From: Elusimicrobiota bacterium
Lineage (GTDB): Bacteria > Elusimicrobiota > Elusimicrobia > FEN-1173
DNA: 33,185 nucleotides
Reading direction: 5' to 3'
NCBI GenBank assembly: GCA_035332125.1
Contig: DAOQNO010000001.1
Coordinates: forward strand, 1-33,185
Part shown: in pieces, positions 1 through 33,185 of the stretch
Position numbering within the stretch: position 1 is the first letter of the stretch
Layout: the number at the start of each line of letters is the position of its first letter
Translations under genes and position numbers: made by a program
The notes under the pieces: model-generated
What the model was told of the DNA's origin: nothing
The model's input: the letters and a program-made list of their open reading frames with translations, nothing else
The model's database searches: none

Positions 1-1440
1 ATGCCCGTTTGCCAGAGGCTGAAGGGTTTTTTGGCCGGCGGCGGCACGAGCACGCCGGTCAAAAAACCCTTCAGCCTCTGGCAAACGGGCATGGCTTTCC
101 TGGTTTTCGCGGGGGCGGCCTATTTCGGCTTCGACGCCGCGGCGGCGGGATCCGCCGGGCAAATGGTTTTGGGCGGTTTCGTGGGAATGCTGGGGTCCTG
201 GGGCTCCCTCTTTTACGGTCGCCATCTCGCCCTGGGGCTGGCGGCGGTCGCGGTGCGGCCCGGTTCCGGCGAACGGGCGACCTTGAATTTGGACGCGCTG
301 GCCGCCCGCCACGGCCTGGCCAGTCTGGAAGCGACGCGGGACTTGCCCGCGGGGGTATTCGCGGAAATTGAACCCGCCACGGGACGCGGGTTCATCGCTT
401 CCTGGCTTGTGACCCCCTGGTCCCGGGCCGACGCGGTTCGCGCCTCGGTTGTCGCGCTCGTTTTGACCCACGAAGCCCAGCGCCGTCGCCTGAGCCGTTT
501 GGAATTACTGCAAACGCCCGTTTTGTACTTGACCAAGCCCTTCTTCCGCGCCGGGACATTCTCGGCGGTTCGCGATCGATGGAAGGAAGGATTCCGAGCC
601 GCGTGGTCGGGGATGGGCGAATGGGCGCAAATGGGTTCGGGGTTGTTCAGTTACGCGACGAACGCGGGCGTCAAAGCGTTTCCCGCGGCGCCCGCGTTGA
701 TGGTGGCCGGCCCCGTGGCGGGCCTGGGCGGGTCTACTTTCCTCACCGACCTTTTGGGATTGGTCGCGGGTCCGACGGTCTGGAGCTTGCCCGATTCCCT
801 TCATTCCCTTCTGCGGGGCGGGGGGTTCCTGGGCGCGCCCGGGGTCGCGGAAAGCCGGAAAGGCGACGCGCTCGTGGTCAGTCTGCCCGAGGGGAAACTT
901 TCGCCGGCCGTGGGCCGGGCGCTCCTTCAATTCCTTTCCGGCATCGGCGCCCGCCTGGAATCGGACAACGGGCGGGCCCCCGTGCACGTGGAGCTGGTCA
1001 TCGGCGCCGCCGCCCCCTCCGCCGATCAGCGGGGGCAGCTGATGGCCGCCTTCCGCCAATTGGCCCAATCCGGCGGCGTTTCCAAGGACCTGCAGGATCG
1101 CCTGACCATCGACGTCACCCACCGGGCGCCCGAGGTTTTGAAAACCCGGTTGGGCGAATTGGCCCAGACCTCGAACATCAACGTTCTTTCCTCCGGCGAC
1201 GAAGCCCCCTTCTGGTTCGGCCTCGGGGTTCCTCTTCGGGTCTTCGCGGTGCGCCTGCTGGAGAAGTTGACCCAGGTGGAAGTCGAGGTGGTGTTCACCG
1301 GCGCGGAAGCCGAAGCCGTGGCCCGGTTGAGCGGCCAGCGGGTCGAAAACGGTCAATTGCGCTTGAAAGCCCTCGGTCGGCCCTTGGACATTTTGGACGC
1401 CGACACCCGGAAAATCGAGACGTTCAACCAACAGGCCTAG
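1..1440 (+). CDS. Hypothetical protein with a hydrophobic N-terminus. It may be 5'-truncated by the window edge.
   Basis: This is the only frame here with normal amino-acid composition; the overlapping ORFs (505..1551 -, 579..1574 +) are Arg/Gly/Pro-rich GC shadows. The N-terminal ~90 aa hold 2-3 hydrophobic segments (FLVFAGAAYFGF, MVLGGFVGMLGSWGSLF, LALGLAAVAV). I recognise no family motif. The ATG sits at window position 1, so the true start could lie upstream. Confidence 0.6.
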   Translation: MPVCQRLKGFLAGGGTSTPVKKPFSLWQTGMAFLVFAGAAYFGFDAAAAGSAGQMVLGGFVGMLGSWGSLFYGRHLALGLAAVAVRPGSGERATLNLDALAARHGLASLEATRDLPAGVFAEIEPATGRGFIASWLVTPWSRADAVRASVVALVLTHEAQRRRLSRLELLQTPVLYLTKPFFRAGTFSAVRDRWKEGFRAAWSGMGEWAQMGSGLFSYATNAGVKAFPAAPALMVAGPVAGLGGSTFLTDLLGLVAGPTVWSLPDSLHSLLRGGGFLGAPGVAESRKGDALVVSLPEGKLSPAVGRALLQFLSGIGARLESDNGRAPVHVELVIGAAAPSADQRGQLMAAFRQLAQSGGVSKDLQDRLTIDVTHRAPEVLKTRLGELAQTSNINVLSSGDEAPFWFGLGVPLRVFAVRLLEKLTQVEVEVVFTGAEAEAVARLSGQRVENGQLRLKALGRPLDILDADTRKIETFNQQA

Positions 1441-1509
1441 GACCCCGGGAGCCCCGAAATCCCGGGGGTGGACGGGGCCGTTTTCCTTGTTTTGTTCGGG
1501 GTCTTTTTT
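1441..1509 (+). terminator. Possible structured intergenic element or weak terminator after the first gene
   Basis: An inverted repeat ccccggga (1443-1450) / tcccgggg (1460-1467) starts just after the stop codon. In addition, gaccccg (1441-1447) can pair with cggggtc (1497-1503), which is followed by T6 (1504-1509). It is not a canonical compact terminator. Confidence 0.3.
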
Positions 1510-1517
1510 GCTACACT
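1509..1517 (+). promoter_or_regulatory. Candidate extended -10 element (TGcTACACT) upstream of the glycan locus
   Basis: The TGn + TACACT hexamer lies 54 nt upstream of ATG 1571, in the only sizeable intergenic gap before the operon. There is no convincing -35. Confidence 0.2.
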
Positions 1518-1570
1518 CCAAGGAGCCGGACGCCGCGGTCCCCGTCCACACTCATTGCTGAGAAGGGTAC

Positions 1571-2965
1571 ATGAAGCGACTCCTCCCCATCCTGGCTCTC
1601 CTTTGTCTCTGGGTTATTGCCCGCGCGGGCAAAAACCCCCTGCCGGAACCCGATCAGCAATCCCGGGTTTACCGATTCAAGCCCGTTCAATTCAAAACCA
1701 TTGATTCCTATTCCGATGAAAAACCCCTCTTAAACCAAATCGCCCGGGACACCTGGGGCTACTTCCGCGATTTGGTGGACAAACAGACCGGCATGCCCCT
1801 GGACAACGTGCTGATCGGCTCCACTTACACAAAAGTCAACAGCTACACCTCCACCACCAACATGGGGCTTTACCTCATGTGCCTGGTTTCCGCCGAAGAC
1901 TTCGGATACATAACGCGGACGGAAAGCCTCGCCCGGGCGCGGCGCCTTCTGTCGACGCTTCGGGAGGTGGACCATTGGGAAGGGCAATTTTTTAACTATT
2001 ACGAAACCATCACCACGGACGCCTCGTCGCGTTTCGTGTCCTCGGTGGACAACGGCTGGCTGGCCGCGGGGCTCATCGTGGCCCGACAAGCCTACCCCGA
2101 ATTGGAATCGGAAATCGATCCGATGCTTCGGCAAATGGATTTTTCGAAATTGTTCGATCCCGAGGCGGGTCAGCTCTATTTGGGATACGACGCCGACAAA
2201 AAGAAGCCCTCGGACTCCCATTACGGCTTGCTGTGCACGGAACCCCGTCTGGCCTCCTACATCGGCATCGCCAAGGGCGATTTGCCCCACGACCATTGGT
2301 ATCGGCTTTTTCGAACCCTCCCCCTGGATTGGGATTGGCAGAATCAAAAACCCAAGGGGAAAATCGTTGAAAAAGAAGGCGTTCCCGTTTTTTACGGCTA
2401 TTACGAGCGCAACAAAGTCCGTTGGGTGCCGTCCTGGGGCGGGAGCCTTTTTGAATTTTTGATGCCGACCCTCGTGTTGGACGAAGGCCGTCTATCGCCC
2501 AAGGGGTTGGGCGCCAACAACAAGATCGCCCTGGACGCCCAGATCCGCTATGCCCTCGAAGAACGGCGTTACCCGGTGTGGGGCCTTTCCCCCTGCGCCA
2601 CGCCCGACGATCCCCTGGGCTACAAGGAATACGGGGTTCCCTACTTGGGGGCCAAGGGCTACCGGGACGACGGCGTGGTCACCCCCCACGTGAGTTTTTT
2701 GGCCTTGTCCGTCGATGCGCCCCGGGCCATCGAAAACATTCGCCGTCTGGCGCGTTTCCGAAATTTCTATGGGGAATACGGATTTTACGACAGCATCAAC
2801 GTCAAGACGGGTCGAATTTCCCCGCGTTATTTGGCCTTGGACCAGGCCATGACGTTGGTGGCCCTGAACAATTACCTGAACAACGGCGCGATTCAAAAGC
2901 GGTTTTGGAGCCATTCCCTGATCCAGGCCCAATCCCGGCTACTCCGCGACGAGGTTTTTTTTTAA
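1571..2965 (+). CDS. Exported glucoamylase-like (alpha/alpha)6 glycoside hydrolase of DUF3131/GH144 type; candidate endo-beta-1,2-glucanase
   Basis: A purine-rich SD (GAGAAGGG, 1560-1567) precedes the ATG. The signal peptide is MKRLLPILALLCLWVIARA|GK. Motifs recalled from the 'glycoamylase'/DUF3131 family are present: NMGLYLMCLVSAEDFGYI, DNGWLAAGLIVA, WGGSLFEFLMPTLVL, YGFYDSINVKTG, LALDQAMTLVALNNYL. The family call is from memory, not from a search. Confidence 0.75.
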   Translation: MKRLLPILALLCLWVIARAGKNPLPEPDQQSRVYRFKPVQFKTIDSYSDEKPLLNQIARDTWGYFRDLVDKQTGMPLDNVLIGSTYTKVNSYTSTTNMGLYLMCLVSAEDFGYITRTESLARARRLLSTLREVDHWEGQFFNYYETITTDASSRFVSSVDNGWLAAGLIVARQAYPELESEIDPMLRQMDFSKLFDPEAGQLYLGYDADKKKPSDSHYGLLCTEPRLASYIGIAKGDLPHDHWYRLFRTLPLDWDWQNQKPKGKIVEKEGVPVFYGYYERNKVRWVPSWGGSLFEFLMPTLVLDEGRLSPKGLGANNKIALDAQIRYALEERRYPVWGLSPCATPDDPLGYKEYGVPYLGAKGYRDDGVVTPHVSFLALSVDAPRAIENIRRLARFRNFYGEYGFYDSINVKTGRISPRYLALDQAMTLVALNNYLNNGAIQKRFWSHSLIQAQSRLLRDEVFF

Positions 2966-2984
2966 GATATAACGGTCCGAATCG

Positions 2985-3755
2985 GTGATCCCCCGGACCG
3001 TTGGGGTTTTGACGCACCCCGACCCTGATCTTTCCGCGCCCTATTTCGTTGAAATTCTCGCCGGCCTTCGCCGGACTTTGGGAGCCATTCGCGTCAATCC
3101 GCCCCCGGGAACGCCGCTGACGGGCGTGGTCCGGGTGGCGCCGGAAGGAAAGGCGTCCCTGCCGGCGGGGTGGCGGCGACTCCCGACGGTGGTGGTCAGT
3201 GGCCGATCCGCGACGGCCCCTTCCTGGGACGTCGACAACGTGGTCTCGGCGCGGCGGCTGGTGGGTCTTCTGATTCGGCGCGGCCATCGGCGAATTGCTT
3301 TGATCAACGGAAAGTTGGACACGGCCAACGGGCGGGACCGCCGCCGGGGTTTTCGGCAGGCCCTGCGAAAAGCGGGGATTCGTCCGATCCCCGCCCTGGA
3401 AGTCGAAGGGCGCTTTGATCGAGAGCGCGGCCGTAAGGCCATGAAGTGGTTGTTGAATTTGAAACGGCCGCCAACCGCGGTGTTCGCGGCCAACGATGCC
3501 ATGGCCCTGGGGGCCCTCGAAGAATTACGATATCGGCGATGCCGGGGCGTGGCGGTGGCGGGGTTCGACGATGTCCCGGAGGCTCGGAGGGCGGGCTTAA
3601 CCACCGTTCGACCGCCTCTTCGTCGGCTGGCGGTCCAGGCGGGCCGGGCTCTTCGCCGGTGGGTTCAAAGGGACGAGCGCCCGGCGGCAAGGGCGATTGT
3701 GGTCCCGGCCCGGATCGTGATTCGAACGTCATCGATGAAACGTGTTGTTATTTAG
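2985..3755 (+). CDS. LacI/PBP1-family sugar-binding core domain protein lacking the N-terminal HTH
   Basis: It has the classic LacI core pattern: RTVGVLTHPDPDLSAPYFVEILAGL, then RRGHRRIALINGKLDTANGRDRRRGFRQAL, then AVFAANDAMALGALEEL...VAVAGFDDVPEARRAGLTTVRPP. The earliest possible start is GTG 2985, because an in-frame TAA lies at 2970-2972 and the upstream gene ends at 2965. That leaves no room for the ~60-aa HTH and hinge. Confidence 0.75.
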   Translation: MIPRTVGVLTHPDPDLSAPYFVEILAGLRRTLGAIRVNPPPGTPLTGVVRVAPEGKASLPAGWRRLPTVVVSGRSATAPSWDVDNVVSARRLVGLLIRRGHRRIALINGKLDTANGRDRRRGFRQALRKAGIRPIPALEVEGRFDRERGRKAMKWLLNLKRPPTAVFAANDAMALGALEELRYRRCRGVAVAGFDDVPEARRAGLTTVRPPLRRLAVQAGRALRRWVQRDERPAARAIVVPARIVIRTSSMKRVVI

Positions 3756-3783
3756 AAGCAAAGAACGAAAGTCAGGAGACGAT

Positions 3784-5733
3784 GTGAACGTCACGAAACG
3801 ACGTTGGATGCTGGTCGCCGCTCTGGCCGCCGCCGCCCCCTTGGGGGCCGCGGTGATTGATCCTTTTGAGTCCCTTTCGGGTTGGTCGACTTTCGCCGAT
3901 ACCGGGTCCACCGTGACTTTAAGCGCCGTCACGGGCGTCGCGGGCAACGCCCTTCAAATGAATTACGACATGACGGCCGGATCTTTTGTCGGCATCACCC
4001 GCACCTACAGTTCCCGGAATTACGCGGCCACGGGGGCCAACGCCCTCCGGTTCGCCTACCGGGCCTCGGGCCCCACCAACACGGCCCAAATCGAATTCGT
4101 CGACGCGGACAGCACCACCACGGTCTTGGCCGACGGCCTGGTTTACAAGTTTCCCGTGACCCCGGACAACACCTGGCGGGAACTCACCGTTCCCCTGACG
4201 GATTTCATTACCTTCGCCAACGGCAACTCTTCCTTCGATTTGTCCCAAACCGCGAAATTCAGCTTTGGCGTCACCAAAGACAACGGCTCGGCCGGGACCG
4301 GCACCGTTTATTTCGACGCGTTCCACTTGATCCGGGCGACCCAGCCCGTTTCCTTGATCGACGGCAGTGAAAATTCCATTCCCGGTTGCGTGGCCAATTC
4401 GGTTCTCAACACCTGCGTCAACGACCGCATCGGACCCCAGTCCATCATTTATTTCCAGAGCGCGGGGTCGGGATACTCCGCGGTCGTTTCGACGGTCACG
4501 ATGAAAGGGGCCAAAACCCGTGAACTCAAGTGCACCTTGGGCGGCGGGCAATTCTGCGGCGTGGCCGAGGAGCTGGGCGGAATGTCCCTCCGCGGCAACG
4601 AAAGCATTCGGTTTTACGCGGGTTCGAATTTCGGCGGTTCCTCCGTTAAAATGGAAGTGAAAGACGTGGCCAGCGTCACTTTCAGCACCACGGTCACGGG
4701 GCTCCCGGCGCCCCCGGCCAACTTTTCGACGTACACTTTTTCCGCGGCCGCCATCCAAGCGGCCCAGCCCGCCATCGACCTGAGCGCTCTCAAGGAAATT
4801 GTTTTTGTCTTTGACACCGCCGGCGCCCACGACCTTTATTTCGACGACCTGTCCATCGTTCCGCCCGCGGCGACTCTGGCCGACCTGTCCGTCGTGGAGG
4901 ATTTTGGGTCCGATCTGGCCGAAGGGAACTTCGTCACGGCGGCACCCACCCAGGCCACCGTGGGACTGTCCTACGTGGACGATCCGACGTCCTTGGGCGC
5001 CGGGGCCGACAACCGGGTGGCCAAGCTGGATTACAGCTTTGCCGTGGACCCTTCAACGCCCTTCGCCGTGGCGGAGCGGACGTTGGGCATCAACCTCCTG
5101 GCCGAGCCCGGTCTTCGCTTCCGGTTCAAAGGGACCGGGGGAAACGAAAATTTAGAGGTCAAAATCACCGACGGCGACGGAACGATCTACGTAAAGAAAT
5201 TGACCGAGGTGACGGACACCGGGGGGGTCTGGAAAACAGCCACCCTCAAAAGCGACCAGTTTTCCTTCAGCACGCTCGGCAGCGACGCGCGGTTGGATTT
5301 AAAGAACATTACGAAGGTGGACTTCGCGGTGTCTCTGGGCAAAGCGGCCGCGGGGACCTTGGCCTTGGACAATCTGGAATCCCTGCCGGCCACCGATTTT
5401 CAAAAAACGTCCATCGGACGCGTGTTGACCCAGGTGACCACCCCCAACAATCCCTTTTCCCCCAACGGGGACGGCATTAAGGACTCCTTCCGTTTAACCT
5501 ACACCCTCAGCCAAACGGCCCACGTGGTTCTCCGGTTTTACGCCCTGCACGGGGCTTTGATCAAAACCTTCGACGTCGGCGATCAAACGGCGGGGGACCA
5601 CGCCATCGATTGGGACGGCACCGCGGACGACGGGCGGCGGGTCGGCAACGGCCTGTGCCTGTTCTCCTTGGAGGCCGACGGAGCTATCGACGGGAAAGAC
5701 ACGTTTAAAGAAATCGCCGGGGTGCTCCGATGA
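3784..5733 (+). CDS. Secreted protein with 3 CBM-like beta-sandwich modules and a C-terminal FlgD-Ig/T9SS-like domain
   Basis: GTG 3784 lies 5 nt after AGGAG (3774-3778) and yields the signal peptide MNVTKRRWMLVAALAAAAPLGA|AV. Three ~160-aa modules each end in a '...G(T)-x-Y-F-D-x-(F/L)' strand (VYFDAFHL, LYFDDLSI, LALDNLE). The C-terminus (~5440-5730) has NPFSPNGDGIKDSF...VVLRFYALHGALIKTF...HAIDWDGTADDGRRVGNGLCLF. The ORF's maximal start, 3742, would overlap the upstream gene. Confidence 0.8.
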   Translation: MNVTKRRWMLVAALAAAAPLGAAVIDPFESLSGWSTFADTGSTVTLSAVTGVAGNALQMNYDMTAGSFVGITRTYSSRNYAATGANALRFAYRASGPTNTAQIEFVDADSTTTVLADGLVYKFPVTPDNTWRELTVPLTDFITFANGNSSFDLSQTAKFSFGVTKDNGSAGTGTVYFDAFHLIRATQPVSLIDGSENSIPGCVANSVLNTCVNDRIGPQSIIYFQSAGSGYSAVVSTVTMKGAKTRELKCTLGGGQFCGVAEELGGMSLRGNESIRFYAGSNFGGSSVKMEVKDVASVTFSTTVTGLPAPPANFSTYTFSAAAIQAAQPAIDLSALKEIVFVFDTAGAHDLYFDDLSIVPPAATLADLSVVEDFGSDLAEGNFVTAAPTQATVGLSYVDDPTSLGAGADNRVAKLDYSFAVDPSTPFAVAERTLGINLLAEPGLRFRFKGTGGNENLEVKITDGDGTIYVKKLTEVTDTGGVWKTATLKSDQFSFSTLGSDARLDLKNITKVDFAVSLGKAAAGTLALDNLESLPATDFQKTSIGRVLTQVTTPNNPFSPNGDGIKDSFRLTYTLSQTAHVVLRFYALHGALIKTFDVGDQTAGDHAIDWDGTADDGRRVGNGLCLFSLEADGAIDGKDTFKEIAGVLR

Positions 5734-6593
5734 ACCGCCGCTGGTCCTTTGCTTTCCTTTTGTTGGCCGCTCCCGCCCTGCGGGCGGCGTTCGAGCCCCT
5801 GGGGTACGGCGCCGCGGCCAAGGGCATGGGGGGCGCCTACGTGGCCTCCGCCGAAGACGGCACCGCCGCCTATTGGAACCCGGCCGGCCTGGCCCTGGTT
5901 CGTCAGCCGCAATTGACCGCTTCCATGGAAGACTTGTACGGATTGGGCCTCCTTCGCTACGCGGCCGTGGGTTATACCCATCCCCGGCTCGGCGGGGGAA
6001 CGCTGTCGGCCCATTTGCTCCATCTCGACACGACGGGCGAAGCCGATTTTTATAAATACGCCGAGAGCACTTACCTGGTGGCCTACGGCAAATCCCTCTG
6101 CCAGGACTGCCTGAGCGTGGGGGCGGGGCTCCGTTACTACGCCGCCCAGGGCGGCGGCGCCCGGGGGTCGGGCGTCGGCCTCGACCTGGGTCTTTTGTGG
6201 CGTCCCTTCGACGACCGCCTGCGCCTGTCGGCCGCTTGGCAGGACGCCAATCAGCCCTCCATTCGCTGGGACACGGGCGCCGAGGATCTCCAGCCCTACA
6301 CCGTCCGGACGGGCGCCTTGTTCCGTTTGACCACCACGACGGATTTGGCGGCGGAATGGGACAAGCGACGATTTGAGAAGGCCCAATGGCGGTTCGGCGG
6401 CGCCCAGCGATTGATGAAAAATCTGGTCACCTTCCGGGGCGGCCTCCACCGCGGGGGCGACCAGGAGCAATGGGGCTTTTCCGTGGGCGGCGGTTTCCAC
6501 TTCCGGACCTTTGATGTGGATTACGCCTGGGACAGCCAGGAAGCTCTCGGCAACACCCAAACCATGAGTCTCGGATTGAGGTTCGGCCAATGA
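5730..6593 (+). CDS. PorV/PorQ-like (UPF0164-like) outer-membrane beta-barrel protein
   Basis: The start overlaps the upstream stop as ATGA. The signal peptide is MNRRWSFAFLLLAAPALRA|AF. The N-terminal signature AAAKGMGGAYVASAEDGTAAYWNPAGLA matches the A-x-A-L-G-G-A...D(D/E)...NPA pattern of PorV/PorQ-type barrels. The rest shows alternating aromatic/Gly beta-strand periodicity and a C-terminal ...SLGLRFGQ. Confidence 0.7.
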   Translation: MNRRWSFAFLLLAAPALRAAFEPLGYGAAAKGMGGAYVASAEDGTAAYWNPAGLALVRQPQLTASMEDLYGLGLLRYAAVGYTHPRLGGGTLSAHLLHLDTTGEADFYKYAESTYLVAYGKSLCQDCLSVGAGLRYYAAQGGGARGSGVGLDLGLLWRPFDDRLRLSAAWQDANQPSIRWDTGAEDLQPYTVRTGALFRLTTTTDLAAEWDKRRFEKAQWRFGGAQRLMKNLVTFRGGLHRGGDQEQWGFSVGGGFHFRTFDVDYAWDSQEALGNTQTMSLGLRFGQ

Positions 6594-7876
6594 AAATCCT
6601 TCGTCCCGTTCTCGTCGGCGCGGTCCTGGTCGGAGCCCTCTCGATGGTTTCCACGGGCCTTCGCGCCGCGGGCCCCGTCCTCCTGCTCGACAATTTCGAT
6701 GAAGACAAGACCGAAAACGCCCTGGGCGGCGCCACCGGCGCCTGGATGGACCCCGAAGACAAAAGCCAGGGGTGCACCGCCTCGCGCGTCCAGCTGGACC
6801 GGCTGGGCTCCCTCGGGCGAAGCCTGCGACTTGATTTCGACATAGAAAGCCAACGGGAAAATATTCGGGTCCCCACGAATTTTTCCGTGGCCAGCCCGGC
6901 GGTCGCTTTGAACCAGGCCTTCAACGGTTATTACTCGGTGTTCCCGGCCCAGGACCTGCGCCCCTACAACTACTTGATTTTCTGGGCCAAGGGCGACGCC
7001 ACCGCCGGCTACACGCGTTCCTTTAAGATTGAAATCAAAGACGGTCTCAGCTCCGGCTACAAAGGATTTGTGATGGACGGATTGGGCACGGAATGGCGCC
7101 GGTTTGTCGTCCCCCTTCGGGATTTCGCCGACATCAAGGACTGGGGCGCGGTGAAGGAATTCGTGATCGTTTTCGCCGCCGACGCCGTGACGCGCAAAAA
7201 CGGCACTGTCTACATCGACGACGTGTATTTCGCCCAAAACCCCGACAACAATTTGACCCTCCCCGAACGGGAAATGACGGCCCGTCACGCCGAGAAACCG
7301 GTAACCCTGGACGGCAAGCCCTCCGAATGGCCCCGCCGGGATTTCATCGATTTGTCCCCTTCCGAATTCGTCGAATCCGGGGCCCGGGGGCTTCGGGACG
7401 CCGGGGCCCGCTTCGCCGTCCAGTGGGACGAGCAATGGCTTTATTTGACCGTTGATCTGGAAGACAACGAGATCCAAAACGGCGAAGAGGGCGAATCCCT
7501 GTGGAAAGGCGACGTGGTGGAGCTTTACGTCAACCCCACGGGTCCGGTTTTCACTTGGGGGGATCCGTCGGCGTTCCAGCTTGGTTTCTCCCCGGTGTCG
7601 GCTTCGGGCGTGCCGGGCCGGTGGGCGTGGTTTCAACGCCGGGCCCCCAAGGAAAACGAAGCCCGTTACGCCTGGGACAAAAAAAAGCACACAGCGGAAA
7701 TCGCCGTGGCCTGGTCGTTTTTGGGGGTCACCCCGGGCGTCAATCGGGACCTGGGTTTTTCCATCGCTTTTCACGACAAGGATTCCGCGGACGGAACGCC
7801 GGAAGCCAAGCTCCAGTGGAGTTTCCAGTCCCTGGGCGGTAAAAAAGCGCGACTTGGAAAGTTGGTGTTGAAATGA
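6590..7876 (+). CDS. Secreted carbohydrate-binding protein with an N-terminal CBM11/CIA30-like module and a C-terminal CBM9-like domain
   Basis: The start overlaps the upstream stop as ATGA, and a signal peptide ends ...STGLRA|AG. The N-terminal module reads LLLDNFDEDKTENALGGATGAW...YLIFWAKGD...FKIEIKD...WRRFVVPLRDFADI...VKEFVIVF...GTVYIDDVYF. The C-terminal part (~7262-7876) reads VTLDGKPSEWP...ARFAVQWDEQWLYLTVDLEDNEI...WKGDVVELYVNP...TAEIAVAWSFLG...GFSIAFHDKD, which fits a CBM9-like pattern. Confidence 0.75.
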   Translation: MKILRPVLVGAVLVGALSMVSTGLRAAGPVLLLDNFDEDKTENALGGATGAWMDPEDKSQGCTASRVQLDRLGSLGRSLRLDFDIESQRENIRVPTNFSVASPAVALNQAFNGYYSVFPAQDLRPYNYLIFWAKGDATAGYTRSFKIEIKDGLSSGYKGFVMDGLGTEWRRFVVPLRDFADIKDWGAVKEFVIVFAADAVTRKNGTVYIDDVYFAQNPDNNLTLPEREMTARHAEKPVTLDGKPSEWPRRDFIDLSPSEFVESGARGLRDAGARFAVQWDEQWLYLTVDLEDNEIQNGEEGESLWKGDVVELYVNPTGPVFTWGDPSAFQLGFSPVSASGVPGRWAWFQRRAPKENEARYAWDKKKHTAEIAVAWSFLGVTPGVNRDLGFSIAFHDKDSADGTPEAKLQWSFQSLGGKKARLGKLVLK

Positions 7877-10455
7877 AGCCCACTCGACGATGGAATTCCG
7901 CCCTGGCCGCCTTTCTCTGGTGGGGGGCCAATGTCCACGCGGACGCCGGTCAAACCCTCGCGGACTTTGACAACACCGCCCCGGAACTTTTCGCGTTCAA
8001 AGACGAGAAGGGAACCGTGCTGAACGCGAGCACCGCCTACGCCGACGGCGAGAAGGGCAAGCACCTGGGAATTCGCTACGGCATCGTTCCCGGCGGTTTC
8101 GGGGGCGCGGGCCTGGCGCTTAAAGGCTTCAACGCATCGGGATACCGTTATTTGGGTCTCGACATCCGGGGGGACGCGGGCGGGGAATCCTTCGACGTGG
8201 GTCTGCGGGACGCCAAAGGCCAGGAGCGGAAGCGGTCCATCGCCGCTTACACCGACGTGGCCAAAACTTGGCGGCGGGTGCTCATTCCTCTGGGGGATTT
8301 CGGCGGGGTGACGCTGTCCGCCCTGGACAATATCAGTTTTGGGTTTGCCGAGAAGAAAAAGGGGCGGATCTACATCGACAACATTGGTTTTGAAGGCGCC
8401 GCCGCGGGATCGGACGGGGCCCTGGTGAATAAAGTGGTCGTGGACGGTTTTGACCGCACCAACCCGACCCAGGCTTACCGGGTGTTCACCGGGGACCAGT
8501 CCTCCCTTTCCTTGACGTCGTCGCGGGTCCTCTTCGACGGCGACTATTCCATGGAGATGCAATACCAATTCTCGACCAACCGCCCCTGGGGCACCTGGGT
8601 TTCCGCCCAGCGGACGCCCGCCGAGCCGCTCAACTGGACCGGCATCGACGAGATCAAAATGTGGGTCAAGGGCGACGGTTCCGAAAACTATCTTCGTTTC
8701 CGTTTTACCGAATCCGACGGGGAAATTTGGGAATACGTGGACAAAACGGCCCTGGCGTCCACCCGGTGGACTCTGGTGGGCATGCCGATCAAGGCCTTCA
8801 AAATCGTCGGCCAACCGCCCAAGGGCACTCCGCCGGATTTGGCCGGGGTGAAGGCCTACGAAATCGCCTTGATGAGTCCGACCTCCTCCCAGACGTCGGG
8901 GGCTCAAGTCACCGCGGGACGCATCCAGGTCGACCTCCTTTACGTGACGGGAGAGCGTCTCTCTTCCGGCGCGATCGTGCCCGCCGCCGCGCCCCAACCG
9001 GGCGCCCCCGCCGGAGCGGCGATCCCGTCCGGCCGAATTCCCGGATTGGCCGCCGGCAACGTGGACTTCAGCCTTCAAGCCTACACCGAATATTTCTACA
9101 CGCCGGAAGAAAAAAGCGCGGTGAATCACCTGGCCAAACTCACCACGACCGGAAAATTGGGGAACTACAGCGCCCGGGTGGAGTTCGGGTCCACGTCCCA
9201 GGAATTTGGCCAAGCTTCGACCTTTGTCGGGTCTTCGGTGACGGCCACCACCAACCGCTTTCCCGGCTTGGAAATGCCCAGCTTCCAGGTCTTCATCACC
9301 AACCTTCACCCCGCGGTCTCCCTGGTGACCCTCGGAAACCTCTTCATCGATTATTCGCCGGATCTCTTCGCCCCGGTTTTCGGTTTTAAAGGCATCGAAG
9401 TGCAGGGCGACGTGGACCGCCTAAACTACGAAGGGTTCGTGATCAAACACTCCCTTAATTCGTTTACCGGCGGGGCCCGCGGGGTTTATTATCTGCCCAA
9501 TCTCAAGTTGTCGGCCTACGCGGTCTACTGGGAGCAGAACGGTCGGCAATCCAACGCCAGCACGGTGTCCGGCGGGTCCCTGCAACCGGCCGCCAACAGT
9601 GCCGTGTTGAAATTGGAGCGCCTGGCCCAGGACATGACGTACCACCTCCAGGCGGATGCCCGGACCTGGAACGACCGCCTTCGACTGGTCTCCCTTTACG
9701 GCTACAACACCTATCGCCAAAACGCCACCGCCGATTACAGCGATCCCTTCAACCCGGTGTTTTCCCAGTTCGTCGACCCGGCCTATCAAGCGGGGGGGCA
9801 CCTTTGGCGGAACCGGGTGGAACTCTACGGCGCCGGGGATTTCCTCGGCTGGCGGGGGTTGGACCTGGCGTACGGATACCGGGACATCGGCACGGGCTAC
9901 AAGCCCCATTTCCGGCAGGTGCCCGTATTCTACGACGACACGGATTCGGACCAATGGGGCCACAACGTCCGGGCCGTTCAGCGGCGCGGGGGGTGGACGC
10001 TCTCCGCCGAATACGACGCCATGCGTCGCCACTCCGACGCGGCCTATTTTCGGCACAAATTTCTCTGGGGCCTGGGTCACTACGGCTACCGGGGGATGGA
10101 CGTCTCCCTGACCCAGGATTACCGGCGGGAAACCTACAAGTTCACGAGCGACCGTTCCGCCTTTACCACCGACAAAAATGAAAAAGTGATCGGCACCGAA
10201 CTTTACGTCCGCGCCCAACTGTCGTCCCGGGTGGCCGGCTGGGTCAAGCCCCGGCAGGAGCGCATCTGGCACCCGGCGACGAACGGGACGTTCACTTCCG
10301 ACAGCCTTCAGGCCCGCTTGGAATATTACGTGGCCAACAACGCGAAGCTCTTCGCCGAACACAAGATCACGCGTTTCTCGGAGGCCGGCCTGGAGCCCCA
10401 AGGCACCCCCTTCGACGATAATTTTACCCGAATCAGTTTCGAAGTCGTGTTTTAG
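7873..10455 (+). CDS. Outer-membrane beta-barrel protein with two N-terminal CBM-like modules
   Basis: The start overlaps the upstream stop as ATGA. The signal peptide is ...AAFLWWGANVHA|DAG. Two modules are present (LADFDN...YLGLDIRGD...FDVGLRD...WRRVLIPLGDF...GRIYIDNIGF, and VVDGFDRTNP...IKMWVKGDG...LRFRFTESDG...RIQVDLLYV). A Pro/Ala linker (AAAPQPGAPAGAAIPSG) follows. From ~9070 there are ~460 aa of Tyr/Gly-rich amphipathic strands ending in a beta-signal with terminal Phe (FTRISFEVVF). Confidence 0.75.
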   Translation: MKPTRRWNSALAAFLWWGANVHADAGQTLADFDNTAPELFAFKDEKGTVLNASTAYADGEKGKHLGIRYGIVPGGFGGAGLALKGFNASGYRYLGLDIRGDAGGESFDVGLRDAKGQERKRSIAAYTDVAKTWRRVLIPLGDFGGVTLSALDNISFGFAEKKKGRIYIDNIGFEGAAAGSDGALVNKVVVDGFDRTNPTQAYRVFTGDQSSLSLTSSRVLFDGDYSMEMQYQFSTNRPWGTWVSAQRTPAEPLNWTGIDEIKMWVKGDGSENYLRFRFTESDGEIWEYVDKTALASTRWTLVGMPIKAFKIVGQPPKGTPPDLAGVKAYEIALMSPTSSQTSGAQVTAGRIQVDLLYVTGERLSSGAIVPAAAPQPGAPAGAAIPSGRIPGLAAGNVDFSLQAYTEYFYTPEEKSAVNHLAKLTTTGKLGNYSARVEFGSTSQEFGQASTFVGSSVTATTNRFPGLEMPSFQVFITNLHPAVSLVTLGNLFIDYSPDLFAPVFGFKGIEVQGDVDRLNYEGFVIKHSLNSFTGGARGVYYLPNLKLSAYAVYWEQNGRQSNASTVSGGSLQPAANSAVLKLERLAQDMTYHLQADARTWNDRLRLVSLYGYNTYRQNATADYSDPFNPVFSQFVDPAYQAGGHLWRNRVELYGAGDFLGWRGLDLAYGYRDIGTGYKPHFRQVPVFYDDTDSDQWGHNVRAVQRRGGWTLSAEYDAMRRHSDAAYFRHKFLWGLGHYGYRGMDVSLTQDYRRETYKFTSDRSAFTTDKNEKVIGTELYVRAQLSSRVAGWVKPRQERIWHPATNGTFTSDSLQARLEYYVANNAKLFAEHKITRFSEAGLEPQGTPFDDNFTRISFEVVF

Positions 10456-10462
10456 ACCCCGC

Positions 10463-12712
10463 ATGCGCCGCGTTTGGTGGCTCCTCCCCCTGCTGTTTTC
10501 GGTCCGGTCCGCCCGGGCCGAACGGCCGTTGGTGGTGTGGGCCATGGGCGAAGAGGGGAAAAAGATCGCCCTCATGGCCCGCCGGTTCGAGGCCGCCCAT
10601 CCCGGGGTCACCGTCGAAACCCAGGCCATTCCTTGGGAAGCCGCCCACGCCAAGCTGTTGACCGCCGTCGTGGGGGGCATTCCACCGGACGTGAGCCAGG
10701 TGGGCACGACGTGGATGGCCGAATTCGCGGCCATGGACGCGCTCGAACCCCTCGACGGCCGCGCCGCGTCATCGACCAACGCCCGTCCCGACGCTTTTTT
10801 CCCCGGATCGCTTCAAACCTGCCGCGTGGACGGCGCCCTCTACGGCGTTCCTTGGTACGTCGACACCCGCGTGCTCTTTTATCGAAAAGATTTGCTGGCG
10901 GCCGTCGGTTATCCGGACGGCCCGTCCACCTGGGAAGAGCTCACGGCCGCGGCCCGGAAATTGTCGACCCGGCGCACGGCCGACGGTCGACGGGCCTACG
11001 GCATCTCCCTCGGCGCCCGCAGCTGGACCGACCTTCTCATGGCGGTGTGGCAGAACGGCGGCGACCCCCTGCGTCCCACGTCGCCGGCTTTTTTTGGCGC
11101 CGTCCAGCATTACATCGGGTTCTTCCGCGACAATCTCACACCGACCAAGGAAGCGGCGGACGTGGATCTTTTCCACGCTTTCAAAACCGGCTACTTGCCC
11201 ATGTTCGTTTCGGGGCCCTGGATGTTGGAGCTGATCCGGAAAGAACTCCCCGAATTGGACGGTCGCTGGGGGGTGGCAATGCTTCCGGGGAAAAAATCCC
11301 GCACCTCCTTCGTGGGGGGATCCAACTTGGTTGTTTTCAAGGCGTCGAAACAAAAGGACCGGGCCTGGCAGTTCCTTGAATTCATGAGCGATCCGGCCAA
11401 CCAGGTCGAGTGGATGAAAAGCACGACCGATCTCCCGTCCGTGCAGGTGGCGTGGAAAGACCCCTATTTCAGCGACAAGCCCCTGGTGCAGGTGTTCGGC
11501 CGCCAACTGTTCGACACCGCGAGTCCGCCGACGGTGCCCGAATGGGAGCAGATCGCCAGCGCCATGGACGACACCATGGAGCGCGTGGTCCTCGATCCCG
11601 CCCAAACCGAGGACACCATCCGGGTGGCCCTGGCCGAATTGGAAACCCGCATTTTGAAACTCCGGTCGGCCCGAACCCGGGAACCGGGCAGTTGGCGGCG
11701 GTTCGGGCGATGGGCGGGCGTGGCGGCCCTTCTCCTCGCGGCGGCTCTCTGGTTAACGACGGTCGGACGCCTCCGTTCCCGGGCCGACGGCGCCCCGGGC
11801 GAAGCGCCCTTCCAGTTGCGGGAATTTTTCCAACGGGACATCGTCGGTCTGCTTTTCACCGTCCCCGCCCTGGTGCTCTTGGTGACGTTTCTTTTCCTGC
11901 CCATCGCGGTGTCCTTCCTCATGAGCTTGACCGACATTGATATTTTCAGCATCAACAAGTGGAAGGACGTTCAATTCATCGGGGTCAGCAATTACCTGCG
12001 CATCGTCCAGGACCCCGTGTTCTGGCGTTCCCTGTGGAACACCCTGTATTTCGCCGGGCTGGGCGTCCCGTTGACCATCGGCGTCTCGTTGTTGGCGGCC
12101 GTGGCCCTGAACCAGAAATTTGTCCGCGGCAAATCCCTTTTCCGCGTCGCTTTGTTCGCCCCGGTCGTGACCACCGTCGTGGCGGTGGCGGTCGTGTGGC
12201 GATGGCTCTACAACCCCGAATACGGCGCCTTCAATTGGTTTTTGCAGAATCTGGGCCTCAAAAAACTTTTCTGGCTCTCCGATTCCCGCACCTCCCTGCC
12301 GTCCTTGATCGTCATGGCCGTGTGGAAAAACTTCGGCTACAACATGGTCATCTTTTTGGCCGGCCTTCAAACCATTCCCGAAAGCCAATACGAGGCGGCC
12401 CGGATCGACGGGGCCAGCGCCTGGCAAAGTTTCCGCTACATCACCATCCCGGGGTTGGCGCCGACCCTGCTCTTCGTCCTCATCATGACGACCATCGGTT
12501 ATTTGCAGTTTTTTGCGGAACCCTACGTCATGACTCGGGGGGGGCCGCTGGATTCCACCATGTCCATCGTCCTCTACATGTACAACCACGGCTTTCGGTT
12601 TTTCAATTTGGGTTACGCCTCGGCCATCAGTTACGCCCTCTTCGGCCTGATCTTTATGTTTACCTTCGTGCAAATGCGTCTTAAGAAGAACGGATTCGAG
12701 GTGTTTGTTTGA
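10463..12712 (+). CDS. CUT1-family sugar ABC transporter with a solute-binding protein fused to a MalF/UgpA-type permease
   Basis: It has a signal peptide (MRRVWWLLPLLFSVRSARA) and a family-1 SBP pattern (LVVWAMGEEGKKIALMARRFEAAHPGVTVETQAIPWEAAHAKLLTAVVGGIPPDVSQVGTTWMAEFA). A junction TM (WAGVAALLLAAALWLTTV, ~11701-11760) leads into a 6-TM permease with an EAA loop (ESQYEAARIDGASAWQSFRYITIPGLAP, ~12378-12460). It is one uninterrupted ORF. Confidence 0.85.
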   Translation: MRRVWWLLPLLFSVRSARAERPLVVWAMGEEGKKIALMARRFEAAHPGVTVETQAIPWEAAHAKLLTAVVGGIPPDVSQVGTTWMAEFAAMDALEPLDGRAASSTNARPDAFFPGSLQTCRVDGALYGVPWYVDTRVLFYRKDLLAAVGYPDGPSTWEELTAAARKLSTRRTADGRRAYGISLGARSWTDLLMAVWQNGGDPLRPTSPAFFGAVQHYIGFFRDNLTPTKEAADVDLFHAFKTGYLPMFVSGPWMLELIRKELPELDGRWGVAMLPGKKSRTSFVGGSNLVVFKASKQKDRAWQFLEFMSDPANQVEWMKSTTDLPSVQVAWKDPYFSDKPLVQVFGRQLFDTASPPTVPEWEQIASAMDDTMERVVLDPAQTEDTIRVALAELETRILKLRSARTREPGSWRRFGRWAGVAALLLAAALWLTTVGRLRSRADGAPGEAPFQLREFFQRDIVGLLFTVPALVLLVTFLFLPIAVSFLMSLTDIDIFSINKWKDVQFIGVSNYLRIVQDPVFWRSLWNTLYFAGLGVPLTIGVSLLAAVALNQKFVRGKSLFRVALFAPVVTTVVAVAVVWRWLYNPEYGAFNWFLQNLGLKKLFWLSDSRTSLPSLIVMAVWKNFGYNMVIFLAGLQTIPESQYEAARIDGASAWQSFRYITIPGLAPTLLFVLIMTTIGYLQFFAEPYVMTRGGPLDSTMSIVLYMYNHGFRFFNLGYASAISYALFGLIFMFTFVQMRLKKNGFEVFV

Positions 12713-13554
12713 ACGCCCGGGGCAAACGTTGGATGTCCGACGCCGTTGCCGCGGGGGGCGTGCATTTCCTCCTGGCCATCGCCGCGGCGGCCACGCTGAT
12801 GCCGTTTTTTTGGATGATCTCCACGTCGTTCAAGAACGGCGGGGGGCTTTTTACCTATCCCCCCACCTGGATTCCCCGGGACCCGACCCTTCAATGGTAC
12901 GCCCAGTTGGTGCGGGAGGTGAATTTCCTGGTCCATTTCCGCAACAGCGTGTTCGTCTCCGTGGCCATCACGGTCCTGAGCTTGTTCGTCAATTCCATGG
13001 CCGGTTACGCTTTCGCCAAGCACCGTTTCCGCCATCGGGACAAAATATTTAGTTTCCTCCTGGCCACCATGATGGTTCCCGGCCAGTTGACCATGATCCC
13101 CGTTTTCCTGTTGTTGAAAAAGATGGGTTTCCTGAACAGTTTTCTTGGTTTGATCGTGCCGGTGTGCGCCAACGTCTTCGGTATTTTCCTGATCCGCCAG
13201 TTTATGATGTCGATCCCCAACGATCTCATCGAATCGGCCCGAATCGACGGTTGCTCGGAATTTCGGATTTATTGGAGCGTGGTGCTGCCCCTGTGCAAGC
13301 CGGTCCTGGCCACGCTGAGCATCTTCACCTTCATCGGGTCCTGGAACGATTTTCTCTGGCCCCTGATCGTCATGGTGCGGGAGGACGGCTACACCCTCCC
13401 GGTCGCCCTGGCCAATTTAAACGGCCAGCACCCGACGGATTTCGGTCTCCTCATGGCGGCCGCGACGGTTGTGGTCCTGCCCGTGCTCGTGGTCTTTTTG
13501 GCGGCCCAGAAGTACGTGATCCGCGGCATCGCCACCACGGGCCTCAAGGAATAA
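12709..13554 (+). CDS. CUT1-family sugar ABC transporter permease (MalG/UgpE-like)
   Basis: TTG 12709 overlaps the upstream TGA as TTGA; ATG 12733 is an alternative start. The EAA loop is NDLIESARIDGCSEFRIYWSVVLPLCKP, and the typical MalG-like motifs FFWMISTSFK and FLWPLIV are present. Confidence 0.85.
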   Translation: MNARGKRWMSDAVAAGGVHFLLAIAAAATLMPFFWMISTSFKNGGGLFTYPPTWIPRDPTLQWYAQLVREVNFLVHFRNSVFVSVAITVLSLFVNSMAGYAFAKHRFRHRDKIFSFLLATMMVPGQLTMIPVFLLLKKMGFLNSFLGLIVPVCANVFGIFLIRQFMMSIPNDLIESARIDGCSEFRIYWSVVLPLCKPVLATLSIFTFIGSWNDFLWPLIVMVREDGYTLPVALANLNGQHPTDFGLLMAAATVVVLPVLVVFLAAQKYVIRGIATTGLKE

Positions 13555-13596
13555 TTTTTCATGCATTCTCAGGAATCTTCTCAAAGGAGCGGAACG

Positions 13597-14679
13597 ATGA
13601 ACAACTTGCGAAAAGGAACGGCGTTGGCGCTGGGTCTGATGATGGCCTGGAGCCCTCTGCCGGTCCTGGCGAAAAGCAAAGGCGCGGCCCCGGCGGCGAA
13701 AAAAGCGGCGCCCGAGAAAAAAGCGGCGGCGGGCGGCGGTGTGATTCTGGACAACTTCGACCGCATCGATTGGGCCTCGGCCAAGGACGCCGGGTCGGAG
13801 CTCAAGCTCTCCCAAGCCCAGGGGAAAAACGGTTCGGCCCTAAAGATCAGCTACCTCATGGGCACCGGCAAATGGGTGGCCATCAATAAATCGTTCTCGA
13901 TTCCGAGCTTTCGGGGCAAGGCGATTTCCTTCTGGATGAAAGGCAAAGGGGCCGCCAACAACCTCGAAATCAAGCTGGTGGACGAAGACGACACGAACTA
14001 CGGCGTTAAACGTCCCTCCCTGACGACCGACGGCGACTGGGCCCAGGTGACCTTCACCGAAGCCGATTTCAGCTATTGGTGGGGCGGGGATCAATCCCTG
14101 GGCGCGGTGAAGGACCTTTACATCGCGGTGGCCGCGGCCGGCGACGGGGGCTCGGGCGAAGTGTTGATTTCCGACCTGCGCTTGGTGGCGGCCAACCCGG
14201 CCGGCGCCCTGGCGAAGGACGGTCTCGTGGCGGACGGGTCCTCCCTGGAATCCTGGACCCTCGCCAAGGGCGAAGGCGCCAACGCCACGCTCTTTTCGGG
14301 AGCGGGGTTGAAGGGGAAAGCCGTCGGGGTTCAATATTCGATCCCGGCCAACCAATGGGTGGCCATCCGTAAAACGATCAACGCCGACCTGTCGGCGGGG
14401 AACGCCGCCTTGGTCCTCCGCATTAAGGGCGAAGGCGATCCCAACAACGTCGAAGTCAAAGTGGTTGACCGCGACGAATCGACCTTTGGGAAGGTGTTTC
14501 CGGGCATGGGCGCCTCGAACGCCTGGCAGGAAGTCCGCATCCCCCTGTCGAACATGGAATACCTTTGGGGCGGGGACAATCGGCTGGACGCCACCCTGAT
14601 CCGCCATTTGGACATCGCGATCAGCGGTCCCGGCGGCGAAGGCAAAATCCTCATCAACGACATTCGCGTTCAGAAATAA
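13597..14679 (+). CDS. Secreted protein with an Ala/Lys-rich linker and 2 CBM-like beta-sandwich modules
   Basis: ATG 13597 lies 7 nt after AAGGAG (13584-13589); the ORF's maximal start is 13561. The signal peptide is MNNLRKGTALALGLMMAWSPLPVLA|KSK, followed by the linker KGAAPAAKKAAPEKKAAAGGG. Two modules follow (ILDNFD...ISFWMKGKG..LEIKLVDEDD...WAQVTFTEADF...VLISDLRL, and ...LVLRIKGEGDPNNVEVKVVDRDE...WQEVRIPLSNM...ILINDIRV). Confidence 0.8.
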   Translation: MNNLRKGTALALGLMMAWSPLPVLAKSKGAAPAAKKAAPEKKAAAGGGVILDNFDRIDWASAKDAGSELKLSQAQGKNGSALKISYLMGTGKWVAINKSFSIPSFRGKAISFWMKGKGAANNLEIKLVDEDDTNYGVKRPSLTTDGDWAQVTFTEADFSYWWGGDQSLGAVKDLYIAVAAAGDGGSGEVLISDLRLVAANPAGALAKDGLVADGSSLESWTLAKGEGANATLFSGAGLKGKAVGVQYSIPANQWVAIRKTINADLSAGNAALVLRIKGEGDPNNVEVKVVDRDESTFGKVFPGMGASNAWQEVRIPLSNMEYLWGGDNRLDATLIRHLDIAISGPGGEGKILINDIRVQK

Positions 14680-14698
14680 ACGGCGGTTTTGACGGCGG

Positions 14699-14733
14699 AG
14701 CCCGGTCCCCGGGAACGGCGCGGGGGCCGGGCT
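14699..14733 (+). terminator. Intercistronic stem-loop (possible attenuator or partial terminator) upstream of the giant gene
   Basis: A 12-bp stem joins agcccggtcccc (14699-14710) and gggggccgggct (14722-14733) with one G-U pair and an 11-nt loop. It is followed by a moderately T-rich tail (tccgctttcatcttaattc). It lies in the 91-nt gap between 14679 and 14771. Confidence 0.35.
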
Positions 14734-14770
14734 TCCGCTTTCATCTTAATTCAATCACGGAGAGCGTTTT

Positions 14771-17700
14771 ATGGAGCGGTGCGGACAACGAAAGGGATTC
14801 ACCAACAAGGCGACGGCCGAAGGGCGGGACGCGCGGGGCGGAACGCGTTGGATCGCCGCGCTGGTGGTCCTGTGGGTCGCCGCCTCGGCGATGGCCGCCG
14901 ACGGCCTCGCCTCCGCGCGCTCCCGAGGGGTGTTCAACATCGGCCCTTCCCAGGGCACCGTCAACACGCTCCAGGATCCGGACCTCCAGAAACCGGTTTT
15001 AAAATTTGATTTCACCGCGCCGGCCGGCGCGTTGGTGGGCGTGTGGACCAAGGATTATCCCTCGACGGTGAACGCCGGGGCGGTCCAGCGCGTGGTCGTT
15101 TCGGTCAAAGGGCCGACGGTTCCGCCGCCCGCTTCCGTGGCCCTCGAGATAAAGGGCGTCCGGGAAGTTCAACGCCTCCCCCTCGTCCTGCGCGCCGGGT
15201 GGAATCGGACCGAATCGGCGATTGATTGGGGTCGCATCGGGGCTTTGAAAGAAATCGTTTTTGTCGTTTCGTCGGCCCCCGGCCAAAAGGCCGCCGGGAC
15301 CCTATTGTTTGATTTGGAATTTGCGGCCGGAGCGCCCGCGTCCGCCGCGGTCCTTCCCGCGGACGCCCAGGCCCTGGACGCGGCCCACGCCCCCGCCCGG
15401 GGGTTCTTCAACATCGGACCCGCCGACGGGAAAGCGACCGCCGTTCCGGGCCCCGACGGCCGGGGCGCGCTCCAATTCGATTACGCCATCCCGCCCAAAT
15501 CCATGGCCGGGGTGTGGACGAAAGGCTATCCGCCCGCCCTTTCCCCGGCCACGGCGAACGCGGTGGAGGCGACGGTGCGTTTTCCCGCGGCGGGCGCCGC
15601 GCGCCGTTTGTCGGCCACGGTGGAACTCAAAGGAACGAAAGCCGTCCAACGCATCCCCCTCGAGTTGACCGACGGTGTATCCAAATCCCTTCACGCCGTC
15701 GATTGGAAAACCATCGGAAAGCTCAAAGAGGCCGTCCTGGTCGTGTCGCCGGCCGGGGGGAAAAGCGAAACGGGAACCCTTCTCTTTAATTTGGCGTTCG
15801 TGAAGCGCGCCGTGTTGCCCAAAACGGGCGGCGCCCGCCGTTTGGCGGAGGTGGCGGAGCGGGGCGCATTCAACATCGGCAAAGCCCAGGGAACGATTTC
15901 CCGCGTTCGGGACGGGGAACTCCGCCGGGACGTCCTTCGGTTTGATTTCACGGCCGCGCCCAAGGCGGTCGTGGGGTTGTGGAGCAAGGGCTACGCGGCG
16001 GATTTGTCCGCGGCCGTGGCCAACGCGGTGTCCGTGGGGGTCAAAGGCGGGCGCGGGGCCCCCGTGGCCGCGGTGGGTTTGGAAATCAAGGGCGACAAAG
16101 AAACCCAACGCATTCCCCTTTCCGTGGGCGCCGAATGGACCCGAACCGATCGGGCGGTGGAGTGGGACGCGATCGGAAAGGTAAAGGAAGTCGTTTTCGT
16201 CGTCACGCCCCTGGACCCGGCCAAAAAAAGCGCGGGCCGTTTCTATTTCGATCTGGCGTTTGAAAAAACACCGGTGGCGCCCGCCGGCGCGCCGGGGTTG
16301 GGTCTCTTGAGCGCCACGGAAAAAGGCGTGTTCACCATCGGCGGCGCGGAAGGGCGCGTGGTCATCGAGTCCGAGGCCGCGGCCAAAAAAAATGTTTATA
16401 AATTCACCTACGCCGTGGCGAGCGGCAGTTTGGCGGGCGTTTGGACCAAGGGATACCCGGCCGACTTGACGGCCGCCACCGCCAACGCCATCAACGCGGC
16501 GGTTAAAACGACCACCCCGGAGCAACGGGAAACCTTGTCCGTCGCCCTTGAGTTGAAGGGCGACAAGGCCGTTCAGCGCGTTCCGTTGGAAACGGGCGAC
16601 GGGTGGGCCACCACCGAACACGCCATCGACTGGCCGACCATCGGAAATCTGAAGGAAGCCGTTTTTGCCGTCACCCCCGCCCCCGGCCGATCCAGCCGGG
16701 GCGACCTGTATTTCGACCTTTCTTTCCTCCAGGGAGGAACGCCGGATCTCGCCGGGGCCGGCGCCCCGGGCGCCTTCGGGTTGTTGAACGCCGGCAAGCG
16801 CGGGGTGTTCAACATGGGGGCCTCGGACGGCCGGATCCTCGTGGCTTTTGACGACACCGTCAAAAAGGACCTGATTCGATTTGAATTCACCGCCGCCAGC
16901 GGGTCCGCCGTGGGGGTGTGGAGCAGCGAGTATCCCCCGGCCTTGACGCCGGAAACGGCCAACGGCGTTCGCGTGGCGGTCCACGCCGCGGACGCGGCCC
17001 AGGCGGCCGCCGTGGCGGTGGCCGTTGAGATCAAGGGCCTCAAGGAAACCCAGACCGTGGAAGTTCCTCTCCACGAAGGGTGGACGACGGTGCGGGAAGG
17101 GGTGGATTGGAAAACCATCGGGGGGCTCAAAGAAGCGGTGTTCGTCGTCAAGCCGACCCCGGGCGGCGGATCCGTCAACGGGGCGCTGACGCTGGATCTG
17201 GAATTCATCCAAGGCGATTTTGTCCTGAAGAAAGGCCCCCGGGTCGGCGGTAAGATCGGCTTGGTGTTGCTGACGGGCTTCCTTCTTTTTCTCGCGACGG
17301 CTTTGGTCGGCCGATGGATCCGCGGTCGGTCGCCGTCGGTTCCGGCCCCGGACGCCATCCCCGTTCCGGGGATGGGTCGGGATCTCTTGATGGGATCCCT
17401 TTTGACGGCCGGCCTCGTCGGGACGGTGGCCACCTTCGTGGTGGGTTCCCTCCCGGGGTCCGAAGGGTCTTTCGGGTTTCTGTTGTTGGGCGCCCTGGGC
17501 GCCTTGGTGGGCGAAGGCGCCACCCGGATTCTGGCTCAACGCCCGGGCACCCCGGGCGAAGTCTTCCTGAATTTTGTCTACACCGGCTTGGTGGCCGCGA
17601 GCTCAAGCCTTCAGCCCCTGTGGTTGGCGCCCACCAACGGCGCCCACATATTCCTGAACAACCACCTGACGGCGGCGGTGTTGTTCGCGCTCTACCACGG

Positions 17701-20700
17701 GGTCAACGCCGCTTCCCTCGCCTCGACCGGGAAACCCCTTCGGCCGGTGGTCGGCGCGCTCCTCACCGGCGTTCCGACCCTTTTCGGCGCGCTCCTGGCC
17801 CTTCAGAGCGCCGGATTCGTCGAGGGCCTGGCCGACGCGCTCACCGGGGGCGGTTTCGCCGGACGCGGCCTGCTTCTCCAGACCCTGGGGCGGGTTTTGC
17901 TGGTGTTCGCGGTCAACGAAGCCGTGGCCAACGCCATCGGGCTCGCCGTCAAAGGCAAGGGCCTCACCTCGGCCCGTGGGCATTTGCTTCTTTTCGCCGT
18001 GTCGCTCGGCGTTGTCGTGGCGCCCCAAATCGCGGACGCCGGGTCGTCGGCTTGGGTCGCTTCCCTGCCGCCGCCGGCCGCGGCCGGCGTGGCCGTAGCG
18101 GCCGCCATGGTCGCCCAGGCGGGCCTGTGGGTGGAGGTGTATCTGGTCTCCGGCCTGGTGTTGGACGGGATTTACGGATACGCCCCCGCCCGGGTTCCCC
18201 TCTACCGGCACGCCGCCGTGGGCCTGCAAAAAGGTCTCGCCTTCAGCGGACTTTTCCTCGGCGTTCTGTTCGCGGTCAAGCTCGGATTGTCCGTGGCCGC
18301 GGTCCAGGAATTTCTCGCGGGATCGCCGCTGTTGGCCGGGGCGGTCCTCGGGGCTCTGGTTTATCCTTTCGCCAAGGCGATCGTGGAAAGCTTTGACGGG
18401 AGCATGTCGTTTTTCCGCCGAGCGGTCTACAGTTACCGGAACGGAACCCTTTACGTTCGCGGCGCGGTGGCGGGCGCGGCCCTGGCCTTCGGTTTCACCG
18501 GCGGGTGGGCCGCCCGTTCCACCGGCGAACGCCTCGCCTTCGGCCTTCTGGCCGGCGCCCTCGCTTCGGCGGGGATCAGTGTGCTCCGCGACGCGGTTTA
18601 CGCCGCCACCCGCCGCGGTCGCGTGGGCGTTTGGAAAATTTATCTGGTCGACGGCGGATTGGGGGCCTTCATCGGCGCGGCCTTGGCTTTTTATTTGGAC
18701 GCCGCCCAGGTGCCCGTGTTGGTGGAAAAATTCAAACTTTACACCTCGAGCGGTTTGCCCTCCCAGAACTACACGATTTACGCGCTTCTCAGCAAATGGG
18801 GCCGGGTGGATCTGGGTTCCTTTGCCGGCGGGGCCAAACTGTTCTTCAACGAATCCCTGGCCGGGGTCCTGACCTGGGCCATCGCGGCGTGGCTGTTCGC
18901 GGTCAACCGGGTGTTCATGACCGCGTACTTTCAAAAGGACAAGCAGCCGATCCGGCACTTTTTCTCCCGGGCCGGCCTCGTGGAGTTGGGCGTCAACACG
19001 ATTCACGTGCTTCGCTGGGGTCTGTGGATGGCGCCCATCATCAACACGGGCCTCCGAATGATGGGCCACGCCACCTGGTACAACCAGGACGGCGCGATTC
19101 GAACCCTGGTGGCCATCGTCAAGAACATCACGCTCCACCCCGCGGATTTTCAAGCCTGGAGCCTGAACTTGTTCGTGGCGTTGCTGGCCTACGACGCGGT
19201 CCGCGTGTTGATCTGGATCGACCACATGGGCCTGCGGGTGGCGACCCTCGTCAACCTGAGCTTCCTCGGCATGGACAAACTGGACGAACGCATCGCCCGT
19301 TTCATCGGACCCTCCGCCGCCCAGCGTTACATTCCCGAAGGGGTCAAACGGTTCACGACCTGGGCCCCGCTCCTGATCCCGTTCTACATTCCCCGGGGAG
19401 CGGACTGGGACATGGCCTGGGAAACCTCCCAAAAAATGCAGCGGGCCGCCGCCGAAGCCGGCGGTTTGGACGCTTTTCTCCGGGGCGTTTCGCCCCTGGC
19501 CTGGGCCCTCTGGGGCGCCGGCGCCCTGGCCCTCTTCACGGGACTGATTGTCCTTGGTCGCAAGCGCGCGGAACGTCGTTCGGGGGTCCGGGCCCATGCC
19601 GCGGAATTGGCGAACCGGGAGTACAAGGTGGTGATCAAGGAAAACGGCGAATTCCACAGTGAAATTCTGCAAAAGGGATACGACGTGACCCGCCGGTCCT
19701 ACGACACCCTGGACCCCGCCGGCCGAACCCTGTTTTTGGTCGACACCGAAATCCCGCTCGGGCGCCCGGGCCGCTATTGGCCCCTGGCCGGGAATTTCCC
19801 CCGGGATCGCTTCGACGCGCCCGTGGTTGAGCGTTTCGGCGACGCCCTCCGTTTGATGACTTCCTCCCACGGCGTGCGCGCCACGATCGACGTCCGTCTG
19901 CCGGACCGGGACACCCCGGCGGAGCTGTGGACCCTCACCCTGGAGAACCAGTCCGACCAGCCCCGTCAATTGGTGGCCGTTCCCTACGTGGAGTGGGTGC
20001 TGGATCGACCCGATTCCGACAAAGGACATACCCAGTATGGCCGCCTCTTCCCGGAGATGGAATACGTCCGGGAATCCAACGCCGTCCTGGCCTGGCAGAA
20101 AAAGACGAAGACCATGGGGTATCTGGCGGTTCAAACGGCGCCCCGGGGGTTCTGCACGTCCCGCATGGATTTCATCGGACGCGCCCGAAGTCTCTGGTCT
20201 CCCCGGTTGTTGGAAACCCTTAAATTCTTGGACCCGCAAGACACGGCGGGGTACCCCACCTTCGACCCCATCGCCGGCTTAAAAATCGACGTGGAATTGG
20301 GCGCCCGGGAATCCAAAACTCTCCGTCTGATTTTGGGGAGCGCGAAAAGCCGGGAAGCGGCTCTGGCCGTTCTGCAAAAGCACCTTCGACCCGAAACCGT
20401 GGCGCCGGCCAGCCCGGCCCGGAAGGGCCACCGGGTGCCGCTGATCGGCCACGGCGAAATTCCACCGGGAACGCCCCAGCCGTACTCCGACTATTCGCCC
20501 GATGGAAACACCCTGCGGGTGCACACGCCCCTTACCCCGCGCCCCTACGATCACGCCCTCTCGAACGCGGTGGGGCACTACGTGATGGTCACGAACCGGG
20601 GGCTCCACACGACCTCCAACGGCAATTCCCAGCAAAACCCCGTGACCCCCGATTGGCCCGACACGGTCACCCGGGAGCTTCCCGCCGAGGCCATTTATCT

Positions 20701-22804
20701 TTACGACCCGGAGGAAAAGGAGTGGTTTTCGCCCACCCATCATCCGTTGAACGACCCCGCGGCCAAAAACACCGCGGCCTTCGGCGTGGACGGGACCGCC
20801 GTTTTCCACATGACCAAGAATTCCCTGTCCACCGAATTGACCGTGTTCGTCCCGCCCCAGGAACCCCTGGGGATTTACCGCCTGACGGTCAAAAACAAAG
20901 GGACCCGGACGCGCCGCCTTCGGGTGGCGCCCTATTTCCAAATCGTCCTCGCCGGACAGGCGGAGCCCCGTCGGCGGCCCCTCAAAGTGACGCTGGACAA
21001 ATCCCTGGACGCGCTTTATTTTGAAAACCCGGTAAACGCTTTCCGCTGGGGTCCGGCTTTTGCCTCGCTCTCCATCCCGGCGGAACGGATCGAATCCCAG
21101 CGGGGACGCTTCTTTGGGACCGGCCGCGGGGTGGACCGCCCGCTGTTGGTCGAGCGGGGAGAGCCCGATTGGACGCAAACGTCGGACGACCGGCCGGTGG
21201 CGGGTTTCCTCGGCTCCCTGGAAATCCCCCCGGGCGAGGAGCGCACCGTGGTGGTGGTTCTGGGCCAGATCGATACCCGGGAACAGGCCGCCGCCCTCAT
21301 TCGAAAATACAAGAGCGCGGAAGCCGCCCAGGCCAGTCTGGAAGAAACCCGCCGGTGGTGGACCCGGTTGGTGGGCACCGTGCGCCTGGAAACCTCCAGC
21401 GTTGATTTCGACCGGTTCCAAAACTGGCTCAAATACCAGGCCGTGGCCGAGCGCCTTTGGGCCCGGCGCGGCTTCTATCAAACCAGCGGCGCCTTCGGTT
21501 TTCGGGACCAGCTTCAAGACTCGGTCAATCTGACCTGGGTGGACCCCGCTCTGGCGCGCAAACAAATTCTTCTTCACGCCTCCCAGCAATTCATCGAGGG
21601 CGACGTGGTGCACTGGTTCCACACCCTGCACGACGGGCGAACGGCCTTTTCCAATCGGTCCCACGCCTCGGACAACCTGCTGTGGCTGGCCTGGGCGGCG
21701 GCGGAATACGTGCGCCTCACCGGGGACGAAACGTTGTTGGACGAAATGACGACGTACTTAAGGGCCGAGAACCCCTTCCTGCCCCTGCCCCACAACAAGC
21801 ACGGCTGGGGCACCATCTATCCGCGATCCACCCGGGGCGATACGGTTTACCGGCATAGCCTGAAGGCCATCGACCTGGTCCTCGAAAAACGCATGGGAGT
21901 CAACGGAATCCCATTGATCGGCACCGGCGATTGGAACGACGGTTTGGACGAAATCGGCAGCGAGGGTCGGGGGGAAAGCGTTTGGCTCGGGTTCTTCCTC
22001 CTCTATATATTGAAGAACACCCTGAACATCATCGAGAAAAAAGACGGCCGCCACCGCCGGGATTACTACCTGAAACGCGCCCAGGAACTGGAAGCGGCGT
22101 TGGAAAAAACCTGGCGGGGGGACCGCTATCTTCGGGCCATTCACGACGACGGGACGGAGATCGGCGTGAAAGATTCCGGCGTGTGGGAAATCGACGCCTT
22201 GACCGCCGCCTGGGCGGTCATGGCCGGGTTGAACCCGGAGCGGGCGCGCACGGTCTTTCAAACGGCGCTCACCGTGTTGGAGCGGGAGAACGTTGTTCTC
22301 CTGGGCTGGCCCGCCTTGCGGGAGGACACGAAGCCCTATCTCGGGCGTAGCAGTCATTATCCCGAAGGGGTCCGGGAAAACGGCATGTACTGCCACGGCG
22401 TGCAGTGGCTTGTAAAAGCGGCGCGAATTCTCGCGGAGAAAGCGGAGGAGGACGGCGACGTCGCCAAGGGCAAGGAATACCGGGACGCCAGCTACCGCCT
22501 CTGGATGAAAATCGCTCCCCTGTCCCACGTCGCCACCGGAGAGATTGAGGTTTACGGCGGTCAGCCGAACAAGCAATCGGCCGACTTCCTTACGACCTTT
22601 GATCAGGGCCGGATGATCTGGCACGGCTACACCGGGGCCGCCGGCTGGATGCTCCGCCAGGCCTTTGAAGGCGTGGCCGGGGCTTCTCTCGTCGGAAACC
22701 AGGTGGTGATGCCCCTGGATCTTTCGGAGCTTCGCGGGCCCCTTCGGCTCAAGGCCATTTCCCGGGATTTGTCGGACAGCCCCCTTCGCCCCGGCCGCCC
22801 ATAG
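14771..22804 (+). CDS. Giant (2,677 aa) membrane-embedded GH94 glycoside phosphorylase with an exported 5x repeat array (Cgs-like but without a recognisable GT84 domain)
   Basis: SD GGAGAG (14759-14764) lies 6 nt before the ATG. The leader is signal-like (WIAALVVLWVAASAMA). Five tandem repeats span 14918-17220. A run of ~15-20 hydrophobic segments spans ~17230-19570. The C-terminal ~1,060 aa carry GH94 hallmarks: GFRDQLQD (21497-21520), VVHWFH, GTGDWNDGLD (catalytic-acid motif GDWND at 21927-21941) and YCHGVQW. Confidence 0.9.
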   Translation: MERCGQRKGFTNKATAEGRDARGGTRWIAALVVLWVAASAMAADGLASARSRGVFNIGPSQGTVNTLQDPDLQKPVLKFDFTAPAGALVGVWTKDYPSTVNAGAVQRVVVSVKGPTVPPPASVALEIKGVREVQRLPLVLRAGWNRTESAIDWGRIGALKEIVFVVSSAPGQKAAGTLLFDLEFAAGAPASAAVLPADAQALDAAHAPARGFFNIGPADGKATAVPGPDGRGALQFDYAIPPKSMAGVWTKGYPPALSPATANAVEATVRFPAAGAARRLSATVELKGTKAVQRIPLELTDGVSKSLHAVDWKTIGKLKEAVLVVSPAGGKSETGTLLFNLAFVKRAVLPKTGGARRLAEVAERGAFNIGKAQGTISRVRDGELRRDVLRFDFTAAPKAVVGLWSKGYAADLSAAVANAVSVGVKGGRGAPVAAVGLEIKGDKETQRIPLSVGAEWTRTDRAVEWDAIGKVKEVVFVVTPLDPAKKSAGRFYFDLAFEKTPVAPAGAPGLGLLSATEKGVFTIGGAEGRVVIESEAAAKKNVYKFTYAVASGSLAGVWTKGYPADLTAATANAINAAVKTTTPEQRETLSVALELKGDKAVQRVPLETGDGWATTEHAIDWPTIGNLKEAVFAVTPAPGRSSRGDLYFDLSFLQGGTPDLAGAGAPGAFGLLNAGKRGVFNMGASDGRILVAFDDTVKKDLIRFEFTAASGSAVGVWSSEYPPALTPETANGVRVAVHAADAAQAAAVAVAVEIKGLKETQTVEVPLHEGWTTVREGVDWKTIGGLKEAVFVVKPTPGGGSVNGALTLDLEFIQGDFVLKKGPRVGGKIGLVLLTGFLLFLATALVGRWIRGRSPSVPAPDAIPVPGMGRDLLMGSLLTAGLVGTVATFVVGSLPGSEGSFGFLLLGALGALVGEGATRILAQRPGTPGEVFLNFVYTGLVAASSSLQPLWLAPTNGAHIFLNNHLTAAVLFALYHGVNAASLASTGKPLRPVVGALLTGVPTLFGALLALQSAGFVEGLADALTGGGFAGRGLLLQTLGRVLLVFAVNEAVANAIGLAVKGKGLTSARGHLLLFAVSLGVVVAPQIADAGSSAWVASLPPPAAAGVAVAAAMVAQAGLWVEVYLVSGLVLDGIYGYAPARVPLYRHAAVGLQKGLAFSGLFLGVLFAVKLGLSVAAVQEFLAGSPLLAGAVLGALVYPFAKAIVESFDGSMSFFRRAVYSYRNGTLYVRGAVAGAALAFGFTGGWAARSTGERLAFGLLAGALASAGISVLRDAVYAATRRGRVGVWKIYLVDGGLGAFIGAALAFYLDAAQVPVLVEKFKLYTSSGLPSQNYTIYALLSKWGRVDLGSFAGGAKLFFNESLAGVLTWAIAAWLFAVNRVFMTAYFQKDKQPIRHFFSRAGLVELGVNTIHVLRWGLWMAPIINTGLRMMGHATWYNQDGAIRTLVAIVKNITLHPADFQAWSLNLFVALLAYDAVRVLIWIDHMGLRVATLVNLSFLGMDKLDERIARFIGPSAAQRYIPEGVKRFTTWAPLLIPFYIPRGADWDMAWETSQKMQRAAAEAGGLDAFLRGVSPLAWALWGAGALALFTGLIVLGRKRAERRSGVRAHAAELANREYKVVIKENGEFHSEILQKGYDVTRRSYDTLDPAGRTLFLVDTEIPLGRPGRYWPLAGNFPRDRFDAPVVERFGDALRLMTSSHGVRATIDVRLPDRDTPAELWTLTLENQSDQPRQLVAVPYVEWVLDRPDSDKGHTQYGRLFPEMEYVRESNAVLAWQKKTKTMGYLAVQTAPRGFCTSRMDFIGRARSLWSPRLLETLKFLDPQDTAGYPTFDPIAGLKIDVELGARESKTLRLILGSAKSREAALAVLQKHLRPETVAPASPARKGHRVPLIGHGEIPPGTPQPYSDYSPDGNTLRVHTPLTPRPYDHALSNAVGHYVMVTNRGLHTTSNGNSQQNPVTPDWPDTVTRELPAEAIYLYDPEEKEWFSPTHHPLNDPAAKNTAAFGVDGTAVFHMTKNSLSTELTVFVPPQEPLGIYRLTVKNKGTRTRRLRVAPYFQIVLAGQAEPRRRPLKVTLDKSLDALYFENPVNAFRWGPAFASLSIPAERIESQRGRFFGTGRGVDRPLLVERGEPDWTQTSDDRPVAGFLGSLEIPPGEERTVVVVLGQIDTREQAAALIRKYKSAEAAQASLEETRRWWTRLVGTVRLETSSVDFDRFQNWLKYQAVAERLWARRGFYQTSGAFGFRDQLQDSVNLTWVDPALARKQILLHASQQFIEGDVVHWFHTLHDGRTAFSNRSHASDNLLWLAWAAAEYVRLTGDETLLDEMTTYLRAENPFLPLPHNKHGWGTIYPRSTRGDTVYRHSLKAIDLVLEKRMGVNGIPLIGTGDWNDGLDEIGSEGRGESVWLGFFLLYILKNTLNIIEKKDGRHRRDYYLKRAQELEAALEKTWRGDRYLRAIHDDGTEIGVKDSGVWEIDALTAAWAVMAGLNPERARTVFQTALTVLERENVVLLGWPALREDTKPYLGRSSHYPEGVRENGMYCHGVQWLVKAARILAEKAEEDGDVAKGKEYRDASYRLWMKIAPLSHVATGEIEVYGGQPNKQSADFLTTFDQGRMIWHGYTGAAGWMLRQAFEGVAGASLVGNQVVMPLDLSELRGPLRLKAISRDLSDSPLRPGRP
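14918..17220 (+). repeat. Five in-frame tandem protein repeats (~154-160 aa each, diverged) within the giant gene
   Basis: Each unit opens with (R/K)G-x-F-(N/T)-(I/M)-G, at nt ~14927, ~15400, ~15862, ~16323 and ~16802. Each continues with L-x-F-(D/E/T)-(F/Y), G-(V/L)-W-(T/S)-K-(D/G)-Y-P, (L/V)-E-(I/L)-K-G-x-K-x-x-Q-x-(I/V/L)-P-L, (I/V)-(D/E)-W-x-x-I-G-x-(L/V)-K-E-(I/A/V)-V-F-V-V and (L/F)-x-F-(D/N)-L-x-F. Confidence 0.85.
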
Positions 22805-22825
22805 CCTAAATCCCCTCGTTCCAAG

Positions 22826-22867
22826 CCCCGCCGAAGGCCCCGCCTTCGGCGGGGTTTTTCTTTATTT
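22826..22867 (+). terminator. Rho-independent terminator closing the glycan operon
   Basis: A perfect 12-bp GC stem joins ccccgccgaagg (22826-22837) and ccttcggcgggg (22843-22854) with a 5-nt loop. It is followed directly by tttttctttattt, and it begins 22 nt after the stop at 22804. Confidence 0.85.
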
Positions 22868-22918
22868 CCTCGTCGGAAAAAATGCCTATTGCGCTGTTGT
22901 CAAAAAAAGTGCCCACGT

Positions 22919-22963
22919 GGGCAACGAAATGTTACGTAATTGTTACATTTCGTTAACCATCTC
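22919..22963. promoter_or_regulatory. Two adjacent palindromic candidate operator sites in an AT-rich island
   Basis: TGCCCACGTGGGCA (22919-22932) is a perfect 14-nt palindrome. It abuts the inverted repeat aacgaaatgt (22932-22941) / acatttcgtt (22954-22963), which extends to 13-nt arms with one mismatch. A TACAAT -10-like hexamer lies at 22988-22993. This is the only clearly AT-rich stretch in the window. Confidence 0.45.
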
Positions 22964-23233
22964 TTTCCAGGGTCGTATTACAATGTATCCAAGAGTTCCC
23001 GGCTCACATCGTAATCGACAACGCATTGTTGGAGCCGGCGCCGGAAACCCGTCAATGGCGAGGGGTTCGATTCTTCGCCGGCGCGGGACGGTCCGCGGCG
23101 ACGCGCAAAACAACGCGCGCCGGGCGCGCCCGGCCGATCCGTCCAGGGCCTCTTCACCGGCCTCGAATTGACGGTGCCTTCCAGCGACGGTTCCAAAGCC
23201 CCGCACTCATCCTTGATGCATAGGAGGAAGCAC

Positions 23234-23971
23234 ATGAAGAGACTCACCACTCTGGGAGGAGCCCTCGCGGTCGCCGCGTTCGCCCTCTCCAGCGCGCAAG
23301 CAGGATCGGTGGACACCAAAACGGCCAACGTCTCCGTGACCATCGCGGGCGTCAACACCATCAGCCTGGCGATCAAGAACATGGACGGCACCGCCGCCAC
23401 CGAAATCGGGTTCGCCAATGTTGATCCGGGCGGGTCCACCTGGGCGGCCAAGGGCTCTCAATTCGTCCAACTGAGCGTCGTTGACAATATCAACACCGGC
23501 TGGGAACTGCGCAACTACACCGACAACTTCAACTTTGCCGGCGGCATCCTGCCCGACACGACCACCTGGGGTTACCAATACGGCGGTCTTCGGAACGTGG
23601 ATGTCAATGGCCAGCGCGCGGGCGTGGGGTGGATGGTTCTCCCCGACTCCGACGTGGCCAAGAACTTCCAGGGTCCCGACGCGGCCAACCCGGTGGACGG
23701 TGCGAGCAACGGCTACACCTTCCTCAAGGACCGAAGCGACCAAAACCCTCCGCTGGTCACCGATCAGTCCTTTGATGGATCGGGCGGCTACAAAAACGTG
23801 GCGTTCGGCAGCTTGACCGAAACCCGCATCGTTCGTCCCAACCGCCCCGGCGGCAACGACGTTCTGAGCGGGAAAACCGCGCCCTTCTTCTACTTCCTGG
23901 GCGGTGACTTCAAAGGCGTGGCCCCCGGTCATTACACGGCGACCATCACCTTTGAATTGATGAACCTCTAA
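23234..23971 (+). CDS. Small secreted beta-rich protein; candidate major structural subunit of a surface assembly (distant WxL-like pattern)
   Basis: ATG 23234 lies 5 nt after AGGAGG (23223-23228). The signal peptide is MKRLTTLGGALAVAAFALSSAQA|GS. The sequence is rich in Gly/Asn/Thr/aromatic residues, with motifs ISLAIKNMDGTAATEIGFANVDPGG, VVDNINTGWELRNYTDN and the C-terminal GHYTATITFELMNL. The ORF's maximal start, 23168, lacks an SD. Confidence 0.75.
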   Translation: MKRLTTLGGALAVAAFALSSAQAGSVDTKTANVSVTIAGVNTISLAIKNMDGTAATEIGFANVDPGGSTWAAKGSQFVQLSVVDNINTGWELRNYTDNFNFAGGILPDTTTWGYQYGGLRNVDVNGQRAGVGWMVLPDSDVAKNFQGPDAANPVDGASNGYTFLKDRSDQNPPLVTDQSFDGSGGYKNVAFGSLTETRIVRPNRPGGNDVLSGKTAPFFYFLGGDFKGVAPGHYTATITFELMNL

Positions 23972-23991
23972 AGCCACAAGCCCGGCGGCGA

Positions 23992-24013
23992 CCCGGGGGC
24001 TTCGGCCCCCGGG
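23992..24013 (+). other. Intercistronic GC hairpin with a UUCG tetraloop after the small-subunit gene
   Basis: cccgggggc (23992-24000), ttcg (24001-24004) and gcccccggg (24005-24013) form a perfect 9-bp stem. There is no U-tract. It lies between the stop at 23971 and ATG 24033. Confidence 0.5.
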
Positions 24014-24032
24014 CGCGCCCGCGGGGTGGCCT

Positions 24033-24854
24033 ATGCGGACATTCTCGTTCCTCGGCGCTTCCGCGCTGGCGCTTCTGCTTGCCCCGGTTCTCCGGGCCAA
24101 CACCTTTTTGGAGGTGCGGCCGGGGGTCGTGGAAGAGTCCGTTCCCGAGGGCAAGACGGCCAAAGGAAAATTGATCGTCCGCAACACCGGCGACACCGAA
24201 GTCCTCGTTGAAGTTGAAGTGCGGGACGAATGGGCCACGCGCACGGGCCTTCCGTCTCTTCCGCCCTCCGAATGGCTGGACCTGAAATATCCCCACCCCT
24301 TTGTTTTAAAACCCGGCGCCGCGAAAGAAGTGGGTTACACCGTCACGCCGCCGACCTCGTTTAACGGCGAAGCCATGGCCATGGTCGTTTTTGGCGGACC
24401 CACCTCCGCCGGCAGCGGCGGCACCGGATATCGATTTCGGCAAGGAATTCCCTTTTACATGTTGTCGACGACGACCGTTCAGGGCCAAATAGCCCTGGCC
24501 TCCCTTCAGGTGTATCTCAACGCGATCAAGCAGTTGGAATTTGCCGTGGAACTGAAAAACAATGGGCCCGTTCATGTCCGCGCTCAAGGGGCACTGAAAA
24601 TTTCAAACTCCCGCGGAGCGGAAATCGGCAACGCGCCGCTGGCCGGCGGCATACCGGTTTTCCCCACCAAGACGCAAAAATATTATGCGCGGGATCAAAA
24701 AAACAACTATTCCGAGGGACTTTACCGCGGCGAATTGAGCGTGGCCGGCGAGAAGGGTGAAATTCTTTTGGTCGGCGTGTGCGGTTTTCGTATCGATAAG
24801 AAAGGGCAAATCACCATTACCAGCCCTTTTGCGGAGAGACCCCGTGCGCCTTAG
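24033..24854 (+). CDS. Secreted two-domain Ig-like protein (PapD-like/DUF916-like chaperone or scaffold candidate)
   Basis: The signal peptide is MRTFSFLGASALALLLAPVLRA|NT. Domain 1 is FLEVRPGVVEESVPEGKTAKGKLIVRNTGDTEVLVEVEV...WLDLKYPHPFVLKPGAAKEVGYTVTPP. Domain 2 is LEFAVELKNNGPVHVRAQGALKISNSRGAEIG...PVFP. The 'L-x-V-x-N-x-G-x-x-x-V-x-V' strands are typical of Ig-fold periplasmic chaperone or adhesin-scaffold domains. Confidence 0.7.
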   Translation: MRTFSFLGASALALLLAPVLRANTFLEVRPGVVEESVPEGKTAKGKLIVRNTGDTEVLVEVEVRDEWATRTGLPSLPPSEWLDLKYPHPFVLKPGAAKEVGYTVTPPTSFNGEAMAMVVFGGPTSAGSGGTGYRFRQGIPFYMLSTTTVQGQIALASLQVYLNAIKQLEFAVELKNNGPVHVRAQGALKISNSRGAEIGNAPLAGGIPVFPTKTQKYYARDQKNNYSEGLYRGELSVAGEKGEILLVGVCGFRIDKKGQITITSPFAERPRAP

Positions 24855-25584
24855 CGCATCGTCTTTGATTTCAATCGGGTTCCCGGTGTTGGTGTTTTTT
24901 GCCGGCGGCCCGGCGCGCGCGCTGGATCTTAAGCCGGAATTGATTTTCCTCCGCGGGGAAGAAGGCGCCGCTGTTTCCACGACCATCGCGGTCGTCAACA
25001 ACTCCTCGGAAACAATCCGGGTCACGTTGGAGGCCCACGGGCCGGGCGAGGCGCCGGCGCCGTGGTTGTCCCTGAGTCCCCGGGCCCTGCGGGTGGCCGC
25101 GGGGGCCCGCCGTGTGGTCCGGCTGAAGGCCGTCGTTCCCAAGGCGGTCGGTGAAATGGGGGGCGAGGTTTGGGTTCGTCAGCGGGCCCCCGGAGAATTG
25201 ACCGAAACCCGGGTGGTGCGGCGCGTGGCCCTGCGCGTGGCCGGCACCGAGGTGTTTGAGGCCCAACTCAAAGACATCGAATCCGGGGTGGAAGGCAACG
25301 ACGTGGTGGTTCACGCGGTGTTGGTCAACACGGGCAACGTGACCCTTCGCGCCAAGTTGGTGGCCGATTTGGAACGAATGGACGGTCCCCTGGTTCGAGC
25401 GGTGACGGACCTGACCGGCCAACCCGTCGCCCCCGGGGAAAGTGTCCGGGCCCGGTTGGCCGCCCCCAAAGTCGGATGGTTTTGGACGGGGCGCGGGAAT
25501 CTCTCGGCCTATTACCGGGACGCCGACGGCAAAACCATCCAGATCCTTAAACCCATCGGGGAGGCGTCGCGTGGCACGCCGTGA
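24844..25584 (+). CDS. Secreted two-domain Ig-like protein, paralogue of 24033..24854
   Basis: GTG 24844 follows GGAGAG and overlaps the upstream gene by 11 nt. It yields the signal peptide MRLSASSLISIGFPVLVFFAGGPARA|LD. The two-domain logic is the same as in 24033..24854 (LIFLRGEEGAAVSTTIAVVNNSSETIRVTLEA...WLSLSPRALRVAAGARRVVRLKAVVP, then VVVHAVLVNTGNVTLRAKLVADL...). The ORF's maximal start is 24757. Confidence 0.7.
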   Translation: MRLSASSLISIGFPVLVFFAGGPARALDLKPELIFLRGEEGAAVSTTIAVVNNSSETIRVTLEAHGPGEAPAPWLSLSPRALRVAAGARRVVRLKAVVPKAVGEMGGEVWVRQRAPGELTETRVVRRVALRVAGTEVFEAQLKDIESGVEGNDVVVHAVLVNTGNVTLRAKLVADLERMDGPLVRAVTDLTGQPVAPGESVRARLAAPKVGWFWTGRGNLSAYYRDADGKTIQILKPIGEASRGTP

Positions 25585-27145
25585 CGGCTGGCTTCGCGCG
25601 GCGGTCGCGGGCGGCGCGACCCTCTTGTTGTCCGTTAACGCGGGCGCGTTGAATTTGAAAATCCGCAACGTGGCCGACGACGCCGCCGCCACGGGCGTGT
25701 CGTTCAGCTCGGCGTCGGGAGCGGCCAACCAGTACCACACCGGGCTCCAATACGTTGAAATCACCCACCCCGATTCCCACTTTCGAAAAGTGTATGTGTA
25801 CACCGATAACGGCGGCGCTTTCGGACAATCCAAGGAAGGGCTCATCAATTTGGACGACGCGGCCCAACCCGCCGTTCCCTTCTATTGGCGCAATTTCCCC
25901 GGCCGGCCCGACGACTTCGCGCCGGCCAACGAATGGGCCTGGACATTGATGCTGGAAAAATCCCTCCCCGAATTTTCGGTTCCCGCCACCAAGGACGCCC
26001 GGGCCCTCGTGACCCCGGACGCCGGCGGAATTTCCCGCGTGGCCCTGGCCTTTAAAACCCCGGCGGAAGTGGTGCGGGGTACCTACGTTTCCCGCCTCGT
26101 GCTGGAGGAGTCCAGCGACGTCGCCGACATCAACGGCCCCACGGTCGGCCACACGCCGTTCAACGACGTGATCCTGGTCAACATCCCCATCGGCGTCGAG
26201 TCGACGGCGGAAGACGACGGGTCCGTGGTGTCGTCCACCTTTTATTTCCGGCTCGACGGGACGGGGGCCTACCAGCCGCGGCCGACGGTGTTGACGCCGG
26301 ATCCGGTCAACCCCTTCAAATGGGTGGTCCAGACGACCCTGGCGCCGGGGGACGTCCACGCCGGATTCATGGACTATTATTTCGCTGCCCGGGACAATTT
26401 CGAAAACGAAACGATCACGCCCGTCTACCGGGCCAACCTGGTCCCCGAGGACGGGCCCGTGACGCGGACGATGTCGGCGGAGGGCGGCCTCACCACGGTG
26501 CCCGTGGGCGATCCCCTCCTGCCGGGCCTGACCATCGATTTCCCTCCCCGCAGCCTGAACGGCGACCAAACCATTCAGGTCACGCTCAAGCCCTCCACCC
26601 ATTACCCACCGGTGGAGGGCGGCGTTCCGTTGCGGGTCTTCGATCTGACGCCCGAAGGCCTTCGCTTCAGCCGGCCGGTCACCCTCAGCATTCCCTACCC
26701 CGACCAGGACCAGGACGGACGGGTGGACGGGAGCGGCGTCGACGAAACGCTGTTGCGGGTGTTTTGGTACGACGGCCACCTCTGGCGGTTCGTGGGCGGG
26801 CAGGTGGACCCGGTGGCCAACCGGGTGAGCGTGACGGTCTCCCACTTCAGCGTCTACAGCCTGGCCCCTCTGGCGACGACGTTGACCCCCGACATGGTCC
26901 GCCCCCAGGAAAAAATCATCACGCCCAACGGCGACGGACAAAACGATTTCGCCCAGTTCAACATCTCGGGCGAGTTCGACGTGGAATTTTTCGATTTGCG
27001 GGGCGAGCGGGTGCGGCGCCTCTCCGGCATCAACAGTTGGGACGGCCGGGACGACGACGGGAAGCTGGTTGAGACCGGAACGTATATTTACCGGTTGACG
27101 GGCCAAGGGCTGACGGTGACGGGCGCCCTGGCGGTGGCGCGTTGA
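25571..27145 (+). CDS. Secreted multidomain surface protein: N-domain paralogous to the small subunit, central Ig-like domains, and a C-terminal gliding-motility/T9SS type-B-like (CHU_C/FlgD-Ig) domain
   Basis: GTG 25571 lies 8 nt after GGGGAGG and overlaps the upstream gene by 14 nt. It gives the signal peptide MARRDGWLRAAVAGGATLLLSVNAGA|LN. The N-domain has LNLKIRNVADDAAATGVSF, YVYTDN and GTYVSRLVLEE. The central part has LLRVFWYDGHLWRFVGGQVDPVANRVSVTVSHFSVYSLAP. The CTD (~26908-27142) reads IITPNGDGQNDFAQFNISG..VEFFDLRGERVRRL..SWDGRDDDGKLVETGTYIYRL. Confidence 0.75.
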   Translation: MARRDGWLRAAVAGGATLLLSVNAGALNLKIRNVADDAAATGVSFSSASGAANQYHTGLQYVEITHPDSHFRKVYVYTDNGGAFGQSKEGLINLDDAAQPAVPFYWRNFPGRPDDFAPANEWAWTLMLEKSLPEFSVPATKDARALVTPDAGGISRVALAFKTPAEVVRGTYVSRLVLEESSDVADINGPTVGHTPFNDVILVNIPIGVESTAEDDGSVVSSTFYFRLDGTGAYQPRPTVLTPDPVNPFKWVVQTTLAPGDVHAGFMDYYFAARDNFENETITPVYRANLVPEDGPVTRTMSAEGGLTTVPVGDPLLPGLTIDFPPRSLNGDQTIQVTLKPSTHYPPVEGGVPLRVFDLTPEGLRFSRPVTLSIPYPDQDQDGRVDGSGVDETLLRVFWYDGHLWRFVGGQVDPVANRVSVTVSHFSVYSLAPLATTLTPDMVRPQEKIITPNGDGQNDFAQFNISGEFDVEFFDLRGERVRRLSGINSWDGRDDDGKLVETGTYIYRLTGQGLTVTGALAVAR

Positions 27146-27146
27146 T

Positions 27147-28073
27147 ATGAAATTCCATCTCCATCGAGTTTGGAAGCCGGCCGCGACGGCGATGTTGGCG
27201 TTGGTCGCCGGGTCCGCCGAGGCGGCTTTCCGGGATCCCCTTTGGTCGGCCCGGGCGGCGGCCCTGGGCGGCGCCTTCACGGCGCTGGGGGACGATCCCA
27301 CGGCGGCTTTTTACAATCCCGCGGCGACGACGGAATTGAAATCGCCGGCGGCCAATTTCACCTACGCCAAACTGTTCGCCGGGCTGGACGAGGTGAATGT
27401 GTCCTTAAGCGAGTTCGCCTATGTGCGGCCGCTCAAATCCTTTAACGTCCTGTCGGTCGGGTGGGGGAGCGTCAACGCCTCCGGTTTGCGCCGGGAAGAC
27501 ACCGTGACCCTCGGCGTGGCCCATCTGTTTCGCGATTTGGGCGACCTCGGAAACCTGTCTCTCGGTGTTTCGGGTCGGTGGTTGTCCCAGTCGTTCACGC
27601 TCGATAACCGTACCTCCAGCGACCCCGTTTTCCGGGACGGGCGCACGCGCAACGACTTCGCCTTGGACCTTCACGCCCACGTGACCGAGGTGGACGCCCT
27701 CTCCCGGAACCTCGCCCTGGGCGTTTCCCTGCGGGCGGTCAACCGTCCCGACATCGGGTTCGCCTCCAAAGACAAATTGCCCATGGAGGCGGTATTGGGC
27801 CTCGCCTACCGGTGGCGGAATTGCACGTTGCCCTTGGACATCGTTCAGCGGGGTTCCGACGTCACGCCCGAGGCGGGCCTGGAGGCCCGGTTTGCCGCCG
27901 ACCACCTGTCCCTCCGGTTCGGGAGCGACACGCACTCGCTCGGCACCGGCCTGGGCTACCGCTACGAACGTCCCAACGGGCTCGTGCTGTCTTTTGATTA
28001 CGCCTTCCTTTGGCCCCTCAACATTCAAGGGACCTCCGGGTCTCACCGGGCCACCCTGGGGGTGCGGTTTTGA
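27147..28073 (+). CDS. PorV/PorQ-like outer-membrane beta-barrel protein (second copy)
   Basis: The signal peptide is ...AMLALVAGSAEA|AF. The N-terminal signature is SARAAALGGAFTALGDDPTAAFYNPAA. Strand periodicity is visible throughout, and the C-terminal beta-signal ends in Phe (HRATLGVRF). The gene starts 2 nt after the CTD-protein gene. Confidence 0.75.
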   Translation: MKFHLHRVWKPAATAMLALVAGSAEAAFRDPLWSARAAALGGAFTALGDDPTAAFYNPAATTELKSPAANFTYAKLFAGLDEVNVSLSEFAYVRPLKSFNVLSVGWGSVNASGLRREDTVTLGVAHLFRDLGDLGNLSLGVSGRWLSQSFTLDNRTSSDPVFRDGRTRNDFALDLHAHVTEVDALSRNLALGVSLRAVNRPDIGFASKDKLPMEAVLGLAYRWRNCTLPLDIVQRGSDVTPEAGLEARFAADHLSLRFGSDTHSLGTGLGYRYERPNGLVLSFDYAFLWPLNIQGTSGSHRATLGVRF

Positions 28074-29260
28074 ACGTTCAACGAGGGGCGCTCTGGGGGG
28101 CGGCGATCGGGTCAATCCTTCTCGGCGGTCCGTCCCGAGCGGAACCCCAGTCGGTGGCGGTGCGCACCGTGGGCGTCGGGGTCGAGCTGGTGACCACCAT
28201 CGACCATTTTAACGACGGCGATGATTTGAACCTCTGCGGCGGTACCAACGGGACCTTCGCCGGGGGCGGCGCGACCCTGACCCGCACCTACGATTCGGGG
28301 GTTTTTCACGGCGCCAGCGGCCGTTCCGCCCGCCTGGACTACAACCTCCCGGCTCCGGGCGGATTCGGGGGGTTCGTCCTGCCGCTCGCCCCCGGCGGGG
28401 GGACGGTCAACCTGGCGTCCTACAAATCCCTCGGTTTTTGGGTTCGGGGGAACGGCGGACTTGAACACCTCAAAATCGAGTTGGACAACGCCTCCGCCGA
28501 TGGCGCGCGCAACCGGGCCGCGGTGTACCTCGGCGACTACGTCGACGGCGGTCCGACGACCCAATGGCGGCGGGTGATCATTCCCTTCGCCGCCTTTGGA
28601 AATCTGGACTCTTTCGCCAACGTGGGGTCCCTGGTGCTGGTGGTGGAACGGGACTACGCGGAGGCTTCGGGGTTCGATGCGGCCGGCACCCTTTACATCG
28701 ACGACGTCGCCCTGATGGCGACCGACCCCGCCTCGGCCCCGTTGGACAACTTTGCGGACAATTGGGATCGGCACGCCCTGGGCGGCCGATTGGGGGATTT
28801 CGGCAGCGTCACCAGCGTTTCCCACGCCTTTGTCCCCGGAACGTTTCACAACGCGGCGCGGGCGCTCAAAACCACCTACGACGTGACCGGCGCGGTGGGA
28901 TCGGATTTCGGCGGCCATTATTTCGCCCTGGGCGGCGGGGCGGACGGGCTCACGTCGCTCCCGGTCAATTTATCGGCTTTTCGTTACCTGAAATTCTGGG
29001 CCAAAGCCGGCGTCGAGGGCAATCCCGTCCGGTTCCGGGTGGAAATAAAATCCAACGCGGGGACGGCCAGCGCGCCGATCGGCGGCCTGACGGCCGCCTG
29101 GGAACCCTACGTCGTGGACATGAGCCTTTTTCCACCGGCCCAACTGGACAAAACGTCCATCAAAGAATTCACCATCGTTTTCGAAAAGGCCGTCGTTCAA
29201 TCCCAGGGCGGGGCTTTGCAGGGCGTGGTGTACTTCGACGAATTCGAATTGGCCCGCTGA
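28070..29260 (+). CDS. Secreted protein with 2 CBM-like beta-sandwich modules
   Basis: TTG 28070 overlaps the upstream TGA as TTGA and gives the leader M-NVQRGALWGAAIGSILLGGPSRA|EPQ. The ORF's maximal TTG 28010 would overlap the upstream gene by 64 nt. Modules: IDHFNDGDD...LGFWVRGNGGLEHLKIELDN...WRRVIIPFAAF...GTLYIDDVAL, and LDNFADNWDRHALGG...LKFWAKAG...FRVEIKS...WEPYVVDMSLF...IKEFTIVF...VVYFDEFEL. Confidence 0.8.
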   Translation: MNVQRGALWGAAIGSILLGGPSRAEPQSVAVRTVGVGVELVTTIDHFNDGDDLNLCGGTNGTFAGGGATLTRTYDSGVFHGASGRSARLDYNLPAPGGFGGFVLPLAPGGGTVNLASYKSLGFWVRGNGGLEHLKIELDNASADGARNRAAVYLGDYVDGGPTTQWRRVIIPFAAFGNLDSFANVGSLVLVVERDYAEASGFDAAGTLYIDDVALMATDPASAPLDNFADNWDRHALGGRLGDFGSVTSVSHAFVPGTFHNAARALKTTYDVTGAVGSDFGGHYFALGGGADGLTSLPVNLSAFRYLKFWAKAGVEGNPVRFRVEIKSNAGTASAPIGGLTAAWEPYVVDMSLFPPAQLDKTSIKEFTIVFEKAVVQSQGGALQGVVYFDEFELAR

Positions 29261-29269
29261 TCGCATCCC

Positions 29270-30037
29270 TTGAAAATCGCCACCTTCAACGCCAACTCCG
29301 TCCGCTCCCGTCTGCCCATCGTCTTGAAGTGGCTGAACGCCGAGCGCCCGGACGTCCTGGCCGTCCAGGAAACCAAGGTGATGGACGATCAATTTCCCCG
29401 GGCGGATTTTGAAAACGCGGGCTGGCACGCGGCCATTCGGGGCCAAAAATCCTACAACGGGGTCGCCTTCTTTTCCCGAAAACCCTTGGATTCCGTCGAC
29501 GCCACCTGGGACCCGTCGGGGTCCGGGGAGGCCCGAACGCTGGTGGGCCGGATGGGCGAATGGTTGTTGATCAATACCTACGTCCCCCAGGGGTTCGAGC
29601 CGGATTCCCCGAAATTCGAAAACAAACTGAAATTCTACGCGGGCTTGAAAAAGCTTTTCGCCAAGCACGTCCGGCCCGACGCGCCCGCGTTGTGGATGGG
29701 CGATTTAAACGTGGCGCCGACGGAAATCGATCTGTGGGACCCGAAACGGAACGCGGAACACGTTTGTTTCCATCCCAAGGCCCGGGCGGCCCTGGCCGCC
29801 GCCTGCGACGGTCTGTGGACGGATCTTTTTCGGGAAAAGGAAAAGGGCCCGGACCACTACACCTACTGGGACTATCTGATCCCGACCAATTTCTCCCGCA
29901 ATCGAGGGTGGCGCATCGACCACATGATGGGCACCCCGCCGGCGGTTCGGCGGCTCAAGAACATCTGGATCGACCGGGCGCCCCGGGGGTGGGAAAAACC
30001 CTCCGACCACACCTTCCTGGTCGCCGAATTCCACTGA
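29270..30037 (+). CDS. xth: Exodeoxyribonuclease III (AP endonuclease, EEP family)
   Basis: Its motifs are those of ExoIII: (M)KIATFNANSVRSRLPIVLKWL, PDVLAVQETK, GQKSYNGVAFFSRKP, WMGDLNVAP, RGWRIDHMM, PSDHTFLVAEF. The start is TTG. Confidence 0.92.
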   Translation: MKIATFNANSVRSRLPIVLKWLNAERPDVLAVQETKVMDDQFPRADFENAGWHAAIRGQKSYNGVAFFSRKPLDSVDATWDPSGSGEARTLVGRMGEWLLINTYVPQGFEPDSPKFENKLKFYAGLKKLFAKHVRPDAPALWMGDLNVAPTEIDLWDPKRNAEHVCFHPKARAALAAACDGLWTDLFREKEKGPDHYTYWDYLIPTNFSRNRGWRIDHMMGTPPAVRRLKNIWIDRAPRGWEKPSDHTFLVAEFH

Positions 30038-30062
30038 CCGCGCCGTCGGCGCCCTTCCGCCC

Positions 30063-30587
30063 GTGATTCTGCGTTGCGACCTTCATCTCAACGGCGGTCA
30101 CCGCAAGCTGATCCTCTCCCCCCACGCCGATGAGACCGTGGACCACCTGGCCCTTAAATTGTCGGCCTTCCTCCTGCTCTGGGGCGAGGAACCCCAGGTG
30201 GATCCCTCGGCGAAGCATCCCGCCCTGTTGGGCCAGGAATTTCGCCCGGATTTGCTGGCCCTGAACGAGCGGGGCGAAGCGCGTCTCTGGATCGAGTGCG
30301 GGAAGGTGTCCCTCAACAAACTTTCCAAGGTGTCCCGCCGGTTTCCCTACGCTCAAATCATCGTGGTCAAGGAGTCTCCGGAGGACGGTCGCCGGCTTCG
30401 CCGGGATTTGGCCCAGGAATCCCTCCGCCGGACCGTGGACATCTGGACCTGGCCCGCGGAGGCCTTTCGAGAGTGGCGAAACGCCCTGGGCGAGCGAATC
30501 GAGGTTTTTGGGGAGAGCGGCGTCCGGTCCTTAAACCTCGTCATCAACGAAACCCCGATTGCGGTGGACCTCCAAGTCGTGGAATAG
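30063..30587 (+). CDS. YaeQ-like (PD-(D/E)XK-fold) family protein
   Basis: The length and motif order resemble YaeQ: ...HADETVDHLALKLSAFLLLWGEE...RPDLLALNERGEARLWIECGKVSLNKLSKVSRRF..AQIIVV. The assignment is from memory, so it is only moderately secure. Confidence 0.5.
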   Translation: MILRCDLHLNGGHRKLILSPHADETVDHLALKLSAFLLLWGEEPQVDPSAKHPALLGQEFRPDLLALNERGEARLWIECGKVSLNKLSKVSRRFPYAQIIVVKESPEDGRRLRRDLAQESLRRTVDIWTWPAEAFREWRNALGERIEVFGESGVRSLNLVINETPIAVDLQVVE

Positions 30588-30674
30588 GGGCGAAATCGAA
30601 TCGGCCGGCGCGGAGGAAAGCCCCGGCCTCCCATTCGCGCGTCGGGGCCGCGTCTGGGAAAATCCCGACGAGAA

Positions 30675-30683
30675 TGGTAAAAT
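30675..30683 (+). promoter_or_regulatory. Candidate extended -10 promoter element (TGgTAAAAT) immediately upstream of the Mrp/ApbC gene
   Basis: TG (30675-30676) plus TAAAAT (30678-30683) ends 7 nt before ATG 30691. No SD is visible in between, so the transcript could be leaderless. The -35 (TGGGAA, 30655-30660) is weak. Confidence 0.25.
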
Positions 30684-30690
30684 ATCGATT

Positions 30691-31878
30691 ATGAGCCAAC
30701 CCTCACCGGAATCCCTCGCCGCGCGACGCGGCCCCAAAGAGCGACGCCCCGGCCCCGACACGCTGTCCAAGATCGGCAACGTCATCGCCGTGGGAAGCGG
30801 CAAGGGCGGCGTGGGGAAATCCACCGTGACCGCCAATTTGGCGGTGGCCCTCACAAAGCTCGGCGCCCGGGTGGGAATCCTGGACGCGGACATCTACGGG
30901 CCCAGTCAACCCCGTTTGCTGGGCGCGCCTCTGGACCGTCCCCCGGCCCAGGACGGCCAGATCACCCCCACCGTCCGCCACGGCATTCCCCTCATGTCCA
31001 TCGGCTTCATCGTGCCGGAAGGCTCGCCGGTCATCTGGCGGGCGCCCATGGCGCTCAAGGCCCTGGCCCAATTTTTGGGGAACGTGGAATGGGGCGAATT
31101 GGATTACCTTTTGATCGACATGCCCCCGGGCACCGGCGACGTCCAATTGTCGCTGGCCCAGCAGGCGCCCCTCACGGGGTGCGTCGTCGTGACGACGCCC
31201 CAGGACGTGGCCCTGGGCGTGGCCCGCAAGGGCCTTCGAATGTTTGAGCAGGTGAAAGTGCCGGTCCTGGGCATCGTGGAGAACATGAGCGGGTTCGTCT
31301 GCGAAAAATGCGGCCACGACCACAAATTATTCAAAAAAGCCGGGGGGGAAACCCTGGCCCGGGAGACCGGCGTGCCGTTGTTGGGCGCGGTGCCCCTGGA
31401 GATCGCCGTCATGGAAGGGGGAGACGCCGGGGAGCCGATTTTGCTGCGCACCGACCAATCCCCCGCCGCCAAGACGTTTCTCGAGATCGCCCGGCGCCTC
31501 GAGGCGGAAGTGGCTCGACAAAACGCCGGAACCTCCGCCGAGGAACCGACCCAGGCCAAAATCGGCCCGGCGGGCGAATTAAAGTTGACCTGGCCCGACG
31601 GCCACGAGGGGTCCTACGCCGCCTGGACCCTGCGGGGCCGATGCCCCTGCGCCCAGTGCGTGGACGAGGACACCGGCCGCCGGGTCCTGGATCCGAAGCG
31701 CGTTCCCCTGGACATCCGGATCACCGGCGTTCAACCCGTCGGCCGTTACGGCCTGGGGTTGGCCTTCACCGACGGCCACAACACGGGCATCTACAAATTC
31801 GCCGATTTCCCGGCCCTCTGCGAATGCCCGGCCTGCCTGGCCCGTCGGGGCAAACCGGCCGAAACTTTTTCCGTTTGA
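30691..31878 (+). CDS. apbC: Mrp/NBP35/ApbC-family Fe-S cluster carrier ATPase fused to a C-terminal DUF971 domain
   Basis: It has a deviant Walker A (AVGSGKGGVGKST), the motifs DYLLIDMPPGTGD and VVVTTPQDVAL, and the cluster-ligand motif CEKCGH (CxxC). The C-terminal LKLTWPDGHEGSYAAWTLRGRCPCAQCVDEDTGRRVLDP...GLGLAFTDGHNTGIYKF matches the DUF971 pattern. There is no N-terminal DUF59. The ORF's maximal start, 30559, overlaps the YaeQ-like gene. Confidence 0.88.
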   Translation: MSQPSPESLAARRGPKERRPGPDTLSKIGNVIAVGSGKGGVGKSTVTANLAVALTKLGARVGILDADIYGPSQPRLLGAPLDRPPAQDGQITPTVRHGIPLMSIGFIVPEGSPVIWRAPMALKALAQFLGNVEWGELDYLLIDMPPGTGDVQLSLAQQAPLTGCVVVTTPQDVALGVARKGLRMFEQVKVPVLGIVENMSGFVCEKCGHDHKLFKKAGGETLARETGVPLLGAVPLEIAVMEGGDAGEPILLRTDQSPAAKTFLEIARRLEAEVARQNAGTSAEEPTQAKIGPAGELKLTWPDGHEGSYAAWTLRGRCPCAQCVDEDTGRRVLDPKRVPLDIRITGVQPVGRYGLGLAFTDGHNTGIYKFADFPALCECPACLARRGKPAETFSV

Positions 31879-32489
31879 GCGCCGTCCGCATCACCGCCGC
31901 GGTGTCGCCGTCGGACCCGCGGGTGTGCGCCTTCACCCTCGATCGCTCCGTCTCCGACCGTTCCGTCGTGTGCCGCGCCGCCGCCCAGGCGGCGGGGTCC
32001 CCCCTCTTTGAGGAATTGTTCAAACTGCCCGGGGTCGTGCAGGTGTGGGCCGACGGCCCGCGGGTGACCGTGGCCCGGGGCGAGGACACCGACTGGAAAT
32101 CCTTCGCGGGCGCGGTGGGCGCGGCCTTGCGGTCGGCGCTCCAAAGCGCCCGGCCGCCGGTGGCGGCCGCCGTCCCGGCCAACGCGACCGGCGGGGATCT
32201 GGCGGCCGACGTGGAGCGGGTGCTGGCGGAAGAAATCAATCCCTCCCTGGCGGGCCACGGCGGCCGAGCGGAATTGGACGGGTTGGAGGGTCGGGTGGCA
32301 CGGATCCGTTTTGTGGGCGGTTGTCAGGGGTGCGGGGCCGCCCAATTGACCCTGGCCCACGGCGTGCGCCGAACGCTTCTGGACCGGCTTCCGGCGCTTT
32401 CCGACGTTCGGGACGTCACCGACCACGCGGCGGGCCAACGGCCTTATTATCCTTCCGGGGCCTCGGGCGCCAGCCCCTTTCCCTCCTAG
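31875..32489 (+). CDS. Nfu/NifU-C-terminal-domain Fe-S cluster scaffold/carrier protein
   Basis: The C-terminal NifU-like motif is EEINPSLAGHGGRAELDGLEGRVARIRFVGGCQGCGAAQLTL...LPALSDVRDVTDH (CxxC). There is an Nfu_N-like N-domain. TTG 31875 overlaps the apbC TGA as TTGA. The upstream 189 codons of the listed ORF (31308-31874) are an off-frame shadow of apbC. Confidence 0.75.
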   Translation: MSAVRITAAVSPSDPRVCAFTLDRSVSDRSVVCRAAAQAAGSPLFEELFKLPGVVQVWADGPRVTVARGEDTDWKSFAGAVGAALRSALQSARPPVAAAVPANATGGDLAADVERVLAEEINPSLAGHGGRAELDGLEGRVARIRFVGGCQGCGAAQLTLAHGVRRTLLDRLPALSDVRDVTDHAAGQRPYYPSGASGASPFPS

Positions 32490-32504
32490 CCCGAGCCTCG
32501 CCCC

Positions 32505-33185
32505 ATGACCCGGGTGGATTTCGTTTCTTTTGATCCCCGGCGGCCCGGTTGGAATTATTCCTTTCGGAATCCCCGGGCGTCCCGAACGGCCCGGCGCCCC
32601 GAAGACGTGGAAGGCCTTCTTCAATGGGCCGAGGACCAACGGAAAAGCGGTTGTTGGGTGGCATTGGCCCTGGCTTACGAAGCCGCCCGGGCGTTGAACC
32701 CCGAACTTCCCGCCGGGCGCTCCGGGCCGGAGCCCCTGGCCTGGGCCGCCGCCTTCCCGCGTCCCACCGCCGCGGTTCGTCCCCCTCGACGGCGTTTTTC
32801 CCACACTCCCTGGCGGCCGGCCCTCAAAGCGTCGACCCACCATCGATCGATTGCCCGCATCAAGTCTTGGATCGCCCGGGGCGACACGTATCAGGTGAAC
32901 CACACGTTCCCTTTGACTTCCCGTTTTTCGGGCGACGCCCGAAGCTGGTTTTGGTCCCTGGGTCCCGCCCAGGGGGCACCCTACGCCGCCTTCATCGACG
33001 CGGGACGGTGGAAGTGGCTCAGTCTTTCCCCGGAGTTGTTTTTTGAAAAAAAAGGCTCCCGCGTGGTTCTGCGTCCCATGAAGGGGTCGGCCCCCCGGGG
33101 GCGTTGGCCCGCCGAGGACGACGCCTTCGCCGAGCGCCTCGCGCGAAGCCCCAAGGACCGGGCCGAAAACCTGATGATCGTGGAC
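32505..33185 (+). CDS. pabB: Aminodeoxychorismate synthase component I / chorismate-binding enzyme (N-terminal part, runs off the window)
   Basis: This ORF is absent from the supplied track because it has no stop. Manual translation from ATG 32505 stays open to 33185 (227 codons). It contains IKSWIARGDTYQVNHTF, APYAAFIDAGRWKWLSLSPELFF, LRPMKGSAPRG and SPKDRAENLMIVD, which are typical PabB/TrpE-family motifs. PabB versus another chorismate-utilising paralogue cannot be settled from this fragment. Confidence 0.75.
   Translation, partial: MTRVDFVSFDPRRPGWNYSFRNPRASRTARRPEDVEGLLQWAEDQRKSGCWVALALAYEAARALNPELPAGRSGPEPLAWAAAFPRPTAAVRPPRRRFSHTPWRPALKASTHHRSIARIKSWIARGDTYQVNHTFPLTSRFSGDARSWFWSLGPAQGAPYAAFIDAGRWKWLSLSPELFFEKKGSRVVLRPMKGSAPRGRWPAEDDAFAERLARSPKDRAENLMIVD

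Follow-up and report, generated by a model that had tools for sequence, protein, structure and literature searches.

In many Proteobacteria, β-1,2-glucans serve as polymers of the envelope and of host interaction. How they are turned over in nature is poorly charted, and the families of enzymes that act on them were defined only in 2014-2025. The closest described systems are clusters for the utilisation of sophoro-oligosaccharides (Sop). These include lin1839-lin1841 with permeases in Listeria innocua and SGR_2423-2427 in Streptomyces griseus (PMC12369401, PMC3960220). The second component is a GH94 phosphorylase in the Listeria cluster and a GH193 β-1,2-glucanase in the S. griseus cluster. 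The Listeria protein Lin1841 binds Sop3-5 (PMC12369401), and β-1,2 specificity is common to all characterised hydrolases of the SGL clan (PMC12102758). We describe here a locus from an Elusimicrobiota bacterium that combines relatives of these components with a giant membrane protein.

The window analysed was a stretch of DNA of 33,185 nucleotides. In its ORF layout, ten co-directional genes on the plus strand spanned 1571-22804, where the first-pass annotation had counted eleven. Its account of the junctions was correct: 4-nt gene overlaps were located at 5730, 6590, 7873 and 12709 in the ORF coordinates, and the locus was preceded by a gap of 130 nt (1441-1570). Positions 1-1440 had been taken as a separate small gene; they formed the 3'-terminal part of a gene of 5,241 codons. 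At the other end, the strong terminator claimed earlier was confirmed as an intrinsic terminator on the plus strand at 22823-22857, with a 16-pair stem containing 11 G-C pairs and followed by a T-run. It was by far the strongest site of the whole window. The largest intergenic gap inside the locus was 91 nt (14680-14770). It was located directly 5' of the giant gene and contained a weak hairpin (14720-14738). The gap and the hairpin would allow separate regulation of the giant gene.

The first gene (1571-2965) encoded a secreted hydrolase with the Pfam domains Glycoamylase and DUF3131. Its product was compared with SkSGL, the founder of GH193, using the sequence in Data S2/S4 of PMC12102758. 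A single HSP was obtained with 35% identity, 255 bits and E 2e-84, which extended over residues 54-463 of the hydrolase and 1-470 of the SkSGL domain. In SkSGL, E246 is the general acid, D160 is the candidate general base, and F318 and Y373 are clan residues (PMC12102758, Table S3). These aligned with E223, D160, F294 and Y351 of the hydrolase, respectively. Homology showed the product to be of the GH193 type with the catalytic residues kept, and it is predicted to be an endo-β-1,2-glucanase. The earlier label was GH144-type, which is another family of the same clan. The E values were 2e-84 for GH193, 3e-55 for GH189, and 2e-10 (5gzh/5gzk) to 4e-11 (5z06) for GH144. The enzyme was a member of the β-1,2-glucanase clan and not of a family with unrelated specificity. 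Among the relatives of the GH193 enzyme, CBM11/CBM30 domains were often found in the same chain. Elusimicrobia DUF3131 proteins were already included in the published Group 2 set (PMC12102758).

In the PDB, the best match of the hydrolase was 8wy1, which suggested a stand-alone Cgs cyclase of GH189. This identity was rejected because the GH189 hallmarks were missing and SkSGL aligned better and end to end. The GH189 fold has a long α5 helix and extra helices between α4 and α5 (PMC12102758). TiCGSTg (GH189) aligned with the hydrolase in two HSPs only, and an insertion of ~160 aa was missing from the hydrolase. Residues ~142-305 of 8wy1, which correspond to the GH189 α4-α5 insertion, had no counterpart. 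The nucleophile of TiCGS is Glu E1442, which is supported by H1536/H1537 (PMC10834661). In the hydrolase, the nucleophile position was Pro (WGISESG aligned to WGLSPCA), and the His pair was replaced by L/D. The absence of the nucleophile, the His pair and the insertion indicated a hydrolase rather than a transglycosylase.

The second gene (2985-3755) had been read as a periplasmic binder. This was not the case, as the 256-aa product was a cytoplasmic, LacI-like protein without a signal peptide. It consisted of a LacI-type sugar-binding (effector) domain (Pfam Peripla_BP_3, 97 bits), and its NCBIfam matches were restricted to PurR/CytR positions ~136-332. It had no HTH, the upstream alternative frame contained no lost HTH, and its length was equal in the related loci L007 and L008. 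A binding protein was found further downstream. The gene at 10463-12712 (Pfam SBP_bac_1 and BPD_transp_1) encoded a CUT1 solute-binding domain (10523-11620) fused to a first permease (11819-12682), and this fusion was kept in L005 and L007. A second ABC permease followed at 12709-13554 (Pfam BPD_transp_1, 83 bits). The solute-binding part was nearest to Lin1841 (PDB 5ysb, E 1e-83, residues 21-386). The next unrelated binder was at 3e-43, a gap of 40 orders to other sugar binders. Homology showed that 10463-13554 encoded a Lin1841-type CUT1 importer, predicted to be specific for sophoro-oligosaccharides. As claimed before, domain searches of the window proteins found neither an ABC ATPase nor a β-glucosidase, and the ATPase of the importer would be supplied in trans.

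The last gene of the locus (14771-22804) encoded a giant TM-GH94 protein of 2,677 aa. It was composed of a signal/anchor (aa 25-45), five CBM11-like repeats (14897-17224), a polytopic domain with many hydrophobic helices (17228-19588) and a GH94 module, whose GP1-GP3 were located at 19610-22801. An Arg/Lys-rich stretch lay between the last helix and GH94. The GH94 module scored above the curated thresholds (PF06165, 232 bits in two stretches; PF17167, 206 bits). It was colinear with GP1-GP3 of Cgs, with E 4e-110 and 34-36% identity, and this match was 75 orders of magnitude better than that to cellobiose phosphorylase. The catalytic D2390 (21938-21940) in GDWND aligned with D2528 of RrCGS (PMC11842490). 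The Arg of GFRDQ and the His of YCHG were also kept, and they aligned with the motifs of Cgs and cellobiose phosphorylase. Exact GDWND was present in 24 of the 31 long family members, and at least one other, P0017, had GDWDD. By homology, the module was shown to be a Cgs-type phosphorylase, which is predicted to be catalytically intact and to form the cytoplasmic end of the giant protein. With the Cgs type and the catalytic Asp kept, it did not fall in a clade of unrelated specificity. The SOGP type proposed by the first-pass annotation had to be replaced. LpSOGP structures are present in the PDB, but the PDB sequence matches with E <= 0.01 contained no SOGP chain, whereas Cgs was matched at 4e-110.

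The automatic name of the giant protein was 'cyclic beta-1,2-glucan synthetase'. We rejected this identity because the protein had no GT84, no GH189 cyclase and no Rossmann-like insert. No Pfam glycosyltransferase was found in it, and the Cgs matches started only at residue 1614. PF10091 was carried by true Cgs matches and was absent from the giant family. The spacing between GP1 and GP2 was ~45 residues, whereas Cgs has residues 1847-2012 there (PMC10901819). The earlier description as a membrane/cytoplasmic GH94 was incomplete, as the protein was not simply membrane-tethered and carried a new membrane domain. The giant protein is a member of an undescribed, widespread family, to which pipelines wrongly give the name of cyclic glucan synthase.

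Four further proteins of the locus carried CBM11-like modules. The gene at 3742-5733 encoded a predicted surface glycan-binding protein with a signal peptide, three modules (3844-4341, 4408-4869 and 4882-5394) and a FlgD_ig/CHU_C-type C-terminal sorting domain (5446-5679). Its start was possibly 3784 or 3808, and the homologue in L007 was called from 3808. The sorting domain passed the Pfam cutoffs for FlgD_ig (43 bits) and CHU_C (32.5 bits), and TIGR04131 (T9SS sorting) scored 18-21 against a cutoff of 35. The following gene (5730-6593) encoded a PorV/PorQ-like outer-membrane β-barrel, which is presumed to be the partner of the sorting-domain protein. A sorting-domain gene followed by a PorV/PorP-like barrel occurred twice in the window, with the second pair at 25442-28073; PorV_fam (NCBIfam) scored 77 bits for the first barrel and 49 for the second, both below the cutoff of 90. 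The locus had been described as envelope-spanning with outer-membrane barrels. A barrel was indeed present, but only one was within the interval, and the second (27147-28073) belonged to the next locus. The exported protein at 6590-7876 had one module (6686-7243) and a CBM9-like domain (7388-7822). That at 7873-10455 had two CBM11/CBM30-like modules (7957-8403 and 8428-8958; Pfam CBM_11 50 bits, CBM30 34 bits). An enzyme was sought in its 498-aa C-terminus (8959-10452), which gave no Pfam, NCBIfam or PDB-sequence match. The exported protein at 13561-14679 had two modules (13735-14196 and 14218-14676) preceded by a low-complexity linker. Two more modules (28202-28726 and 28745-29257) were detected by BLASTP and local HMM in the plus-strand product of 28010-29260, which was outside the interval in the neighbouring sorting-domain/PorV-like locus and syntenic with L005.

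The modules were compared with each other and with known folds. Iterated local HMMs gave 3, 1, 2, 2 and 2 modules in these proteins and five in the giant protein, as had been counted before. This corresponded to 15 copies of one CBM11-like β-sandwich in six proteins. In BLASTP among window proteins, the modules of 3742-, 6590-, 7873-, 13561- and 28010- were linked at E 1e-13 to 1e-5. Pfam CBM_11 was above the cutoff in 3742-5733 (53 bits) and 7873-10455, and at the cutoff in a third protein. The repeats of the giant protein had entered the HMM iteration through a weak match only, and therefore they were tested separately. Their profile-profile comparison with the other modules by hhalign gave a probability of 94% and E 1e-7. 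One repeat was modelled with AlphaFold (pLDDT 94.8), and a Foldseek comparison of this model with PDB folds ranked CBM11 of C. thermocellum first (6r3m/1v0a, E 5e-7, TM 0.60). These results agreed with the claim that the modules are homologous to each other and to the CBM11 fold.

Characterised CBM11, CBM30 and CBM9 modules bind β-1,4 or mixed-linkage glucans and xylan, and the CBM11 structure that best matched the repeat holds a mixed-linkage tetrasaccharide. The GH94 family also contains cellobiose, cellodextrin, chitobiose and laminaribiose phosphorylases. The substrate might then be another β-glucan (cellulose-derived, mixed-linkage or β-1,3), with β-1,2 as an artefact of distant homology. 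We consider this very improbable. Three independent markers in unrelated proteins, namely the GH193 hydrolase, the Lin1841-like binder and the Cgs-type GH94, support β-1,2-glucan as the putative substrate; all specificity assignments were made by homology at 31-36% identity. In addition, domain searches of the window proteins found no GH5/GH9/GH16/GH26-type glucanase. To our knowledge, β-1,2-glucan binding is not among the activities of characterised CBM11 and CBM30 modules, and a literature search for a β-1,2-glucan-binding CBM found no relevant paper. Indirect support for carbohydrate binding by the modules came only from SGL-clan relatives, in which CBM11/CBM30 domains share a chain with the enzyme. 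The CBM11-like modules are candidates for the first β-1,2-glucan-binding CBMs.

The membrane domain of the giant protein had ~790 residues with about 14-16 predicted helices, and its model was confident (pLDDT 86). No relative of it was found in Pfam, NCBIfam or PDB sequences, where the PDB matches were confined to the GH94 part. The best PDB fold match by Foldseek had E 0.12 and TM 0.13, which was noise. The model thus points to a novel fold without a known structural relative. Comparison of quarters and halves by hhalign revealed no internal duplication. With no detectable relative or internal repeat, nothing positively marked the domain as a channel. In the case of conservation, about 60 residues, largely polar or aromatic, were invariant across 39 sequences. 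They included the motifs ESFDGS at 1206, RWGLWM at 1415, WYNQDG at 1436 and DHMGLRVATLVN at 1484 (DHMGLRVAxLVN across the family).

These features bear on whether any sugar crosses the giant protein. In a catabolic locus, it could be a membrane-tethered phosphorylase for oligomers imported by the ABC system, in which the membrane domain and the repeats would form a scaffold, dock the importer, or sense a ligand and gate the enzyme. A complete binding-protein/permease route was already present in the locus, no transporter-like fold or internal repeat was detectable, and the first and last helices were poorly conserved like simple anchors. However, ~790 residues with about 60 invariant positions far exceed the need of an anchor, and this conservation argues that the domain is more than an anchor. 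Moreover, the architecture persisted in genomes without an adjacent importer, and members lacking the periplasmic repeats (P0017 and Verrucomicrobiota loci) still kept the membrane domain. We regard such a tethered enzyme as quite unlikely. The role of the domain may be chain translocation, export or that of a scaffold.

The distribution of the family was then considered. Among GTDB genomes, the TM-GH94 architecture was present in at least 577 stretches, from Omnitrophota, Elusimicrobiota and PVC phyla. A literature search on GH94 in Omnitrophota/Elusimicrobia found no relevant paper. The whole locus was syntenic in L005, with a giant protein 63% identical, and in L007. The gene order was conserved with the giant gene only in these close relatives, and elsewhere the giant gene was mostly alone, as in L001-L004 and L010-L012, where it sat among unrelated genes. 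An SGL-clan neighbour was present in 9 of the 31 loci having at least 5 kb on both sides. In Omnitrophota and other lineages, TM-GH94 was again found with SGL-clan genes, CBM11 proteins and CUT1 permeases in another organisation, and these loci also held a ROK kinase and a second, soluble GH94. Unbiased clustering of the neighbours of 86 loci placed the SGL clan first (20 loci). Among specific functions, two permease families followed with 12 loci each.

The same distribution is relevant to the direction of the pathway. In a biosynthetic system, TM-GH94 would be a synthase/exporter of the phosphorylase type. Glucose-1-phosphate would be used by its GH94 module to extend β-1,2-glucan, and the chain would reach the periplasm by way of the membrane domain. 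On that side, it would be retained by the CBM11-like repeats and shortened by the GH193 enzyme, as OpgG/OpgD do with the product of OpgH. The periplasmic β-1,2-glucanases OpgG and OpgD act in OPG biosynthesis, and since E. coli OpgG is part of glucan biosynthesis, the glucanase link alone leaves the direction unfixed. The giant gene was conserved across whole phyla, and in most genomes it was solitary among housekeeping genes, as cgs often is; this pattern is as compatible with an autonomous housekeeping role as with catabolism. The GH94 module was also most similar to its counterpart in Cgs, a biosynthetic enzyme. Synthesis of Sop-n from Glc1P by GH94 enzymes is reported in vitro (PMC3960220). 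However, the informative neighbours were of the import/catabolic kind, namely the Lin1841-like binder, CUT1 permeases, the ROK kinase, the soluble GH94 and two-component sensors. A primer-forming glycosyltransferase was neither fused nor adjacent. The neighbours clustered from 86 loci gave no glycosyltransferase or Cgs N-terminal/GT84 match, and a Cgs N-terminal query across 92 loci gave no match. Phosphorolysis is also favoured by cellular phosphate levels. On this evidence, biogenesis is unlikely.

From the encoded proteins, we consider a catabolic β-1,2-glucan locus likely, and the homology of the hydrolase, the binder and GH94 supported the earlier proposal of a capture/turnover system heavy in CBM-like modules. 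In the catabolic reading, the CBM11-like proteins would retain the polymer both on the surface of the cell and in the periplasm, and oligomers would be released from it by the GH193 enzyme. Products of the size of Sop3-5 would enter via the ABC importer. The GH94 module would phosphorolyse oligomers from the non-reducing end to glucose-1-phosphate, with ATP saved. Because periplasmic modules, a polytopic domain and a cytoplasmic phosphorylase are joined in one chain, we propose that the membrane domain may couple periplasmic glucan to cytoplasmic phosphorolysis. As a whole, β-1,2-glucan utilisation with such coupling is somewhat probable. The weakest step, which we put forward only tentatively, is that the membrane domain would conduct chains whose length exceeds what the ABC system can take up. 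It is conceivable, with some doubt, that in TM-GH94 the repeats bind a chain which the membrane domain threads to processive cytoplasmic phosphorolysis, or that the reverse occurs, with polymerisation of Glc1P and export.

The locus would extend the scheme of binding protein, GH94 and glucanase to a diderm, uncultured phylum and add a dense layer of CBM11-like modules to it. It also exposed a large unstudied family in which a conserved, confidently modelled membrane domain without a structural relative is joined to a phosphorylase. If the membrane domain moves glucan, it would represent a new way of transporting polysaccharides and a component of use in the enzymatic synthesis of glucans. If threading is true, the transfer of a polymer across the membrane, in either direction, would depend on coupling to phosphorolysis and not to ATP or nucleotide sugars. 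If the domain does not move glucan, the family still offers structural and biochemical studies a defined target.

Finally, the components were compared with known systems. The hydrolase resembles SkSGL of Sanguibacter keddieii and the SGL clan (GH144, GH162, GH189 and GH192-194) in its (α/α)6-type catalytic domain of equal length, and the acid, the candidate base and the clan-defining Phe/Tyr are common to it and SkSGL. However, the two are only 35% identical, and the hydrolase has no Ig-like C-terminal domain. The giant protein and Cgs are alike in size (~2,700-2,800 aa), inner-membrane location and a C-terminal GH94 with supersandwich GP1, GP2 and barrel GP3. In contrast to Cgs, the giant protein lacks GT84, the GH189 cyclase and the Rossmann-like insert between GP1 and GP2. 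It has about 14-16 predicted helices of an unrelated domain where Cgs has six, and it has a large periplasmic N-terminus, whereas the soluble domains of Cgs are all cytoplasmic (PMC10901819).

As in E. coli OpgH/OpgG, an inner-membrane glucan enzyme and a periplasmic β-1,2-glucanase would act on one polymer. However, OpgH belongs to GT2 and uses UDP-glucose, OpgG belongs to GH186, and neither family was found in this window. Bacteroidota PULs similarly encode surface non-catalytic glycan binders beside a degrading enzyme and an importer. As in T9SS type-B cargo with a PorP/SprF-like gene, putative sorting-domain cargo is followed by a PorV-like barrel gene, with scores below or near the curated cutoffs. 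In contrast to PULs, there is no SusC/SusD pair, uptake across the inner membrane would be by ABC transport, and the host is an Elusimicrobiota bacterium. The clusters of Listeria and S. griseus share with this locus a Lin1841-type binder with two CUT1 permeases, for which no local ATPase is needed, and the logic of oligomer import followed by cytoplasmic breakdown. This locus differs from them in having no GH3/GH1 β-glucosidase, a binder fused to a permease, a diderm host, a fifteen-module CBM11-like layer and a sorting-domain/PorV-like pair. In contrast to the Listeria SOGP, GH94 here is not a soluble enzyme but part of a membrane protein of 2,677 aa, whose cytoplasmic end it is predicted to form.

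Ten genes, all on the + strand, were found at 1571-22804. The junctions at 5730, 6590, 7873, and 12709 were 4-nt overlaps, and the others were short gaps or overlaps, except for 91 nt preceding the last gene. A 130-nt gap lay upstream of the locus, and a 16-pair hairpin with a T-run (22823-22857) closed it. This layout, with its overlaps, upstream gap, and hairpin, confirmed the co-directional, coupled locus described in the first-pass annotation, which had counted eleven genes. The gap of 91 nt (14680-14770) was the sole sizeable internal one and lay directly upstream of the gene for the giant protein (14771-22804; 2,677 aa). It contained a weaker, G+C-rich hairpin of 8 pairs with a poor T-tail (14720-14738), which may act as an attenuator or processing site and allow separate regulation of the giant gene. 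The window (G+C content of 57-69%) was colinear with a contig of the Elusimicrobia MAG GCA_016722575.1 (locus L007) at 84% nucleotide identity. The gene at 1-1440, ending 130 nt upstream of the locus, encoded the last 479 aa of a protein that has 5,241 residues in this related MAG (L007, 1-9870); 3,289 of these residues had no Pfam match.

The product of 1571-2965 carried a signal peptide and matched Pfam Glycoamylase and DUF3131. Its best solved relative was GH189, the cyclization domain of cyclic glucan synthase (Cgs) (8wy1, E 3e-55), and GH144 structures matched with E 2e-10 only. The 8wy1 alignment was split in three and skipped 8wy1 residues ~142-305; the corresponding insertion distinguishes GH189 from its sister Group 2, GH193 (Nakajima et al., PMC12102758). 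In addition, the GH189 nucleophile E1442 corresponded to a proline and the conserved H1536/H1537 to Leu-Asp (residues from PMC10834661). In the case of SkSGL (sequence from the supplement of PMC12102758), the alignment ran end to end with 35% identity (E 2e-84), and E223, D160, F294, and Y351 matched the SkSGL acid, candidate base, and two clan-defining residues. GH189 was rejected on the missing insertion, the replaced nucleophile and His pair, and the SkSGL alignment. By homology, the product is predicted to be a GH193-type endo-beta-1,2-glucanase with a signal peptide, presumably inverting. The beta-1,2-glucanase type proposed earlier was retained, and its GH144 label was replaced. Elusimicrobia and Omnitrophota were rich in members of this enzyme family, and the longer ones often had CBM11/CBM30 domains within the same chain.

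The gene at 10463-12712 (+ strand) encoded a solute-binding domain and a permease fused in a single chain of 749 aa, and a second ABC permease followed at 12709-13554 (+ strand). The best solved relative of the binding domain was Lin1841 (5ysb, E 1e-83), followed by 3uor (2e-71), with unrelated sugar binders from 3e-43. In the sophoro-oligosaccharide (Sop) cluster of Listeria, Lin1841 serves as the subunit that binds Sop3-5 (PMC12369401). Independently of the other two, this similarity is the third line that points to beta-1,2-glucan. The fusion, unusual among CUT1 systems, was kept in L007 and in L005, another locus of a relative. The gene at 2985-3755 encoded a LacI-family effector domain without DNA-binding HTH or signal peptide, of the same 256-aa length in L007 and L008; no hidden HTH was found in an alternative upstream frame. 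Its product may be a cytoplasmic sugar sensor working via a partner.

BLASTP within the window's own proteins linked the modules of the products at 3742-5733, 6590-7876, 7873-10455, 13561-14679, and 28010-29260 (E 1e-13 to 1e-5). Iterated local HMMs delimited 3, 1, 2, 2, and 2 copies, respectively; the E-values of this search were given no weight because the database held 19 proteins and later rounds contained their own members. Two module proteins also scored above threshold for Pfam CBM_11, and CBM30 and CIA30 were related matches. The giant protein's five N-terminal repeats had entered the iteration solely via an 8.5-bit match, so they were tested separately. The profile of these repeats matched that of the other ten modules in hhalign (probability 94%, E 1e-7). 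Repeat 1 was modelled with AlphaFold from 33 repeats of the TM-GH94 family (membrane domain joined to a C-terminal GH94 module), with a pLDDT of 94.8. Its best PDB folds were C. thermocellum CBM11 (6r3m, 6r31, 1v0a; E 5e-7 to 2e-6, TM 0.60), followed by CIA30/NDUFAF1. The profile and fold matches indicated that one predicted CBM11-like beta-sandwich occurs, as counted, in fifteen copies, in agreement with the ~15 modules first noted. The C-terminal 498 residues (8959-10452) of the 860-aa two-module protein (7873-10455) matched nothing in Pfam, NCBIfam, or PDB sequences; this region could be an unrecognised enzyme, such as the missing exo-glucosidase.

The pattern of the glucan locus was repeated in the neighbouring locus (23168-29260), syntenic in L005. 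There, a CHU_C/type-B sorting-domain protein (25442-27145) came after two exported proteins without family match; the next genes encoded a PorV/PorP-like barrel (27147-28073) and, at 28010-29260, the protein that bears two of the CBM11-like modules. The gene at 30559-31878, downstream of the glucan loci, encoded a ParA P-loop ATPase of the Mrp/NBP35 type with a fused GBBH-like domain at its N-terminus and appeared to be an ordinary housekeeping gene.

The giant protein consisted of a signal/anchor (residues 25-45), the five repeats (43-818), a run of hydrophobic helices (~820-1606), and a GH94 module (1614-2677). The module was colinear with Cgs 1545-2756 (GP1, GP2, and catalytic GP3; E 4e-110). 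Its D2390 (GDWND, catalytic Asp) corresponded to RrCGS D2528 (PMC11842490), the GFRD Arg and CHG His were both present, and the Rossmann-like insert of Cgs was absent. No SOGP (1,2-beta-oligoglucan phosphorylase) chain was among its PDB matches, so the expected GH94 proved to be Cgs-type and not SOGP-type. The JGI annotation labels the protein a cyclic glucan synthase; this was rejected because neither GT84 nor a cyclase domain was found among Pfam domains and PDB sequence matches. The exported N-terminus and an Arg/Lys-rich stretch after the last helix suggested that the repeats lie outside and the GH94 module inside.

Neither Pfam, NCBIfam, nor PDB sequences gave a match to the membrane domain, and no internal repeat was found in it. 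HMMER, run exhaustively against 1.8 billion representatives, gave 408 clusters. The long ones (~1,800-2,000 aa) had about 1,050 residues C-terminal to the domain, which were GH94 in all of those checked. About 60 residues were invariant in a 39-sequence alignment, including the motifs ESFDGS, RWGLWM, WYNQDG, and DHMGLRVAxLVN; conservation peaked in the C-terminal third, and the first and last helices were the least conserved. The AlphaFold model was confident (pLDDT 86.4, pTM 0.85) and helical almost throughout, and its best Foldseek match in the PDB reached only E 0.12 and TM 0.13.

About 17 proteins in a 5.8-billion-protein collection matched most of the giant's length, followed by a sharp score drop to true Cgs proteins matching the GH94 part only. 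At least 577 stretches in GTDB species genomes encoded the membrane domain; the matches listed were all MAGs, mostly Omnitrophota, then Elusimicrobia, Planctomycetota, Verrucomicrobiota, Chlamydiota, and others. Family members had 0, 1, 2, 3, 4, or 5 N-terminal repeats. Those of L087-L091 (Verrucomicrobiota) and L010 (P0017) had no periplasmic CBM11-like repeat and started directly at the membrane domain, suggesting that the repeats are accessory to a conserved membrane-domain/GH94 core. The window's synteny was kept in L007 and in L005, whose giant protein was 63% identical. A conserved Omnitrophota-type locus (L006, L018, L019, L022, L056, L058-L060, L064, L084) had the order binding protein, 803-aa soluble GH94, response regulator, histidine kinase, CBM11 protein, SGL-clan (beta-1,2-glucanase clan) enzyme, TPR protein, TM-GH94, second SGL-clan enzyme, two permeases, ROK kinase, and M48 peptidase. 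When all neighbouring ORFs of 86 loci were clustered without prior labels, the SGL clan was the most recurrent family (20/86), followed by generic histidine kinases and an unannotated family, then two permease families (12/86 each). No glycosyltransferase or Cgs N-terminus was found among these neighbours. Flanks of at least 5 kb were present on either side in 31 loci; of these, 9 had an SGL-clan gene and 8 had this gene plus a permease.

The main rival explanation was a biosynthetic, phosphorylase-driven exporter whose product would be trimmed by the glucanase, by analogy with OpgH/OpgG. The giant gene is distributed phylum-wide and solitary in L001-L004 and L010-L012, which agrees with export; the import genes and kinase recurring with the family favoured catabolism. 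The substrate was predicted to be beta-1,2-glucan from pointers in three unrelated proteins, the GH193-type hydrolase, the Lin1841-like binder, and the Cgs-type GH94, and a different glucan is less likely. The beta-1,2-glucan system first proposed was thus supported, with corrected family names. In the most likely course, which we consider probable, the CBM11-like proteins would capture the glucan at the surface and in the periplasm; one of them carries a predicted sorting domain and adjoins a PorV-like barrel. The GH193 enzyme would then endo-cleave the glucan, the ABC system would take up Sop3-5, and the GH94 module would phosphorolyse the oligomers to glucose-1-phosphate. That one chain joins periplasmic binders to a conserved polytopic domain and to an exo-acting phosphorylase in the cytoplasm tentatively suggested a membrane domain by which glucan is carried or coupled across the membrane; the giant protein is less likely to be a scaffold or sensor.

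Open-access text yielded no description of the TM-GH94 architecture and none of a CBM that binds beta-1,2-glucan. What is new is the family to which the giant protein belongs, together with the membrane domain. As a gene cluster, the locus is a variant of the sophoro-oligosaccharide systems known from Listeria and Streptomyces. The beta-glucosidase of those systems is missing from it, diderm-specific surface and periplasmic binders are added, and its phosphorylase is membrane-integrated, whereas that of the Listeria/Streptomyces scheme is soluble.

Follow-up and report, generated by a model that had tools for sequence, protein, structure and literature searches.

The known pairs of an outer-membrane barrel and a cognate C-terminal domain (CTD) form the part of the T9SS that decides the destination of a protein, and they have so far been studied only in Bacteroidota. 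In Porphyromonas gingivalis, PorU is anchored via PorV and PorZ via PorQ, with an Ig-like CTD that is kept and bound to a 14-strand barrel of FadL fold (PMC12365241). Inside SprA, PorV uses its long extracellular loops to grip CTDs (PMC10994853). The barrels that type B cargos bind are cognate PorP/SprF proteins, often encoded adjacent to them; pairs such as SprB-SprF and PG1035-PorP are marked by cognate specificity and non-covalent anchoring (PMC9143113; PMC12618676). When 1,528 diderm genomes were surveyed in 2016, the T9SS turned up only in Bacteroidetes (PMC4793230), and a later review describes it as confined to the FCB group (PMC11205867). Our full-text literature searches returned no report of a T9SS in Elusimicrobia or Elusimicrobiota, nor of such CTD/barrel pairs outside Bacteroidota.

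Here we describe two pairs of this kind in a 33-kb stretch of DNA from an Elusimicrobiota MAG; "the window" denotes this whole stretch of 33,185 nucleotides. A sequence-only reading had proposed that the first pair is a dedicated CTD-cargo/barrel module, and this proposal is now supported by CTD and PorV homology, by adjacency and by co-divergence. The module is conserved in many phyla, and it occurs here in Elusimicrobiota, a phylum with no reported T9SS.

Two cargo/barrel gene pairs in the window

Pair 1 sits in a tightly packed glucan-utilisation operon encoding GH144-like, GH94 and CBM proteins and an ABC importer, and pair 2 lies outside this transporter operon. The features are as follows.

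1571..2965, plus strand: GH144-like protein (DUF3131 + Glycoamylase; Pfam) heading the locus, putatively a beta-1,2-glucanase
3784..5733, plus strand: cargo 1 gene, GTG start, 649 aa, identical to the NCBI gene call
5446..5730, plus strand: CTD of cargo 1 (about aa 555-649), motif NPFSPNGDGIKD, C-terminal end ...FKEIAGVLR
5730..6593, plus strand: barrel 1 gene, 287 aa, its ATG lying in an ATGA overlap with the cargo 1 stop
6590..7876, plus strand: CBM9-containing secreted sugar-binding protein (Pfam CBM9_1, 36.8 bits), 4-nt overlap with barrel 1
7873..10455, plus strand: 860-aa protein with two CBM11/CBM30-like domains and a large C-terminal outer-membrane beta-barrel (Pfam), ending FEVVF
10463..13554, plus strand: sugar ABC importer, with one permease fused to the solute-binding protein and another encoded separately (SBP_bac_1, 161 bits; BPD_transp_1)
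14771..22804, plus strand: 2677-aa protein whose C-terminal part comprises the supersandwich and catalytic domains of GH94 (GH94_b-supersand 231.6 bits; Glyco_hydro_94 206.4 bits)
25571..27145, plus strand: cargo 2 gene, 524-aa secreted protein with a CHU_C-type CTD (ITPNGDGQNDF...), end ...LAVAR
27147..28073, plus strand: barrel 2 gene, 308 aa, paralogous PorV/PorP-like barrel starting 1 nt past the cargo 2 stop

Cargo 1 is predicted to be a Sec-exported, CBM-rich protein. Its translation begins with a signal peptide (KRR, a hydrophobic stretch and GAA/V) without a lipobox; other gene callers begin at an ATG codon at position 3808, for a length of 641 aa. Pfam matches above the cut-off of 27 bits were obtained for CBM_11 (PF03425; 53.2 bits in two stretches) and FlgD_ig (PF13860; 43.4 bits, aa 567-632), alongside scores of 23.4 bits for CIA30 and 18.8 bits for CHU_C. 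The layout comprises CBM11-like and CIA30-like beta-sandwich domains followed by a C-terminal Ig-like CTD, with a tail that runs, in order, ...NPFSPNGDGIKDSF...VLRFYALHGALIKTF...IDWDGTADDGRRVGNGLCLF...GVLR. NCBI names the protein 'carbohydrate binding domain-containing protein' or 'FlgD immunoglobulin-like domain containing protein'. The sequence-only description of a 649-aa CBM-rich secreted protein with a FlgD-Ig-like tail, followed by an ATGA-overlapping barrel of about 290 aa, was borne out on both counts.

As a multi-CBM non-catalytic protein encoded in a glycan operon beside outer-membrane and import components, cargo 1 resembles the surface glycan-binding proteins (SGBPs) from polysaccharide utilisation loci of Bacteroidota, and a weak SGBP_B_XBD match was found (Pfam). 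SGBPs, however, are lipoproteins acting with SusC/SusD, whereas cargo 1 has no lipobox, would be anchored via the CTD/barrel pair and is accompanied by ABC import. This suggests how an uncultured phylum may capture polysaccharide without SusC/SusD or lipoprotein SGBPs.

The cargo 1 and barrel 1 genes meet at 'ctccgATGAaccgc', an ATGA overlap from which translational coupling of the pair had been proposed. The overlap is present, but 4-nt ATGA overlaps also occur at the barrel 1/6590 and 6590-7876/7873 junctions. Because such overlaps are operon-wide, translational coupling is not specific evidence for pair 1, and we dropped it as support.

The pairing recurs at 25571-28073, as the sequence-only reading had noted, with a TGA-t-ATG junction between cargo 2 and barrel 2. 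Cargo 2, named by NCBI 'gliding motility-associated C-terminal domain-containing protein', scored 32.7 bits against CHU_C, above the cut-off of 27, and below cut-off against TIGR04131 (20.9 bits; cut-off 35) and TIGR04183 (15.3 bits; cut-off 23). Barrel 2 reached 49.3 bits against NF033709 (E 5.3e-13; cut-off 90) and 31.5 bits against the PorP/SprF model TIGR03519 (cut-off 90.55), and matched the barrel HMM built here at E 4.8e-54. We read pair 2 as an ancient paralogue of the module in which both the CTD and the barrel are of a distinct type. In holding paralogous linked cargo/barrel pairs, the window resembles the type B systems.

Relationships of the CTDs and of barrel 1

Scores of cargo 1 against type B CTD models were all below cut-off, at 18.4-22.2 bits for TIGR04131 (cut-off 35) and 18.8-23.6 bits for CHU_C (PF13585; cut-off 27), the isolated CTD giving 22.2 and 23.6 bits, respectively. 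Cargo 1 did not match the type A CTD family (TIGR04183/PF18962; cut-off 23 bits for TIGR04183). Its extreme C-terminus matched the CTD HMM built here at E 7.7e-26. A profile of 25 barrel-paired CTDs matched the CTDs of PorU (6za2, residues 1055-1154; E 1.3e-12) and PorZ (5m11; E 1.1e-8) best among solved T9SS structures, and solved FlgD at E 2e-12. Taken individually, 21 of the 25 paired CTDs matched TIGR04183 (E < 0.01), 22 matched FlgD_ig and 19 matched the C-terminal part of the PorU model, versus 9 for type B. By these comparisons, the paired CTDs as a family lean toward type A, PorU and PorZ and away from type B.

Both window CTDs carry a (S/T)PNGDGxxD motif, which we take to be typical of CHU_C/type B CTDs; this motif and the CHU_C score of cargo 2 point to type B. 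We nevertheless did not assign the window CTDs strictly to type B, as TIGR04131 was sub-threshold and the family leans to type A/PorU. From the type B (SprB-class) analogy drawn earlier, the linked cognate-type gene pair stands, whereas the CTD family is closer to type A, PorU and PorZ. The model searches that the sequence-only reading had suggested gave a similarly divided outcome: FlgD_ig and, for cargo 2, CHU_C scored above cut-off, and TIGR04183, TIGR04131, NF033709 and TIGR03519 below.

Barrel 1, which contains AAAKGMGGAYVASAEDGTAAYWNPAGL and has a signal peptide terminating in LRA/A, is predicted to be an outer-membrane 14-strand barrel of FadL/PorV fold with very short loops and an N-terminal hatch bearing a YWNPAGL motif. 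It matched the PorV/PorQ family NF033709 over the full length (profile 9-326 of 326; E 1.5e-21) with 77.3 bits, short of the curated cut-off of 90. The equivalog models for PorV (13.9 bits), PorQ (28.1 bits) and PorV2 (52.2 bits) were all far under their own cut-offs, and the PorP/SprF family (TIGR03519/PF11751; cut-off 90.55 bits) did not match barrel 1. Since the type B CTD (cargo 1), PorV/PorQ and PorP/SprF scores lie below curated cut-offs, we label CTD and barrel "-like" rather than family members. NCBI naming already includes 'PorV/PorQ family' and 'PorP/SprF' for Elusimicrobiota proteins, and a 50%-identical relative (P0024) bears the name PorP/SprF and matches PF11751.

The barrel-family profile matched solved PorV (6h3i_F) over its full length at E 6.6e-21. 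An AF2 model of barrel 1 (pLDDT 89.4) has 14 long strands and two short strand segments, and the best query-normalised TM scores in Foldseek were those of PorV (8gl6_F, 0.77; 6h3i_F, 0.71). Barrel 1 shares the 14-strand architecture, the hatch and the NPA motif with FadL/TodX (structural TM ~0.70). Unlike the PorV match, however, sequence similarity to FadL was limited to the N-terminal motif: PF03349 gave 12.1 bits over the N-terminal 37 residues (cut-off 29.7), FadL-type PDB structures matched the family profile at this motif only (E ~1e-3), and weak Pfam matches to Toluene_X and TraF_2 were likewise N-terminal. Because the PorV profile match is full-length while that of FadL is N-terminal only, and because the partner is a conserved CTD protein rather than a lipid or aromatic-compound catabolic gene, a FadL-transporter identity was rejected, in agreement with the earlier expectation that the barrel would not belong to this family. 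Profile and model make barrel 1 homologous to PorV in both sequence and fold, rather than to FadL-type transporters.

Barrel 1 differs from PorV in being about 115 residues shorter; when PorV is aligned to the family profile, about 115 of its residues fall in insertions. Every inter-strand connection in the AF2 model is of 8 residues or fewer. As modelled, barrel 1 lacks the long CTD-wrapping, SprA-inserting loops of PorV, implying that its mode of CTD binding cannot match that of PorV.

Conserved adjacency and co-divergence in other genomes

Adjacency was assessed in 80 loci of barrel relatives, which are not phylogenetically independent. A CTD protein occupied the −1 position of the barrel in 24/78 cases, compared with 15/457 at other positions (odds ratio 13, p 1.4e-12), and the +1 position in 2/76. 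It is these data from other genomes, not the overlaps in the window, that place the pairing above chance. The order, with the CTD-protein gene preceding the barrel gene, is that of PorU-PorV: in both P. gingivalis and F. johnsoniae, porU immediately precedes porV. The linkage of a cargo gene to its own barrel gene, a trait of type B pairs, is thus present in pair 1, as seen in the ATGA overlap, in five relatives and in the −1 counts. CTD-barrel pairing was seen in at least 8 phylum-level groups, and the paired loci include Elusimicrobiota, Latescibacterota, KSB1, Zixibacteria, Poribacteria, Cloacimonas, FCPU426 and others.

Pair 1 was kept in 5/5 close relatives examined (L007, L008, L087, L088 and L089), so that conservation of the gene adjacency, anticipated by the sequence-only reading, was found both here and across phyla. 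At 39-59% barrel identity, all five have a CBM+FlgD_ig cargo directly upstream and a similar glucan locus. A GH144-like gene adjoins pair 1 in L087 and L089, and GH144-like homologues also lie within the L007 and L008 loci; the CBM9 protein directly follows the barrel in L008, L088 and L089. Both pair types are present in L007, L008 and L088.

CTD and barrel distances were correlated (Mantel r 0.73, permutation p <= 2e-4), a correlation explained in part by linkage and vertical descent. Type-1 CTDs invariably occurred with type-1 barrels and type-2 CTDs with type-2 barrels, and 41/42 CTD-HMM matches in the loci stop within 3 residues of the C-terminus. The CTD-then-barrel order also recurs beyond sugar loci and in further phyla, there with unrelated cargos that are often giant (1,500-2,000 aa). 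The barrel is fused to a FlgD_ig-like domain in P0070 and in L032 (6001-7251), and periplasmic TPR or OmpA domains are fused to it in many relatives, resembling PorP-PorE. One relative (L087) also encodes an orphan CTD protein without a neighbouring barrel (10689-12317).

Proposed anchoring and competing readings

The homology of domains and fold, together with the conserved adjacency and the co-divergence of the partners, points to pair 1 as a cognate cargo/anchor module that would function like PorU-PorV or SprB-SprF, a reading drawn from sequence, model and analogy to which we give a probability of roughly 0.6. Sec would export cargo 1 as the multi-CBM glycan-binding protein of the glucan-utilisation operon, and its last ~95 residues would fold as an Ig-like T9SS-type CTD. 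The PorV-like 14-strand barrel 1 would recognise this CTD, which would be retained and stay non-covalently bound. Barrel 1 would thereby fix cargo 1 to the outer membrane, in all likelihood on its cell-surface side. The cargo might cross the outer membrane through a T9SS-like translocon encoded elsewhere or by some other route; surface display, and any T9SS dependence of pair 1, are what we infer. Compared with PorU-PorV and PorZ-PorQ, the passenger is a CBM protein rather than a sortase or LPS carrier, and the host is a member of Elusimicrobiota, without a known SprA, PorKLMN or A-LPS context.

It is possible, at clearly lower odds, that pair 1 is an ordinary T9SS cargo with its carrier, a complete and perhaps divergent T9SS (SprA/Sov and a PorKLMN-type motor and ring) being encoded elsewhere in the genome and barrel 1 serving as a specialised PorV/SprF-type shuttle that collects cargo from the translocon. 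The homology of CTD and barrel to T9SS parts and the NCBI names fit this account, and the orphan CTD protein in L087 parallels the orphan type B cargos of F. johnsoniae (PMC12618676). Against it, the T9SS is reported only in Bacteroidetes/FCB (PMC4793230, PMC11205867), with none found for Elusimicrobiota in our full-text searches. Consistent with the sequence-only reading, none of the T9SS core families (SprA/Sov, PorL/M or GldL/M, PorK/N, PorU) was found among the 20 window proteins (Pfam on 18, NCBIfam on 18), and no core genes were found in the called genes of the L001-L006 flanks shown. The flank gene maps of 'solo' barrel loci from FCB and Poribacteria, inspected for large neighbours, suggested no T9SS genes. 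Modelled barrel 1 also lacks the loops by which PorV inserts into SprA.

More tentatively, and as a rather doubtful extension of the cargo/anchor reading, CTD and minimal barrel may act by themselves as a module for surface anchoring (or secretion) that needs no Bacteroidota T9SS translocon, is spread over many phyla, and may be the ancestral unit recruited as PorV, PorQ and PorP/SprF. In Elusimicrobiota it would perhaps be served by a different engine. A candidate may be a gene cluster found throughout the phylum, which encodes a barrel-TPR protein of PorV-like type, a FliG-like protein anchored in the membrane, a long coiled-coil protein and FlbD-MotA-MotB. The role of the genes of this cluster in these non-flagellated bacteria has been termed enigmatic.

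The two-gene logic is now seen in Elusimicrobiota and several other phyla, with stripped-down barrels; its cargos range from sugar binders to giants of 2,000 residues. Should these organisms lack SprA and the GldLM/PorLM motor, outer-membrane display by CTD and barrel needs no T9SS; T9SS-type CTD annotations outside Bacteroidota would then have to be read differently, and a minimal two-protein system would be available for studies of CTD recognition. With only a tag and a 287-aa barrel, this design for surface display could lend itself to transfer into engineered systems.

The CTD might instead dock on the periplasmic face of the barrel, so that the CBM protein stays periplasmic and passes oligosaccharides to the ABC importer, which we consider unlikely. 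The FlgD_ig-like domain follows the barrel C-terminus in the P0070 and L032 fusions, an end that is periplasmic in FadL/PorV-type barrels; this, the periplasmic TPR or OmpA fusions and the near absence of extracellular loops from the barrel 1 model would suit such a tether. Every characterised CTD protein of the superfamily, however, ends outside the cell (PMC9143113, PMC12618676). In addition, CBM11/CBM30-type modules normally encounter polymeric substrate extracellularly, and the operon already encodes a solute-binding protein.

Still less probable is that barrel 1 acts as a FadL-type uptake channel for the operon substrate or a hydrophobic compound, with an unrelated Ig-like tail on the cargo and the two genes being neighbours since both serve glucan uptake. 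The FadL-like fold with its NPA hatch motif, the weak N-terminal matches and the location of pair 1 in a sugar-uptake operon are compatible with it. Opposed to it are the full-length PorV match and the recurrence of the CTD-then-barrel order with unrelated cargos beyond sugar loci and in further phyla, as well as the position of pair 2 outside the transporter operon; moreover, FadL channels carry hydrophobic compounds, not glucans.

Least likely of all, the pair would secrete its cargo unaided as a two-partner unit, much as in type 5 secretion, the barrel together with BAM forming a pore that threads unfolded cargo without a T9SS. Presence of the module in phyla without reported T9SS, the TpsA/TpsB-like logic of one barrel per cargo in strict order and the cis fusion of a CBM protein with a barrel in the same operon speak for it. 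Against it, the 14-strand model of barrel 1 includes an N-terminal hatch, a segment that in FadL and PorV fills the lumen; barrel 1 shows neither a POTRA domain nor Omp85/TpsB similarity; and other members have huge cargos of many domains.

The 860-aa CBM-barrel protein was itself considered as a possible translocon. SprA ranked top by Foldseek E-value but with TM 0.16/0.08 and an rmsd of 32 A, and AlgE, ushers and porins scored like SprA, indicating generic large-barrel similarity. Its AF2 model (pLDDT 75.6) places the barrel at aa 397-859, and the CBM11 structure 1v0a matches the protein with a target-normalised TM of 0.73.

The cargo/barrel pairs of the window

Two gene pairs are found in the window, an Elusimicrobiota MAG contig (GC ~63%, all plausible genes on the + strand), and every feature described in the sequence-only reading was recovered at the position assigned to it there.

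3784-5733, + strand: cargo 1, a 649-aa CBM protein
5730-6593, + strand: barrel 1, a 287-aa PorV-like barrel (with cargo 1, pair 1)
25571-27145, + strand: cargo 2, 524 aa
27147-28073, + strand: barrel 2, 308 aa (with cargo 2, pair 2)

Cargo 1 possesses a Sec-type signal peptide, CBM_11 matches in two stretches (53.2 bits) and a CIA30-like sandwich, and ends in a FlgD_ig domain (43.4 bits against a cut-off of 27); its CHU_C and TIGR04131 matches lie below threshold. For cargo 2, CHU_C scored over its cut-off (32.7 bits). Barrel 1 matched the PorV/PorQ family model from end to end (E 1.5e-21) with 77.3 bits, below the 90-bit cut-off, and barrel 2 stayed below threshold with both PorV/PorQ (49.3 bits) and PorP/SprF (31.5 bits). 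Threshold membership was thus passed for FlgD_ig and CBM11, and failed for PorV/PorQ, PorP/SprF and the type A (TIGR04183) C-terminal domain (CTD), as well as for the type B CTD (TIGR04131/CHU_C) in cargo 1. Public names of the cargos are 'carbohydrate binding domain-containing', 'FlgD immunoglobulin-like domain containing' and 'gliding motility-associated C-terminal domain-containing'. Both barrels are 'hypothetical' in public annotation, barrel 1 being 100% identical to NCBI 'hypothetical protein PKB12_00995 [Elusimicrobiota bacterium]'. Proteins of this kind were already on record: in some Elusimicrobiota MAGs, homologues carry the label 'PorV/PorQ family protein' or 'PorP/SprF'.

An AlphaFold model of barrel 1, built from an alignment of 41 relatives (pLDDT 89.4), contains 14 long strands, two short strand segments and an N-terminal hatch segment with a conserved YWNPAGL motif; every inter-strand connection is at most 8 residues long. 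When this model was compared with the PDB by Foldseek, FadL mutants came top by E-value, and the best query-normalised TM-scores were those of F. johnsoniae PorV (8gl6_F, 0.77; 6h3i_F, 0.71, rmsd 4.4 A), with FadL at ~0.70. The barrel-family profile matched PorV over its full length (E 6.6e-21), whereas only the N-terminal motif was matched in the FadL-type channels CymD and TodX (E ~1e-3). This difference indicates that barrel 1 is a PorV homologue within the FadL fold. The sequence-only reading had proposed a surface-display module of CTD cargo and barrel and had named a FadL match as evidence against it; a FadL-type transporter is rejected for barrel 1 on the sequence profile and the conserved genomic context.

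The CTD and its association with barrels

An HMM seeded with both window CTDs was run iteratively over all ORFs of the retrieved loci. Of the 42 proteins recovered, 41 have the end of the domain no more than 3 residues from their C-terminus. Alignment of the 25 barrel-preceding CTDs gave the consensus PNPF...I.IY...G..V......WDG.N..G..V..G.Y.......K..V.(R/K/H). Searched one by one, these CTDs matched the Pfam models FlgD_ig in 22/25, CHU_C in 20/25 and Por_Secre_tail in 13/25, and TIGR04183 matched 21 and TIGR04131 nine of the same set. Both window CTDs carry an (S/T)PNGDGxxD motif, which is typical of CHU_C/type B domains; this type B-like motif places them between the named CTD classes. The C-terminal end of the PorU sortase model matched 19 of the 25 (best E 8.9e-19) and PorZ 14. 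Against solved structures, the CTD profile matched the PorU CTD (6za2, residues 1055-1154; E 1.3e-12), FlgD (E 2e-12) and the PorZ CTD (5m11; E 1.1e-8). PorU and PorZ are T9SS proteins held on the outer membrane through binding to PorV and PorQ (PMC12365241).

Scanning GTDB species genomes with the barrel alignment yielded 80 loci, spread over many phyla. Same-strand barrels follow 25 of the 42 CTD ORFs at distances of -3 to +294 nt. With the window left out, a CTD protein occupies position -1 of 24/78 barrels, versus 2/76 at +1 and 15/457 at all other positions (Fisher odds ratio 13 and p 1.4e-12 for the -1 enrichment, the loci not being phylogenetically independent). Paired loci come from Elusimicrobiota, Latescibacterota, KSB1, Zixibacteria, Poribacteria, Cloacimonas and FCPU426, and further ones from several unclassified or dubiously labelled MAGs; their cargos are often 1,500-2,000 aa long. 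In an NJ tree, paired barrels are diverse, long-branched members, and the ~350-aa 'solo' barrels of Poribacteria and of a Bacteroidota/Ignavibacteria group fall in compact clades. Relatives of barrel 1 at 39-59% identity (L007, L008, L087, L088 and L089) have a CBM+FlgD_ig cargo directly upstream in 5/5 cases, all within a GH144/CBM9/CBM-barrel/ABC-type locus, and in L007, L008 and L088 a pair-2-type module directly precedes the pair-1-type module.

CTD and barrel distances are correlated over the 25 pairs (Mantel r 0.73, permutation p <= 2e-4), part of which would arise from linkage alone, in loci that are not phylogenetically independent. Two modules within one genome are as distant as modules of different phyla (0.83-0.9), and orthologous modules of different genomes are close (0.4-0.5). 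Judged from these sequence distances, the co-divergence is compatible with cognate specificity. In one relative, a 125-aa 23S_rRNA_IVP (PF05635) gene lies between the pair-2-type cargo and its barrel (L088 2619-2996), indicating that the pair tolerates insertion in that genome.

Relatives also contain fused forms. A FlgD_ig-like domain is joined to the barrel C-terminus in P0070 (L092 3310-4650) and L032 6001-7251, and other PorV-like barrels, P0096 (L090 1771-3225) and P0095 among the fusions listed, are fused to TPR or OmpA domains. A CTD protein also precedes the FlgD_ig and TPR barrel fusions examined. The TPR and OmpA fusions recall the PorP-PorE link to peptidoglycan (PMC9143113). Locus L090 has two consecutive CTD genes, one encoding only 112 aa. 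At L087 10689-12317, a GH144-like (Glycoamylase) enzyme bears the same CTD with no barrel gene after it; such an 'orphan' cargo would need to share a barrel, much as a single carrier serves the 'orphan' type B cargos in F. johnsoniae (PMC12618676).

The operon around pair 1

Pair 1 is embedded in a single tightly packed sugar locus (1571-22804), and six other assemblies carry the window locus with identical gene order. Its members, in order and all on the + strand, are as follows.

GH144-like enzyme (DUF3131 + Glycoamylase)
2985-3755, LacI-type protein without HTH, 256 aa
cargo 1
barrel 1
CBM9 protein
7873-10455, CBM-barrel fusion, 860 aa
solute-binding-protein/permease fusion, 749 aa
second permease
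two-CBM protein
GH94 protein, 2677 aa

Consecutive genes overlap by 4 nt (ATGA type) at 5730, 6590 and 7873; ATGA coupling is therefore a property of the whole operon and not peculiar to the cargo 1/barrel 1 junction. With its fused importer component and several secreted CBM proteins, the locus reads as a glucan-utilisation operon of non-Bacteroidota type. Because GH144-like and GH94 genes are present, the substrate is possibly beta-1,2-glucan. The GH94 phosphorylase-type C-terminus of the last protein comes after ~1,900 residues of secreted-looking repeats.

In the CBM-barrel fusion, two CBM11/CBM30-like sandwiches (aa 26-365) and a disordered linker precede a large outer-membrane barrel (aa 397-859) of ~20-22 strands ending in FEVVF, which falls in no Pfam family and has no convincing barrel counterpart in the PDB. 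The protein is kept at 39-85% identity in Elusimicrobiota only, and its gene comes after the cargo/barrel pair and the CBM9 gene in every relative locus covering the position. By fusion in cis, it mirrors the trans design of the CTD/barrel pairs. The match of the LacI-family protein to PurR/CytR/RbsR models starts only at about position 136 of the profile, and it hence has no HTH DNA-binding domain; its 278-aa L089 counterpart likewise gave Peripla_BP-type Pfam matches only.

Two flanking regions were also inspected. The gene entering the window start (1-1440, its C-terminal end; L001 1-5711) encodes a 5,240-aa protein with no Pfam match on record, and its last 479 aa gave no Pfam/NCBIfam family and no CTD. 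Just 5' of cargo 2 (23168-25584) lie three genes for ~270-aa signal-peptide proteins, the last overlapping the cargo 2 start; except for a weak DUF7507 match, they gave no Pfam/NCBIfam family.

Proposed retention by the barrel and the question of a T9SS

The module encodes two Sec-exported products, one with a terminal T9SS-type Ig domain and the other a PorV-homologous barrel; the cargo-barrel gene order is conserved and the divergence of the partners is matched. With PorU-PorV, PorZ-PorQ and SprB-SprF as working analogy, the module most likely works like T9SS carrier/anchor pairs, without threshold membership in those T9SS families. We propose that the cargo CTD binds its own barrel and stays retained, a contact that would tether a multi-CBM glycan-binding protein to the outer membrane. 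Tethered cargo 1, the CBM9 protein, the CBM-barrel fusion and the ABC importer would then serve beta-glucan capture and uptake.

As a route across the outer membrane, a divergent T9SS encoded elsewhere in the genome, outside the window, is quite conceivable, if less likely than not. The earlier statement that no other T9SS core genes lie in the window was borne out by family scans of the window proteins, which returned no SprA/Sov, PorK/L/M/N, PorU, PorT or PorW. Among 1,528 diderm genomes surveyed, only Bacteroidetes had a T9SS (PMC4793230), later reviews widen its range to the FCB group (PMC11205867), and our full-text literature search returned no report of it in Elusimicrobia(ota). In PorV, extracellular loops reach into SprA and enclose the CTD of the substrate (PMC10994853). 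Barrel 1 is ~115 residues shorter than PorV, whose extra residues appear in the alignment as insertions between conserved blocks, and connections as long as the CTD-wrapping loops are missing from the barrel 1 model. This predicted loop-less form argues that, even with a divergent T9SS present, CTD recognition by barrel 1 could not copy the PorV-in-SprA mode.

Our literature search found no description of a conserved CTD-gene/barrel-gene module outside Bacteroidota, of its minimal-loop barrel form, or of such a module within a glycan-utilisation operon in a phylum where no T9SS has been reported. Should complete genomes with this module turn out to be T9SS-free, its interest would be high.

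Outside the window, a PorV-like barrel fused to TPR (~540 aa) is highly conserved across Elusimicrobiota, including Endomicrobium (60-90% identity over >300 clusters). Its fixed neighbours are a 660-680-aa membrane-anchored FliG_M/FliG_C+TPR protein, a 700-875-aa Pro-rich coiled-coil protein, FlbD, MotA and MotB (L093 10001-18231, L048 5845-12802, L058 5872-12623, L059, L035 and others). Giant CTD proteins lie upstream of the barrel-TPR gene in L028, L049 and L046. A flagellar-type stator and FliG thus adjoin a PorV homologue in bacteria mostly without flagella; the presence of motAB, flbD and fliG in non-flagellated Elusimicrobiota was pointed out in a preprint, which describes their role as unclear (10.1101/2022.07.08.499144). 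The linkage of these genes to a PorV-like barrel suggests, speculatively, a motor-coupled outer-membrane machine that could be the phylum's partner for CTD proteins.

Follow-up and report, generated by a model that had tools for sequence, protein, structure and literature searches.

The gene at 7873..10455 on the + strand of the window (the whole 33,185-nucleotide stretch of Elusimicrobiota DNA that was analysed) encodes a predicted outer-membrane (OM) beta-barrel that covalently bears two modules with the fold of carbohydrate-binding modules (CBMs). The barrel protein is undescribed, and its family bears CBM modules at the N terminus throughout. We put the chance at slightly better than even that it is the OM component of a conserved Elusimicrobia operon which takes up and degrades beta-1,2-glucans or beta-1,2-glucooligosaccharides.

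The open reading frame encodes 860 aa and spans exactly the positions given in the first-pass annotation of this DNA. From the N to the C terminus, the protein consists of a signal peptide, a CBM30-like module, a CBM11-like module, a linker and an all-beta domain, all described below by their + strand coordinates. The signal peptide (aa 1-23, 7873..7941) is MKPTRRWNSALAAFLWWGANVHA, followed by DAG. Read by eye, it has a basic n-region, a hydrophobic core and a VHA/D cleavage-type site (predicted cleavage VHA/DA), and residues 5-18 are modelled as a helix, so that sequence and model both speak for the signal peptide that had been called earlier. The whole-protein model was made with AlphaFold2 (mean pLDDT 78.9), and both modules appear in it as beta-sandwiches with a pLDDT of 80-90. 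Module 1 (aa 26-176, 7948..8400; pLDDT 83-90) matches Pfam CBM30 at aa 93-147 (4e-8, above cut-off) and, in Foldseek, the CBM30 structure 1wzx (TM 0.68); it has relatives elsewhere in the window, in the ORFs at 28010-29260, 6590-7876 and 3742-5733. Module 2 (CBM11/CIA30-like, aa 184-364, 8422..8964) matches Pfam CBM_11 at aa 189-318 (4e-13, above cut-off), Pfam CIA30 at aa 210-328 (1e-6) and, in Foldseek, the CBM11 structures 1v0a, 6r3m and 6r31 (TM 0.73-0.75, rmsd 3.5). The two CBM-like modules of about 160 aa that had been proposed are thus present, with lengths of 151 and 181 aa. They are joined to the barrel by a flexible Pro/Ala/Gly linker (aa 365-396, 8965..9060), a 32-aa segment with a pLDDT of about 30 that holds AAAPQPGAPAGAAIPSG at aa 371-387, the Pro/Ala-rich stretch noticed in the first pass; the linker measures 20-36 aa among 20 full-length family members.

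The C-terminal domain (aa 397-860, with the stop codon 9061..10455) is all beta, and 22 DSSP strands in up-down order were found across its 464 aa in both of two independent models. Foldseek matched it to OM barrels with a probability of 1.0, yet with a TM of at most 0.48, and all of these matches are generic (AlgE, MOMP, ushers, TonB-dependent transporters). Barrel closure, lumen size and CBM position are model-based readings, drawn from DSSP strings, Foldseek TM values in this range and loop parity. In a set of 27 sequences, nonpolar residues make up 68% of one strand face and 19% of the other, which is about 45% charged; the windows compared had been picked for maximal contrast. The prediction agrees with the barrel of about 460 aa and amphipathic strands that had been read from the letters; the Tyr/Gly richness ascribed to it is only mildly true (Tyr 6.5%, Phe 6.7%, Gly 8.4%), and the description "porin-sized" does not hold, as porins have 16-18 strands vs the 22 predicted here. 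Unless filled, a 22-strand barrel that lacks a plug domain and has only about 100 residues in its loops would leak strongly, and the model is silent on the filler. The last strand, FTRISFEVVF (10423..10452), shows alternating hydrophobic residues with Phe at the end; F860 is invariant and E857 nearly so in 27 aligned members, and the terminal Phe is kept also in distant family members, which upholds the proposed OMP beta-signal, a signal of the BAM type. Sequence and profile searches of Pfam, NCBIfam and the PDB returned no match to the barrel domain, in line with the earlier remark that it belongs to no named OMP family. Its most conserved loop lies between strands 13 and 14 (aa 673-693, 9889..9951; GTGYKPHFRQVPVFYDDTDSD), with a conservation of 0.73 and with K677, P678, R681, D688 and D693 invariant. 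The motifs of this loop were the probes by which all related loci were found, and we infer that it is a candidate constriction or binding loop.

With roughly 65 representatives at 50% identity, the family is small, and it is nearly restricted to Elusimicrobia MAGs. We found homologues with 28-85% identity in 18 species-representative MAGs, and an index of public assemblies lists the identical protein in 58 blocks. All members with a complete N-terminus bear CBM modules, from one to about four, with module 2 always among them. Full-length representatives have ~700, ~860 or ~1150-1190 aa, corresponding to one, two or three to four CBM stretches. Short family matches begin inside the CBM end motif and are therefore fragments, and in one locus (L002) both modules lie upstream of the barrel in another frame. 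The CBM-barrel fusion is an obligate family trait and is not special to the gene at 7873..10455.

Genes are tightly packed from 3742 to 14679, with 4-nt overlaps or 6-7-nt gaps between them, and the barrel gene is translationally coupled to its neighbours. Ahead of this run, all on the + strand as are the genes that follow, lie a homologue of SGL-clan (GH144/GH189-like) beta-1,2-glucan-active enzymes with a signal peptide (1571..2965; Pfam Glycoamylase, 8e-23, and DUF3131) and the ligand-binding part of a LacI-type regulator (2985..3755; Pfam Peripla_BP_3, 1.5e-27), homologues of which occur in L006 and L009. The former matches the PDB entries 8wy1 (3e-55), 8rf9 (the Cgs middle domain), 8xuj and 5gzh, identified as SGL-clan entries from PMC12102758. 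The packed operon opens with a CBM11 protein with a T9SS-like C-terminal domain (CTD), which is kept upstream of the barrel gene in related loci (3742..5733; Pfam CBM_11, 5e-14, and FlgD_ig, 4e-11, with a weak TIGR04131 match). It is followed by a PorV/PorQ-like small OM protein of 287 aa (5730..6593; NCBIfam PorV_fam, 1.5e-21, below the curated cut-off), homologous to the ORF at 27147-28073 (hhalign 100%), and by a secreted CBM30/11-like and CBM9-like protein (6590..7876; Pfam CBM9_1, 5e-9, and kinship with module 1), whose stop overlaps the start of the barrel gene by 4 nt. In most loci, a homologue of the latter immediately precedes the barrel, a place that is taken by a CBM11 lipoprotein of ~210 aa in distant loci.

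Downstream, an ABC importer gene starts 7 nt after the barrel gene and encodes a solute-binding domain fused to a permease (10463..12712, 749 aa; Pfam SBP_bac_1, 7e-47, and BPD_transp_1, 9e-14). The binding domain is closest to Lin1841 (5ysb, 1.3e-83), a protein that binds the beta-1,2-glucooligosaccharides Sop3-5 (PMC12369401). A second ABC permease (12709..13554; Pfam BPD_transp_1, 2e-23, and conserved position), a secreted CBM11-like protein kept in related loci (13561..14679; Pfam CBM_11, 5e-6, at cut-off) and a 2677-aa protein with a C-terminal GH94 module (14771..22804; two copies of the Pfam GH94 supersandwich domain and the catalytic domain) complete the neighbourhood. The order of barrel, fused binding-protein/permease and permease recurs in L001-L004 and L006-L014 (more than 12 MAG loci), with SGL-clan, CBM and GH94 genes near the barrel. 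The barrel thus sits in a glycan system, in which the suggested role of OM gate is the best reading. Delivery to or from the lumen had been left open; of the two, we favour import, because the conserved neighbour is a binding-protein-dependent, Lin1841-like ABC importer accompanied by SGL/GH94 enzymes, with no match to a glycosyltransferase.

We propose that the barrel would form a wide channel, independent of TonB and charged in its lumen, passing glucan chains or large oligosaccharides through the OM, and that conserved inward-folding loops, foremost aa 673-693, would provide its constriction or binding site. Suspended in the periplasm by the linker, the CBMs would capture the incoming chain, stop its back-diffusion and pass it on, both to the SGL-clan enzyme in the periplasm and to the binding domain, which is attached to the permease of the inner membrane. 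The imported products may then be processed by GH94-type enzymes.

The placement of the CBMs is read from the connections between strands, which are 2-4 aa long when even-numbered (one is 10 aa) and 4-21 aa long when odd-numbered. Strand 1 begins on the side with the 2-4-residue turns, and both termini lie on the same side; the N-terminus, and hence the CBMs, would therefore by default hang in the periplasm rather than deliver glycan at the cell surface. CBMs are classically extracellular and a periplasmic placement is unusual. Precedent exists in ScrY and DcaP, sugar porins with periplasmic N-terminal extensions that are proposed to guide substrate inward (PMC6173795). A surface display of the CBMs in the same uptake system, through a linker threading the lumen or autotransporter-like translocation, would make the protein a surface glycan binder feeding its own pore, and we regard this as unlikely but deserving real weight. 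Its order of parts (signal peptide, passenger, linker, barrel) is that of type Va autotransporters, the linker is long enough to span the barrel, with 20 aa or more in each of 20 members, an extracellular location is the rule for homologues of CBM11 and CBM30, and related CBM modules in the operon are found on proteins with T9SS-like CTDs, pointing to the surface for those proteins. However, there is no autotransporter Pfam match, 22 strands are predicted and not 12, and the linker is predicted to be disordered and not helical. Folded beta-sandwiches of 150-180 aa are not known to traverse a barrel without a dedicated mechanism, a linker threaded through the channel would partly block passage, and the operon already holds CTD-type candidates for surface binding.

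It is improbable that a CBM, most likely module 2, instead serves as a reversible plug within the 22-strand barrel, yielding a gated, glycan-sensing channel comparable to TonB-dependent transporters or ushers. The pTM of the full-length model is only 0.49, though domain pLDDT is 80-90, as expected without confident domain packing; TonB-dependent transporters join plug and barrel by a short connection, whereas this linker is long and disordered; neither a Plug domain nor a TonB box gave a signal; and the module count varies from one to about four. These points stand against the facts that TonB-dependent transporters likewise have 22 strands and accommodate a globular plug of about 150 residues in their lumen, that loops of at most 21 aa are too short for closing such a pore, that the family requires at least one CBM, and that ushers, with their beta-sandwich plug, are among the Foldseek matches.

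The distant loci L017-L020 also carry SGL-clan enzymes, and the constant partners of their barrels are CTD proteins, PorV-like OMPs and a CBM lipoprotein. No ABC importer adjoins the barrel in these loci, an observation that weighs against uptake. Across this widest phylogenetic range, the constancy of CTD proteins and PorV-like OMPs, and not of the importer, would fit a T9SS-like secretion pore or docking platform for the CTD proteins of the operon rather than a sugar channel, and SprA tops the Foldseek list by E-value. We consider such a role very improbable, as the SprA match (TM 0.07-0.14, rmsd about 38) amounts to generic beta-meander similarity, the barrel's own CBMs would serve no evident need, the barrel is unrelated to the PorV-like OMP at 5730..6593 (hhalign below 1%), and it lies immediately ahead of the importer in 12 loci. 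Disfavoured to the point of being hardly credible is an export gate for cell-made glucan, comparable to AlgE, BcsC or PgaA. AlgE is the best Foldseek barrel match, but with a TM of only 0.41-0.48, an rmsd of 11-15 and no Pfam Alginate_exp match; the GH94 module of 14771..22804 has its best PDB match in the GH94 part of cyclic beta-1,2-glucan synthase (3e-110), but a search of this giant protein for the glycosyltransferase (GT84) part of that synthase gave no match, and the GH94 gene of related loci is of ordinary phosphorylase size. Furthermore, the transporter is a binding-protein-dependent importer, and the locus includes degradative enzymes of the SGL clan and a regulator of the LacI type. 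There is next to no likelihood that the protein is a structural tether, holding the OM in place through periplasmic modules bound to peptidoglycan or periplasmic glucans. In favour of a tether, a layout of periplasmic N-terminal domain, linker and barrel is that of SLH-porin fusions (SlpA, 8agd and 8ae1, is among the Foldseek matches), and the default topology is periplasmic. Against it, the gene lies strictly within a catabolic operon that is specific for a substrate and has a LacI-type regulator, the family is rare, unlike a housekeeping envelope protein, and the modules fall in glucan-binding CBM families.

As a probable glucan uptake system, the locus resembles the SusC/SusD loci of Bacteroidota, in which an OM barrel, glycan-binding proteins, degradative enzymes and a regulator share one co-regulated locus. 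SusC/SusD loci combine a 22-strand TonB-dependent transporter with a lipoprotein lid and surface glycan-binding proteins, and the known Gram-negative beta-1,2-glucanase clusters are of this general type; both PMC12102758 and PMC12369401 refer to SGL gene clusters. The CBM barrel likewise has 22 predicted strands, and the CBM lipoprotein gene immediately ahead of it in distant loci recalls the SusD-SusC pair. Plug and TonB_dep_Rec domains are absent from it, it shows no similarity in sequence, and its Foldseek TM to TonB-dependent transporters is only 0.31-0.39; furthermore, the glycan-binding modules are fused to the barrel and not placed on a separate lipoprotein, inner-membrane uptake is assigned to an ABC importer, and the host phylum is Elusimicrobia. 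The modules themselves share the fold of CBM11 (C. thermocellum Lic26A-Cel5E) and CBM30 (TM 0.68-0.75), with Pfam scores above curated cut-offs, at a sequence identity of 16-22%; known CBM11 and CBM30 modules sit on enzymes, whereas these sit on a membrane barrel. The known ligands of both families are beta-1,4 and mixed-linkage (beta-1,3-1,4) glucans and not beta-1,2-glucans, which speaks against the uptake reading, whereas the locus context here points to beta-1,2-glucan.

Type Va autotransporters and Helicobacter Hop adhesins consist of a signal peptide, an N-terminal functional (sometimes lectin) domain, a linker and a barrel with a terminal Phe, the same order as in the CBM barrel protein. 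They have a 12-strand barrel and a helical linker, whereas the CBM barrel, which has no Pfam Autotransporter match, is almost double that size and is encoded in a transport operon. AlgE, the best-scoring Foldseek barrel (E about 3e-9), conducts polysaccharide as a monomeric barrel whose lumen is charged; it differs in sequence (identity 9-11%), has 18 strands and no fused CBMs, and is an exporter, whereas 22 strands are predicted and import is proposed here. The ScrY and DcaP barrels are 16-18-stranded trimers with no sequence relation to the CBM barrel, which has no PDB or Pfam match, and their extensions are coiled coils, unlike the CBM folds here. The shared feature is an OM sugar channel with an N-terminal periplasmic extension (here periplasmic by loop parity), and such a porin extension has been termed an "extended sugar slide" (Dumas et al. 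2000, as cited in PMC6173795). Finally, lin1839-1841 of Listeria innocua and other SOGP/SGL beta-1,2-glucan clusters share with the locus a Lin1841-like binding protein and enzymes of the GH94 type and the SGL clan; a GH35-like gene is a further common element in L001. Listeria, a Gram-positive bacterium, has no OM step in its system; in the Elusimicrobia loci, the binding protein is fused to a permease and an OM module is added, made up of the CBM-barrel, the CTD proteins and the PorV-like OMPs.

The open reading frame at 7873..10455 on the + strand is present where the first-pass annotation placed it and encodes a protein of 860 aa, referred to here as the CBM-barrel. Its first 4 nt are shared with the end of the preceding gene, and the downstream gene begins 7 nt past its own stop. 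The signal peptide claimed for this protein could be read from the sequence, as the N-terminus (MKPTRRWNSALAAFLWWGANVHA/DAG) displays the n-, h- and c-region pattern of a predicted Sec signal and a VHA/D site. Two CBM-like modules had also been proposed, and both are borne out by profile as well as by fold. Pfam places CBM30 at aa 93-147 (4e-8), CBM_11 at aa 189-318 (4e-13) and CIA30 at aa 210-328, all above the curated cut-offs (33.8 bits versus 27 for CBM30 in module 1; 50.2 bits versus 27 for CBM_11 in module 2), and the CBM11/CBM30 profiles are matched in 18-20 of the 27 family members. In our AlphaFold2 model, aa 26-176 and 184-364 form beta-sandwiches (pLDDT mostly 80-90) which, in Foldseek searches of the PDB, superpose on CBM11 of C. 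thermocellum Lic26A-Cel5E (1v0a, 6r3m, 6r31; TM 0.73-0.75, rmsd 3.5) and on CBM30 1wzx (TM 0.68), at 16-22% identity to solved CBM11/CBM30 (16-17% for the CBM11 cleft comparison). Judged by profile and predicted fold, modules 1 and 2 are of the CBM30 and CBM11 folds and are candidate glycan binders. The Pro/Ala-rich linker, also part of the original description, lies at aa 371-387, in a stretch (aa 367-394) that is disordered in the model (pLDDT about 30).

This model is the second of two. The first, built from 11 sequences (mean pLDDT 59.9, CBM modules poor), was superseded by one built from 27, to which a second homology search contributed 17 full-length relatives (mean pLDDT 78.9, pTM 0.49); the strand set is identical in both. 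According to DSSP, aa 397-859 of the second model form 22 successive beta-strands (pLDDT 70-95) connected by hairpins only. The predicted domain is thus not "porin-sized", as had been suggested, since sugar porins have 12-18 strands. Foldseek relates it to many outer-membrane barrels in the PDB with a probability of 1.0 and to none closely, with TM values of 0.41-0.48 for AlgE, about 0.44 for MOMP, 0.41-0.45 for the PapC and FimD pores, 0.38-0.39 for LamB and 0.34-0.39 for TonB-dependent transporters. SprA, the top match by E-value, was dismissed as uninformative (TM 0.07-0.14). We infer the closure of the barrel and the size of its lumen from this model.

Connections after even-numbered strands are 2-4 residues long, with one of 10, and those after odd-numbered strands 4-21. 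Outer-membrane barrels usually have their short turns in the periplasm and their longer loops outside. Together with the number of strands, this pattern would place both the terminal Phe and the start of strand 1 in the periplasm, and by this default topology the N-terminal side of the CBM-barrel is predicted to be periplasmic. Across 27 aligned members, one face of a 9-residue window per strand is on average 68% nonpolar and the opposite face 19% nonpolar and about 45% charged, a statistic that is supportive only, as the windows were picked for maximal contrast and soluble sandwiches alternate too. Conserved aromatics occur at several strand ends, and invariant residues are often charged (D587, R646, R670, K677, R681, D688, D693, D715, R719, D743, R761, E776, R780, E841, D849). 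The outer loops are short, and their conservation equals that of the strands; one of them, aa 673-693 (GTxYKPxYRQxPxxFDDTDSD), is the signature of the family and may reach into the lumen to form a constriction or a binding element. The domain is 15% aromatic (Tyr 6.5%, Phe 6.7%) and 8.4% Gly, so that the strands first described as Tyr/Gly-rich are so only mildly. The beta-signal recognized at the outset is upheld: the protein ends in FTRISFEVVF, with alternating hydrophobics and a terminal aromatic, F860 does not vary across 27 sequences, and distant members keep a terminal Phe. The predicted signal peptide and C-terminal beta-signal are those expected of a generic BAM-substrate outer-membrane protein.

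The barrel could not be assigned to any named outer-membrane protein family, in agreement with the first-pass annotation. Pfam returned nothing at E up to 1 for the last 470 residues of the CBM-barrel and had no match in the barrel part of any of 37 members (27 at E up to 1, 10 distant ones at E up to 0.01); NCBIfam gave zero matches anywhere in the protein, and the PDB yielded nothing for the barrel by phmmer, nor by the family profile at E up to 10. In a word-indexed search of 5.8 billion clusters, the barrel part alone retrieved 10 proteins, some named as Elusimicrobia MAG proteins, and a profile search retrieved 20. An exhaustive HMMER scan of 1.84 billion 50%-identity representatives produced 386 matches, most of them to the CBM region only, in unrelated large proteins, with barrel positions present in roughly 65 (fragments counted). 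Barrel-bearing representatives with a complete N-terminus come in lengths of about 700, about 860 or 1150-1190 aa and carry one, two or three to four CBM stretches. No barrel-only member was found among them, the short matches being N-terminal fragments that start within the last CBM strand or end motif. One apparent exception, the 475-aa database entry P0004 from the related locus L002, was rejected as a barrel-only protein, as both CBM modules precede it in another reading frame. In L002 (CAZFKL010000102.1) the frame switches at about 3250-3330, within the linker-coding region, which accounts for the barrel-only entry; there is a second local disruption in module 2, and the frame break could be an assembly error or a pseudogene. 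Across the family, the sequences compared here establish CBM fusion as obligate. Among species-representative genomes, 18 MAGs carry a member of the family (13 labelled Elusimicrobia/Elusimicrobiota, 2 Spirochaetes/Spirochaetia and 3 unclassified), and public assemblies contain the identical 860-aa protein in 58 indexed blocks. In our searches of the open-access literature we came upon neither a family of CBM-fused outer-membrane barrels nor a locus of this kind. We consider the barrel to be a new, unclassified family with obligate CBM fusion and a predicted glycan-uptake channel of the outer membrane.

The window genes from 3742 to 14679 are packed, with 4-nt overlaps or gaps of 6-7 nt. They run from a CBM11 protein with a T9SS-like C-terminal domain, through a PorV/PorQ-like small outer-membrane protein, a 428-aa CBM9 protein that has no lipobox cysteine, the CBM-barrel, a 749-aa protein that joins a solute-binding domain to an ABC permease (10463-12712) and a second ABC permease, to a CBM11-like protein. 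Upstream of them are a homologue of the SGL clan of beta-1,2-glucan-active enzymes (1571-2965) and a LacI-type regulator, and downstream is a 2677-aa protein with a GH94 module (14771-22804). A tblastn comparison of the window proteins with 20 related loci in other MAGs (L001-L020) found this order to be common to Elusimicrobia MAGs. The fused binding-protein/permease gene is directly 3' of the barrel gene in L001-L004 and L006-L014, every related Elusimicrobia locus keeps the fusion (query coverage about 7-747), and SGL-clan, CBM11-like, CBM9 and GH94 genes are nearby. Because it is fused to the permease, the binding domain would be tethered to the inner membrane and unable to reach the outer one by diffusion. 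In L017-L020, the most distant loci (28-30% identity), the barrel has no importer next to it; it is flanked there by an SGL-clan (PF10091) enzyme bearing a T9SS-like C-terminal domain and by CBM11 proteins that bear one too, each followed by a PorV-like outer-membrane protein. The gene directly upstream of the barrel in L017 (5690-6319), L018 (1356-1991) and L020 (6966-7622) encodes a CBM11-like protein of ~210 aa whose signal is of the lipobox type (…IISC, …ICSC, …FASC), giving a lipoprotein-then-barrel arrangement that recalls SusD/SusC.

The neighbouring genes point to beta-1,2-glucan as the substrate. The solute-binding domain is closest to Lin1841 (5ysb; 1.3e-83 across 366 residues), the Listeria innocua ABC binding subunit for the beta-1,2-glucooligosaccharides (Sopn) Sop3-5 (PMC12369401). 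The product of 1571-2965 is closest to 8wy1 (3e-55), with 8xuj, GH144 5gzh and the middle domain of the cyclic beta-1,2-glucan synthase Cgs among its other closest matches; 8XUJ and 5GZK are SGL-clan beta-1,2-glucanases, and 8WY1 is a GH189 transglycosylation domain, that of TiCGS (PMC12102758). In L001, a GH35-like gene after the permease fits the GH35 enzyme acting on beta-1,2 linkages that was reported in an SGL cluster (PMC12369401). The GH94 module of the 2677-aa protein is closest to that of Cgs (3e-110). By sequence matches, the locus thus combines the components by which beta-1,2-glucan clusters are recognized, a Sopn-type solute-binding protein with SGL-clan and GH94-type enzymes, and we assign it on this basis to beta-1,2-glucan utilisation, with a binding-protein-dependent importer and without a synthase. 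We considered whether the GH94 protein might be a cyclic glucan synthase, in which case the locus would serve export, and rejected this since its remaining 1900 residues match Cgs in the supersandwich region only, leaving the glycosyltransferase part unmatched. This protein has a signal-peptide-like N-terminus followed by about 1600 residues that have no Pfam or PDB match and include internal repeats (aa 46-425, 363-748 and 512-812 all match one region of L011), and a C-terminal part with two GH94 supersandwich domains and then the catalytic domain; the GH94 gene is ordinary-sized in related loci. A GH94 phosphorylase-type module, if exported, would be unusual. Initially, glycan chains were envisaged as passing either to or from the barrel lumen. 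The importer and the degradative enzymes nearby favour the former and the missing glycosyltransferase match speaks against the latter, making uptake, not export, the best-supported role for the barrel on gene content.

Two pairs of genes, each coding for a protein with a T9SS-like C-terminal domain (CTD protein) and a small outer-membrane protein, are found in the window at 3742-6593 and 25442-28073. The CTD of the first pair matches FlgD_ig and, weakly, TIGR04131, and that of the second matches CHU_C. The small protein of the first pair (5730-6593) matches NCBIfam PorV_fam at 1.5e-21, under the cut-off, and that of the second (27147-28073) has no Pfam match; the two are homologous (hhalign 100%). 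A relationship between the large barrel and these PorV-like proteins was ruled out (hhalign probability < 1%). Such pairs are conserved around the barrel gene in L003, L005, L010, L011, L014 and L017-L020, and in the distant loci every CTD protein, SGL-clan enzyme included, is followed by its own PorV-like protein. They resemble the type-B CTD/PorP-like anchoring that occurs in Bacteroidota (PMC9143113), and, being found here in Elusimicrobia, hint at T9SS-like surface anchoring beyond that phylum. Further ORFs at 1-1440, 23168-23971 and 24033-24854 have secretion-signal-like or hydrophobic N-termini and no Pfam match; homologues of the latter two products are encoded upstream of the CTD/outer-membrane protein pair in L010. 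The segment 30559-32489 encodes an Mrp/NUBPL-type ParA ATPase with a GBBH-like_N domain and an Nfu/NifU-type scaffold protein, both unrelated to the glycan locus; these ORFs overlap in different frames at 31308-31878, and one start is probably mis-set in the ORF list.

The architecture of the CBM-barrel, its family-wide fusion, the operon with its synteny and the substrate class of the neighbours, as read from sequence, are best accounted for by a channel that takes up beta-1,2-glucan chains or oligosaccharides across the outer membrane. By the default topology, the CBMs would hang in the periplasm on the linker, which is 20-36 residues long, where they could catch a chain entering through the barrel, hinder its diffusion back out and offer it to the periplasmic SGL-clan enzyme and the membrane-fixed binding domain. 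CBMs are usually extracellular and the parts are ordered as in type Va proteins, which speaks for their display at the cell surface, either by a linker threading the lumen or by autotransporter-like secretion; we regard this as unlikely, as the protein lacks an autotransporter signature and the model shows a disordered linker and 22 strands, where autotransporters have 12. A CBM serving as a plug would explain both the closure of a short-looped 22-strand barrel and why at least one CBM is obligatory; however, the low pTM (0.49) leaves this arrangement unsupported, and we think it distinctly improbable. The neighbours in the distant loci suggest a T9SS-like pore or dock for CTD proteins, to which we give very little credence because it leaves the fused CBMs and the tight importer link unexplained and the barrel is unrelated to the PorV-like proteins. 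An export gate or a structural tether is disfavoured, since the gene context argues against both.

Extending the uptake reading, we tentatively propose, as a rather doubtful possibility, that Elusimicrobia and a few Spirochaete-labelled MAGs possess an independent, TonB-free counterpart of the Bacteroidota "utilisome". Here, a wide 22-strand barrel would use its own CBMs as a plug or periplasmic ratchet, and glucanases and glycan-binding proteins would be held at the surface via T9SS-like CTDs docked on dedicated PorV-like barrels; the channel might be wide enough for whole beta-1,2-glucan chains or for cyclic beta-1,2-glucans, which comprise 17-25 glucoses. If this were so, beta-1,2-glucan would have its first known outer-membrane route outside SusC-type systems, and the modules would be the first CBMs specific for this polymer.

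Little is known of how large glycans cross the outer membrane in diderms beyond Bacteroidota and Proteobacteria. Beta-1,2-glucan is important in symbiosis and pathogenesis, and the literature searched yielded no account of an outer-membrane uptake route for it. The family provides a testable candidate, a barrel that has no detectable relative among described or solved outer-membrane protein families and that couples an obligatory CBM fusion with a conserved link to an ABC importer having a membrane-tethered binding protein, and the locus offers two candidate beta-1,2-glucan-binding modules together with a candidate outer-membrane channel. Periplasmic or plug CBMs would be a new use of these modules, and surface CBMs a new mode of their display.

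Among known systems, neither the sugar porins, which have smaller barrels (LamB/ScrY, OprB, KdgM and CymA; no profile or solved-member match in Pfam or the PDB), nor the AlgE-type exporters (no Alginate_exp match in Pfam) gave a confident match to the barrel. AlgE-type exporters, moreover, belong to a synthase/export context, in contrast to the importer and degradative enzymes found here without a glycosyltransferase. Type Va autotransporters (PF03797; no Pfam match in the barrel) combine a 12-strand barrel with a helical pore linker, in contrast to the 22 strands and disordered linker of the model. TonB-dependent transporters, including SusC, share the 22 strands (DSSP count, on the model); the plug (PF07715), TonB box and TonB_dep_Rec profile are absent in Pfam and NCBIfam searches, and the N-terminal domains are CBM folds. 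A functional precedent for an N-terminal guide, with no homology, is provided by ScrY and DcaP, whose periplasmic N-terminal coiled coils were proposed to lead to an inner-membrane component, as an "extended sugar slide" in the case of ScrY (PMC6173795). At the level of the whole locus, the likeness is a functional one, to the polysaccharide utilisation loci of Bacteroidota, which likewise bring together a transporter of 22 strands (a predicted number here) with glycan-binding proteins, enzymes and a regulator.

Follow-up and report, generated by a model that had tools for sequence, protein, structure and literature searches.

The gene at 14771..22804 of the 33,185-nt stretch of DNA that we analyzed (hereafter the window; all coordinates refer to its + strand) encodes a 2,677-aa protein in which a signal peptide is followed by five repeats of ~155 aa, a polytopic membrane block, and a C-terminal GH94 module. 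Our leading, though tentative, explanation is that this protein is a phosphorylase of β-1,2-glucan or sophoro-oligosaccharides, embedded in the inner membrane, and that it serves a β-1,2-glucan utilization locus. We also consider it possible, rather than likely, that the membrane block is a glycan translocase of a new class and that the whole protein is a machine for phosphorolysis-driven polysaccharide uptake or, in mirror image, for Glc-1-P-driven export.

The ORF begins with ATG, contains no internal stops, and has GGAG ~10 nt 5′ of the start codon, in agreement with the single uninterrupted ORF and SD described in the initial annotation. The tripartite architecture proposed there (repeats, membrane block, and GH94) was also recovered with Pfam, a repeat HMM, hydropathy, and AlphaFold, and homologues in independent genomes have the same order of parts. 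A putative Sec-type signal peptide (14771..14902) was read from the sequence as a positive n-region followed by the hydrophobic core WIAALVVLWVAASAMA, and there is a hydropathy peak at aa 24-49; cleavage is probably after AMA. Pfam placed two GH94 domains in the protein, GH94_b-supersand (PF06165, two stretches, E 1.3e-68) and Glyco_hydro_94 (PF17167, aa 2196-2637, E 8e-61), which correspond to the N-terminal supersandwich and the (α/α)6 catalytic domain of the GH94 glycoside phosphorylases (CAZy clan GH-Q). All other Pfam matches at E<=1 were noise, so that GH94 models matched only the C-terminus, as had been expected.

The GH94 module (aa ~1612-2677; 19604..22801) is of the GP type seen in Cgs, with GP1, GP2, and GP3 and without the Rossmann-like insert, as judged from Pfam, alignment with Cgs, and profile searches. 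As a single sequence it matched the Cgs structures 8rf9/8rf0 at E 4e-112, with aa 1614-1877 aligned to Cgs 1545-1808 and aa 1921-2645 aligned to Cgs 2050-2756; a profile of the family matched Cgs at E 6e-222. The start of the module coincides with the N-terminus of a soluble homologue (P0181). We counted motif conservation over 69 full-length homologues. The RD motif, which recognizes the sugar 1-phosphate in GH94 enzymes (PMC6771811), is present as GFRDQLQD (aa 2243; 21497..21520) and is kept in 68 of these. The WND catalytic loop GDWND (aa 2386-2390; 21926..21940) is kept in 66, and its second Asp aligns with D2528, the catalytic acid of Cgs (PMC10901819). The stretch VRENGMYCHGVQW (22370..22408, with RENGMYCH at aa 2535-2542), kept in 63, holds the conserved His that has been tied to phosphate recognition in GH94 (PMC6771811). 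The hallmarks listed in the initial annotation (GFRDQLQD, GDWND, HWFH, and YCHGVQW) are thus present, with only the position of GDWND one base off, and neither the catalytic Asp nor the phosphate-binding residues are missing. GH94 should face the cytoplasm, because the final membrane helix is followed by a highly positively charged segment and then by the module. From the similarity to Cgs and the context of the gene, we infer that the enzyme is specific for β-1,2-glucan or sophoro-oligosaccharides. The suggestion that the module is closer to SOGP was not borne out, since LpSOGP (5h3z) was not matched by the single sequence at E<=0.01 and only at E 6e-8 by the family profile, compared with 4e-112 for Cgs. 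The ~1,060-aa size on which that suggestion rested is accounted for by the GP1 subdomain.

Explicit searches for GT84 and GT2 upheld the earlier claim that a GT84 synthase domain is absent. No GT84, GT2, or cyclase domain was found in the 2,677-aa protein with Pfam at E<=1, a PDB profile search, or Foldseek; GH189 (PF10091) had no Pfam match in the chain, and aa 1-1610 had no match in the PDB. A glycosyltransferase within aa 815-1610 was sought with Pfam and NCBIfam at E<=1, with phmmer and the family profile against the PDB, and with Foldseek, and all of these were negative. These results bear on the alternative that the protein is an ordinary Cgs in which GT84 has diverged beyond detection, or that the ORF is chimeric or frameshifted. 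Although the JGI and NCBI pipelines label relatives as 'cyclic beta-1,2-glucan synthetase' or 'glycosyl transferase family 36', we consider this alternative very improbable. Pfam matches to GT2, GT84, and Glycoamylase/GH189 are absent at E<=1, and the family profile matched Cgs only in its GP part, from residue 1537 onward. The AlphaFold model of the membrane block is confidently all-helical; it contains no GT-A fold, Foldseek did not match it to Cgs, and its inter-helix loops are all too short for a GT-A domain of ~250 aa. As for an artefact, four repeats, the membrane block, and GH94 are encoded together in one ORF in each of several independent MAGs (L005, L020, and L064). Fragments from other assemblies are 98-99% identical to the protein, among them P0062 (98%), which spans the repeat-to-membrane junction, and P0179 (99%), which matches 69% of the query used for GH94. 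Hundreds of independent assemblies share this architecture. The protein is therefore not an assembly chimera, and with an uninterrupted ORF a frameshift is not supported either.

Between the signal peptide and the membrane block lie five tandem β-sandwich repeats of ~155 aa (aa 45-814; 14903..17212) that are predicted to be periplasmic and to have a CBM11-like fold, based on alignment, HMM, AlphaFold, and Foldseek. The repeat HMM matched aa 45-199, 203-357, 357-510, 511-666, and 670-814, each at E 1e-51 to 1e-55, and pairwise identity among the five is 41-48% (alignment A1). With whole database proteins as input, AlphaFold modeled the repeat as a β-sandwich (pLDDT 94.1), consistent with the original description of five β-sandwich-like repeats. 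The best Foldseek match of the repeat was CBM11 6r3m (E 7e-7, TM 0.65), and matches to 6r3m, 1v0a, and 6r31 had E ~1e-6 and TM 0.63-0.65. The repeats thus share the β-jelly-roll of the Clostridium thermocellum Lic26A-Cel5E module (6r3m and 1v0a; E 7e-7, TM 0.65 / 0.59), and genes with a Pfam CBM_11 domain also neighbor the giant gene. By contrast, the repeats are only ~12% identical to CBM11, and Pfam CBM_11 (PF03425) did not match any of the five, with only noise at E<=10. The repeat HMM detected solely proteins of this giant-protein family. We also considered sequence homology between the repeats and their CBM11-like neighbors, and rejected it because hhalign gave weak scores (E 0.026-0.25) and the repeat HMM matched no neighboring protein. 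The glycan-binding-like nature ascribed to the repeats therefore stands as a likeness to CBMs in fold, with ligand binding being predicted. We infer that the five repeats are periplasmic and bind β-1,2-glucan.

The protein is not unique but is a member of a widespread bacterial family. A search with the membrane block gave 407 cluster representatives at E<=1e-3, and the family occurs in at least 546 species genomes, mostly of Omnitrophota, Elusimicrobia, Planctomycetota, and Verrucomicrobiota. Members have between zero and five repeats, and the membrane block is nearly always joined to this GH94 clade; the 2,677-aa protein is the longest member seen. Exact look-up of this protein in public assemblies returned no record. 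Pfam on 295 family proteins found only the two GH94 domains, which means that these proteins have neither a transferase nor a cyclase. Many database entries of the family are nevertheless labeled 'cyclic beta-1,2-glucan synthetase'; these names are automatic, and metabolic reconstructions that rely on them are likely wrong. In the literature on GH94, membrane-embedded phosphorylases, and Cgs/β-1,2-glucan, we found no characterized protein with the arrangement of repeats, membrane block, and GH94, as the initial annotation had stated, and no characterized membrane-embedded GH94 besides Cgs. Soluble GH94 forms nest among the fused forms. One of these, P0181, is 66% identical and has the same position in a syntenic locus (L086) that also contains CBM9, CBM11, a binding-protein/permease fusion, a permease, and MalK. 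A second candidate soluble form, P0185, was rejected as a miscalled fragment of the L014 fused gene (100% identity).

The genes upstream of the giant gene make the locus look catabolic. A secreted enzyme of the SGL clan (the β-1,2-glucanase clan), closest to GH189/GH193, is encoded at 1571..2965; it has Pfam Glycoamylase and DUF3131 matches and a signal peptide read from the sequence, and it matches the TiCGS cyclase domain (PDB 8wy1) at E 3e-55. We rejected the idea that it is a true GH189 cyclase, and hence part of a split Cgs, because it has Pro at the position of the nucleophile E1442 and L/D at those of H1536/H1537 and lacks the GH189 insert; from its sequence it looks GH193-like. This gene is followed by the ligand-binding domain of a LacI-type regulator (2985..3755; Pfam Peripla_BP_3 and Peripla_BP_1) and by four ORFs (3742..10455) with Pfam CBM_11, FlgD_ig, CBM9_1, and CBM30 matches. 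Three of the four (3742-5733, 6590-7876, and 7873-10455) carry CBM11-, CBM9-, or CBM30-like domains and are probably surface glycan binders; the fourth (5730-6593) had no significant Pfam family match. Next is a solute-binding protein fused to an ABC permease (10463..12712; Pfam SBP_bac_1 and BPD_transp_1). Its binding part matches Lin1841 (PDB 5ysb) at E 1.2e-83, and Lin1841 binds Sop3-5 (PMC12369401). A second ABC permease (12709..13554; Pfam BPD_transp_1) precedes the gene directly upstream of the giant gene (13561..14679), which encodes a 372-aa, weakly CBM11-like protein with a borderline Pfam CBM_11 match (E 5e-6), whose bit score of 27.1 barely exceeds the gathering cutoff of 27. This gene occupies the position of the MalK ATPase in the syntenic soluble-GH94 locus. 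In Omnitrophota, the loci additionally encode a ROK-family protein as well as further binding proteins and permeases. Among 41 well-flanked loci, an SGL-clan gene adjoins the fused gene in 19 and no glucan gene is nearby in 22. In Verrucomicrobiota, Planctomycetota, and Desulfopila, an SGL-clan lipoprotein of a second, unrelated-looking type is encoded directly downstream of the fused gene, and no transporter was found near these lipoprotein loci. Together with the other adjoining SGL-clan genes, these lipoproteins speak for a connection of the fused genes to glucan processing in the periplasm in several phyla. Among the 80 loci of the genome scan, that of Desulfopila sp. IMCC35006 is the only one from a cultured strain. 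Some fused genes sit amid housekeeping genes, and one adjoins a Wzx-like flippase gene.

Two mechanisms had been proposed for the protein, import with phosphorolysis and Glc-1-P-driven synthesis with export. The context favors import and catabolism, given the Lin1841-like binder, the ABC permeases, the secreted glucanase-clan enzyme, the LacI regulator, and the soluble GH94 in the syntenic locus, and makes the second less likely. As a synthase and exporter, GH94 would run in reverse and elongate β-1,2-glucan from Glc-1-P at the non-reducing end, and the membrane block would export the chain; the repeats would guide the chain as BcsB guides cellulose, and the periplasmic SGL-clan enzyme would trim or cyclize it. 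Such a system would resemble Cgs or OpgGH but would do without a nucleotide-sugar transferase. We regard it as distinctly unlikely. The nearest solved relative of the GH94 module is indeed the GP domain of a synthase, but the neighboring SGL-clan enzyme lacks the nucleophile for GH189 transglycosylation and the His pair. Elongation in the cytoplasm directly into a channel would match the geometry of BcsA, and the two-gene pairing with a periplasmic lipoprotein of the glucanase clan, as in Verrucomicrobiota, Planctomycetota, and Desulfopila, resembles opgG-opgH; many copies of the gene are also alone among housekeeping genes, and one copy lies beside the Wzx-like flippase gene. The locus in the window, however, is built catabolically, with its Lin1841-like binder, permeases, LacI regulator, and secreted glucanase-clan enzyme, and a soluble GH94 takes the place of the fused form in the syntenic importer locus. 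Phosphorolysis is also the favored direction in cells, where phosphate far exceeds Glc-1-P, and the known glycoside phosphorylases are catabolic in vivo.

The membrane block (aa 815-1615; 17213..19615) is, judging by its predicted structure and by sequence searches, a new domain family with no fold relative among solved structures. Hydrophobic segments span aa 823 to 1597, and AlphaFold modeled aa 815-1615 as all-helical with ~17-19 membrane-length helices (pLDDT 87.1, pTM 0.86), close to the run of ~15-20 hydrophobic segments noted initially. Only repeat-bearing members have the first helix (aa 823-851), a linker span; repeat-less members begin at the second helix. Together with the positions of RWIRGR after helix 1 and RKRAERR after the last helix, this fits a core with both termini inside. 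Foldseek of the model against the PDB gave nothing at E<=0.001 (best E 0.07, TM <=0.15), with no match to Cgs and no GT-C, MFS, LeuT, or RND matches of note. The best of these insignificant matches were ion-pumping pyrophosphatases and MATE or ABC transporters. Pfam, NCBIfam, and PDB sequence searches (phmmer and family profile) were all without a match. An internal duplication was rejected on the basis of negative hhalign results. The block is 42-53% identical across phyla, and its alignment (A2) has 54 invariant columns, seven of which are Trp. The motif ESFDGS (18386..18403) is kept in 69/69 full-length homologues. LRWGLWM and WYNQDG, which with their intervening loop span 19010..19093, are invariant columns of A2 and are kept in 69/69 and 67/69, respectively; DHMGLRVATLVNLSF through TTWAPLLIPFYIPRG (19220..19375) are also invariant A2 columns, and DHMGLRVA is found in 66/69. 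We argue from the inter-phylum identity, the invariant motifs, the confident model, and the CBM-like repeats at the periplasmic end that the block is more than an anchor.

This conservation also bears on an alternative in which GH94 degrades only oligosaccharides imported by the ABC system and the membrane block and repeats conduct no sugar. The membrane part might then place the enzyme at the importer, sense periplasmic glucan to tune the enzyme, or serve some unrelated ion or phosphate handling. We think this rather unlikely, since an anchor would not need ~17 helices whose polar and Trp-rich motifs are invariant across phyla, and Pfam recognized no signaling output domain. The ABC importer within the same locus and the evolutionary interchange of soluble and fused forms are consistent with such a role, but the two-gene modules and stand-alone genes have no partner importer in their flanks. 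It also agrees with this alternative that the best, insignificant Foldseek matches of the block were ion-pumping pyrophosphatases and MATE or ABC transporters, and that the GP domain of Cgs has a scaffolding role that is independent of catalysis (PMC10901819).

In the membrane-built phosphorylase that we favor, the periplasmic CBM11-like repeats would capture β-1,2-glucan, the membrane block might pass glucan or oligosaccharide chains inward with the non-reducing end first, and cytoplasmic phosphorolysis to Glc-1-P would make entry irreversible. This phosphorolysis-coupled uptake would work beside the ABC importer, which would take short oligosaccharides. If the block is a translocase, the chain would cross the membrane inside a domain whose fold has not been seen before, and each glucose would be released inside as Glc-1-P. 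Several observations speak against parts of this scheme. The membrane block has no homologue of known function, and a second uptake route looks redundant with an ABC importer already in the window and in the Omnitrophota loci. The nested soluble GH94 forms show that the enzyme works without the membrane block. A link to glucan is weakened by the 22/41 well-flanked loci without a nearby glucan gene and by the genes located among housekeeping genes, and a role for the repeats by their matching CBM11 in fold only.

Glycoside phosphorylases are taken to be soluble enzymes of the cytoplasm. In this family, an entire GH94 clade is welded to a large, highly conserved membrane domain without a known relative, often after exported sugar-binding-like modules. 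If the block conducts glucan, it would be a new route for polysaccharide across the membrane with energy conserved as Glc-1-P. Entry would be made irreversible with no need for ATP, a glycan analogue of group translocation, and Glc-1-P-driven export would be just as new. Most of the family falls into phyla that are poorly understood (Omnitrophota, Elusimicrobia, and the Planctomycetes-Verrucomicrobia-Chlamydiae or PVC group), and it offers a handle on the carbon metabolism of these phyla and on β-1,2-glucan turnover in nature.

As a comparison, BcsA-BcsB and OpgH with OpgG are processive membrane glycan synthase-translocases with periplasmic guide domains. By analogy, a cytoplasmic site for the non-reducing end may likewise adjoin a polytopic membrane domain in the giant protein, and periplasmic carbohydrate-binding modules may be paired in a similar way with a periplasmic glucanase partner. 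Unlike these systems, the giant protein lacks a GT2 domain, and it resembles them in neither sequence nor fold; its chemistry would use phosphate and Glc-1-P rather than a nucleotide sugar, and its context suggests breakdown. Cgs is the best solved relative of the GH94 module (E 4e-112 with the single sequence and 6e-222 with the family profile). The alignment takes in GP1, GP2, and GP3, the D2528 position is kept, and in both proteins the GP domain comes after a membrane span. Unlike Cgs, the giant protein lacks the GT84 transferase, the in-chain GH189 cyclase, and the Rossmann-like (RFL) insert (Cgs 1847-2012); the six-helix membrane domain of Cgs is replaced by an unrelated block of ~750 aa, and the N-terminus is exported. 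The giant protein likely does the same job as SOGP (EC 2.4.1.333; Lin1839 of Listeria innocua and LpSOGP, 5h3z), namely cytoplasmic phosphorolysis of sophoro-oligosaccharides. The SOGP cluster has a Lin1841-type binding protein and ABC permeases, as does the locus of the giant gene, and SOGP is an enzyme of ~1,060 aa with an extra N-terminal domain, as is the GH94 of the giant protein. That GH94 belongs to a different clade, however, from which LpSOGP is reached solely by the family profile (E 6e-8), and whereas SOGPs are soluble, it shares its polypeptide with a membrane block and CBM-like repeats.

The giant gene occupies 14771–22804 on the + strand as a single open frame of 2,677 codons, with an ATG start, no stop inside, and a GGAG approximately 10 bases upstream of the start. 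This bears out the uninterrupted ORF of the initial annotation. The GH94 motifs quoted there were also all found, but GDWND lies at 21926–21940, one base away from the position first given. The protein begins with a charged stretch and continues with WIAALVVLWVAASAMA, as would fit a Sec signal. Two database proteins from independent assemblies resemble it closely: P0062 spans the repeat-to-block boundary with 98% identity, and P0179 matches 69% of the GH94 query at 99% identity. In loci L005, L020, and L064, four repeats, the membrane block, and GH94 lie within one ORF each. These independent assemblies confirm the domain junctions, and an assembly artefact is effectively excluded as an explanation of the gene. 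Gene boundaries downstream of it are uncertain; the + strand ORFs at 24033–24854, 24757–25584, and 25442–27145 overlap one another and the first two had no family matches. The first ORF of the window (1–1440, 479 aa, GC 67%) has its listed ATG at base 1, so that the edge may cut it, and it had no Pfam match at E≤0.001.

Five repeats in the N-terminal part (aa 45–199, 203–357, 357–510, 511–666, and 670–814) were each recognized by the repeat profile with E near 1e-52. Their pairwise identities of 41–48% indicate old duplications, not assembly stutter. Modelling of repeat 3, using an alignment with the other repeats and single-repeat homologues, gave a very confident beta-sandwich (pLDDT 94.1). 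Its best structural match was the family 11 CBM of Clostridium thermocellum (E 7e-7, TM 0.65), followed by other jelly-roll CBMs. However, the Pfam CBM_11 model did not match the repeats and the repeat profile retrieved only proteins of the membrane-GH94 family. Therefore, "CBM11-like" describes the fold alone.

At the C-terminus, Pfam identified two GH94 supersandwich stretches and a GH94 catalytic domain; it found nothing else in the protein, and NCBIfam gave no match at all. The module matched Cgs with E 4e-112 as a single sequence and 6e-222 with the family profile. As a comparison, the values for cellobiose phosphorylases were 1e-35 and 1e-80, and the 1,2-beta-oligoglucan phosphorylase LpSOGP was reached only with the profile (E 6e-8). 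Residues 1614–1877 align to GP1 of Cgs and residues 1921–2645 to GP2–GP3, whereas the Rossmann-like insert found in Cgs at 1847–2012 is absent. The second Asp of GDWND aligns with D2528, the catalytic acid of Cgs (PMC10901819), and the RD motif and conserved His described for GH94 and GH149 (PMC6771811) are also present. Among 69 full-length homologues, GDWND is kept in 66, RD in 68, and His in 63. It is well supported that the giant protein is a probable active Cgs-type GH94 in a catabolic setting, where it would act on beta-1,2-linked glucose chains.

The initial annotation saw no recognisable GT84 synthase domain and called for an explicit GT84/GT2 test, which was negative by each approach. 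Pfam gave no match to a GT2, GT84, or cyclase family at E≤1, and the family profile reaches Cgs only from residue 1537 onward. The confident model of the membrane block lacks a GT-A fold, its loops are too short to house one, and Foldseek with this model did not recover Cgs. An ordinary Cgs is effectively excluded as the identity of the protein.

Hydrophobic segments occupy aa 823–1597. The block was modelled from an alignment of aa 815–1615 with 35 homologues, which resulted in an all-helical bundle (pLDDT 87.1, pTM 0.86) of approximately 17–19 membrane-length helices and one beta-hairpin. Foldseek against the PDB returned nothing at E≤0.001; the top matches, to membrane pyrophosphatases and MATE or ABC transporters, are noise at TM 0.07–0.15. 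Neither phmmer nor the family profile matched this region to any PDB sequence, and no internal duplication was detectable. The block is conserved across phyla at 42–53% identity, carries the invariant polar motifs ESFDGS, LRWGLWM, WYNQDG, and DHMGLRVATLVNLSF, has Trp at seven of its 54 invariant columns (Trp overall is 2.4%), and bears CBM-like domains fused to its periplasmic end. Together, these features suggest that the block is not just an anchor. The sequences after the first and last helices are RWIRGR and RKRAERR, respectively, which by the positive-inside rule would place the repeats outside and GH94 inside. Because repeat-less homologues start at the second helix, the data fit a core whose ends would both be cytoplasmic, with one extra linker span in repeat-bearing members. 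This predicted topology agrees with the odd number of spans expected initially.

The window genes on the same strand appear to form a beta-1,2-glucan locus. The gene at 1571–2965 (+) encodes an SGL-clan enzyme with a signal peptide and matches the Thermoanaerobacter CGS cyclisation domain (8wy1, E 3e-55) and the CY domain of Cgs (E 5e-45). The acid/base Glu is kept. Because the nucleophile position is Pro, two supporting His are replaced by Leu and Asp, and the insert that separates GH189 from the neighbouring glucanase family GH193 (PMC12102758) is missing, a secreted beta-1,2-glucanase is a likelier identity than a cyclase; the enzyme could be either GH193-like or a member of an uncharacterised subgroup. 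Directly after it on the + strand are a LacI-type regulator, recognized by family match, and four ORFs (3742–10455), three of which have CBM11-, CBM9-, or CBM30-like domains. A 749-aa ORF (10463–12712, +) then fuses a solute-binding protein (SBP_bac_1) to an ABC permease (BPD_transp_1), and a second + strand permease follows, again by family match. The binding part of the fusion matches Lin1841 (E 1.2e-83), the subunit that binds Sop3-5 in the sophoro-oligosaccharide importer of Listeria (PMC12369401). The density of proteins with CBM11-, CBM9-, CBM30-, or CIA30-like domains is unusual (3742–10455, 13561–14679, and 25442–29260); one of them also contains a FlgD Ig-like domain, while the C-terminal domain of another protein, at 25442–27145, is of the CHU_C (type IX secretion) type. 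Such a set would be notable in an Elusimicrobia relative.

Searched exhaustively with HMMER at E≤1e-3, the block gave 407 cluster representatives, many of them complete proteins of 1,780–1,870 aa that are composed of the block and approximately 1,060 aa of GH94; others of about 2,000 aa or longer have N-terminal repeats. When one genome per species was scanned, at least 546 genomes had a relative, with Omnitrophota dominating and Elusimicrobia, Planctomycetota, Verrucomicrobiota, Chlamydiota, Sumerlaeota, and Desulfopila sp. IMCC35006 as further hosts; MAGs of Beijerinckiaceae and Kiritimatiellae were further recovered through cluster look-ups and the GH94 search. Repeats number 0–4 per protein among the best 80 loci, so the five of the window protein are the most seen. 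The closest loci are in Elusimicrobia MAGs (L020 and L064; 65–68% identity in GH94), and the window is probably from this phylum too. Apart from a 99%-identical fragment of the giant protein itself, the top 120 database matches to the GH94 part alone are 52–69% identical and nearly all are fused forms or their fragments. Widespread database labels for relatives are "cyclic beta-1,2-glucan synthetase" and "glycosyl transferase family 36"; "GH36-type glycosyl hydrolase domain-containing protein" and even "N,N'-diacetylchitobiose phosphorylase" also occur. One entry, P0185, is a miscalled fragment with 100% identity to a stretch of the L014 fused gene. Proteins of approximately 1,634–1,644 aa (e.g. 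P0244, P0262, and P0263; Kiritimatiellae included) are about 200 aa below the usual fused form and may have a reduced block. In a Planctomycetota MAG (L070, 9896–17496), an 811-aa ORF encodes the block on its own, and a short ORF and then a 529-aa ORF in the opposite orientation separate it from the SGL-like partner gene; the fused gene may be disrupted or split here.

Two soluble GH94 proteins are each nested among fused forms, which shows that the two versions interconvert and that the membrane module has been gained or lost more than once. P0181 (1,062 aa; L086 8001–11189) has the window protein as its nearest relative in the set (66% identity) and starts exactly where GP1 of the window protein does. 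Locus L086 is syntenic with the window and encodes, in order, a CBM9 protein, a CBM11 protein, a binding-protein/permease fusion (745 aa, Pfam-confirmed), a permease, a MalK ATPase, GH94, and the endonuclease/exonuclease/phosphatase gene that is downstream in both. The ATPase takes the place of window gene 13561–14679; the window locus has no ATPase gene. A second contig with P0181 (L087) continues with a ParA/Mrp gene resembling that of the window, and L064 has a strong, end-truncated match to the fusion gene. P0287 (approximately 1,060 aa; L088 8001–11183), from Verrucomicrobia, is nearest to verrucomicrobial fused forms. In a sophoro-oligosaccharide pathway, the GH94 part alone would account for phosphorolysis in the cytoplasm. 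That soluble forms suffice elsewhere, and that a second uptake route would be redundant beside the ABC importer of this locus, favours a block acting as scaffold or sensor, which we regard as possible but on the unlikely side. We tentatively prefer a model where periplasmic beta-1,2-glucan would be captured, pass through the block, and undergo phosphorolysis inside the cell.

Among 41 loci flanked by at least 3 kb on each side, an SGL-clan gene is nearby in 19 and permeases in eight; the remaining loci have no obvious partner gene, with some stand-alone copies among housekeeping genes. In Omnitrophota, a CBM-bearing SGL-clan gene and two permeases directly follow the fused gene, and a separate binding protein, a histidine kinase, and a ROK-family protein are close by. 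In Verrucomicrobiota, Planctomycetota, and Desulfopila, a gene for a lipoprotein or secreted protein of approximately 700–750 aa is immediately downstream of a repeat-less fused gene (L077 15321–17480, L071 11069–13324, L079 15535–17655; also L067, L068, L074, and L080), and stop and start sometimes overlap. It had no Pfam match and its sole PDB relative is the GH192 beta-1,2-glucanase EeSGL1 (E 2e-8); the family seems to be a new SGL-clan branch with a C-terminal beta-rich domain. These two-gene modules pair the fused gene only with this periplasmic glucanase-clan lipoprotein and show no importer. Both they and the stand-alone contexts would suit a Glc-1-P-driven synthase/exporter, by analogy with OpgH–OpgG or BcsA–BcsB. 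However, such a synthase fits the window locus poorly and runs contrary to the usual phosphate to Glc-1-P balance, and we consider it improbable.

A literature search found no paper describing an architecture of repeats, block, and GH94. Compared with known systems, the enzyme class and pathway are familiar; new are the membrane-embedded architecture, the approximately 750-residue block without a fold relative, and the family-specific CBM-like repeat.

Follow-up and report, generated by a model that had tools for sequence, protein, structure and literature searches.

Six co-directional genes on the plus strand of an Elusimicrobiota metagenome-assembled genome, that of an uncultured bacterium, appear to encode a chaperone-assisted, usher-independent donor-strand fiber for beta-glucan capture, which would be tethered to or launched from a pair formed by a C-terminal domain (CTD) and an outer-membrane barrel; we give this reading a probability of about 60%. 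The module looks like a new route to a hair-like surface fiber, in which an anchor in the style of type IX secretion (T9SS) replaces the outer-membrane usher pore. The genes (g1 to g6, Table 1) lie in a window of 33,185 nucleotides, by which we mean the whole stretch of DNA that was analyzed. A check of the open reading frames confirmed the gene order and overlaps given in the initial annotation (11 nt between g2 and g3, 14 nt between g3 and g4, and 4 nt where the TTG start of g6 overlaps the TGA stop of g5), and Sec-type signal peptides were read by eye in all six proteins. The component list proposed there (small subunit, two Ig-like proteins, large subunit with CTD, outer-membrane barrel, carbohydrate-binding module (CBM) protein) also stands, as does the idea of a surface fiber or surface complex in synteny with a glucan locus.

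Table 1. Features of the six-gene module and of a related triplet in the window
Feature	Position	Strand	Description
Intrinsic terminator of upstream 2677-aa GH94 gene	22823..22857	+	16-bp stem, then T-run
AT-rich putative promoter/operator region	22850..23000	.	low GC, inverted repeat, palindrome
Shine-Dalgarno AGGAGG	23222..23227	+	6 nt before g1 ATG; read from sequence
g1	23234-23971	+	245 aa; secreted small subunit
g1 N-terminal extension, aa 24-42, GSVDTKTANVSVTIAGVNT	23303..23359	+	candidate donor strand
GC hairpin 3' of g1	23973..24030	+	core 9-bp stem, UUCG loop at 23992-24013
g2	24033-24854	+	273 aa; secreted two-domain Ig-like protein
g3	24844-25584	+	246 aa; GTG start; diverged g2 paralog
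g4	25571-27145	+	524 aa; large subunit
g4 pilin-like domain, aa 27-182	25649..26116	+	g1-family HMM 42-135 = g4 residues 25-109
g4 C-terminal sorting/anchor domain, aa 448-511	26912..27103	+	Pfam CHU_C
g5	27147-28073	+	308 aa; outer-membrane beta-barrel
g6	28070-29260	+	396 aa; TTG start; secreted tandem CBM protein
Related triplet outside the module	3742..7876	+	CBM11-CTD protein, PorV-like barrel, CBM9-like protein
Triplet gene 1	3742-5733	+	CBM11 protein with FlgD_ig-type CTD
Triplet gene 2	5730-6593	+	PorV-like barrel, paralogous to g5
Triplet gene 3	6590-7876	+	CBM9-like protein related to g6

The terminator of the upstream GH94 gene is the 5' boundary of the module. Both the AT-rich control region and the strong Shine-Dalgarno sequence described earlier are present upstream of g1; GC content is 40-41% at 22850-23000 against ~63% for the window, and the region holds an 18-nt inverted repeat (22918-22935 / 22942-22959) and a 14-bp palindrome (TGCCCACGTGGGCA, 22910-22923). 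No sigma-70 consensus site was found in the module's upstream control region, and the leader upstream of g1 matched no Rfam family. The GC hairpin already noticed after g1 was recovered by folding (-48.3 kcal/mol, z = -2.76), and of the eight related loci folded as well, every one has a strong hairpin at the matching position (nine of nine with this locus). It is followed by a U-tract in two of these eight and by none in this window. Its role is probably that of an attenuator or mRNA 3' stabilizer giving an excess of g1.

The small subunit g1 matched no Pfam or NCBIfam model. A search of 1.84e9 proteins gave 108 cluster representatives, which by sequence comparison constitute a new family lacking a Pfam model. 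The suggestion that g1 is WxL-like could not be upheld: PF13731, like SCPU and Fimbrial, had zero matches among 66 family members down to E 10, and the resemblance to WxL lies only in the motifs W90-x-L92 and C-terminal F240-x-L242. No sequence-level link between the family and solved pilins was found. When an AlphaFold2 (AF2) monomer model of g1 (pLDDT 87.7, pTM 0.81) was compared with the PDB using Foldseek, ~37 of the 50 best matches were donor-strand fiber subunits, led by TLP-1b (E 5e-4) and CfaB (9.7e-4) and including CfaE, CanA, FimA, CS17, Caf1, SafA and Csu among further top matches; TM-scores on the query are low (0.26-0.38), and only the two leading matches have E <= 1e-3. A viral structure library held nothing comparable to these matches. 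A few lectins and jelly-roll enzymes occur among the weaker Foldseek matches. Judged from the model, g1 is probably the major fiber subunit with a donor-strand-pilin-like fold, and since this fold matches donor-strand pilins, kinship with chaperone-usher systems (the usher missing) is the better-supported comparison.

The pattern of its N-terminal extension makes this segment of g1 a candidate donor strand. Across the 66 sequences, positions 31, 33, 35 and 37 are 94-98% hydrophobic or small and positions 32, 34 and 36 are polar, with at least 98% occupancy in these alternating columns; residues 24-42 have low pLDDT in the monomer model. Small subunits align from position 1-5 of the g1-family HMM, whereas all g4-type proteins and all four tested proteins with the pilin-like domain at their C-terminus align only from position 38-44; no copy of this domain that is of the g4 type or of the C-terminal cargo type has the extension (Nte). 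The same contrast distinguishes rod from tip subunits in chaperone-usher pili.

Behind its signal peptide, the large subunit g4 has a g1-like domain without Nte, then a ZU5-like stalk (the ZU5 match is weak) and finally a type B T9SS-like CTD. The g1-family HMM matches g4 at E 4.5e-11, a g1 profile search also retrieved g4 homologs, and in all g4 orthologs the alignment starts at HMM position 38-43; the motifs of the domain are LNLKIRNV, YVYTDN and GTYVSRLVLEE. Because it begins right after the signal-peptide cleavage site, it is without a donor strand and could only accept one, which makes g4 the probable first subunit. The T9SS-like CTD of the initial annotation was borne out by Pfam CHU_C (8.5e-8; 32.7 bits versus a gathering score of 27), with TIGR04131 at 20.9 bits, under its cutoff of 35. 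The outer-membrane barrel predicted for g5 was found again in matches to NF033709 (PorV/PorQ family, E 5.3e-13) and TIGR03519 (1.2e-7), both under their cutoffs, and in a profile match to PorV 6h3i_F at 4e-7; its C-terminal residue is Phe. These matches place g5 in the PorV/PorP/PorQ superfamily of outer-membrane beta-barrels. Type B CTDs are documented to pair genetically, and to associate physically, with PorP/SprF-like proteins (PMC9143113, PMC12618676), and by analogy the g4 CTD probably has its cognate anchor or shuttle in g5. As in type B cargo with PorP/SprF-like partners (SprB-SprF, PG1035-PorP), a CHU_C-type CTD is followed directly 3' by a gene for a PorV/PorP-superfamily barrel, and a second CTD/barrel pair occurs in the same window. 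The module differs in its host, since Elusimicrobiota lie outside the known T9SS range and no T9SS core genes were seen in this 33-kb window, in its short barrel, and in a cargo that is a pilin-like subunit with PapD-like chaperones. Elusimicrobia are not known to have a T9SS core.

The paralogy proposed for g2 and g3 is not significant in direct BLASTP (E 2.1) but emerges through intermediates: g3 matches a g2 ortholog at 8.9e-8, one protein of locus L010 matches both, and their alignment (A4) is collinear with common motifs P30, N51, W81, GE and GTE. On this evidence the two are true paralogs, and g2, to which single chaperones of other loci are closer than to g3, is by the same comparison the ancestral-type copy. 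In 5.8e9 sequences the A4 profile found proteins of PF00345, with E between 6e-7 and 2e-5. One PapD_N chaperone so matched, P0136, sits in an SCPU-PapD_N-Usher-SCPU operon, and hhalign of A4 against it gave 97.8% and E 7.4e-13 over 160 columns, including the G1-strand region R-x-G-I-P. Such profile matches assign g2 and g3, as distant relatives, to the PapD chaperone superfamily; both are themselves below the Pfam PapD_N threshold and lack an equivalent of Arg8, which in classical chaperones anchors the subunit carboxylate (V32 of g2 aligns with R31 of P0136).

From these parts we propose the following assembly. All six proteins would be exported by Sec, for which they carry signal peptides, and in the periplasm g2 and g3, given their homology, would bind g1 and g4 at their incomplete Ig-like folds. 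Acting as strand acceptor only, g4 would come first; g1, in excess because the hairpin follows its gene, would then polymerize, each extension filling the groove of the subunit before it, as fold, sequence pattern and domain architecture suggest. The g4 CTD would pair with the adjacent g5 barrel and thereby attach to the cell surface, much as type B CTD cargo in Bacteroidota does with PorP/SprF shuttles or anchors. Glucan binding would come from g6 and, in sister loci, catalysis from glycoside hydrolases that carry an Nte-less pilin domain. Judged by known PorV/FadL-type barrels, a PorV-like barrel is too small for the passage of folded pilins, so that the fiber model lacks a translocon. A g4 that is both first subunit and anchored in the outer membrane also makes for an awkward geometry: either growth would have to take place at the distal end, or g4 would have to come free.

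Could the module instead be a diderm analog of the Gram-positive WxL/Csc complex, in which g2 and g3 bind and stabilize the shared domain of g1 and g4 stoichiometrically by strand insertion, and g4 CTD and g5 bring the CBM protein to the surface with no polymer formed? We consider this unlikely. The best PDB sequence match of the g2/g3 profile is EfmWxLIP1 (E 0.0085, collinear over both domains), a DUF916/DUF3324 protein from WxL clusters, and WxLIP_PGBD and WxLIP_HBD are matched weakly by family members and by the remote relatives P0133 and P0139. Both analogies first drawn for the Ig-like proteins thus have some substance, this one and that with the PapD_N chaperones of archaic SCPU-usher operons. 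A small single-domain and a large protein with one common domain, combined with tandem Ig-like partners, fit the logic of WxL clusters, and AF2 reportedly placed a strand of DUF916 within WxL, the same idea of strand complementation (PMC10599100); adjacent strands carry the WxL motifs (PMC9772566), which the g1 motifs recall. A role in polysaccharide use was proposed for these clusters (Siezen 2006, PMC1534035). However, WxL homology is undetectable in g1, g4 has the shared domain at its N-terminus where large WxL proteins have it at the C-terminus, g2 and g3 lack the C-terminal TM helix of WxLIP, and an outer-membrane barrel plus CTD replace peptidoglycan binding. The PapD_N link is statistically far stronger, and the conserved extension of the small subunits, which cargo-bearing copies lack, and the excess-setting hairpin argue for a polar polymer and not for a 1:1 complex.

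Conserved gene neighborhood was confirmed: ~13 loci (L001-L005, L009, L010, L014, L016, L018, L019, L020, L021) combine g1-like, chaperone-like and g4/g5 genes, at identities down to 25-35% and in shuffled order. The double CBM reading of g6 proved right, with an internal duplication (E 1e-9), matches to CBM30 structures 2c24 and 1wmx at 1.7e-6 and weak Pfam CBM_11 and CBM30 matches; it is by homology a tandem CBM30/CBM11-like secreted protein, and its gene type is found in most related loci. Here and in sister loci the neighbors are GH94, GH144-like, CBM and sugar ABC transporter genes, module copies often lying next to a GH94 or CBM gene. In L014 an Nte-less pilin domain is joined to a GH TIM barrel, and in P0098 one is joined to a Glycoamylase domain. 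From this neighborhood and these fusions we infer a role in glycan capture. CTD/barrel/CBM triplets without g1 or g2 exist (in this window and in L015 and L017), g1-like domains stand C-terminally in glycoside hydrolases, where CBMs are common too, and the lectins and jelly-roll enzymes among the weaker g1 matches would suit a glycan-binding beta-sandwich. It could accordingly be argued that nothing is jointly assembled, g4-g5 being a T9SS-like cargo/shuttle pair, g1 and g6 independent glycan-binding proteins, and g2 and g3 generic periplasmic or secreted Ig-like proteins. This is very unlikely in view of the recurrence in ~13 loci, the g1 domain within g4 itself, the PapD homology of g2 and g3, and the translational coupling through the three overlaps.

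The usher-less fiber shares much with chaperone-usher pili, especially archaic (sigma) Csu/SCPU systems: Ig-like secreted subunits with a donor-strand-like N-terminal extension, a first subunit that lacks it and has extra domains, two-domain PapD-superfamily periplasmic partners whose nearest annotated relatives stand in SCPU-chaperone-usher operons, and a gene order that opens with the major subunit and has a hairpin behind it. It differs in a subunit family dissimilar in sequence to Fimbrial, SCPU and other pilin families, in the divergence of g2 and g3, in a PorV/PorP-like barrel as outer-membrane component, in the T9SS-type CTD of one subunit, and above all in that no usher (PF00577) was found in the window or the ~13 related loci with flanks of up to 10 kb on each side. 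An ordinary archaic-type pilus with its usher encoded elsewhere would fit the PapD-superfamily chaperones, the pilin-like subunits and a genome viewed here over 33 kb, but is hardly credible, as ushers almost always share an operon with the chaperone, the P0136 operon has its usher beside the chaperone, and most loci keep a different outer-membrane component, g5. Some loci, L020 and the mini-module of L009, have subunits and a chaperone with neither CTD nor barrel nearby.

The closest structural counterpart of the g1 model is TLP-1b, one of the TLP-1a/b orphan fibrils from Tsinghua Lotus Pond (CryoSeek, PDB 9IKJ/9IKK), a secreted protomer of ~240 aa with a disordered N-terminal strand for donor-strand exchange; g1 shows no sequence-level similarity to it, the TM-score is only 0.37, and the helical n+4 packing of TLP-1 allows no conclusion about g1. 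Chaperone-free fibers (TasA/TapA, archaeal AbpA and CanA cannulae) also achieve donor-strand complementation with no usher. They rely on a dedicated signal peptidase or on calcium, and PapD-like chaperones are absent from them, whereas the module always has chaperone-like genes. Within the window, the triplet is tied to the module through locus L001: g5 is linked to the upstream barrel via L001_808_1677 at 9.6e-9, and g6 at 4.3e-16 to L001_1674_2924, an ortholog of the upstream CBM9-like gene.

Six co-directional, closely spaced genes (g1 to g6) make up the module, and the gene order and all gene overlaps given in the initial annotation were recovered (see table). All six products carry Sec-type signal peptides (read by eye), and identical proteins have been deposited as hypothetical proteins of one Elusimicrobiota MAG. 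The genes beyond position 29260 are housekeeping genes (xth, YaeQ, Mrp/NUBPL ATPase). The intergenic region before g1 contains an 18-nt inverted repeat; its low GC content and an AGGAGG located 6 nt before the g1 ATG bear out the AT-rich control region and strong SD described earlier. The GC hairpin 3' of g1 was likewise confirmed by RNA folding (-48.3 kcal/mol, z = -2.76). No sigma-70 consensus promoter was found upstream of g1, and a riboswitch search of the long GC-rich leader using Rfam returned noise only, on the terminator. Also in the AT-rich region, a perfect 14-bp palindrome, TGCCCACGTGGGCA, is directly followed by the 18-nt inverted repeat, AACGAAATGT...ACATTTCGTT; both are candidate operator sites, possibly bound by the LacI-type regulator encoded in the window.

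Features of the window and composition of related loci (L numbers; Nte, N-terminal extension)
Feature	Position	Strand	Remark
LacI-type regulator	2985-3755
Second set	3742-7876		CBM11 protein with FlgD_ig-type CTD, 287-aa barrel paralogous to g5, CBM9-like g6-related protein
ABC transporter fusion	10463-12712		one 749-aa ORF
GH94 protein	14771-22804		2677 aa
Strong terminator	22823-22857		closes the 2677-aa GH94 gene
AT-rich region	22850-23000		GC down to 40%
Palindrome and inverted repeat	22910-22959		candidate operator sites
g1	23234-23971	+	small subunit, 245 aa
g2	24033-24854	+	chaperone-like; overlaps g3 by 11 nt
g2 C-terminal tail	24825-24851
g3	24844-25584	+	chaperone-like; overlaps g4 by 14 nt
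g3 C-terminal tail	25558-25581
g4	25571-27145	+	large subunit, 524 aa
g5	27147-28073	+	PorV/PorP-like barrel, 308 aa; TTGA overlap with g6
g6	28070-29260	+	tandem CBM-like protein, 396 aa; last gene of the module
L001-L005, L009			gene order as in the window
L001			GH94 giant missing between ABC/CBM genes and g1
L009			extra mini-module of two g1-like genes and one chaperone
L010			GH94, g1-like, chaperone, g1-like, CBM giant, g4-like, PilZ, barrel
L014, L016, L019			cargo protein with C-terminal Nte-less pilin domain (GH TIM barrel cargo in L014), chaperone, CTD protein, barrel
CTD protein in L014	8448-9341		no pilin domain
CTD protein in L016	1901-3145		no pilin domain
ATPase gene in L017	615-2054		T2SS/T4P type
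L018 (Elusimicrobia)			g1-like, chaperone, g4-like, barrel, then CBM giant
L020			two g1-like genes, chaperone, 2344-aa TIG/PKD/FG-GAP/Glycoamylase protein ending in an Nte-less pilin domain, CBM protein
L021 (NCBI Elusimicrobiota genome)			chaperone, ComEA-like protein with g1-like domain, chaperone, CBM protein, g4-like, barrel
P0056 in L021	8001-9233		the ComEA-like protein

The small subunit g1 matched no Pfam or NCBIfam model. Word-indexed homologue searches retrieved just 10 relatives for g1 and five for g2, and an exhaustive profile search was required. Conducted on 1.84 billion cluster representatives, it yielded 108 g1 relatives, mostly stand-alone secreted proteins of 210-290 aa, with the domain residing within larger proteins in some. 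A scan of the genome collection with the g1 alignment gave no matches. Of the 37 Pfam families that matched any of 66 members at E up to 10, the 25 listed include no WxL, SCPU, Fimbrial or TasA-type family, nor did a Pfam search of 95 members find one. With 10 close homologues the AF2 model of g1 was unusable (pLDDT 46.5); the 66-sequence alignment used instead gave an all-beta model with pLDDT 87.7 and pTM 0.81, low certainty being limited to residues 1-40.

In a comparison with the PDB by Foldseek, one of the tools recommended in the initial annotation, donor-strand-exchange fibre subunits account for about 37 of the 50 best matches. The top match is TLP-1b (E 5e-4, probability 1.0, TM-score 0.37 on the query), followed by CfaB, CfaE, CanA, FimA, CS17, SafA, Caf1, Csu, FimG and the PapG pilin domain. 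TLP-1 is an orphan 8-nm pond-water fibril of unknown producer, built by donor-strand exchange (PMC11494351); its protomer (9IKK/A0A2M8AA21) gave no HMM match with the family profiles. TM-scores are modest throughout (query-based 0.26-0.38, target-based 0.58 at most), and sequence searches of the PDB, using the single sequence as well as the A3 and A2 profiles of the family, found no pilin, TLP-1 or WxL match. The predicted kinship of g1 with donor-strand pilins is at the level of the fold only. Against viral structures, Foldseek returned nothing significant or comparable.

The g1 profile also pulled out proteins of 450-580 aa, which are g4 homologues by phmmer (E 1e-48 to 1e-17). A broader g1-family HMM matches the large subunit g4 itself at E 4.5e-11, and hhalign with the shallow alignment gives E 0.0016. 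g4 consists of a signal peptide, a pilin-like domain without the N-terminal extension of g1 (Nte-less; aa 27-182), a stalk that weakly resembles ZU5, and finally a CHU_C domain. With 32.7 bits in Pfam (gathering score 27), the latter substantiates the T9SS-like CTD claimed for this protein and constitutes a type B sorting-domain trait; against NCBIfam TIGR04131 it scores 20.9 bits, the cutoff being 35.

The Nte comprises the 19 residues (24-42) between the g1 signal peptide and the first core strand. Across the 66 members, hydrophobic or small residues make up 94-98% of columns 31, 33, 35 and 37 (Ala being the commonest at 35), and columns 32, 34 and 36 are polar. The extension is of low confidence in the AF2 monomer model, and the N-terminal segment of a TLP-1 homologue is likewise predicted with low confidence (PMC11494351). 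On small subunits the family HMM alignment begins at position 1-5. On g4, on each of the eight further g4-type proteins tested and on the four tested carriers whose pilin-like domain is C-terminal (the enzyme/adhesin carriers of L014, L016, L019 and L020), it begins at 38-44, opening right after the signal peptide or the N-terminal cargo region. The exception is P0056, the ComEA-like carrier of L021, which aligns from HMM position 25 and retains the extension. In chaperone-usher pili the same difference in extension divides rod subunits from tip adhesins such as FimH, PapG and CfaE. Judged by these sequence patterns, the g1 extension is a candidate donor strand.

L014 and L016 have the Nte-less pilin domain on an enzyme or cargo protein of its own. 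Their CTD proteins carry no pilin domain and show, soon after the signal peptide, a segment (...FIASVTVRP / ...FPATVTIKA) that resembles the g1 donor strand ANVSVTIAG. These segments may be donor-strand anchors, with a polarity opposite to that of g4 in the window.

A direct BLASTP comparison of g2 and g3 was not significant. Their paralogy, as previously claimed, becomes clear through orthologues: g3 matches the g2 orthologue of L004 at 8.9e-8, one L010 protein matches both, and the joint alignment (A4) is collinear across the two Ig-like domains. g2 is probably the ancestral-type copy, since most other loci have just one chaperone, and this is closer to g2 than to g3. The best PDB sequence match of the joint profile, covering both domains, is EfmWxLIP1 (E 0.0085), a DUF916/DUF3324 protein of Enterococcus WxL clusters. 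Searched against 5.8 billion proteins, A4 retrieved PF00345 (PapD_N) carriers at E 6e-7 to 2e-5 as well as proteins with a weak WxLIP_PGBD signal. One of the PF00345 carriers, P0136, belongs to an SCPU-PapD_N-Usher-SCPU operon; the hhalign comparison of A4 with it gave 97.8% probability and E 7.4e-13 over 160 columns, including the strand that ends domain 1 (R-x-G-I-P-x-Y/F). In Pfam the family stays below the PapD_N threshold (best 0.0059, in one member) and its WxLIP signals are weak (WxLIP_PGBD 0.057, WxLIP_HBD 0.22). By profile comparison, g2 and g3 are predicted PapD-superfamily proteins that bridge to the WxLIP proteins. Of the WxL/Csc and PapD kinship proposed for them in the initial annotation, the PapD superfamily and a remote WxLIP match remain, whereas the C-terminal TM helix of the WxLIP type is absent from both.

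A C-terminal tail of the form (F/I)-(A/G)-E-x(2-4)-(A/T/V)-P-COOH, seen in g2 and g3, is shared by 10 of 15 chaperone-like proteins (e.g. FAERPRAP, IGEASRGTP). We know of no such tail in classical PapD chaperones; it could conceivably serve as a docking motif.

The OM barrel claimed for g5 can be placed in the PorV/PorQ/PorP superfamily, with both model scores under the curated cutoffs (NF033709 5.3e-13, TIGR03519 1.2e-7) and a profile match to F. johnsoniae PorV (6h3i) at 4e-7. In Bacteroidota, type B CTD genes typically adjoin PorP/SprF-like genes, and the barrels bind the cargo and anchor or shuttle it (PMC9143113, PMC12618676). The second CTD protein/barrel/CBM set of the window points to CTD/barrel pairs as a means of surface display in general use in this lineage. 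A role of g5 as secretion pore was rejected on general properties of PorV/FadL-type barrels; passage of folded subunits through so small a PorV-like barrel is unlikely. g6 is internally duplicated (E 1e-9), and its first domain is similar to CBM30 structures (E 1.7e-6), in agreement with the two CBM-like domains assigned to it before.

The gene neighbourhood, too, is conserved: the component set recurs in about 13 related loci, down to 25-35% identity and with shuffled gene order. In each of nine loci examined, a strong hairpin comes after the gene of g1 type (U-tracts in two), which fits a stoichiometric over-production of the major subunit. P0056 (MFC2061174.1, Elusimicrobiota), annotated as ComEA family (helix-hairpin-helix), ends in a g1-like domain including a donor-strand-like segment. 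It lies within the complete L021 module (two chaperone-like genes, CBM protein, g4-like gene, barrel), and its architecture implies that the fibre domain also mounts putative DNA-binding cargo.

Among known systems, the chaperone-usher pilus comes closest in its working. An incomplete Ig fold that is completed by the N-terminal extension of the neighbouring subunit may apply to g1 (donor-strand-pilin fold match, conserved alternating extension, disordered in the monomer model). A first or tip subunit with a functional domain and without donor strand is represented by g4, its orthologues and the carriers, except the ComEA-like carrier of L021. The two-domain PapD-like chaperone is matched by g2 and g3 at the superfamily level only, and they lack the Arg8/Lys112 cleft pair: the Arg8 equivalent of P0136, R31, has V32 as its counterpart in g2, and no A4 member has a basic residue there; a conserved basic residue before the G1-like strand (R-x-G-I-P / R-V-V-R-R) may be a counterpart of Lys112. 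Yet the defining usher (PF00577), present in the control operon L011, is found neither in the window nor in the about 13 related loci. The WxL/Csc cluster resembles the module in its logic and its partner protein, but the WxL domain itself was not detected. PF13731 was matched neither in g1 nor in g4 (Pfam E up to 1) and is not among the families listed for the 66 members (E up to 10); W90-x-L92 and F240-x-L242 are the sole WxL-like motifs of g1, and the WxL homology proposed for it is not supported. Furthermore, the large WxL/Csc protein carries the shared domain C-terminally, as do the other family carriers of L014, L019 and L020, whereas in g4 it is N-terminal. A TasA/SipW-type system was rejected, as the cluster has no signal peptidase gene and the sole hint is a 14-bit TIGR04090 match in g2.

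The module appears to use the type B CTD/PorP pairing of T9SS in a phylum outside the described range of that system; to our knowledge, T9SS has not been described in Elusimicrobiota. Neither T9SS core components (SprA/Sov translocon, PorK/L/M/N motor-ring) nor a secretin were seen in the 33-kb window, and no T9SS core was seen in the flanks of related loci (up to 10 kb). Literature searches for T9SS or chaperone-usher systems in Elusimicrobia, and for donor strands in connection with PorV, yielded no relevant paper, and such a chaperone/subunit/CTD/barrel combination is not described in the literature searched.

From the evidence, all of it computational, we infer a donor-strand fibre with PapD-like chaperones. 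In this scenario g2 and g3 would cap g1 and g4 in the periplasm. Without a donor strand g4 can only accept one and would therefore be the first subunit, onto which g1 would polymerise through donor-strand exchange; the CTD of g4 would dock on g5 and attach the structure to the surface, where it would serve beta-glucan capture and degradation together with g6 and the neighbouring GH94, GH144-like, CBM and ABC transporter proteins. With g4 as first and anchored subunit at once, the fibre geometry would be awkward. There is a realistic chance that the module represents a distinct assembly pathway. The full reading joins four parts, and we give their conjunction about one chance in three: an undescribed usher-less pilus pathway in Elusimicrobiota and allied uncultured bacteria would couple donor-strand subunits of a new family and PapD-superfamily chaperones to a T9SS-type CTD/PorV-like barrel; Nte-less pilin domains would bear glycoside hydrolases, CBMs or DNA-binding domains, resulting in enzyme-tipped, glycan-harvesting pili; the chaperone-like proteins would bridge Gram-negative chaperone-usher chaperones and Gram-positive WxL-interacting proteins; and such clusters may house orphan fibrils such as TLP-1.

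Pili that combine donor-strand exchange with PapD-like chaperones are not known to do without an usher. A conserved cluster in which chaperones and subunits are retained and a CTD/PorV-like pair takes the place of the usher would be a new branch of pilus biogenesis, and T9SS-like sorting parts would reach beyond the Bacteroidota/FCB group. The module also joins PapD chaperones and WxLIP (DUF916/DUF3324), hitherto treated apart, and offers a mechanism that can be tested for the WxL/Csc clusters, themselves poorly understood, which would also be strand-complementation assemblies if the bridge is true. The fusions of Nte-less pilin domains with glycoside hydrolases suggest fibre-based enzyme display for beta-glucan use in an uncultured phylum. 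For the orphan fibrils of environmental cryo-EM, these clusters provide candidate producers and machinery.

Some further observations concern single loci. L014 and L016 (CAYOFG010000039.1, CAYYAU010000075.1) belong to MAGs titled 'uncultured Clostridia bacterium' and hold the module including the PorV-like OM barrel, L014 together with an OmpA-family protein; either the taxonomic assignment of these contigs or their binning seems questionable. In L017, from an Elusimicrobia MAG, a gene for an ATPase of T2SS/T4P type (T2SSE, MshEN) closely precedes a g4-like CTD protein and barrel, which may be coincidence or a hint at the export route. The 2677-aa GH94 protein of the window starts with five to six repeats of ~150 aa (RGVFNIG...GVWTKGYP...LKE.VFVV), continues with a long stretch of multiple TM segments and ends in a GH94 supersandwich and catalytic domain; a GT84 domain was not detected in it. 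Since it is absent from the otherwise syntenic L001, it is regarded as a variable insert in the glucan locus. Further upstream, a single ORF fuses an SBP_bac_1 solute-binding protein to a BPD_transp_1 ABC permease, and the fusion is kept in L001 (752 aa).

Follow-up and report, generated by a model that had tools for sequence, protein, structure and literature searches.

Genes at the locus

The window, which is the whole 33,185-nt stretch of DNA analysed here, contained two gene pairs, each made up of a cargo gene followed by a beta-barrel gene (Table 1). The preliminary description had given positions for the second pair, cargo 2 and barrel 2; both ORFs were recovered there, on the plus strand, and the C-terminal sequence it had quoted for cargo 2 was exact. 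The cargo 2 ORF started with GTG at 25571, preceded by a GGGGAGG Shine-Dalgarno sequence, and ended with a TGA stop at 27143-27145, and gene calls for the same 524-aa product were present on independent NCBI MAG contigs. The ATG of barrel 2 lay one base past the cargo 2 stop. Upstream, the last 14 nt of operon gene 3 overlapped the start of cargo 2, and downstream, the TTG start of operon gene 6 overlapped the barrel 2 stop (TTGA). The operon genes, including cargo 2 and barrel 2, are predicted from the sequence to be translationally coupled.

Table 1. Features of the two cargo-barrel pairs and of the operon around pair 2 (positions in the window)
Feature	Positions	Strand	Description	Basis
Cargo 1 (pair 1)	3808..5733	+	641 aa; CBM11-containing; FlgD_ig / weak CHU_C C-terminal domain	Pfam, gene call
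Barrel 1 (pair 1)	5730..6593	+	287 aa; PorV/PorQ-like	NCBIfam PorV_fam, 77 bits, E 1.5e-21
Operon gene 1	23234..23971	+	245-aa secreted protein	Gene call
Operon gene 2	24033..24854	+	273-aa secreted two-domain Ig-like protein	Gene call
Operon gene 3	24844..25584	+	246-aa secreted Ig-like protein	Gene call
Cargo 2 gene	25571..27145	+	Product of 524 aa	ORF and translation
Cargo 2 predicted Sec signal peptide	25571..25648	+	MARRDGWLRAAVAGGATLLLSVNAGA	Sequence inspection
Cargo 2 pre-CTD beta-sandwich	26633..26887	+	…WRFVGGQVDPVANRVSVTVSHFSVYSLAP…	Conserved; BLAST
Cargo 2 type-B-like CTD	26888..27142	+	Last 85 aa; end …VTGALAVAR	Pfam CHU_C
Barrel 2 gene	27147..28073	+	308 aa; ATG 27147; product ends …GSHRATLGVRF	ORF
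Operon gene 6	28070..29260	+	396-aa secreted protein; weak CBM11/CBM30-like similarity	Gene call

The six-gene operon was kept in the Elusimicrobia loci L005, L008, L010 and L031, as was the position of operon gene 1. This gene was a distant paralogue of the cargo 2 N-terminal domain, matching the N-domain of the L011 cargo (BLAST E 1.5e-10) and, weakly, cargo 2 within the window (E 0.013), and a family search of its product in Pfam and NCBIfam produced no match. Orthologues of operon gene 2 were found in L005, L008 and L010, with weak family matches, while those of operon gene 3 (weak DUF7507 and FixG_C matches) and operon gene 6 were found in L005 and L008. CBM-like proteins and genes for beta-1,2-glucan were also numerous in the window, and these products can be periplasmic.

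Pair 1 was present as previously described. Cargo 1 scored 53 bits for CBM_11, 43 bits for FlgD_ig and 18.8 bits for CHU_C in Pfam, and 27.7 bits with the Elusimicrobial CTD HMM. Barrels 1 and 2 shared only ~25% identity in an alignment and are therefore ancient paralogues, not the recent ones that had been considered. Pair-1-type orthologues adjoined pair-2-type pairs in L008-L011.

Cargo 2 and its C-terminal domain

Cargo 2 is a secreted protein whose N-terminal domain is followed by Ig-like beta-sandwiches and, at the end, by a type-B-like C-terminal domain (CTD). The AF2 model (pLDDT 84) was all-beta and multi-domain, with residues 1-25 modelled as disordered (pLDDT < 50), and its PDB fold matches were generic multi-Ig surface proteins. 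NCBI gives some homologues the name 'gliding motility-associated C-terminal domain-containing protein [Elusimicrobia bacterium]'.

The CHU_C/type-B-like character proposed earlier for the CTD was borne out by Pfam CHU_C (PF13585), which matched the extreme C-terminus of cargo 2 above its gathering cutoff of 27, with 32.5 bits (E 9.8e-8) for the whole protein and 37.4 bits for the isolated last 85 aa. The same model matched all of the aligned Elusimicrobial CTDs (16/16). The NCBIfam type B model TIGR04131 scored cargo 2 below cutoff (20.7 bits against 35, E 3.3e-4). In the AF2 model the CTD contained four strands (469-474, 480-485, 503-511 and 514-523), with the TPNGDG segment ahead of them less ordered; the published description of type B CTDs is of a sheet of four strands together with a less ordered portion (PMC12618676). 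The PNGDG…WDG…GxYxY motif is not confined to T9SS. The best PDB sequence matches of the CTD profile were the Fn domain of the streptococcal C5a-peptidase (E 3e-7) and FlgD.

Across the family, the Elusimicrobial CTD was always at the extreme C-terminus, with the conserved ending …G-T-[IV]-x-V-A-[KR], and stayed conserved while passenger length ranged from ~50 to 1200 aa. Other cargoes contained fn3 or Ig strings reaching ~1500 aa, and CTD-only proteins of 120-150 aa were also paired with barrels. The pre-CTD sandwich was common to cargoes whose passengers are otherwise unrelated: BLAST alignments with cargoes 422-1307 aa long began ~180-245 aa ahead of the C-terminus, and the sandwich kept an HFSxY motif and had a weak ZU5 match.

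Family and fold of barrel 2

Barrel 2, which contained the motif SARAAALGGAFTALGDDPTAAFYNPA and ended in Phe, is by sequence and predicted fold a member of the PorV/PorQ/PorP superfamily. NCBIfam PorV/PorQ (NF033709) scored it at 49.3 bits (E 5.3e-13, model positions 12-206 of 326), below the curated cutoff of 90 bits, and NCBIfam PorP/SprF (TIGR03519) at 31.5 bits (E 1.2e-7), below the cutoff of 90.55 bits. A Pfam scan of barrel 2 itself produced no match, including PF11751 and Toluene_X. PorV_fam matched all 20 aligned members of the barrel family (best E 8e-30) and PorP_fam (TIGR03519) matched 17 of the 20. Homologues P0011-P0014, P0035 and P0046 carried Pfam PorP_SprF (PF11751), and the homologue L014:7884-9479 passed this model with 48.9 bits (cutoff 22.3), while some family members matched TraF_2, UPF0164 and Toluene_X weakly in Pfam.

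The AF2 model of barrel 2 (pLDDT 88.5) is an outer-membrane beta-barrel of 14 strands, with a plug-like segment at the N-terminus. Its top fold matches were PorV 8gl6_F (TM 0.70) and 6h3i_F (TM 0.68), and the latter, from F. johnsoniae, was also the best PDB sequence match of the barrel profile (E 5e-7). FadL, TodX and OmpG were strong fold matches as well (TM 0.5-0.6). Barrel 2 had neither a POTRA domain nor any other domain for periplasmic chaperoning. The earlier assignment to the PorV/PorQ class, made with the same motif, agrees with the NCBIfam E-values and the PorV fold match as far as the superfamily is concerned, but barrel 2 is PorP/SprF-like to the same degree.

Pairing and co-divergence across Elusimicrobia

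In Elusimicrobia loci selected by their barrels, a barrel followed the CTD ORF for 25/25 CTD genes, and a CTD ORF preceded 25/25 barrels with readable upstream DNA; 12 of the pairs turned up unselected in the flanks of these loci. For 30 of 35 CTD ORFs in Elusimicrobia loci a barrel lay within 1 kb downstream, so the adjacency of cargo and barrel, for which chance had already been thought an unlikely cause, is far beyond chance. The cargo-then-barrel synteny held strictly throughout the Elusimicrobia loci, even where barrel identity fell to 31%.

CTD and barrel distances were correlated (r = 0.89; Mantel 0/5000). The two window pairs have diverged in step (24%/25% identity for CTD/barrel), and a recent tandem duplicate pair in L008 showed 81%/94% identity. 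This synteny and co-divergence, the latter including paralogous pairs within one genome, support the earlier idea that each barrel is the private partner of its upstream cargo. Three CTD genes in L027 were orphans with no barrel within 10 kb, and two CTD genes in L022 shared one barrel 4.8 kb off.

Fusions of the barrel to other domains were present as barrel-TPR-LysM (L017:11494-13425) and barrel-OmpA (P0043 and P0214). A TPR-LysM gene adjoined a family member in L022, and TPR and beta-propeller-OmpA genes did so in L024. In related Elusimicrobia, a conserved cluster comprised two such pairs, a histidine kinase, a FliF/FliG-like membrane protein and MotAB. The occurrence of the same modules beside this motor cluster suggests a larger machine.

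Comparison with known systems

In Bacteroidota, the gene for a type B substrate is as a rule followed immediately by a porP/sprF-like gene (PMC12618676). Compared with such pairs (SprB-SprF and Fjoh_3952-Fjoh_3951; PMC12618676, PMC9143113), the Elusimicrobial pairs shared a predicted Sec signal, a variable passenger and then a C-terminal CHU_C-type domain, a barrel gene directly downstream, many paralogous cognate pairs per lineage, a conserved C-terminal region of ~180-245 aa, and the same barrel superfamily, some Elusimicrobial members of which pass Pfam PorP_SprF. The cargo 2 CTD is also predicted to have four strands and a less ordered portion. The host phylum differs, the lineage being Elusimicrobia and, as had been suspected, outside Bacteroidota. 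T9SS is placed only in Bacteroidota by the literature, which reports no canonical T9SS and no SprA, GldKLMN or PorU for Elusimicrobia, and TXSScan, which covered two complete Elusimicrobia genomes, E. minutum and Rs-D17, detected no system in either (PMC4793230). Barrel 2 differs from Bacteroidota PorP/SprF proteins also in scoring higher on the PorV/PorQ model, both NCBIfam scores lying below cutoff. It stops at the beta-signal Phe, whereas SprF has a periplasmic Cys-X-Cys tail, which in SprF and its close homologues bonds GldK and links SprF to the gliding track (PMC12635249). Neither a periplasmic C-terminal tail nor Cys-X-Cys was present in the barrel 2 sequence, and the SprB/SprF analogy drawn earlier therefore covers the carrier/anchor role, not gliding.

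In the PorP-PorE-PG1035 system of P. gingivalis, a type B CTD protein is bound by an outer-membrane barrel of the PorP family, which is in turn coupled to a TPR-containing protein that binds peptidoglycan (PMC9143113; PorE domains, PMC12773672). The barrel-TPR-LysM and barrel-OmpA fusions and the neighbouring genes of L022 and L024 resemble this arrangement, whereas barrel 2 is unfused and the window has no PorE-like gene; the Elusimicrobial peptidoglycan-binding module is often LysM rather than OmpA_C, and there is no adjoining porKLMN operon.

The closest PDB protein by both sequence and fold was PorV (6h3i, 8gl6), which is the carrier for type A CTDs in the T9SS translocon and is also a 14-strand FadL-like barrel, with which barrel 2 shares the N-terminal motif …ARxxxxGGAxxAxxDDxxAxxYNPA…. 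PorV docks on SprA and serves all type A CTDs as one general carrier, whereas here each cargo gene has its own barrel and the CTD is type-B-like, and identity in the structural alignment was ~14%. The FadL, TodX and OmpG channels are alike in strand number and overall fold, but barrel 2 had no sequence-family match to them, and its gene lies beside that of a conserved protein partner rather than among catabolic genes, a context that argues against a solute-uptake role.

Proposed role of the pair and alternatives

The pair is probably a substrate with its cognate carrier, a module of the type-B-CTD / PorP-SprF kind in an Elusimicrobium, with the barrel as the dedicated carrier or anchor of the upstream cargo. 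This reading is based on homology, fold, synteny and co-divergence, from which we infer, rather than observe, CTD-barrel binding, the export route and the surface location of cargo 2. Sec would export cargo 2 to the periplasm, where it would fold into a string of beta-sandwich domains. The last ~85 aa and the conserved sandwich ahead of them would make up the type-B-like C-terminal domain, to be recognised by the 14-strand barrel of the PorV/PorP family whose gene begins one base after that of cargo 2. Barrel 2 would act not as an export channel but as a carrier and membrane anchor dedicated to one cargo at the outer membrane, in parallel with SprF for SprB and PorP for PG1035, and the anchored cargo 2 would most likely be on the cell surface. 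Crossing of the outer membrane would need a translocon, for which we favour a lineage-specific machine with its genes at another site in the genome; that T9SS carriers require the SprA translocon and the GldKLMN motor counts against the substrate/carrier reading. So do the scores of both proteins below the curated NCBIfam cutoffs, the negative Pfam scan of barrel 2, the occurrence of the CTD motif outside T9SS and the orphan CTD genes of L027 and L022.

The literature without a known translocon for Elusimicrobia would also suit a cargo that stays in the periplasm, its CTD docked on the barrel, either at the plug or at the face turned to the periplasm, as an envelope-spanning or glycan-binding scaffold beneath the outer membrane. 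The TPR-LysM and OmpA barrel fusions are periplasmic and peptidoglycan-binding, CBM-like proteins and beta-1,2-glucan genes are abundant in the window, and the P. gingivalis PorA CTD acts on PorY in the periplasm (PMC12152298). Such a tether is nevertheless unlikely, given that homologous CTD-carrier complexes finish at the cell surface (PMC9143113, PMC12618676) and that the fn3/Ig-string cargoes of up to ~1500 aa resemble adhesins or surface layers. Strict 1:1 gene pairing and translational coupling, and again the literature without a canonical T9SS for Elusimicrobia, would fit autonomous two-partner export, with the barrel and BAM translocating their own CTD-targeted cargo and no T9SS-like translocon or motor. 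Small barrels of type V systems can export unfolded polypeptides. We consider this route quite improbable, however: cargo 2 is a chain of folded beta-sandwiches, barrel 2 is PorV-like with 14 strands and a predicted N-terminal plug-like segment and lacks POTRA or another periplasmic chaperoning domain, a motor cluster lies beside the same modules in related genomes, and its homologues PorV and PorP act as carriers rather than as channels (PMC12618676, PMC9143113).

Hardly any weight was given to a FadL-like solute channel, in which the barrel would import a hydrophobic or glycan substrate and the upstream C-terminal domain would be an unrelated FlgD-like Ig domain. The FadL, TodX and OmpG fold matches, the weak TraF_2, UPF0164 and Toluene_X matches in the family and the presence of the CTD motif in non-T9SS proteins point that way, but the best sequence and fold matches were PorV/PorP rather than FadL, synteny was 25/25 in both directions with co-divergence of CTD and barrel, the domain was always extreme C-terminal with its conserved ending, and even the CTD-only proteins of 120-150 aa were barrel-paired.

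The substrate/carrier arrangement has so far been described only in Bacteroidota, and the pair would place it in Elusimicrobia. Under the substrate/carrier reading, the neighbouring secreted operon proteins, one of which is the CTD-less paralogue of the cargo 2 N-domain, probably form an assembly on cargo 2, or together with it, once it is anchored.

Gene organisation of pair 2

The feature under study (pair 2) is composed of a gene for a secreted protein with a type IX secretion system (T9SS) type B-like C-terminal domain (CTD), named cargo 2, and a gene for a barrel protein, named barrel 2. The G+C content of the window was 58-66%, and the convincing genes were all located on the plus strand. 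Translation reproduced exactly the C-terminal cargo sequence and the barrel sequence that had been quoted in the preliminary description, and gene calls made independently for four MAG contigs at NCBI yielded identical products of 524 aa and 308 aa. The stop codon of barrel 2 overlapped the TTG start of the downstream gene. Pair 2 formed the centre of a translationally coupled operon of six genes, which was conserved in L005, L008, L010, and L031 among the fetched Elusimicrobia and metagenome loci carrying homologues (L-numbers). It can be speculated that cargo 2, once anchored, serves as the nucleus or holder of a small assembly at the surface.

The two Ig-like proteins encoded ahead of cargo 2 were also considered as PapD-like chaperones in a chaperone-usher-like pilus operon. 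This was rejected as lacking evidence, since no family match was obtained and their mutual similarity was non-significant (E 2.1).

Features of the window and of the related loci
Feature	Position	Strand	Description
DUF3131/Glycoamylase-type glycosidase	1571-2965
Pair 1, cargo 1	3808-5733	+
Pair 1, barrel 1	5730-6593	+
860-aa protein	7873-10455		Just downstream of pair 1; N-terminal CBM30/CBM11/CIA30-like domains
ABC transporter	10463-12712		Solute-binding protein fused to permease
2677-aa protein	14771-22804		About five repeated N-terminal CBM-like modules, large membrane region, C-terminal GH94 phosphorylase domain
Operon gene 1			245-aa secreted protein; distant CTD-less paralogue of the cargo 2 N-domain (in-window match to cargo 2 weak)
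Operon gene 2	24033-24854		Secreted Ig-like protein
Operon gene 3	24844-25584		Secreted Ig-like protein
Operon gene 4, cargo 2	GTG 25571 to TGA 27143-27145	+	524 aa; GGGGAGG ahead of start
Operon gene 5, barrel 2	ATG 27147 to TGA 28071-28073	+	308 aa; starts one base past the cargo 2 stop
Operon gene 6			396-aa CBM-like protein
FliFG-like/MotAB clusters	L017:13430-16509; L018:5869-9106; L022:15206-20390; L025:10001-16862; L026:10001-17029; L032-L045
Kinase/CTD-only pairs	L017:9463-11466; L025:8529-10429; L026:8538-10387; L024:9343-13815

Family and fold of cargo 2 and barrel 2

The extreme C-terminus of cargo 2 matched Pfam CHU_C with 32.5 bits (cutoff 27), and its isolated last 85 aa with 37.4 bits; the NCBIfam type B model TIGR04131 scored 20.7 bits, under its cutoff of 35. 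The CTD profile also matched a streptococcal C5a-peptidase domain and FlgD. The PNGDG...WDG motif to which attention had been drawn earlier is general to the FlgD-Ig-like fold, so the case rests instead on where the domain lies (at the C-terminus), which family it matches best, the partner gene, and co-divergence.

A Pfam search of barrel 2 gave no match, and its family assignment therefore rests on sub-threshold NCBIfam matches, homologues, a PDB profile search, and the fold. The NCBIfam matches, all under the curated cutoffs, were to the PorV/PorQ family (E 5e-13), the PorP/SprF family (E 1.2e-7), PorQ, and PorV2. PorV_fam was matched by 20 of the 20 aligned members of the barrel family (best E 8e-30) and PorP_fam by 17 of them. 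Pfam PorP_SprF was present in several homologues of barrel 2, one of them at 48.9 bits (cutoff 22.3). The only meaningful PDB sequence match of the barrel family profile was Flavobacterium johnsoniae PorV (E 5e-7).

The AF2 model of barrel 2, produced from the barrel alignment, was confident (pLDDT 88.5) and contained 14 strands after a short helical plug-like N-terminal segment. Its closest folds were PorV in T9SS translocon complexes (8gl6_F, TM 0.70; 6h3i_F, TM 0.68), followed by OmpG and FadL-family 14-strand barrels. In the cargo 2 model (pLDDT 84), a signal peptide and an N-terminal domain were followed by several beta-sandwiches and by a final domain in which a less ordered TPNGDG segment preceded four strands. 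Type B CTDs have been described likewise, with four strands and a less ordered part (PMC12618676). In a fold search with the whole of cargo 2, the matches were all of a generic multi-Ig kind (PorU, PPAD, an S-layer protein, and antibodies; TM <= 0.21) and gave no functional clue.

Adjacency and co-divergence of CTD and barrel

HMMs of the Elusimicrobial CTD and barrel were run on the six-frame ORFs of every fetched locus. The loci selected through a barrel contained 25 CTD ORFs and 28 barrels. A barrel was located within 400 nt downstream of 25/25 CTD ORFs, and a CTD ORF was located upstream of 25/25 barrels with upstream DNA present; 12 of the pairs sat in flanks and were thus unselected. L008 contained three tandem pairs. 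The five loci chosen through a CTD-only protein contained 10 CTD ORFs: half of them (5/10) had a barrel within 1 kb, two shared one barrel 4.8 kb off with toxin-antitoxin genes between, and three had no barrel within 10 kb. In having orphan CTD genes, Elusimicrobia are like F. johnsoniae.

The passenger ranged from near nil, in CTD-only proteins of 120-150 aa, to more than 1200 aa. The conserved part of the cargo was the last 85 aa, ending in G-T-[IV]-x-V-A-[KR] and often preceded by an HFSxY sandwich. Across 24 pairs, CTD and barrel distances correlated at r = 0.89 (Mantel 0/5000), a figure inflated by shared phylogeny. Comparisons within one genome are nevertheless informative: the two window pairs showed 24% identity for the CTD and 25% for the barrel, while a recent tandem duplicate in L008 showed 81% and 94%, respectively. 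The unit of duplication and divergence is the CTD/barrel pair. The idea that the two window barrels might be recent paralogues was not borne out, given this low identity and the separate orthologues that each has in other genomes. With clustering at 50% identity, the barrel family comprised at least 380 clusters for E <= 1e-30 and 1463 for the looser limit of E <= 1e-10, which makes it a sizeable family.

The named homologues of cargo 2 and barrel 2 were all from Elusimicrobia, Elusimicrobiota or Endomicrobiales MAGs, or unclassified 'bacterium'. Of the 14 loci taken from a collection of species-representative genomes, all were from Elusimicrobia except for one unclassified 'bacterium' MAG and one Patescibacteria-binned contig of 1.5 kb. 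The homologues and loci thus point to Elusimicrobia, in agreement with the earlier suspicion of a host outside Bacteroidota. The contig binned as 'Patescibacteria group bacterium' (L016, JBBTQT010000014.1, 1470 bp) carried a CTD and barrel pair and is probably a binning contaminant because it shares 86-88% identity with Elusimicrobia loci.

Comparison with the Bacteroidota T9SS

Type B CTD substrates of Bacteroidota need cognate PorP/SprF-like barrels, usually encoded directly downstream (PMC12618676), which retain the substrate at the surface (PMC9143113). Pair 2 matches this arrangement in both its parts and their order, but its host phylum differs. Barrel 2 also lacks the C-terminal Cys-X-Cys tail of SprF, which bonds GldK (PMC12635249), and PorV/PorQ models outscore PorP models for it. 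The curated NCBIfam cutoffs are missed by both proteins of the pair. T9SS is called exclusive to Bacteroidota in the literature, and TXSScan recorded zero secretion systems in the two Elusimicrobia genomes covered, Elusimicrobium minutum and Rs-D17 (PMC4793230). A literature search gave no link of Elusimicrobia to T9SS, PorV, gliding or secretion systems, and no report of a T9SS core in Elusimicrobia.

The preliminary description of a cargo directly followed by a barrel holds for the CTD family match, for the barrel family and fold, and for adjacency. Its further reading of the barrel as the private carrier or anchor of the cargo, by analogy with SprB/SprF, is supported by synteny, co-divergence, and the PorP/PorV family and fold. 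The results support pair 2 as a putative cognate set of a type-B-like CTD cargo and a PorP/PorV-family carrier or anchor in Elusimicrobia. T9SS and its CTD/carrier logic are seen as a Bacteroidota hallmark. Type-B-like CTD cargoes and PorP/PorV-like barrels that are strictly paired and diverge together are abundant in Elusimicrobia, which implies that the substrate-carrier module is either of greater age or more mobile than its known machine, and the pairs offer a testable handle on surface-protein display in a poorly understood diderm phylum.

Barrel fusions and a probable link to peptidoglycan

Within one Elusimicrobial clade the barrels carried C-terminal extensions. The fusion partners seen in the family were TPR-LysM, OmpA, or an extension of about 200 aa without assigned identity; L017:11494-13425 is a barrel-TPR-LysM fusion, and the homologous proteins P0043 and P0214 are barrel-OmpA fusions. 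L022 contained the barrel and a TPR-LysM protein as separate adjoining genes, and in L024 genes for a TPR protein and for a beta-propeller-OmpA protein lay close by. A PorZ-like beta-propeller-OmpA protein, encoded by a separate gene, was located near one pair; the fusions and this protein together cover L017:11494-13425, L014:7884-9479, P0043, P0214, and L024:15621-17636. These fusions and neighbours resemble Porphyromonas gingivalis PorE, which contains TPR, beta-propeller, and OmpA_C domains (PMC12773672) and is found complexed with PorP and with PG1035, a type B protein (PMC9143113). As evidence of the Rosetta-stone type, the natural fusions lend independent support to the PorP-PorE peptidoglycan anchoring model proposed for P. 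gingivalis.

FliF/FliG-like and MotAB cluster in related Elusimicrobia

Outside the window, L017, L018, L022, L025, and L026 shared a conserved cluster that does not look flagellar. It opened with a CTD-only/barrel pair, the barrel being fused to TPR-LysM or next to it; genes for a protein of 500-589 aa, for MotA, and for MotB-OmpA (one or two copies) came after, and the unrelated polA closed the series. The 500-589-aa (FliFG-like) protein had two TM segments, a periplasmic part of about 170 aa with weak FliF_C similarity, and cytoplasmic FliG_M and FliG_C domains (TIGR00207, 106 bits, under cutoff). In order, the full cluster encoded a TPR protein, three unknowns, a fn3 cargo of about 900 aa with a CTD, a barrel, and a HAMP histidine kinase; next came the CTD-only protein, barrel-TPR-LysM, FliFG-like protein, MotA, and MotB. 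An NCBIfam search of two flanking unknowns (L025:429-1556 and L025:2782-3834) gave no T9SS-related match. In a FliFG-seeded metagenome scan, MotA directly followed the FliFG-like gene in 11/11 loci with enough sequence, and TPR-LysM adjoined this gene in 8 loci, high-G+C variants included; L042 had neither barrel nor CTD near this gene.

The kinase gene was located directly upstream of the 120-150-aa CTD-only gene, often overlapping it, an arrangement reminiscent of PorY with its ligand PorA in P. gingivalis (PMC12152298). Searching with the CTD profile yielded hundreds of short CTD-only proteins, of which the named ones were all from Elusimicrobia.

Some Elusimicrobia are flagellated, which makes a flagellar origin of the FliFG-MotAB cluster possible, but the order of the genes and the unusual FliG-like protein point to a distinct apparatus. 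The cluster is possibly an undescribed envelope motor tied to the CTD/barrel modules, provided that the link between these modules and the FliF/FliG-like/MotAB cluster is functional. That Elusimicrobia own a surface-protein sorting or motility machine sharing only its outer-membrane end with T9SS is a tentative proposal that we hold to be rather unlikely. With T9SS it would have in common the type-B-like CTDs, the PorP/PorV-like carrier barrels, and TPR modules that bind peptidoglycan; its energy would come from a membrane-anchored FliF/FliG-like rotor protein and MotAB stators, not GldLM/GldKN; and a histidine kinase, in a pair with a CTD-only protein, would regulate it. Both window pairs would then be satellite cargo/carrier modules, and CTD-carrier pairs would either be older than the T9SS of Bacteroidota or have been independently recruited.

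Other features of the window

The first ORF of the window (1-1440) was seen to be the C-terminal end of a giant protein of 5240 aa in longer contigs from three other samples, and this protein had no Pfam match. The region between the pairs (1571-22804) looks like a beta-1,2-glucan locus and also encodes CBM9/CBM11/CBM30-like secreted proteins. A LacI-like ORF on the plus strand (2985-3755) is uncertain as a gene, because other assemblies of the same sequence leave it uncalled and call a 161-aa minus-strand ORF there instead. The 860-aa protein gave no match in NCBIfam; its C-terminal region of about 480 aa ends in Phe and looks like an outer-membrane barrel.

Pair 1 contained a CTD leaning to FlgD_ig/type A and a barrel matching PorV/PorQ-type models only, while pair 2 contained a CHU_C/type B CTD and a barrel matching PorP/SprF as well. 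The two window pairs parallel the two Bacteroidota classes, and both pair types had adjoining orthologues in L008-L011.
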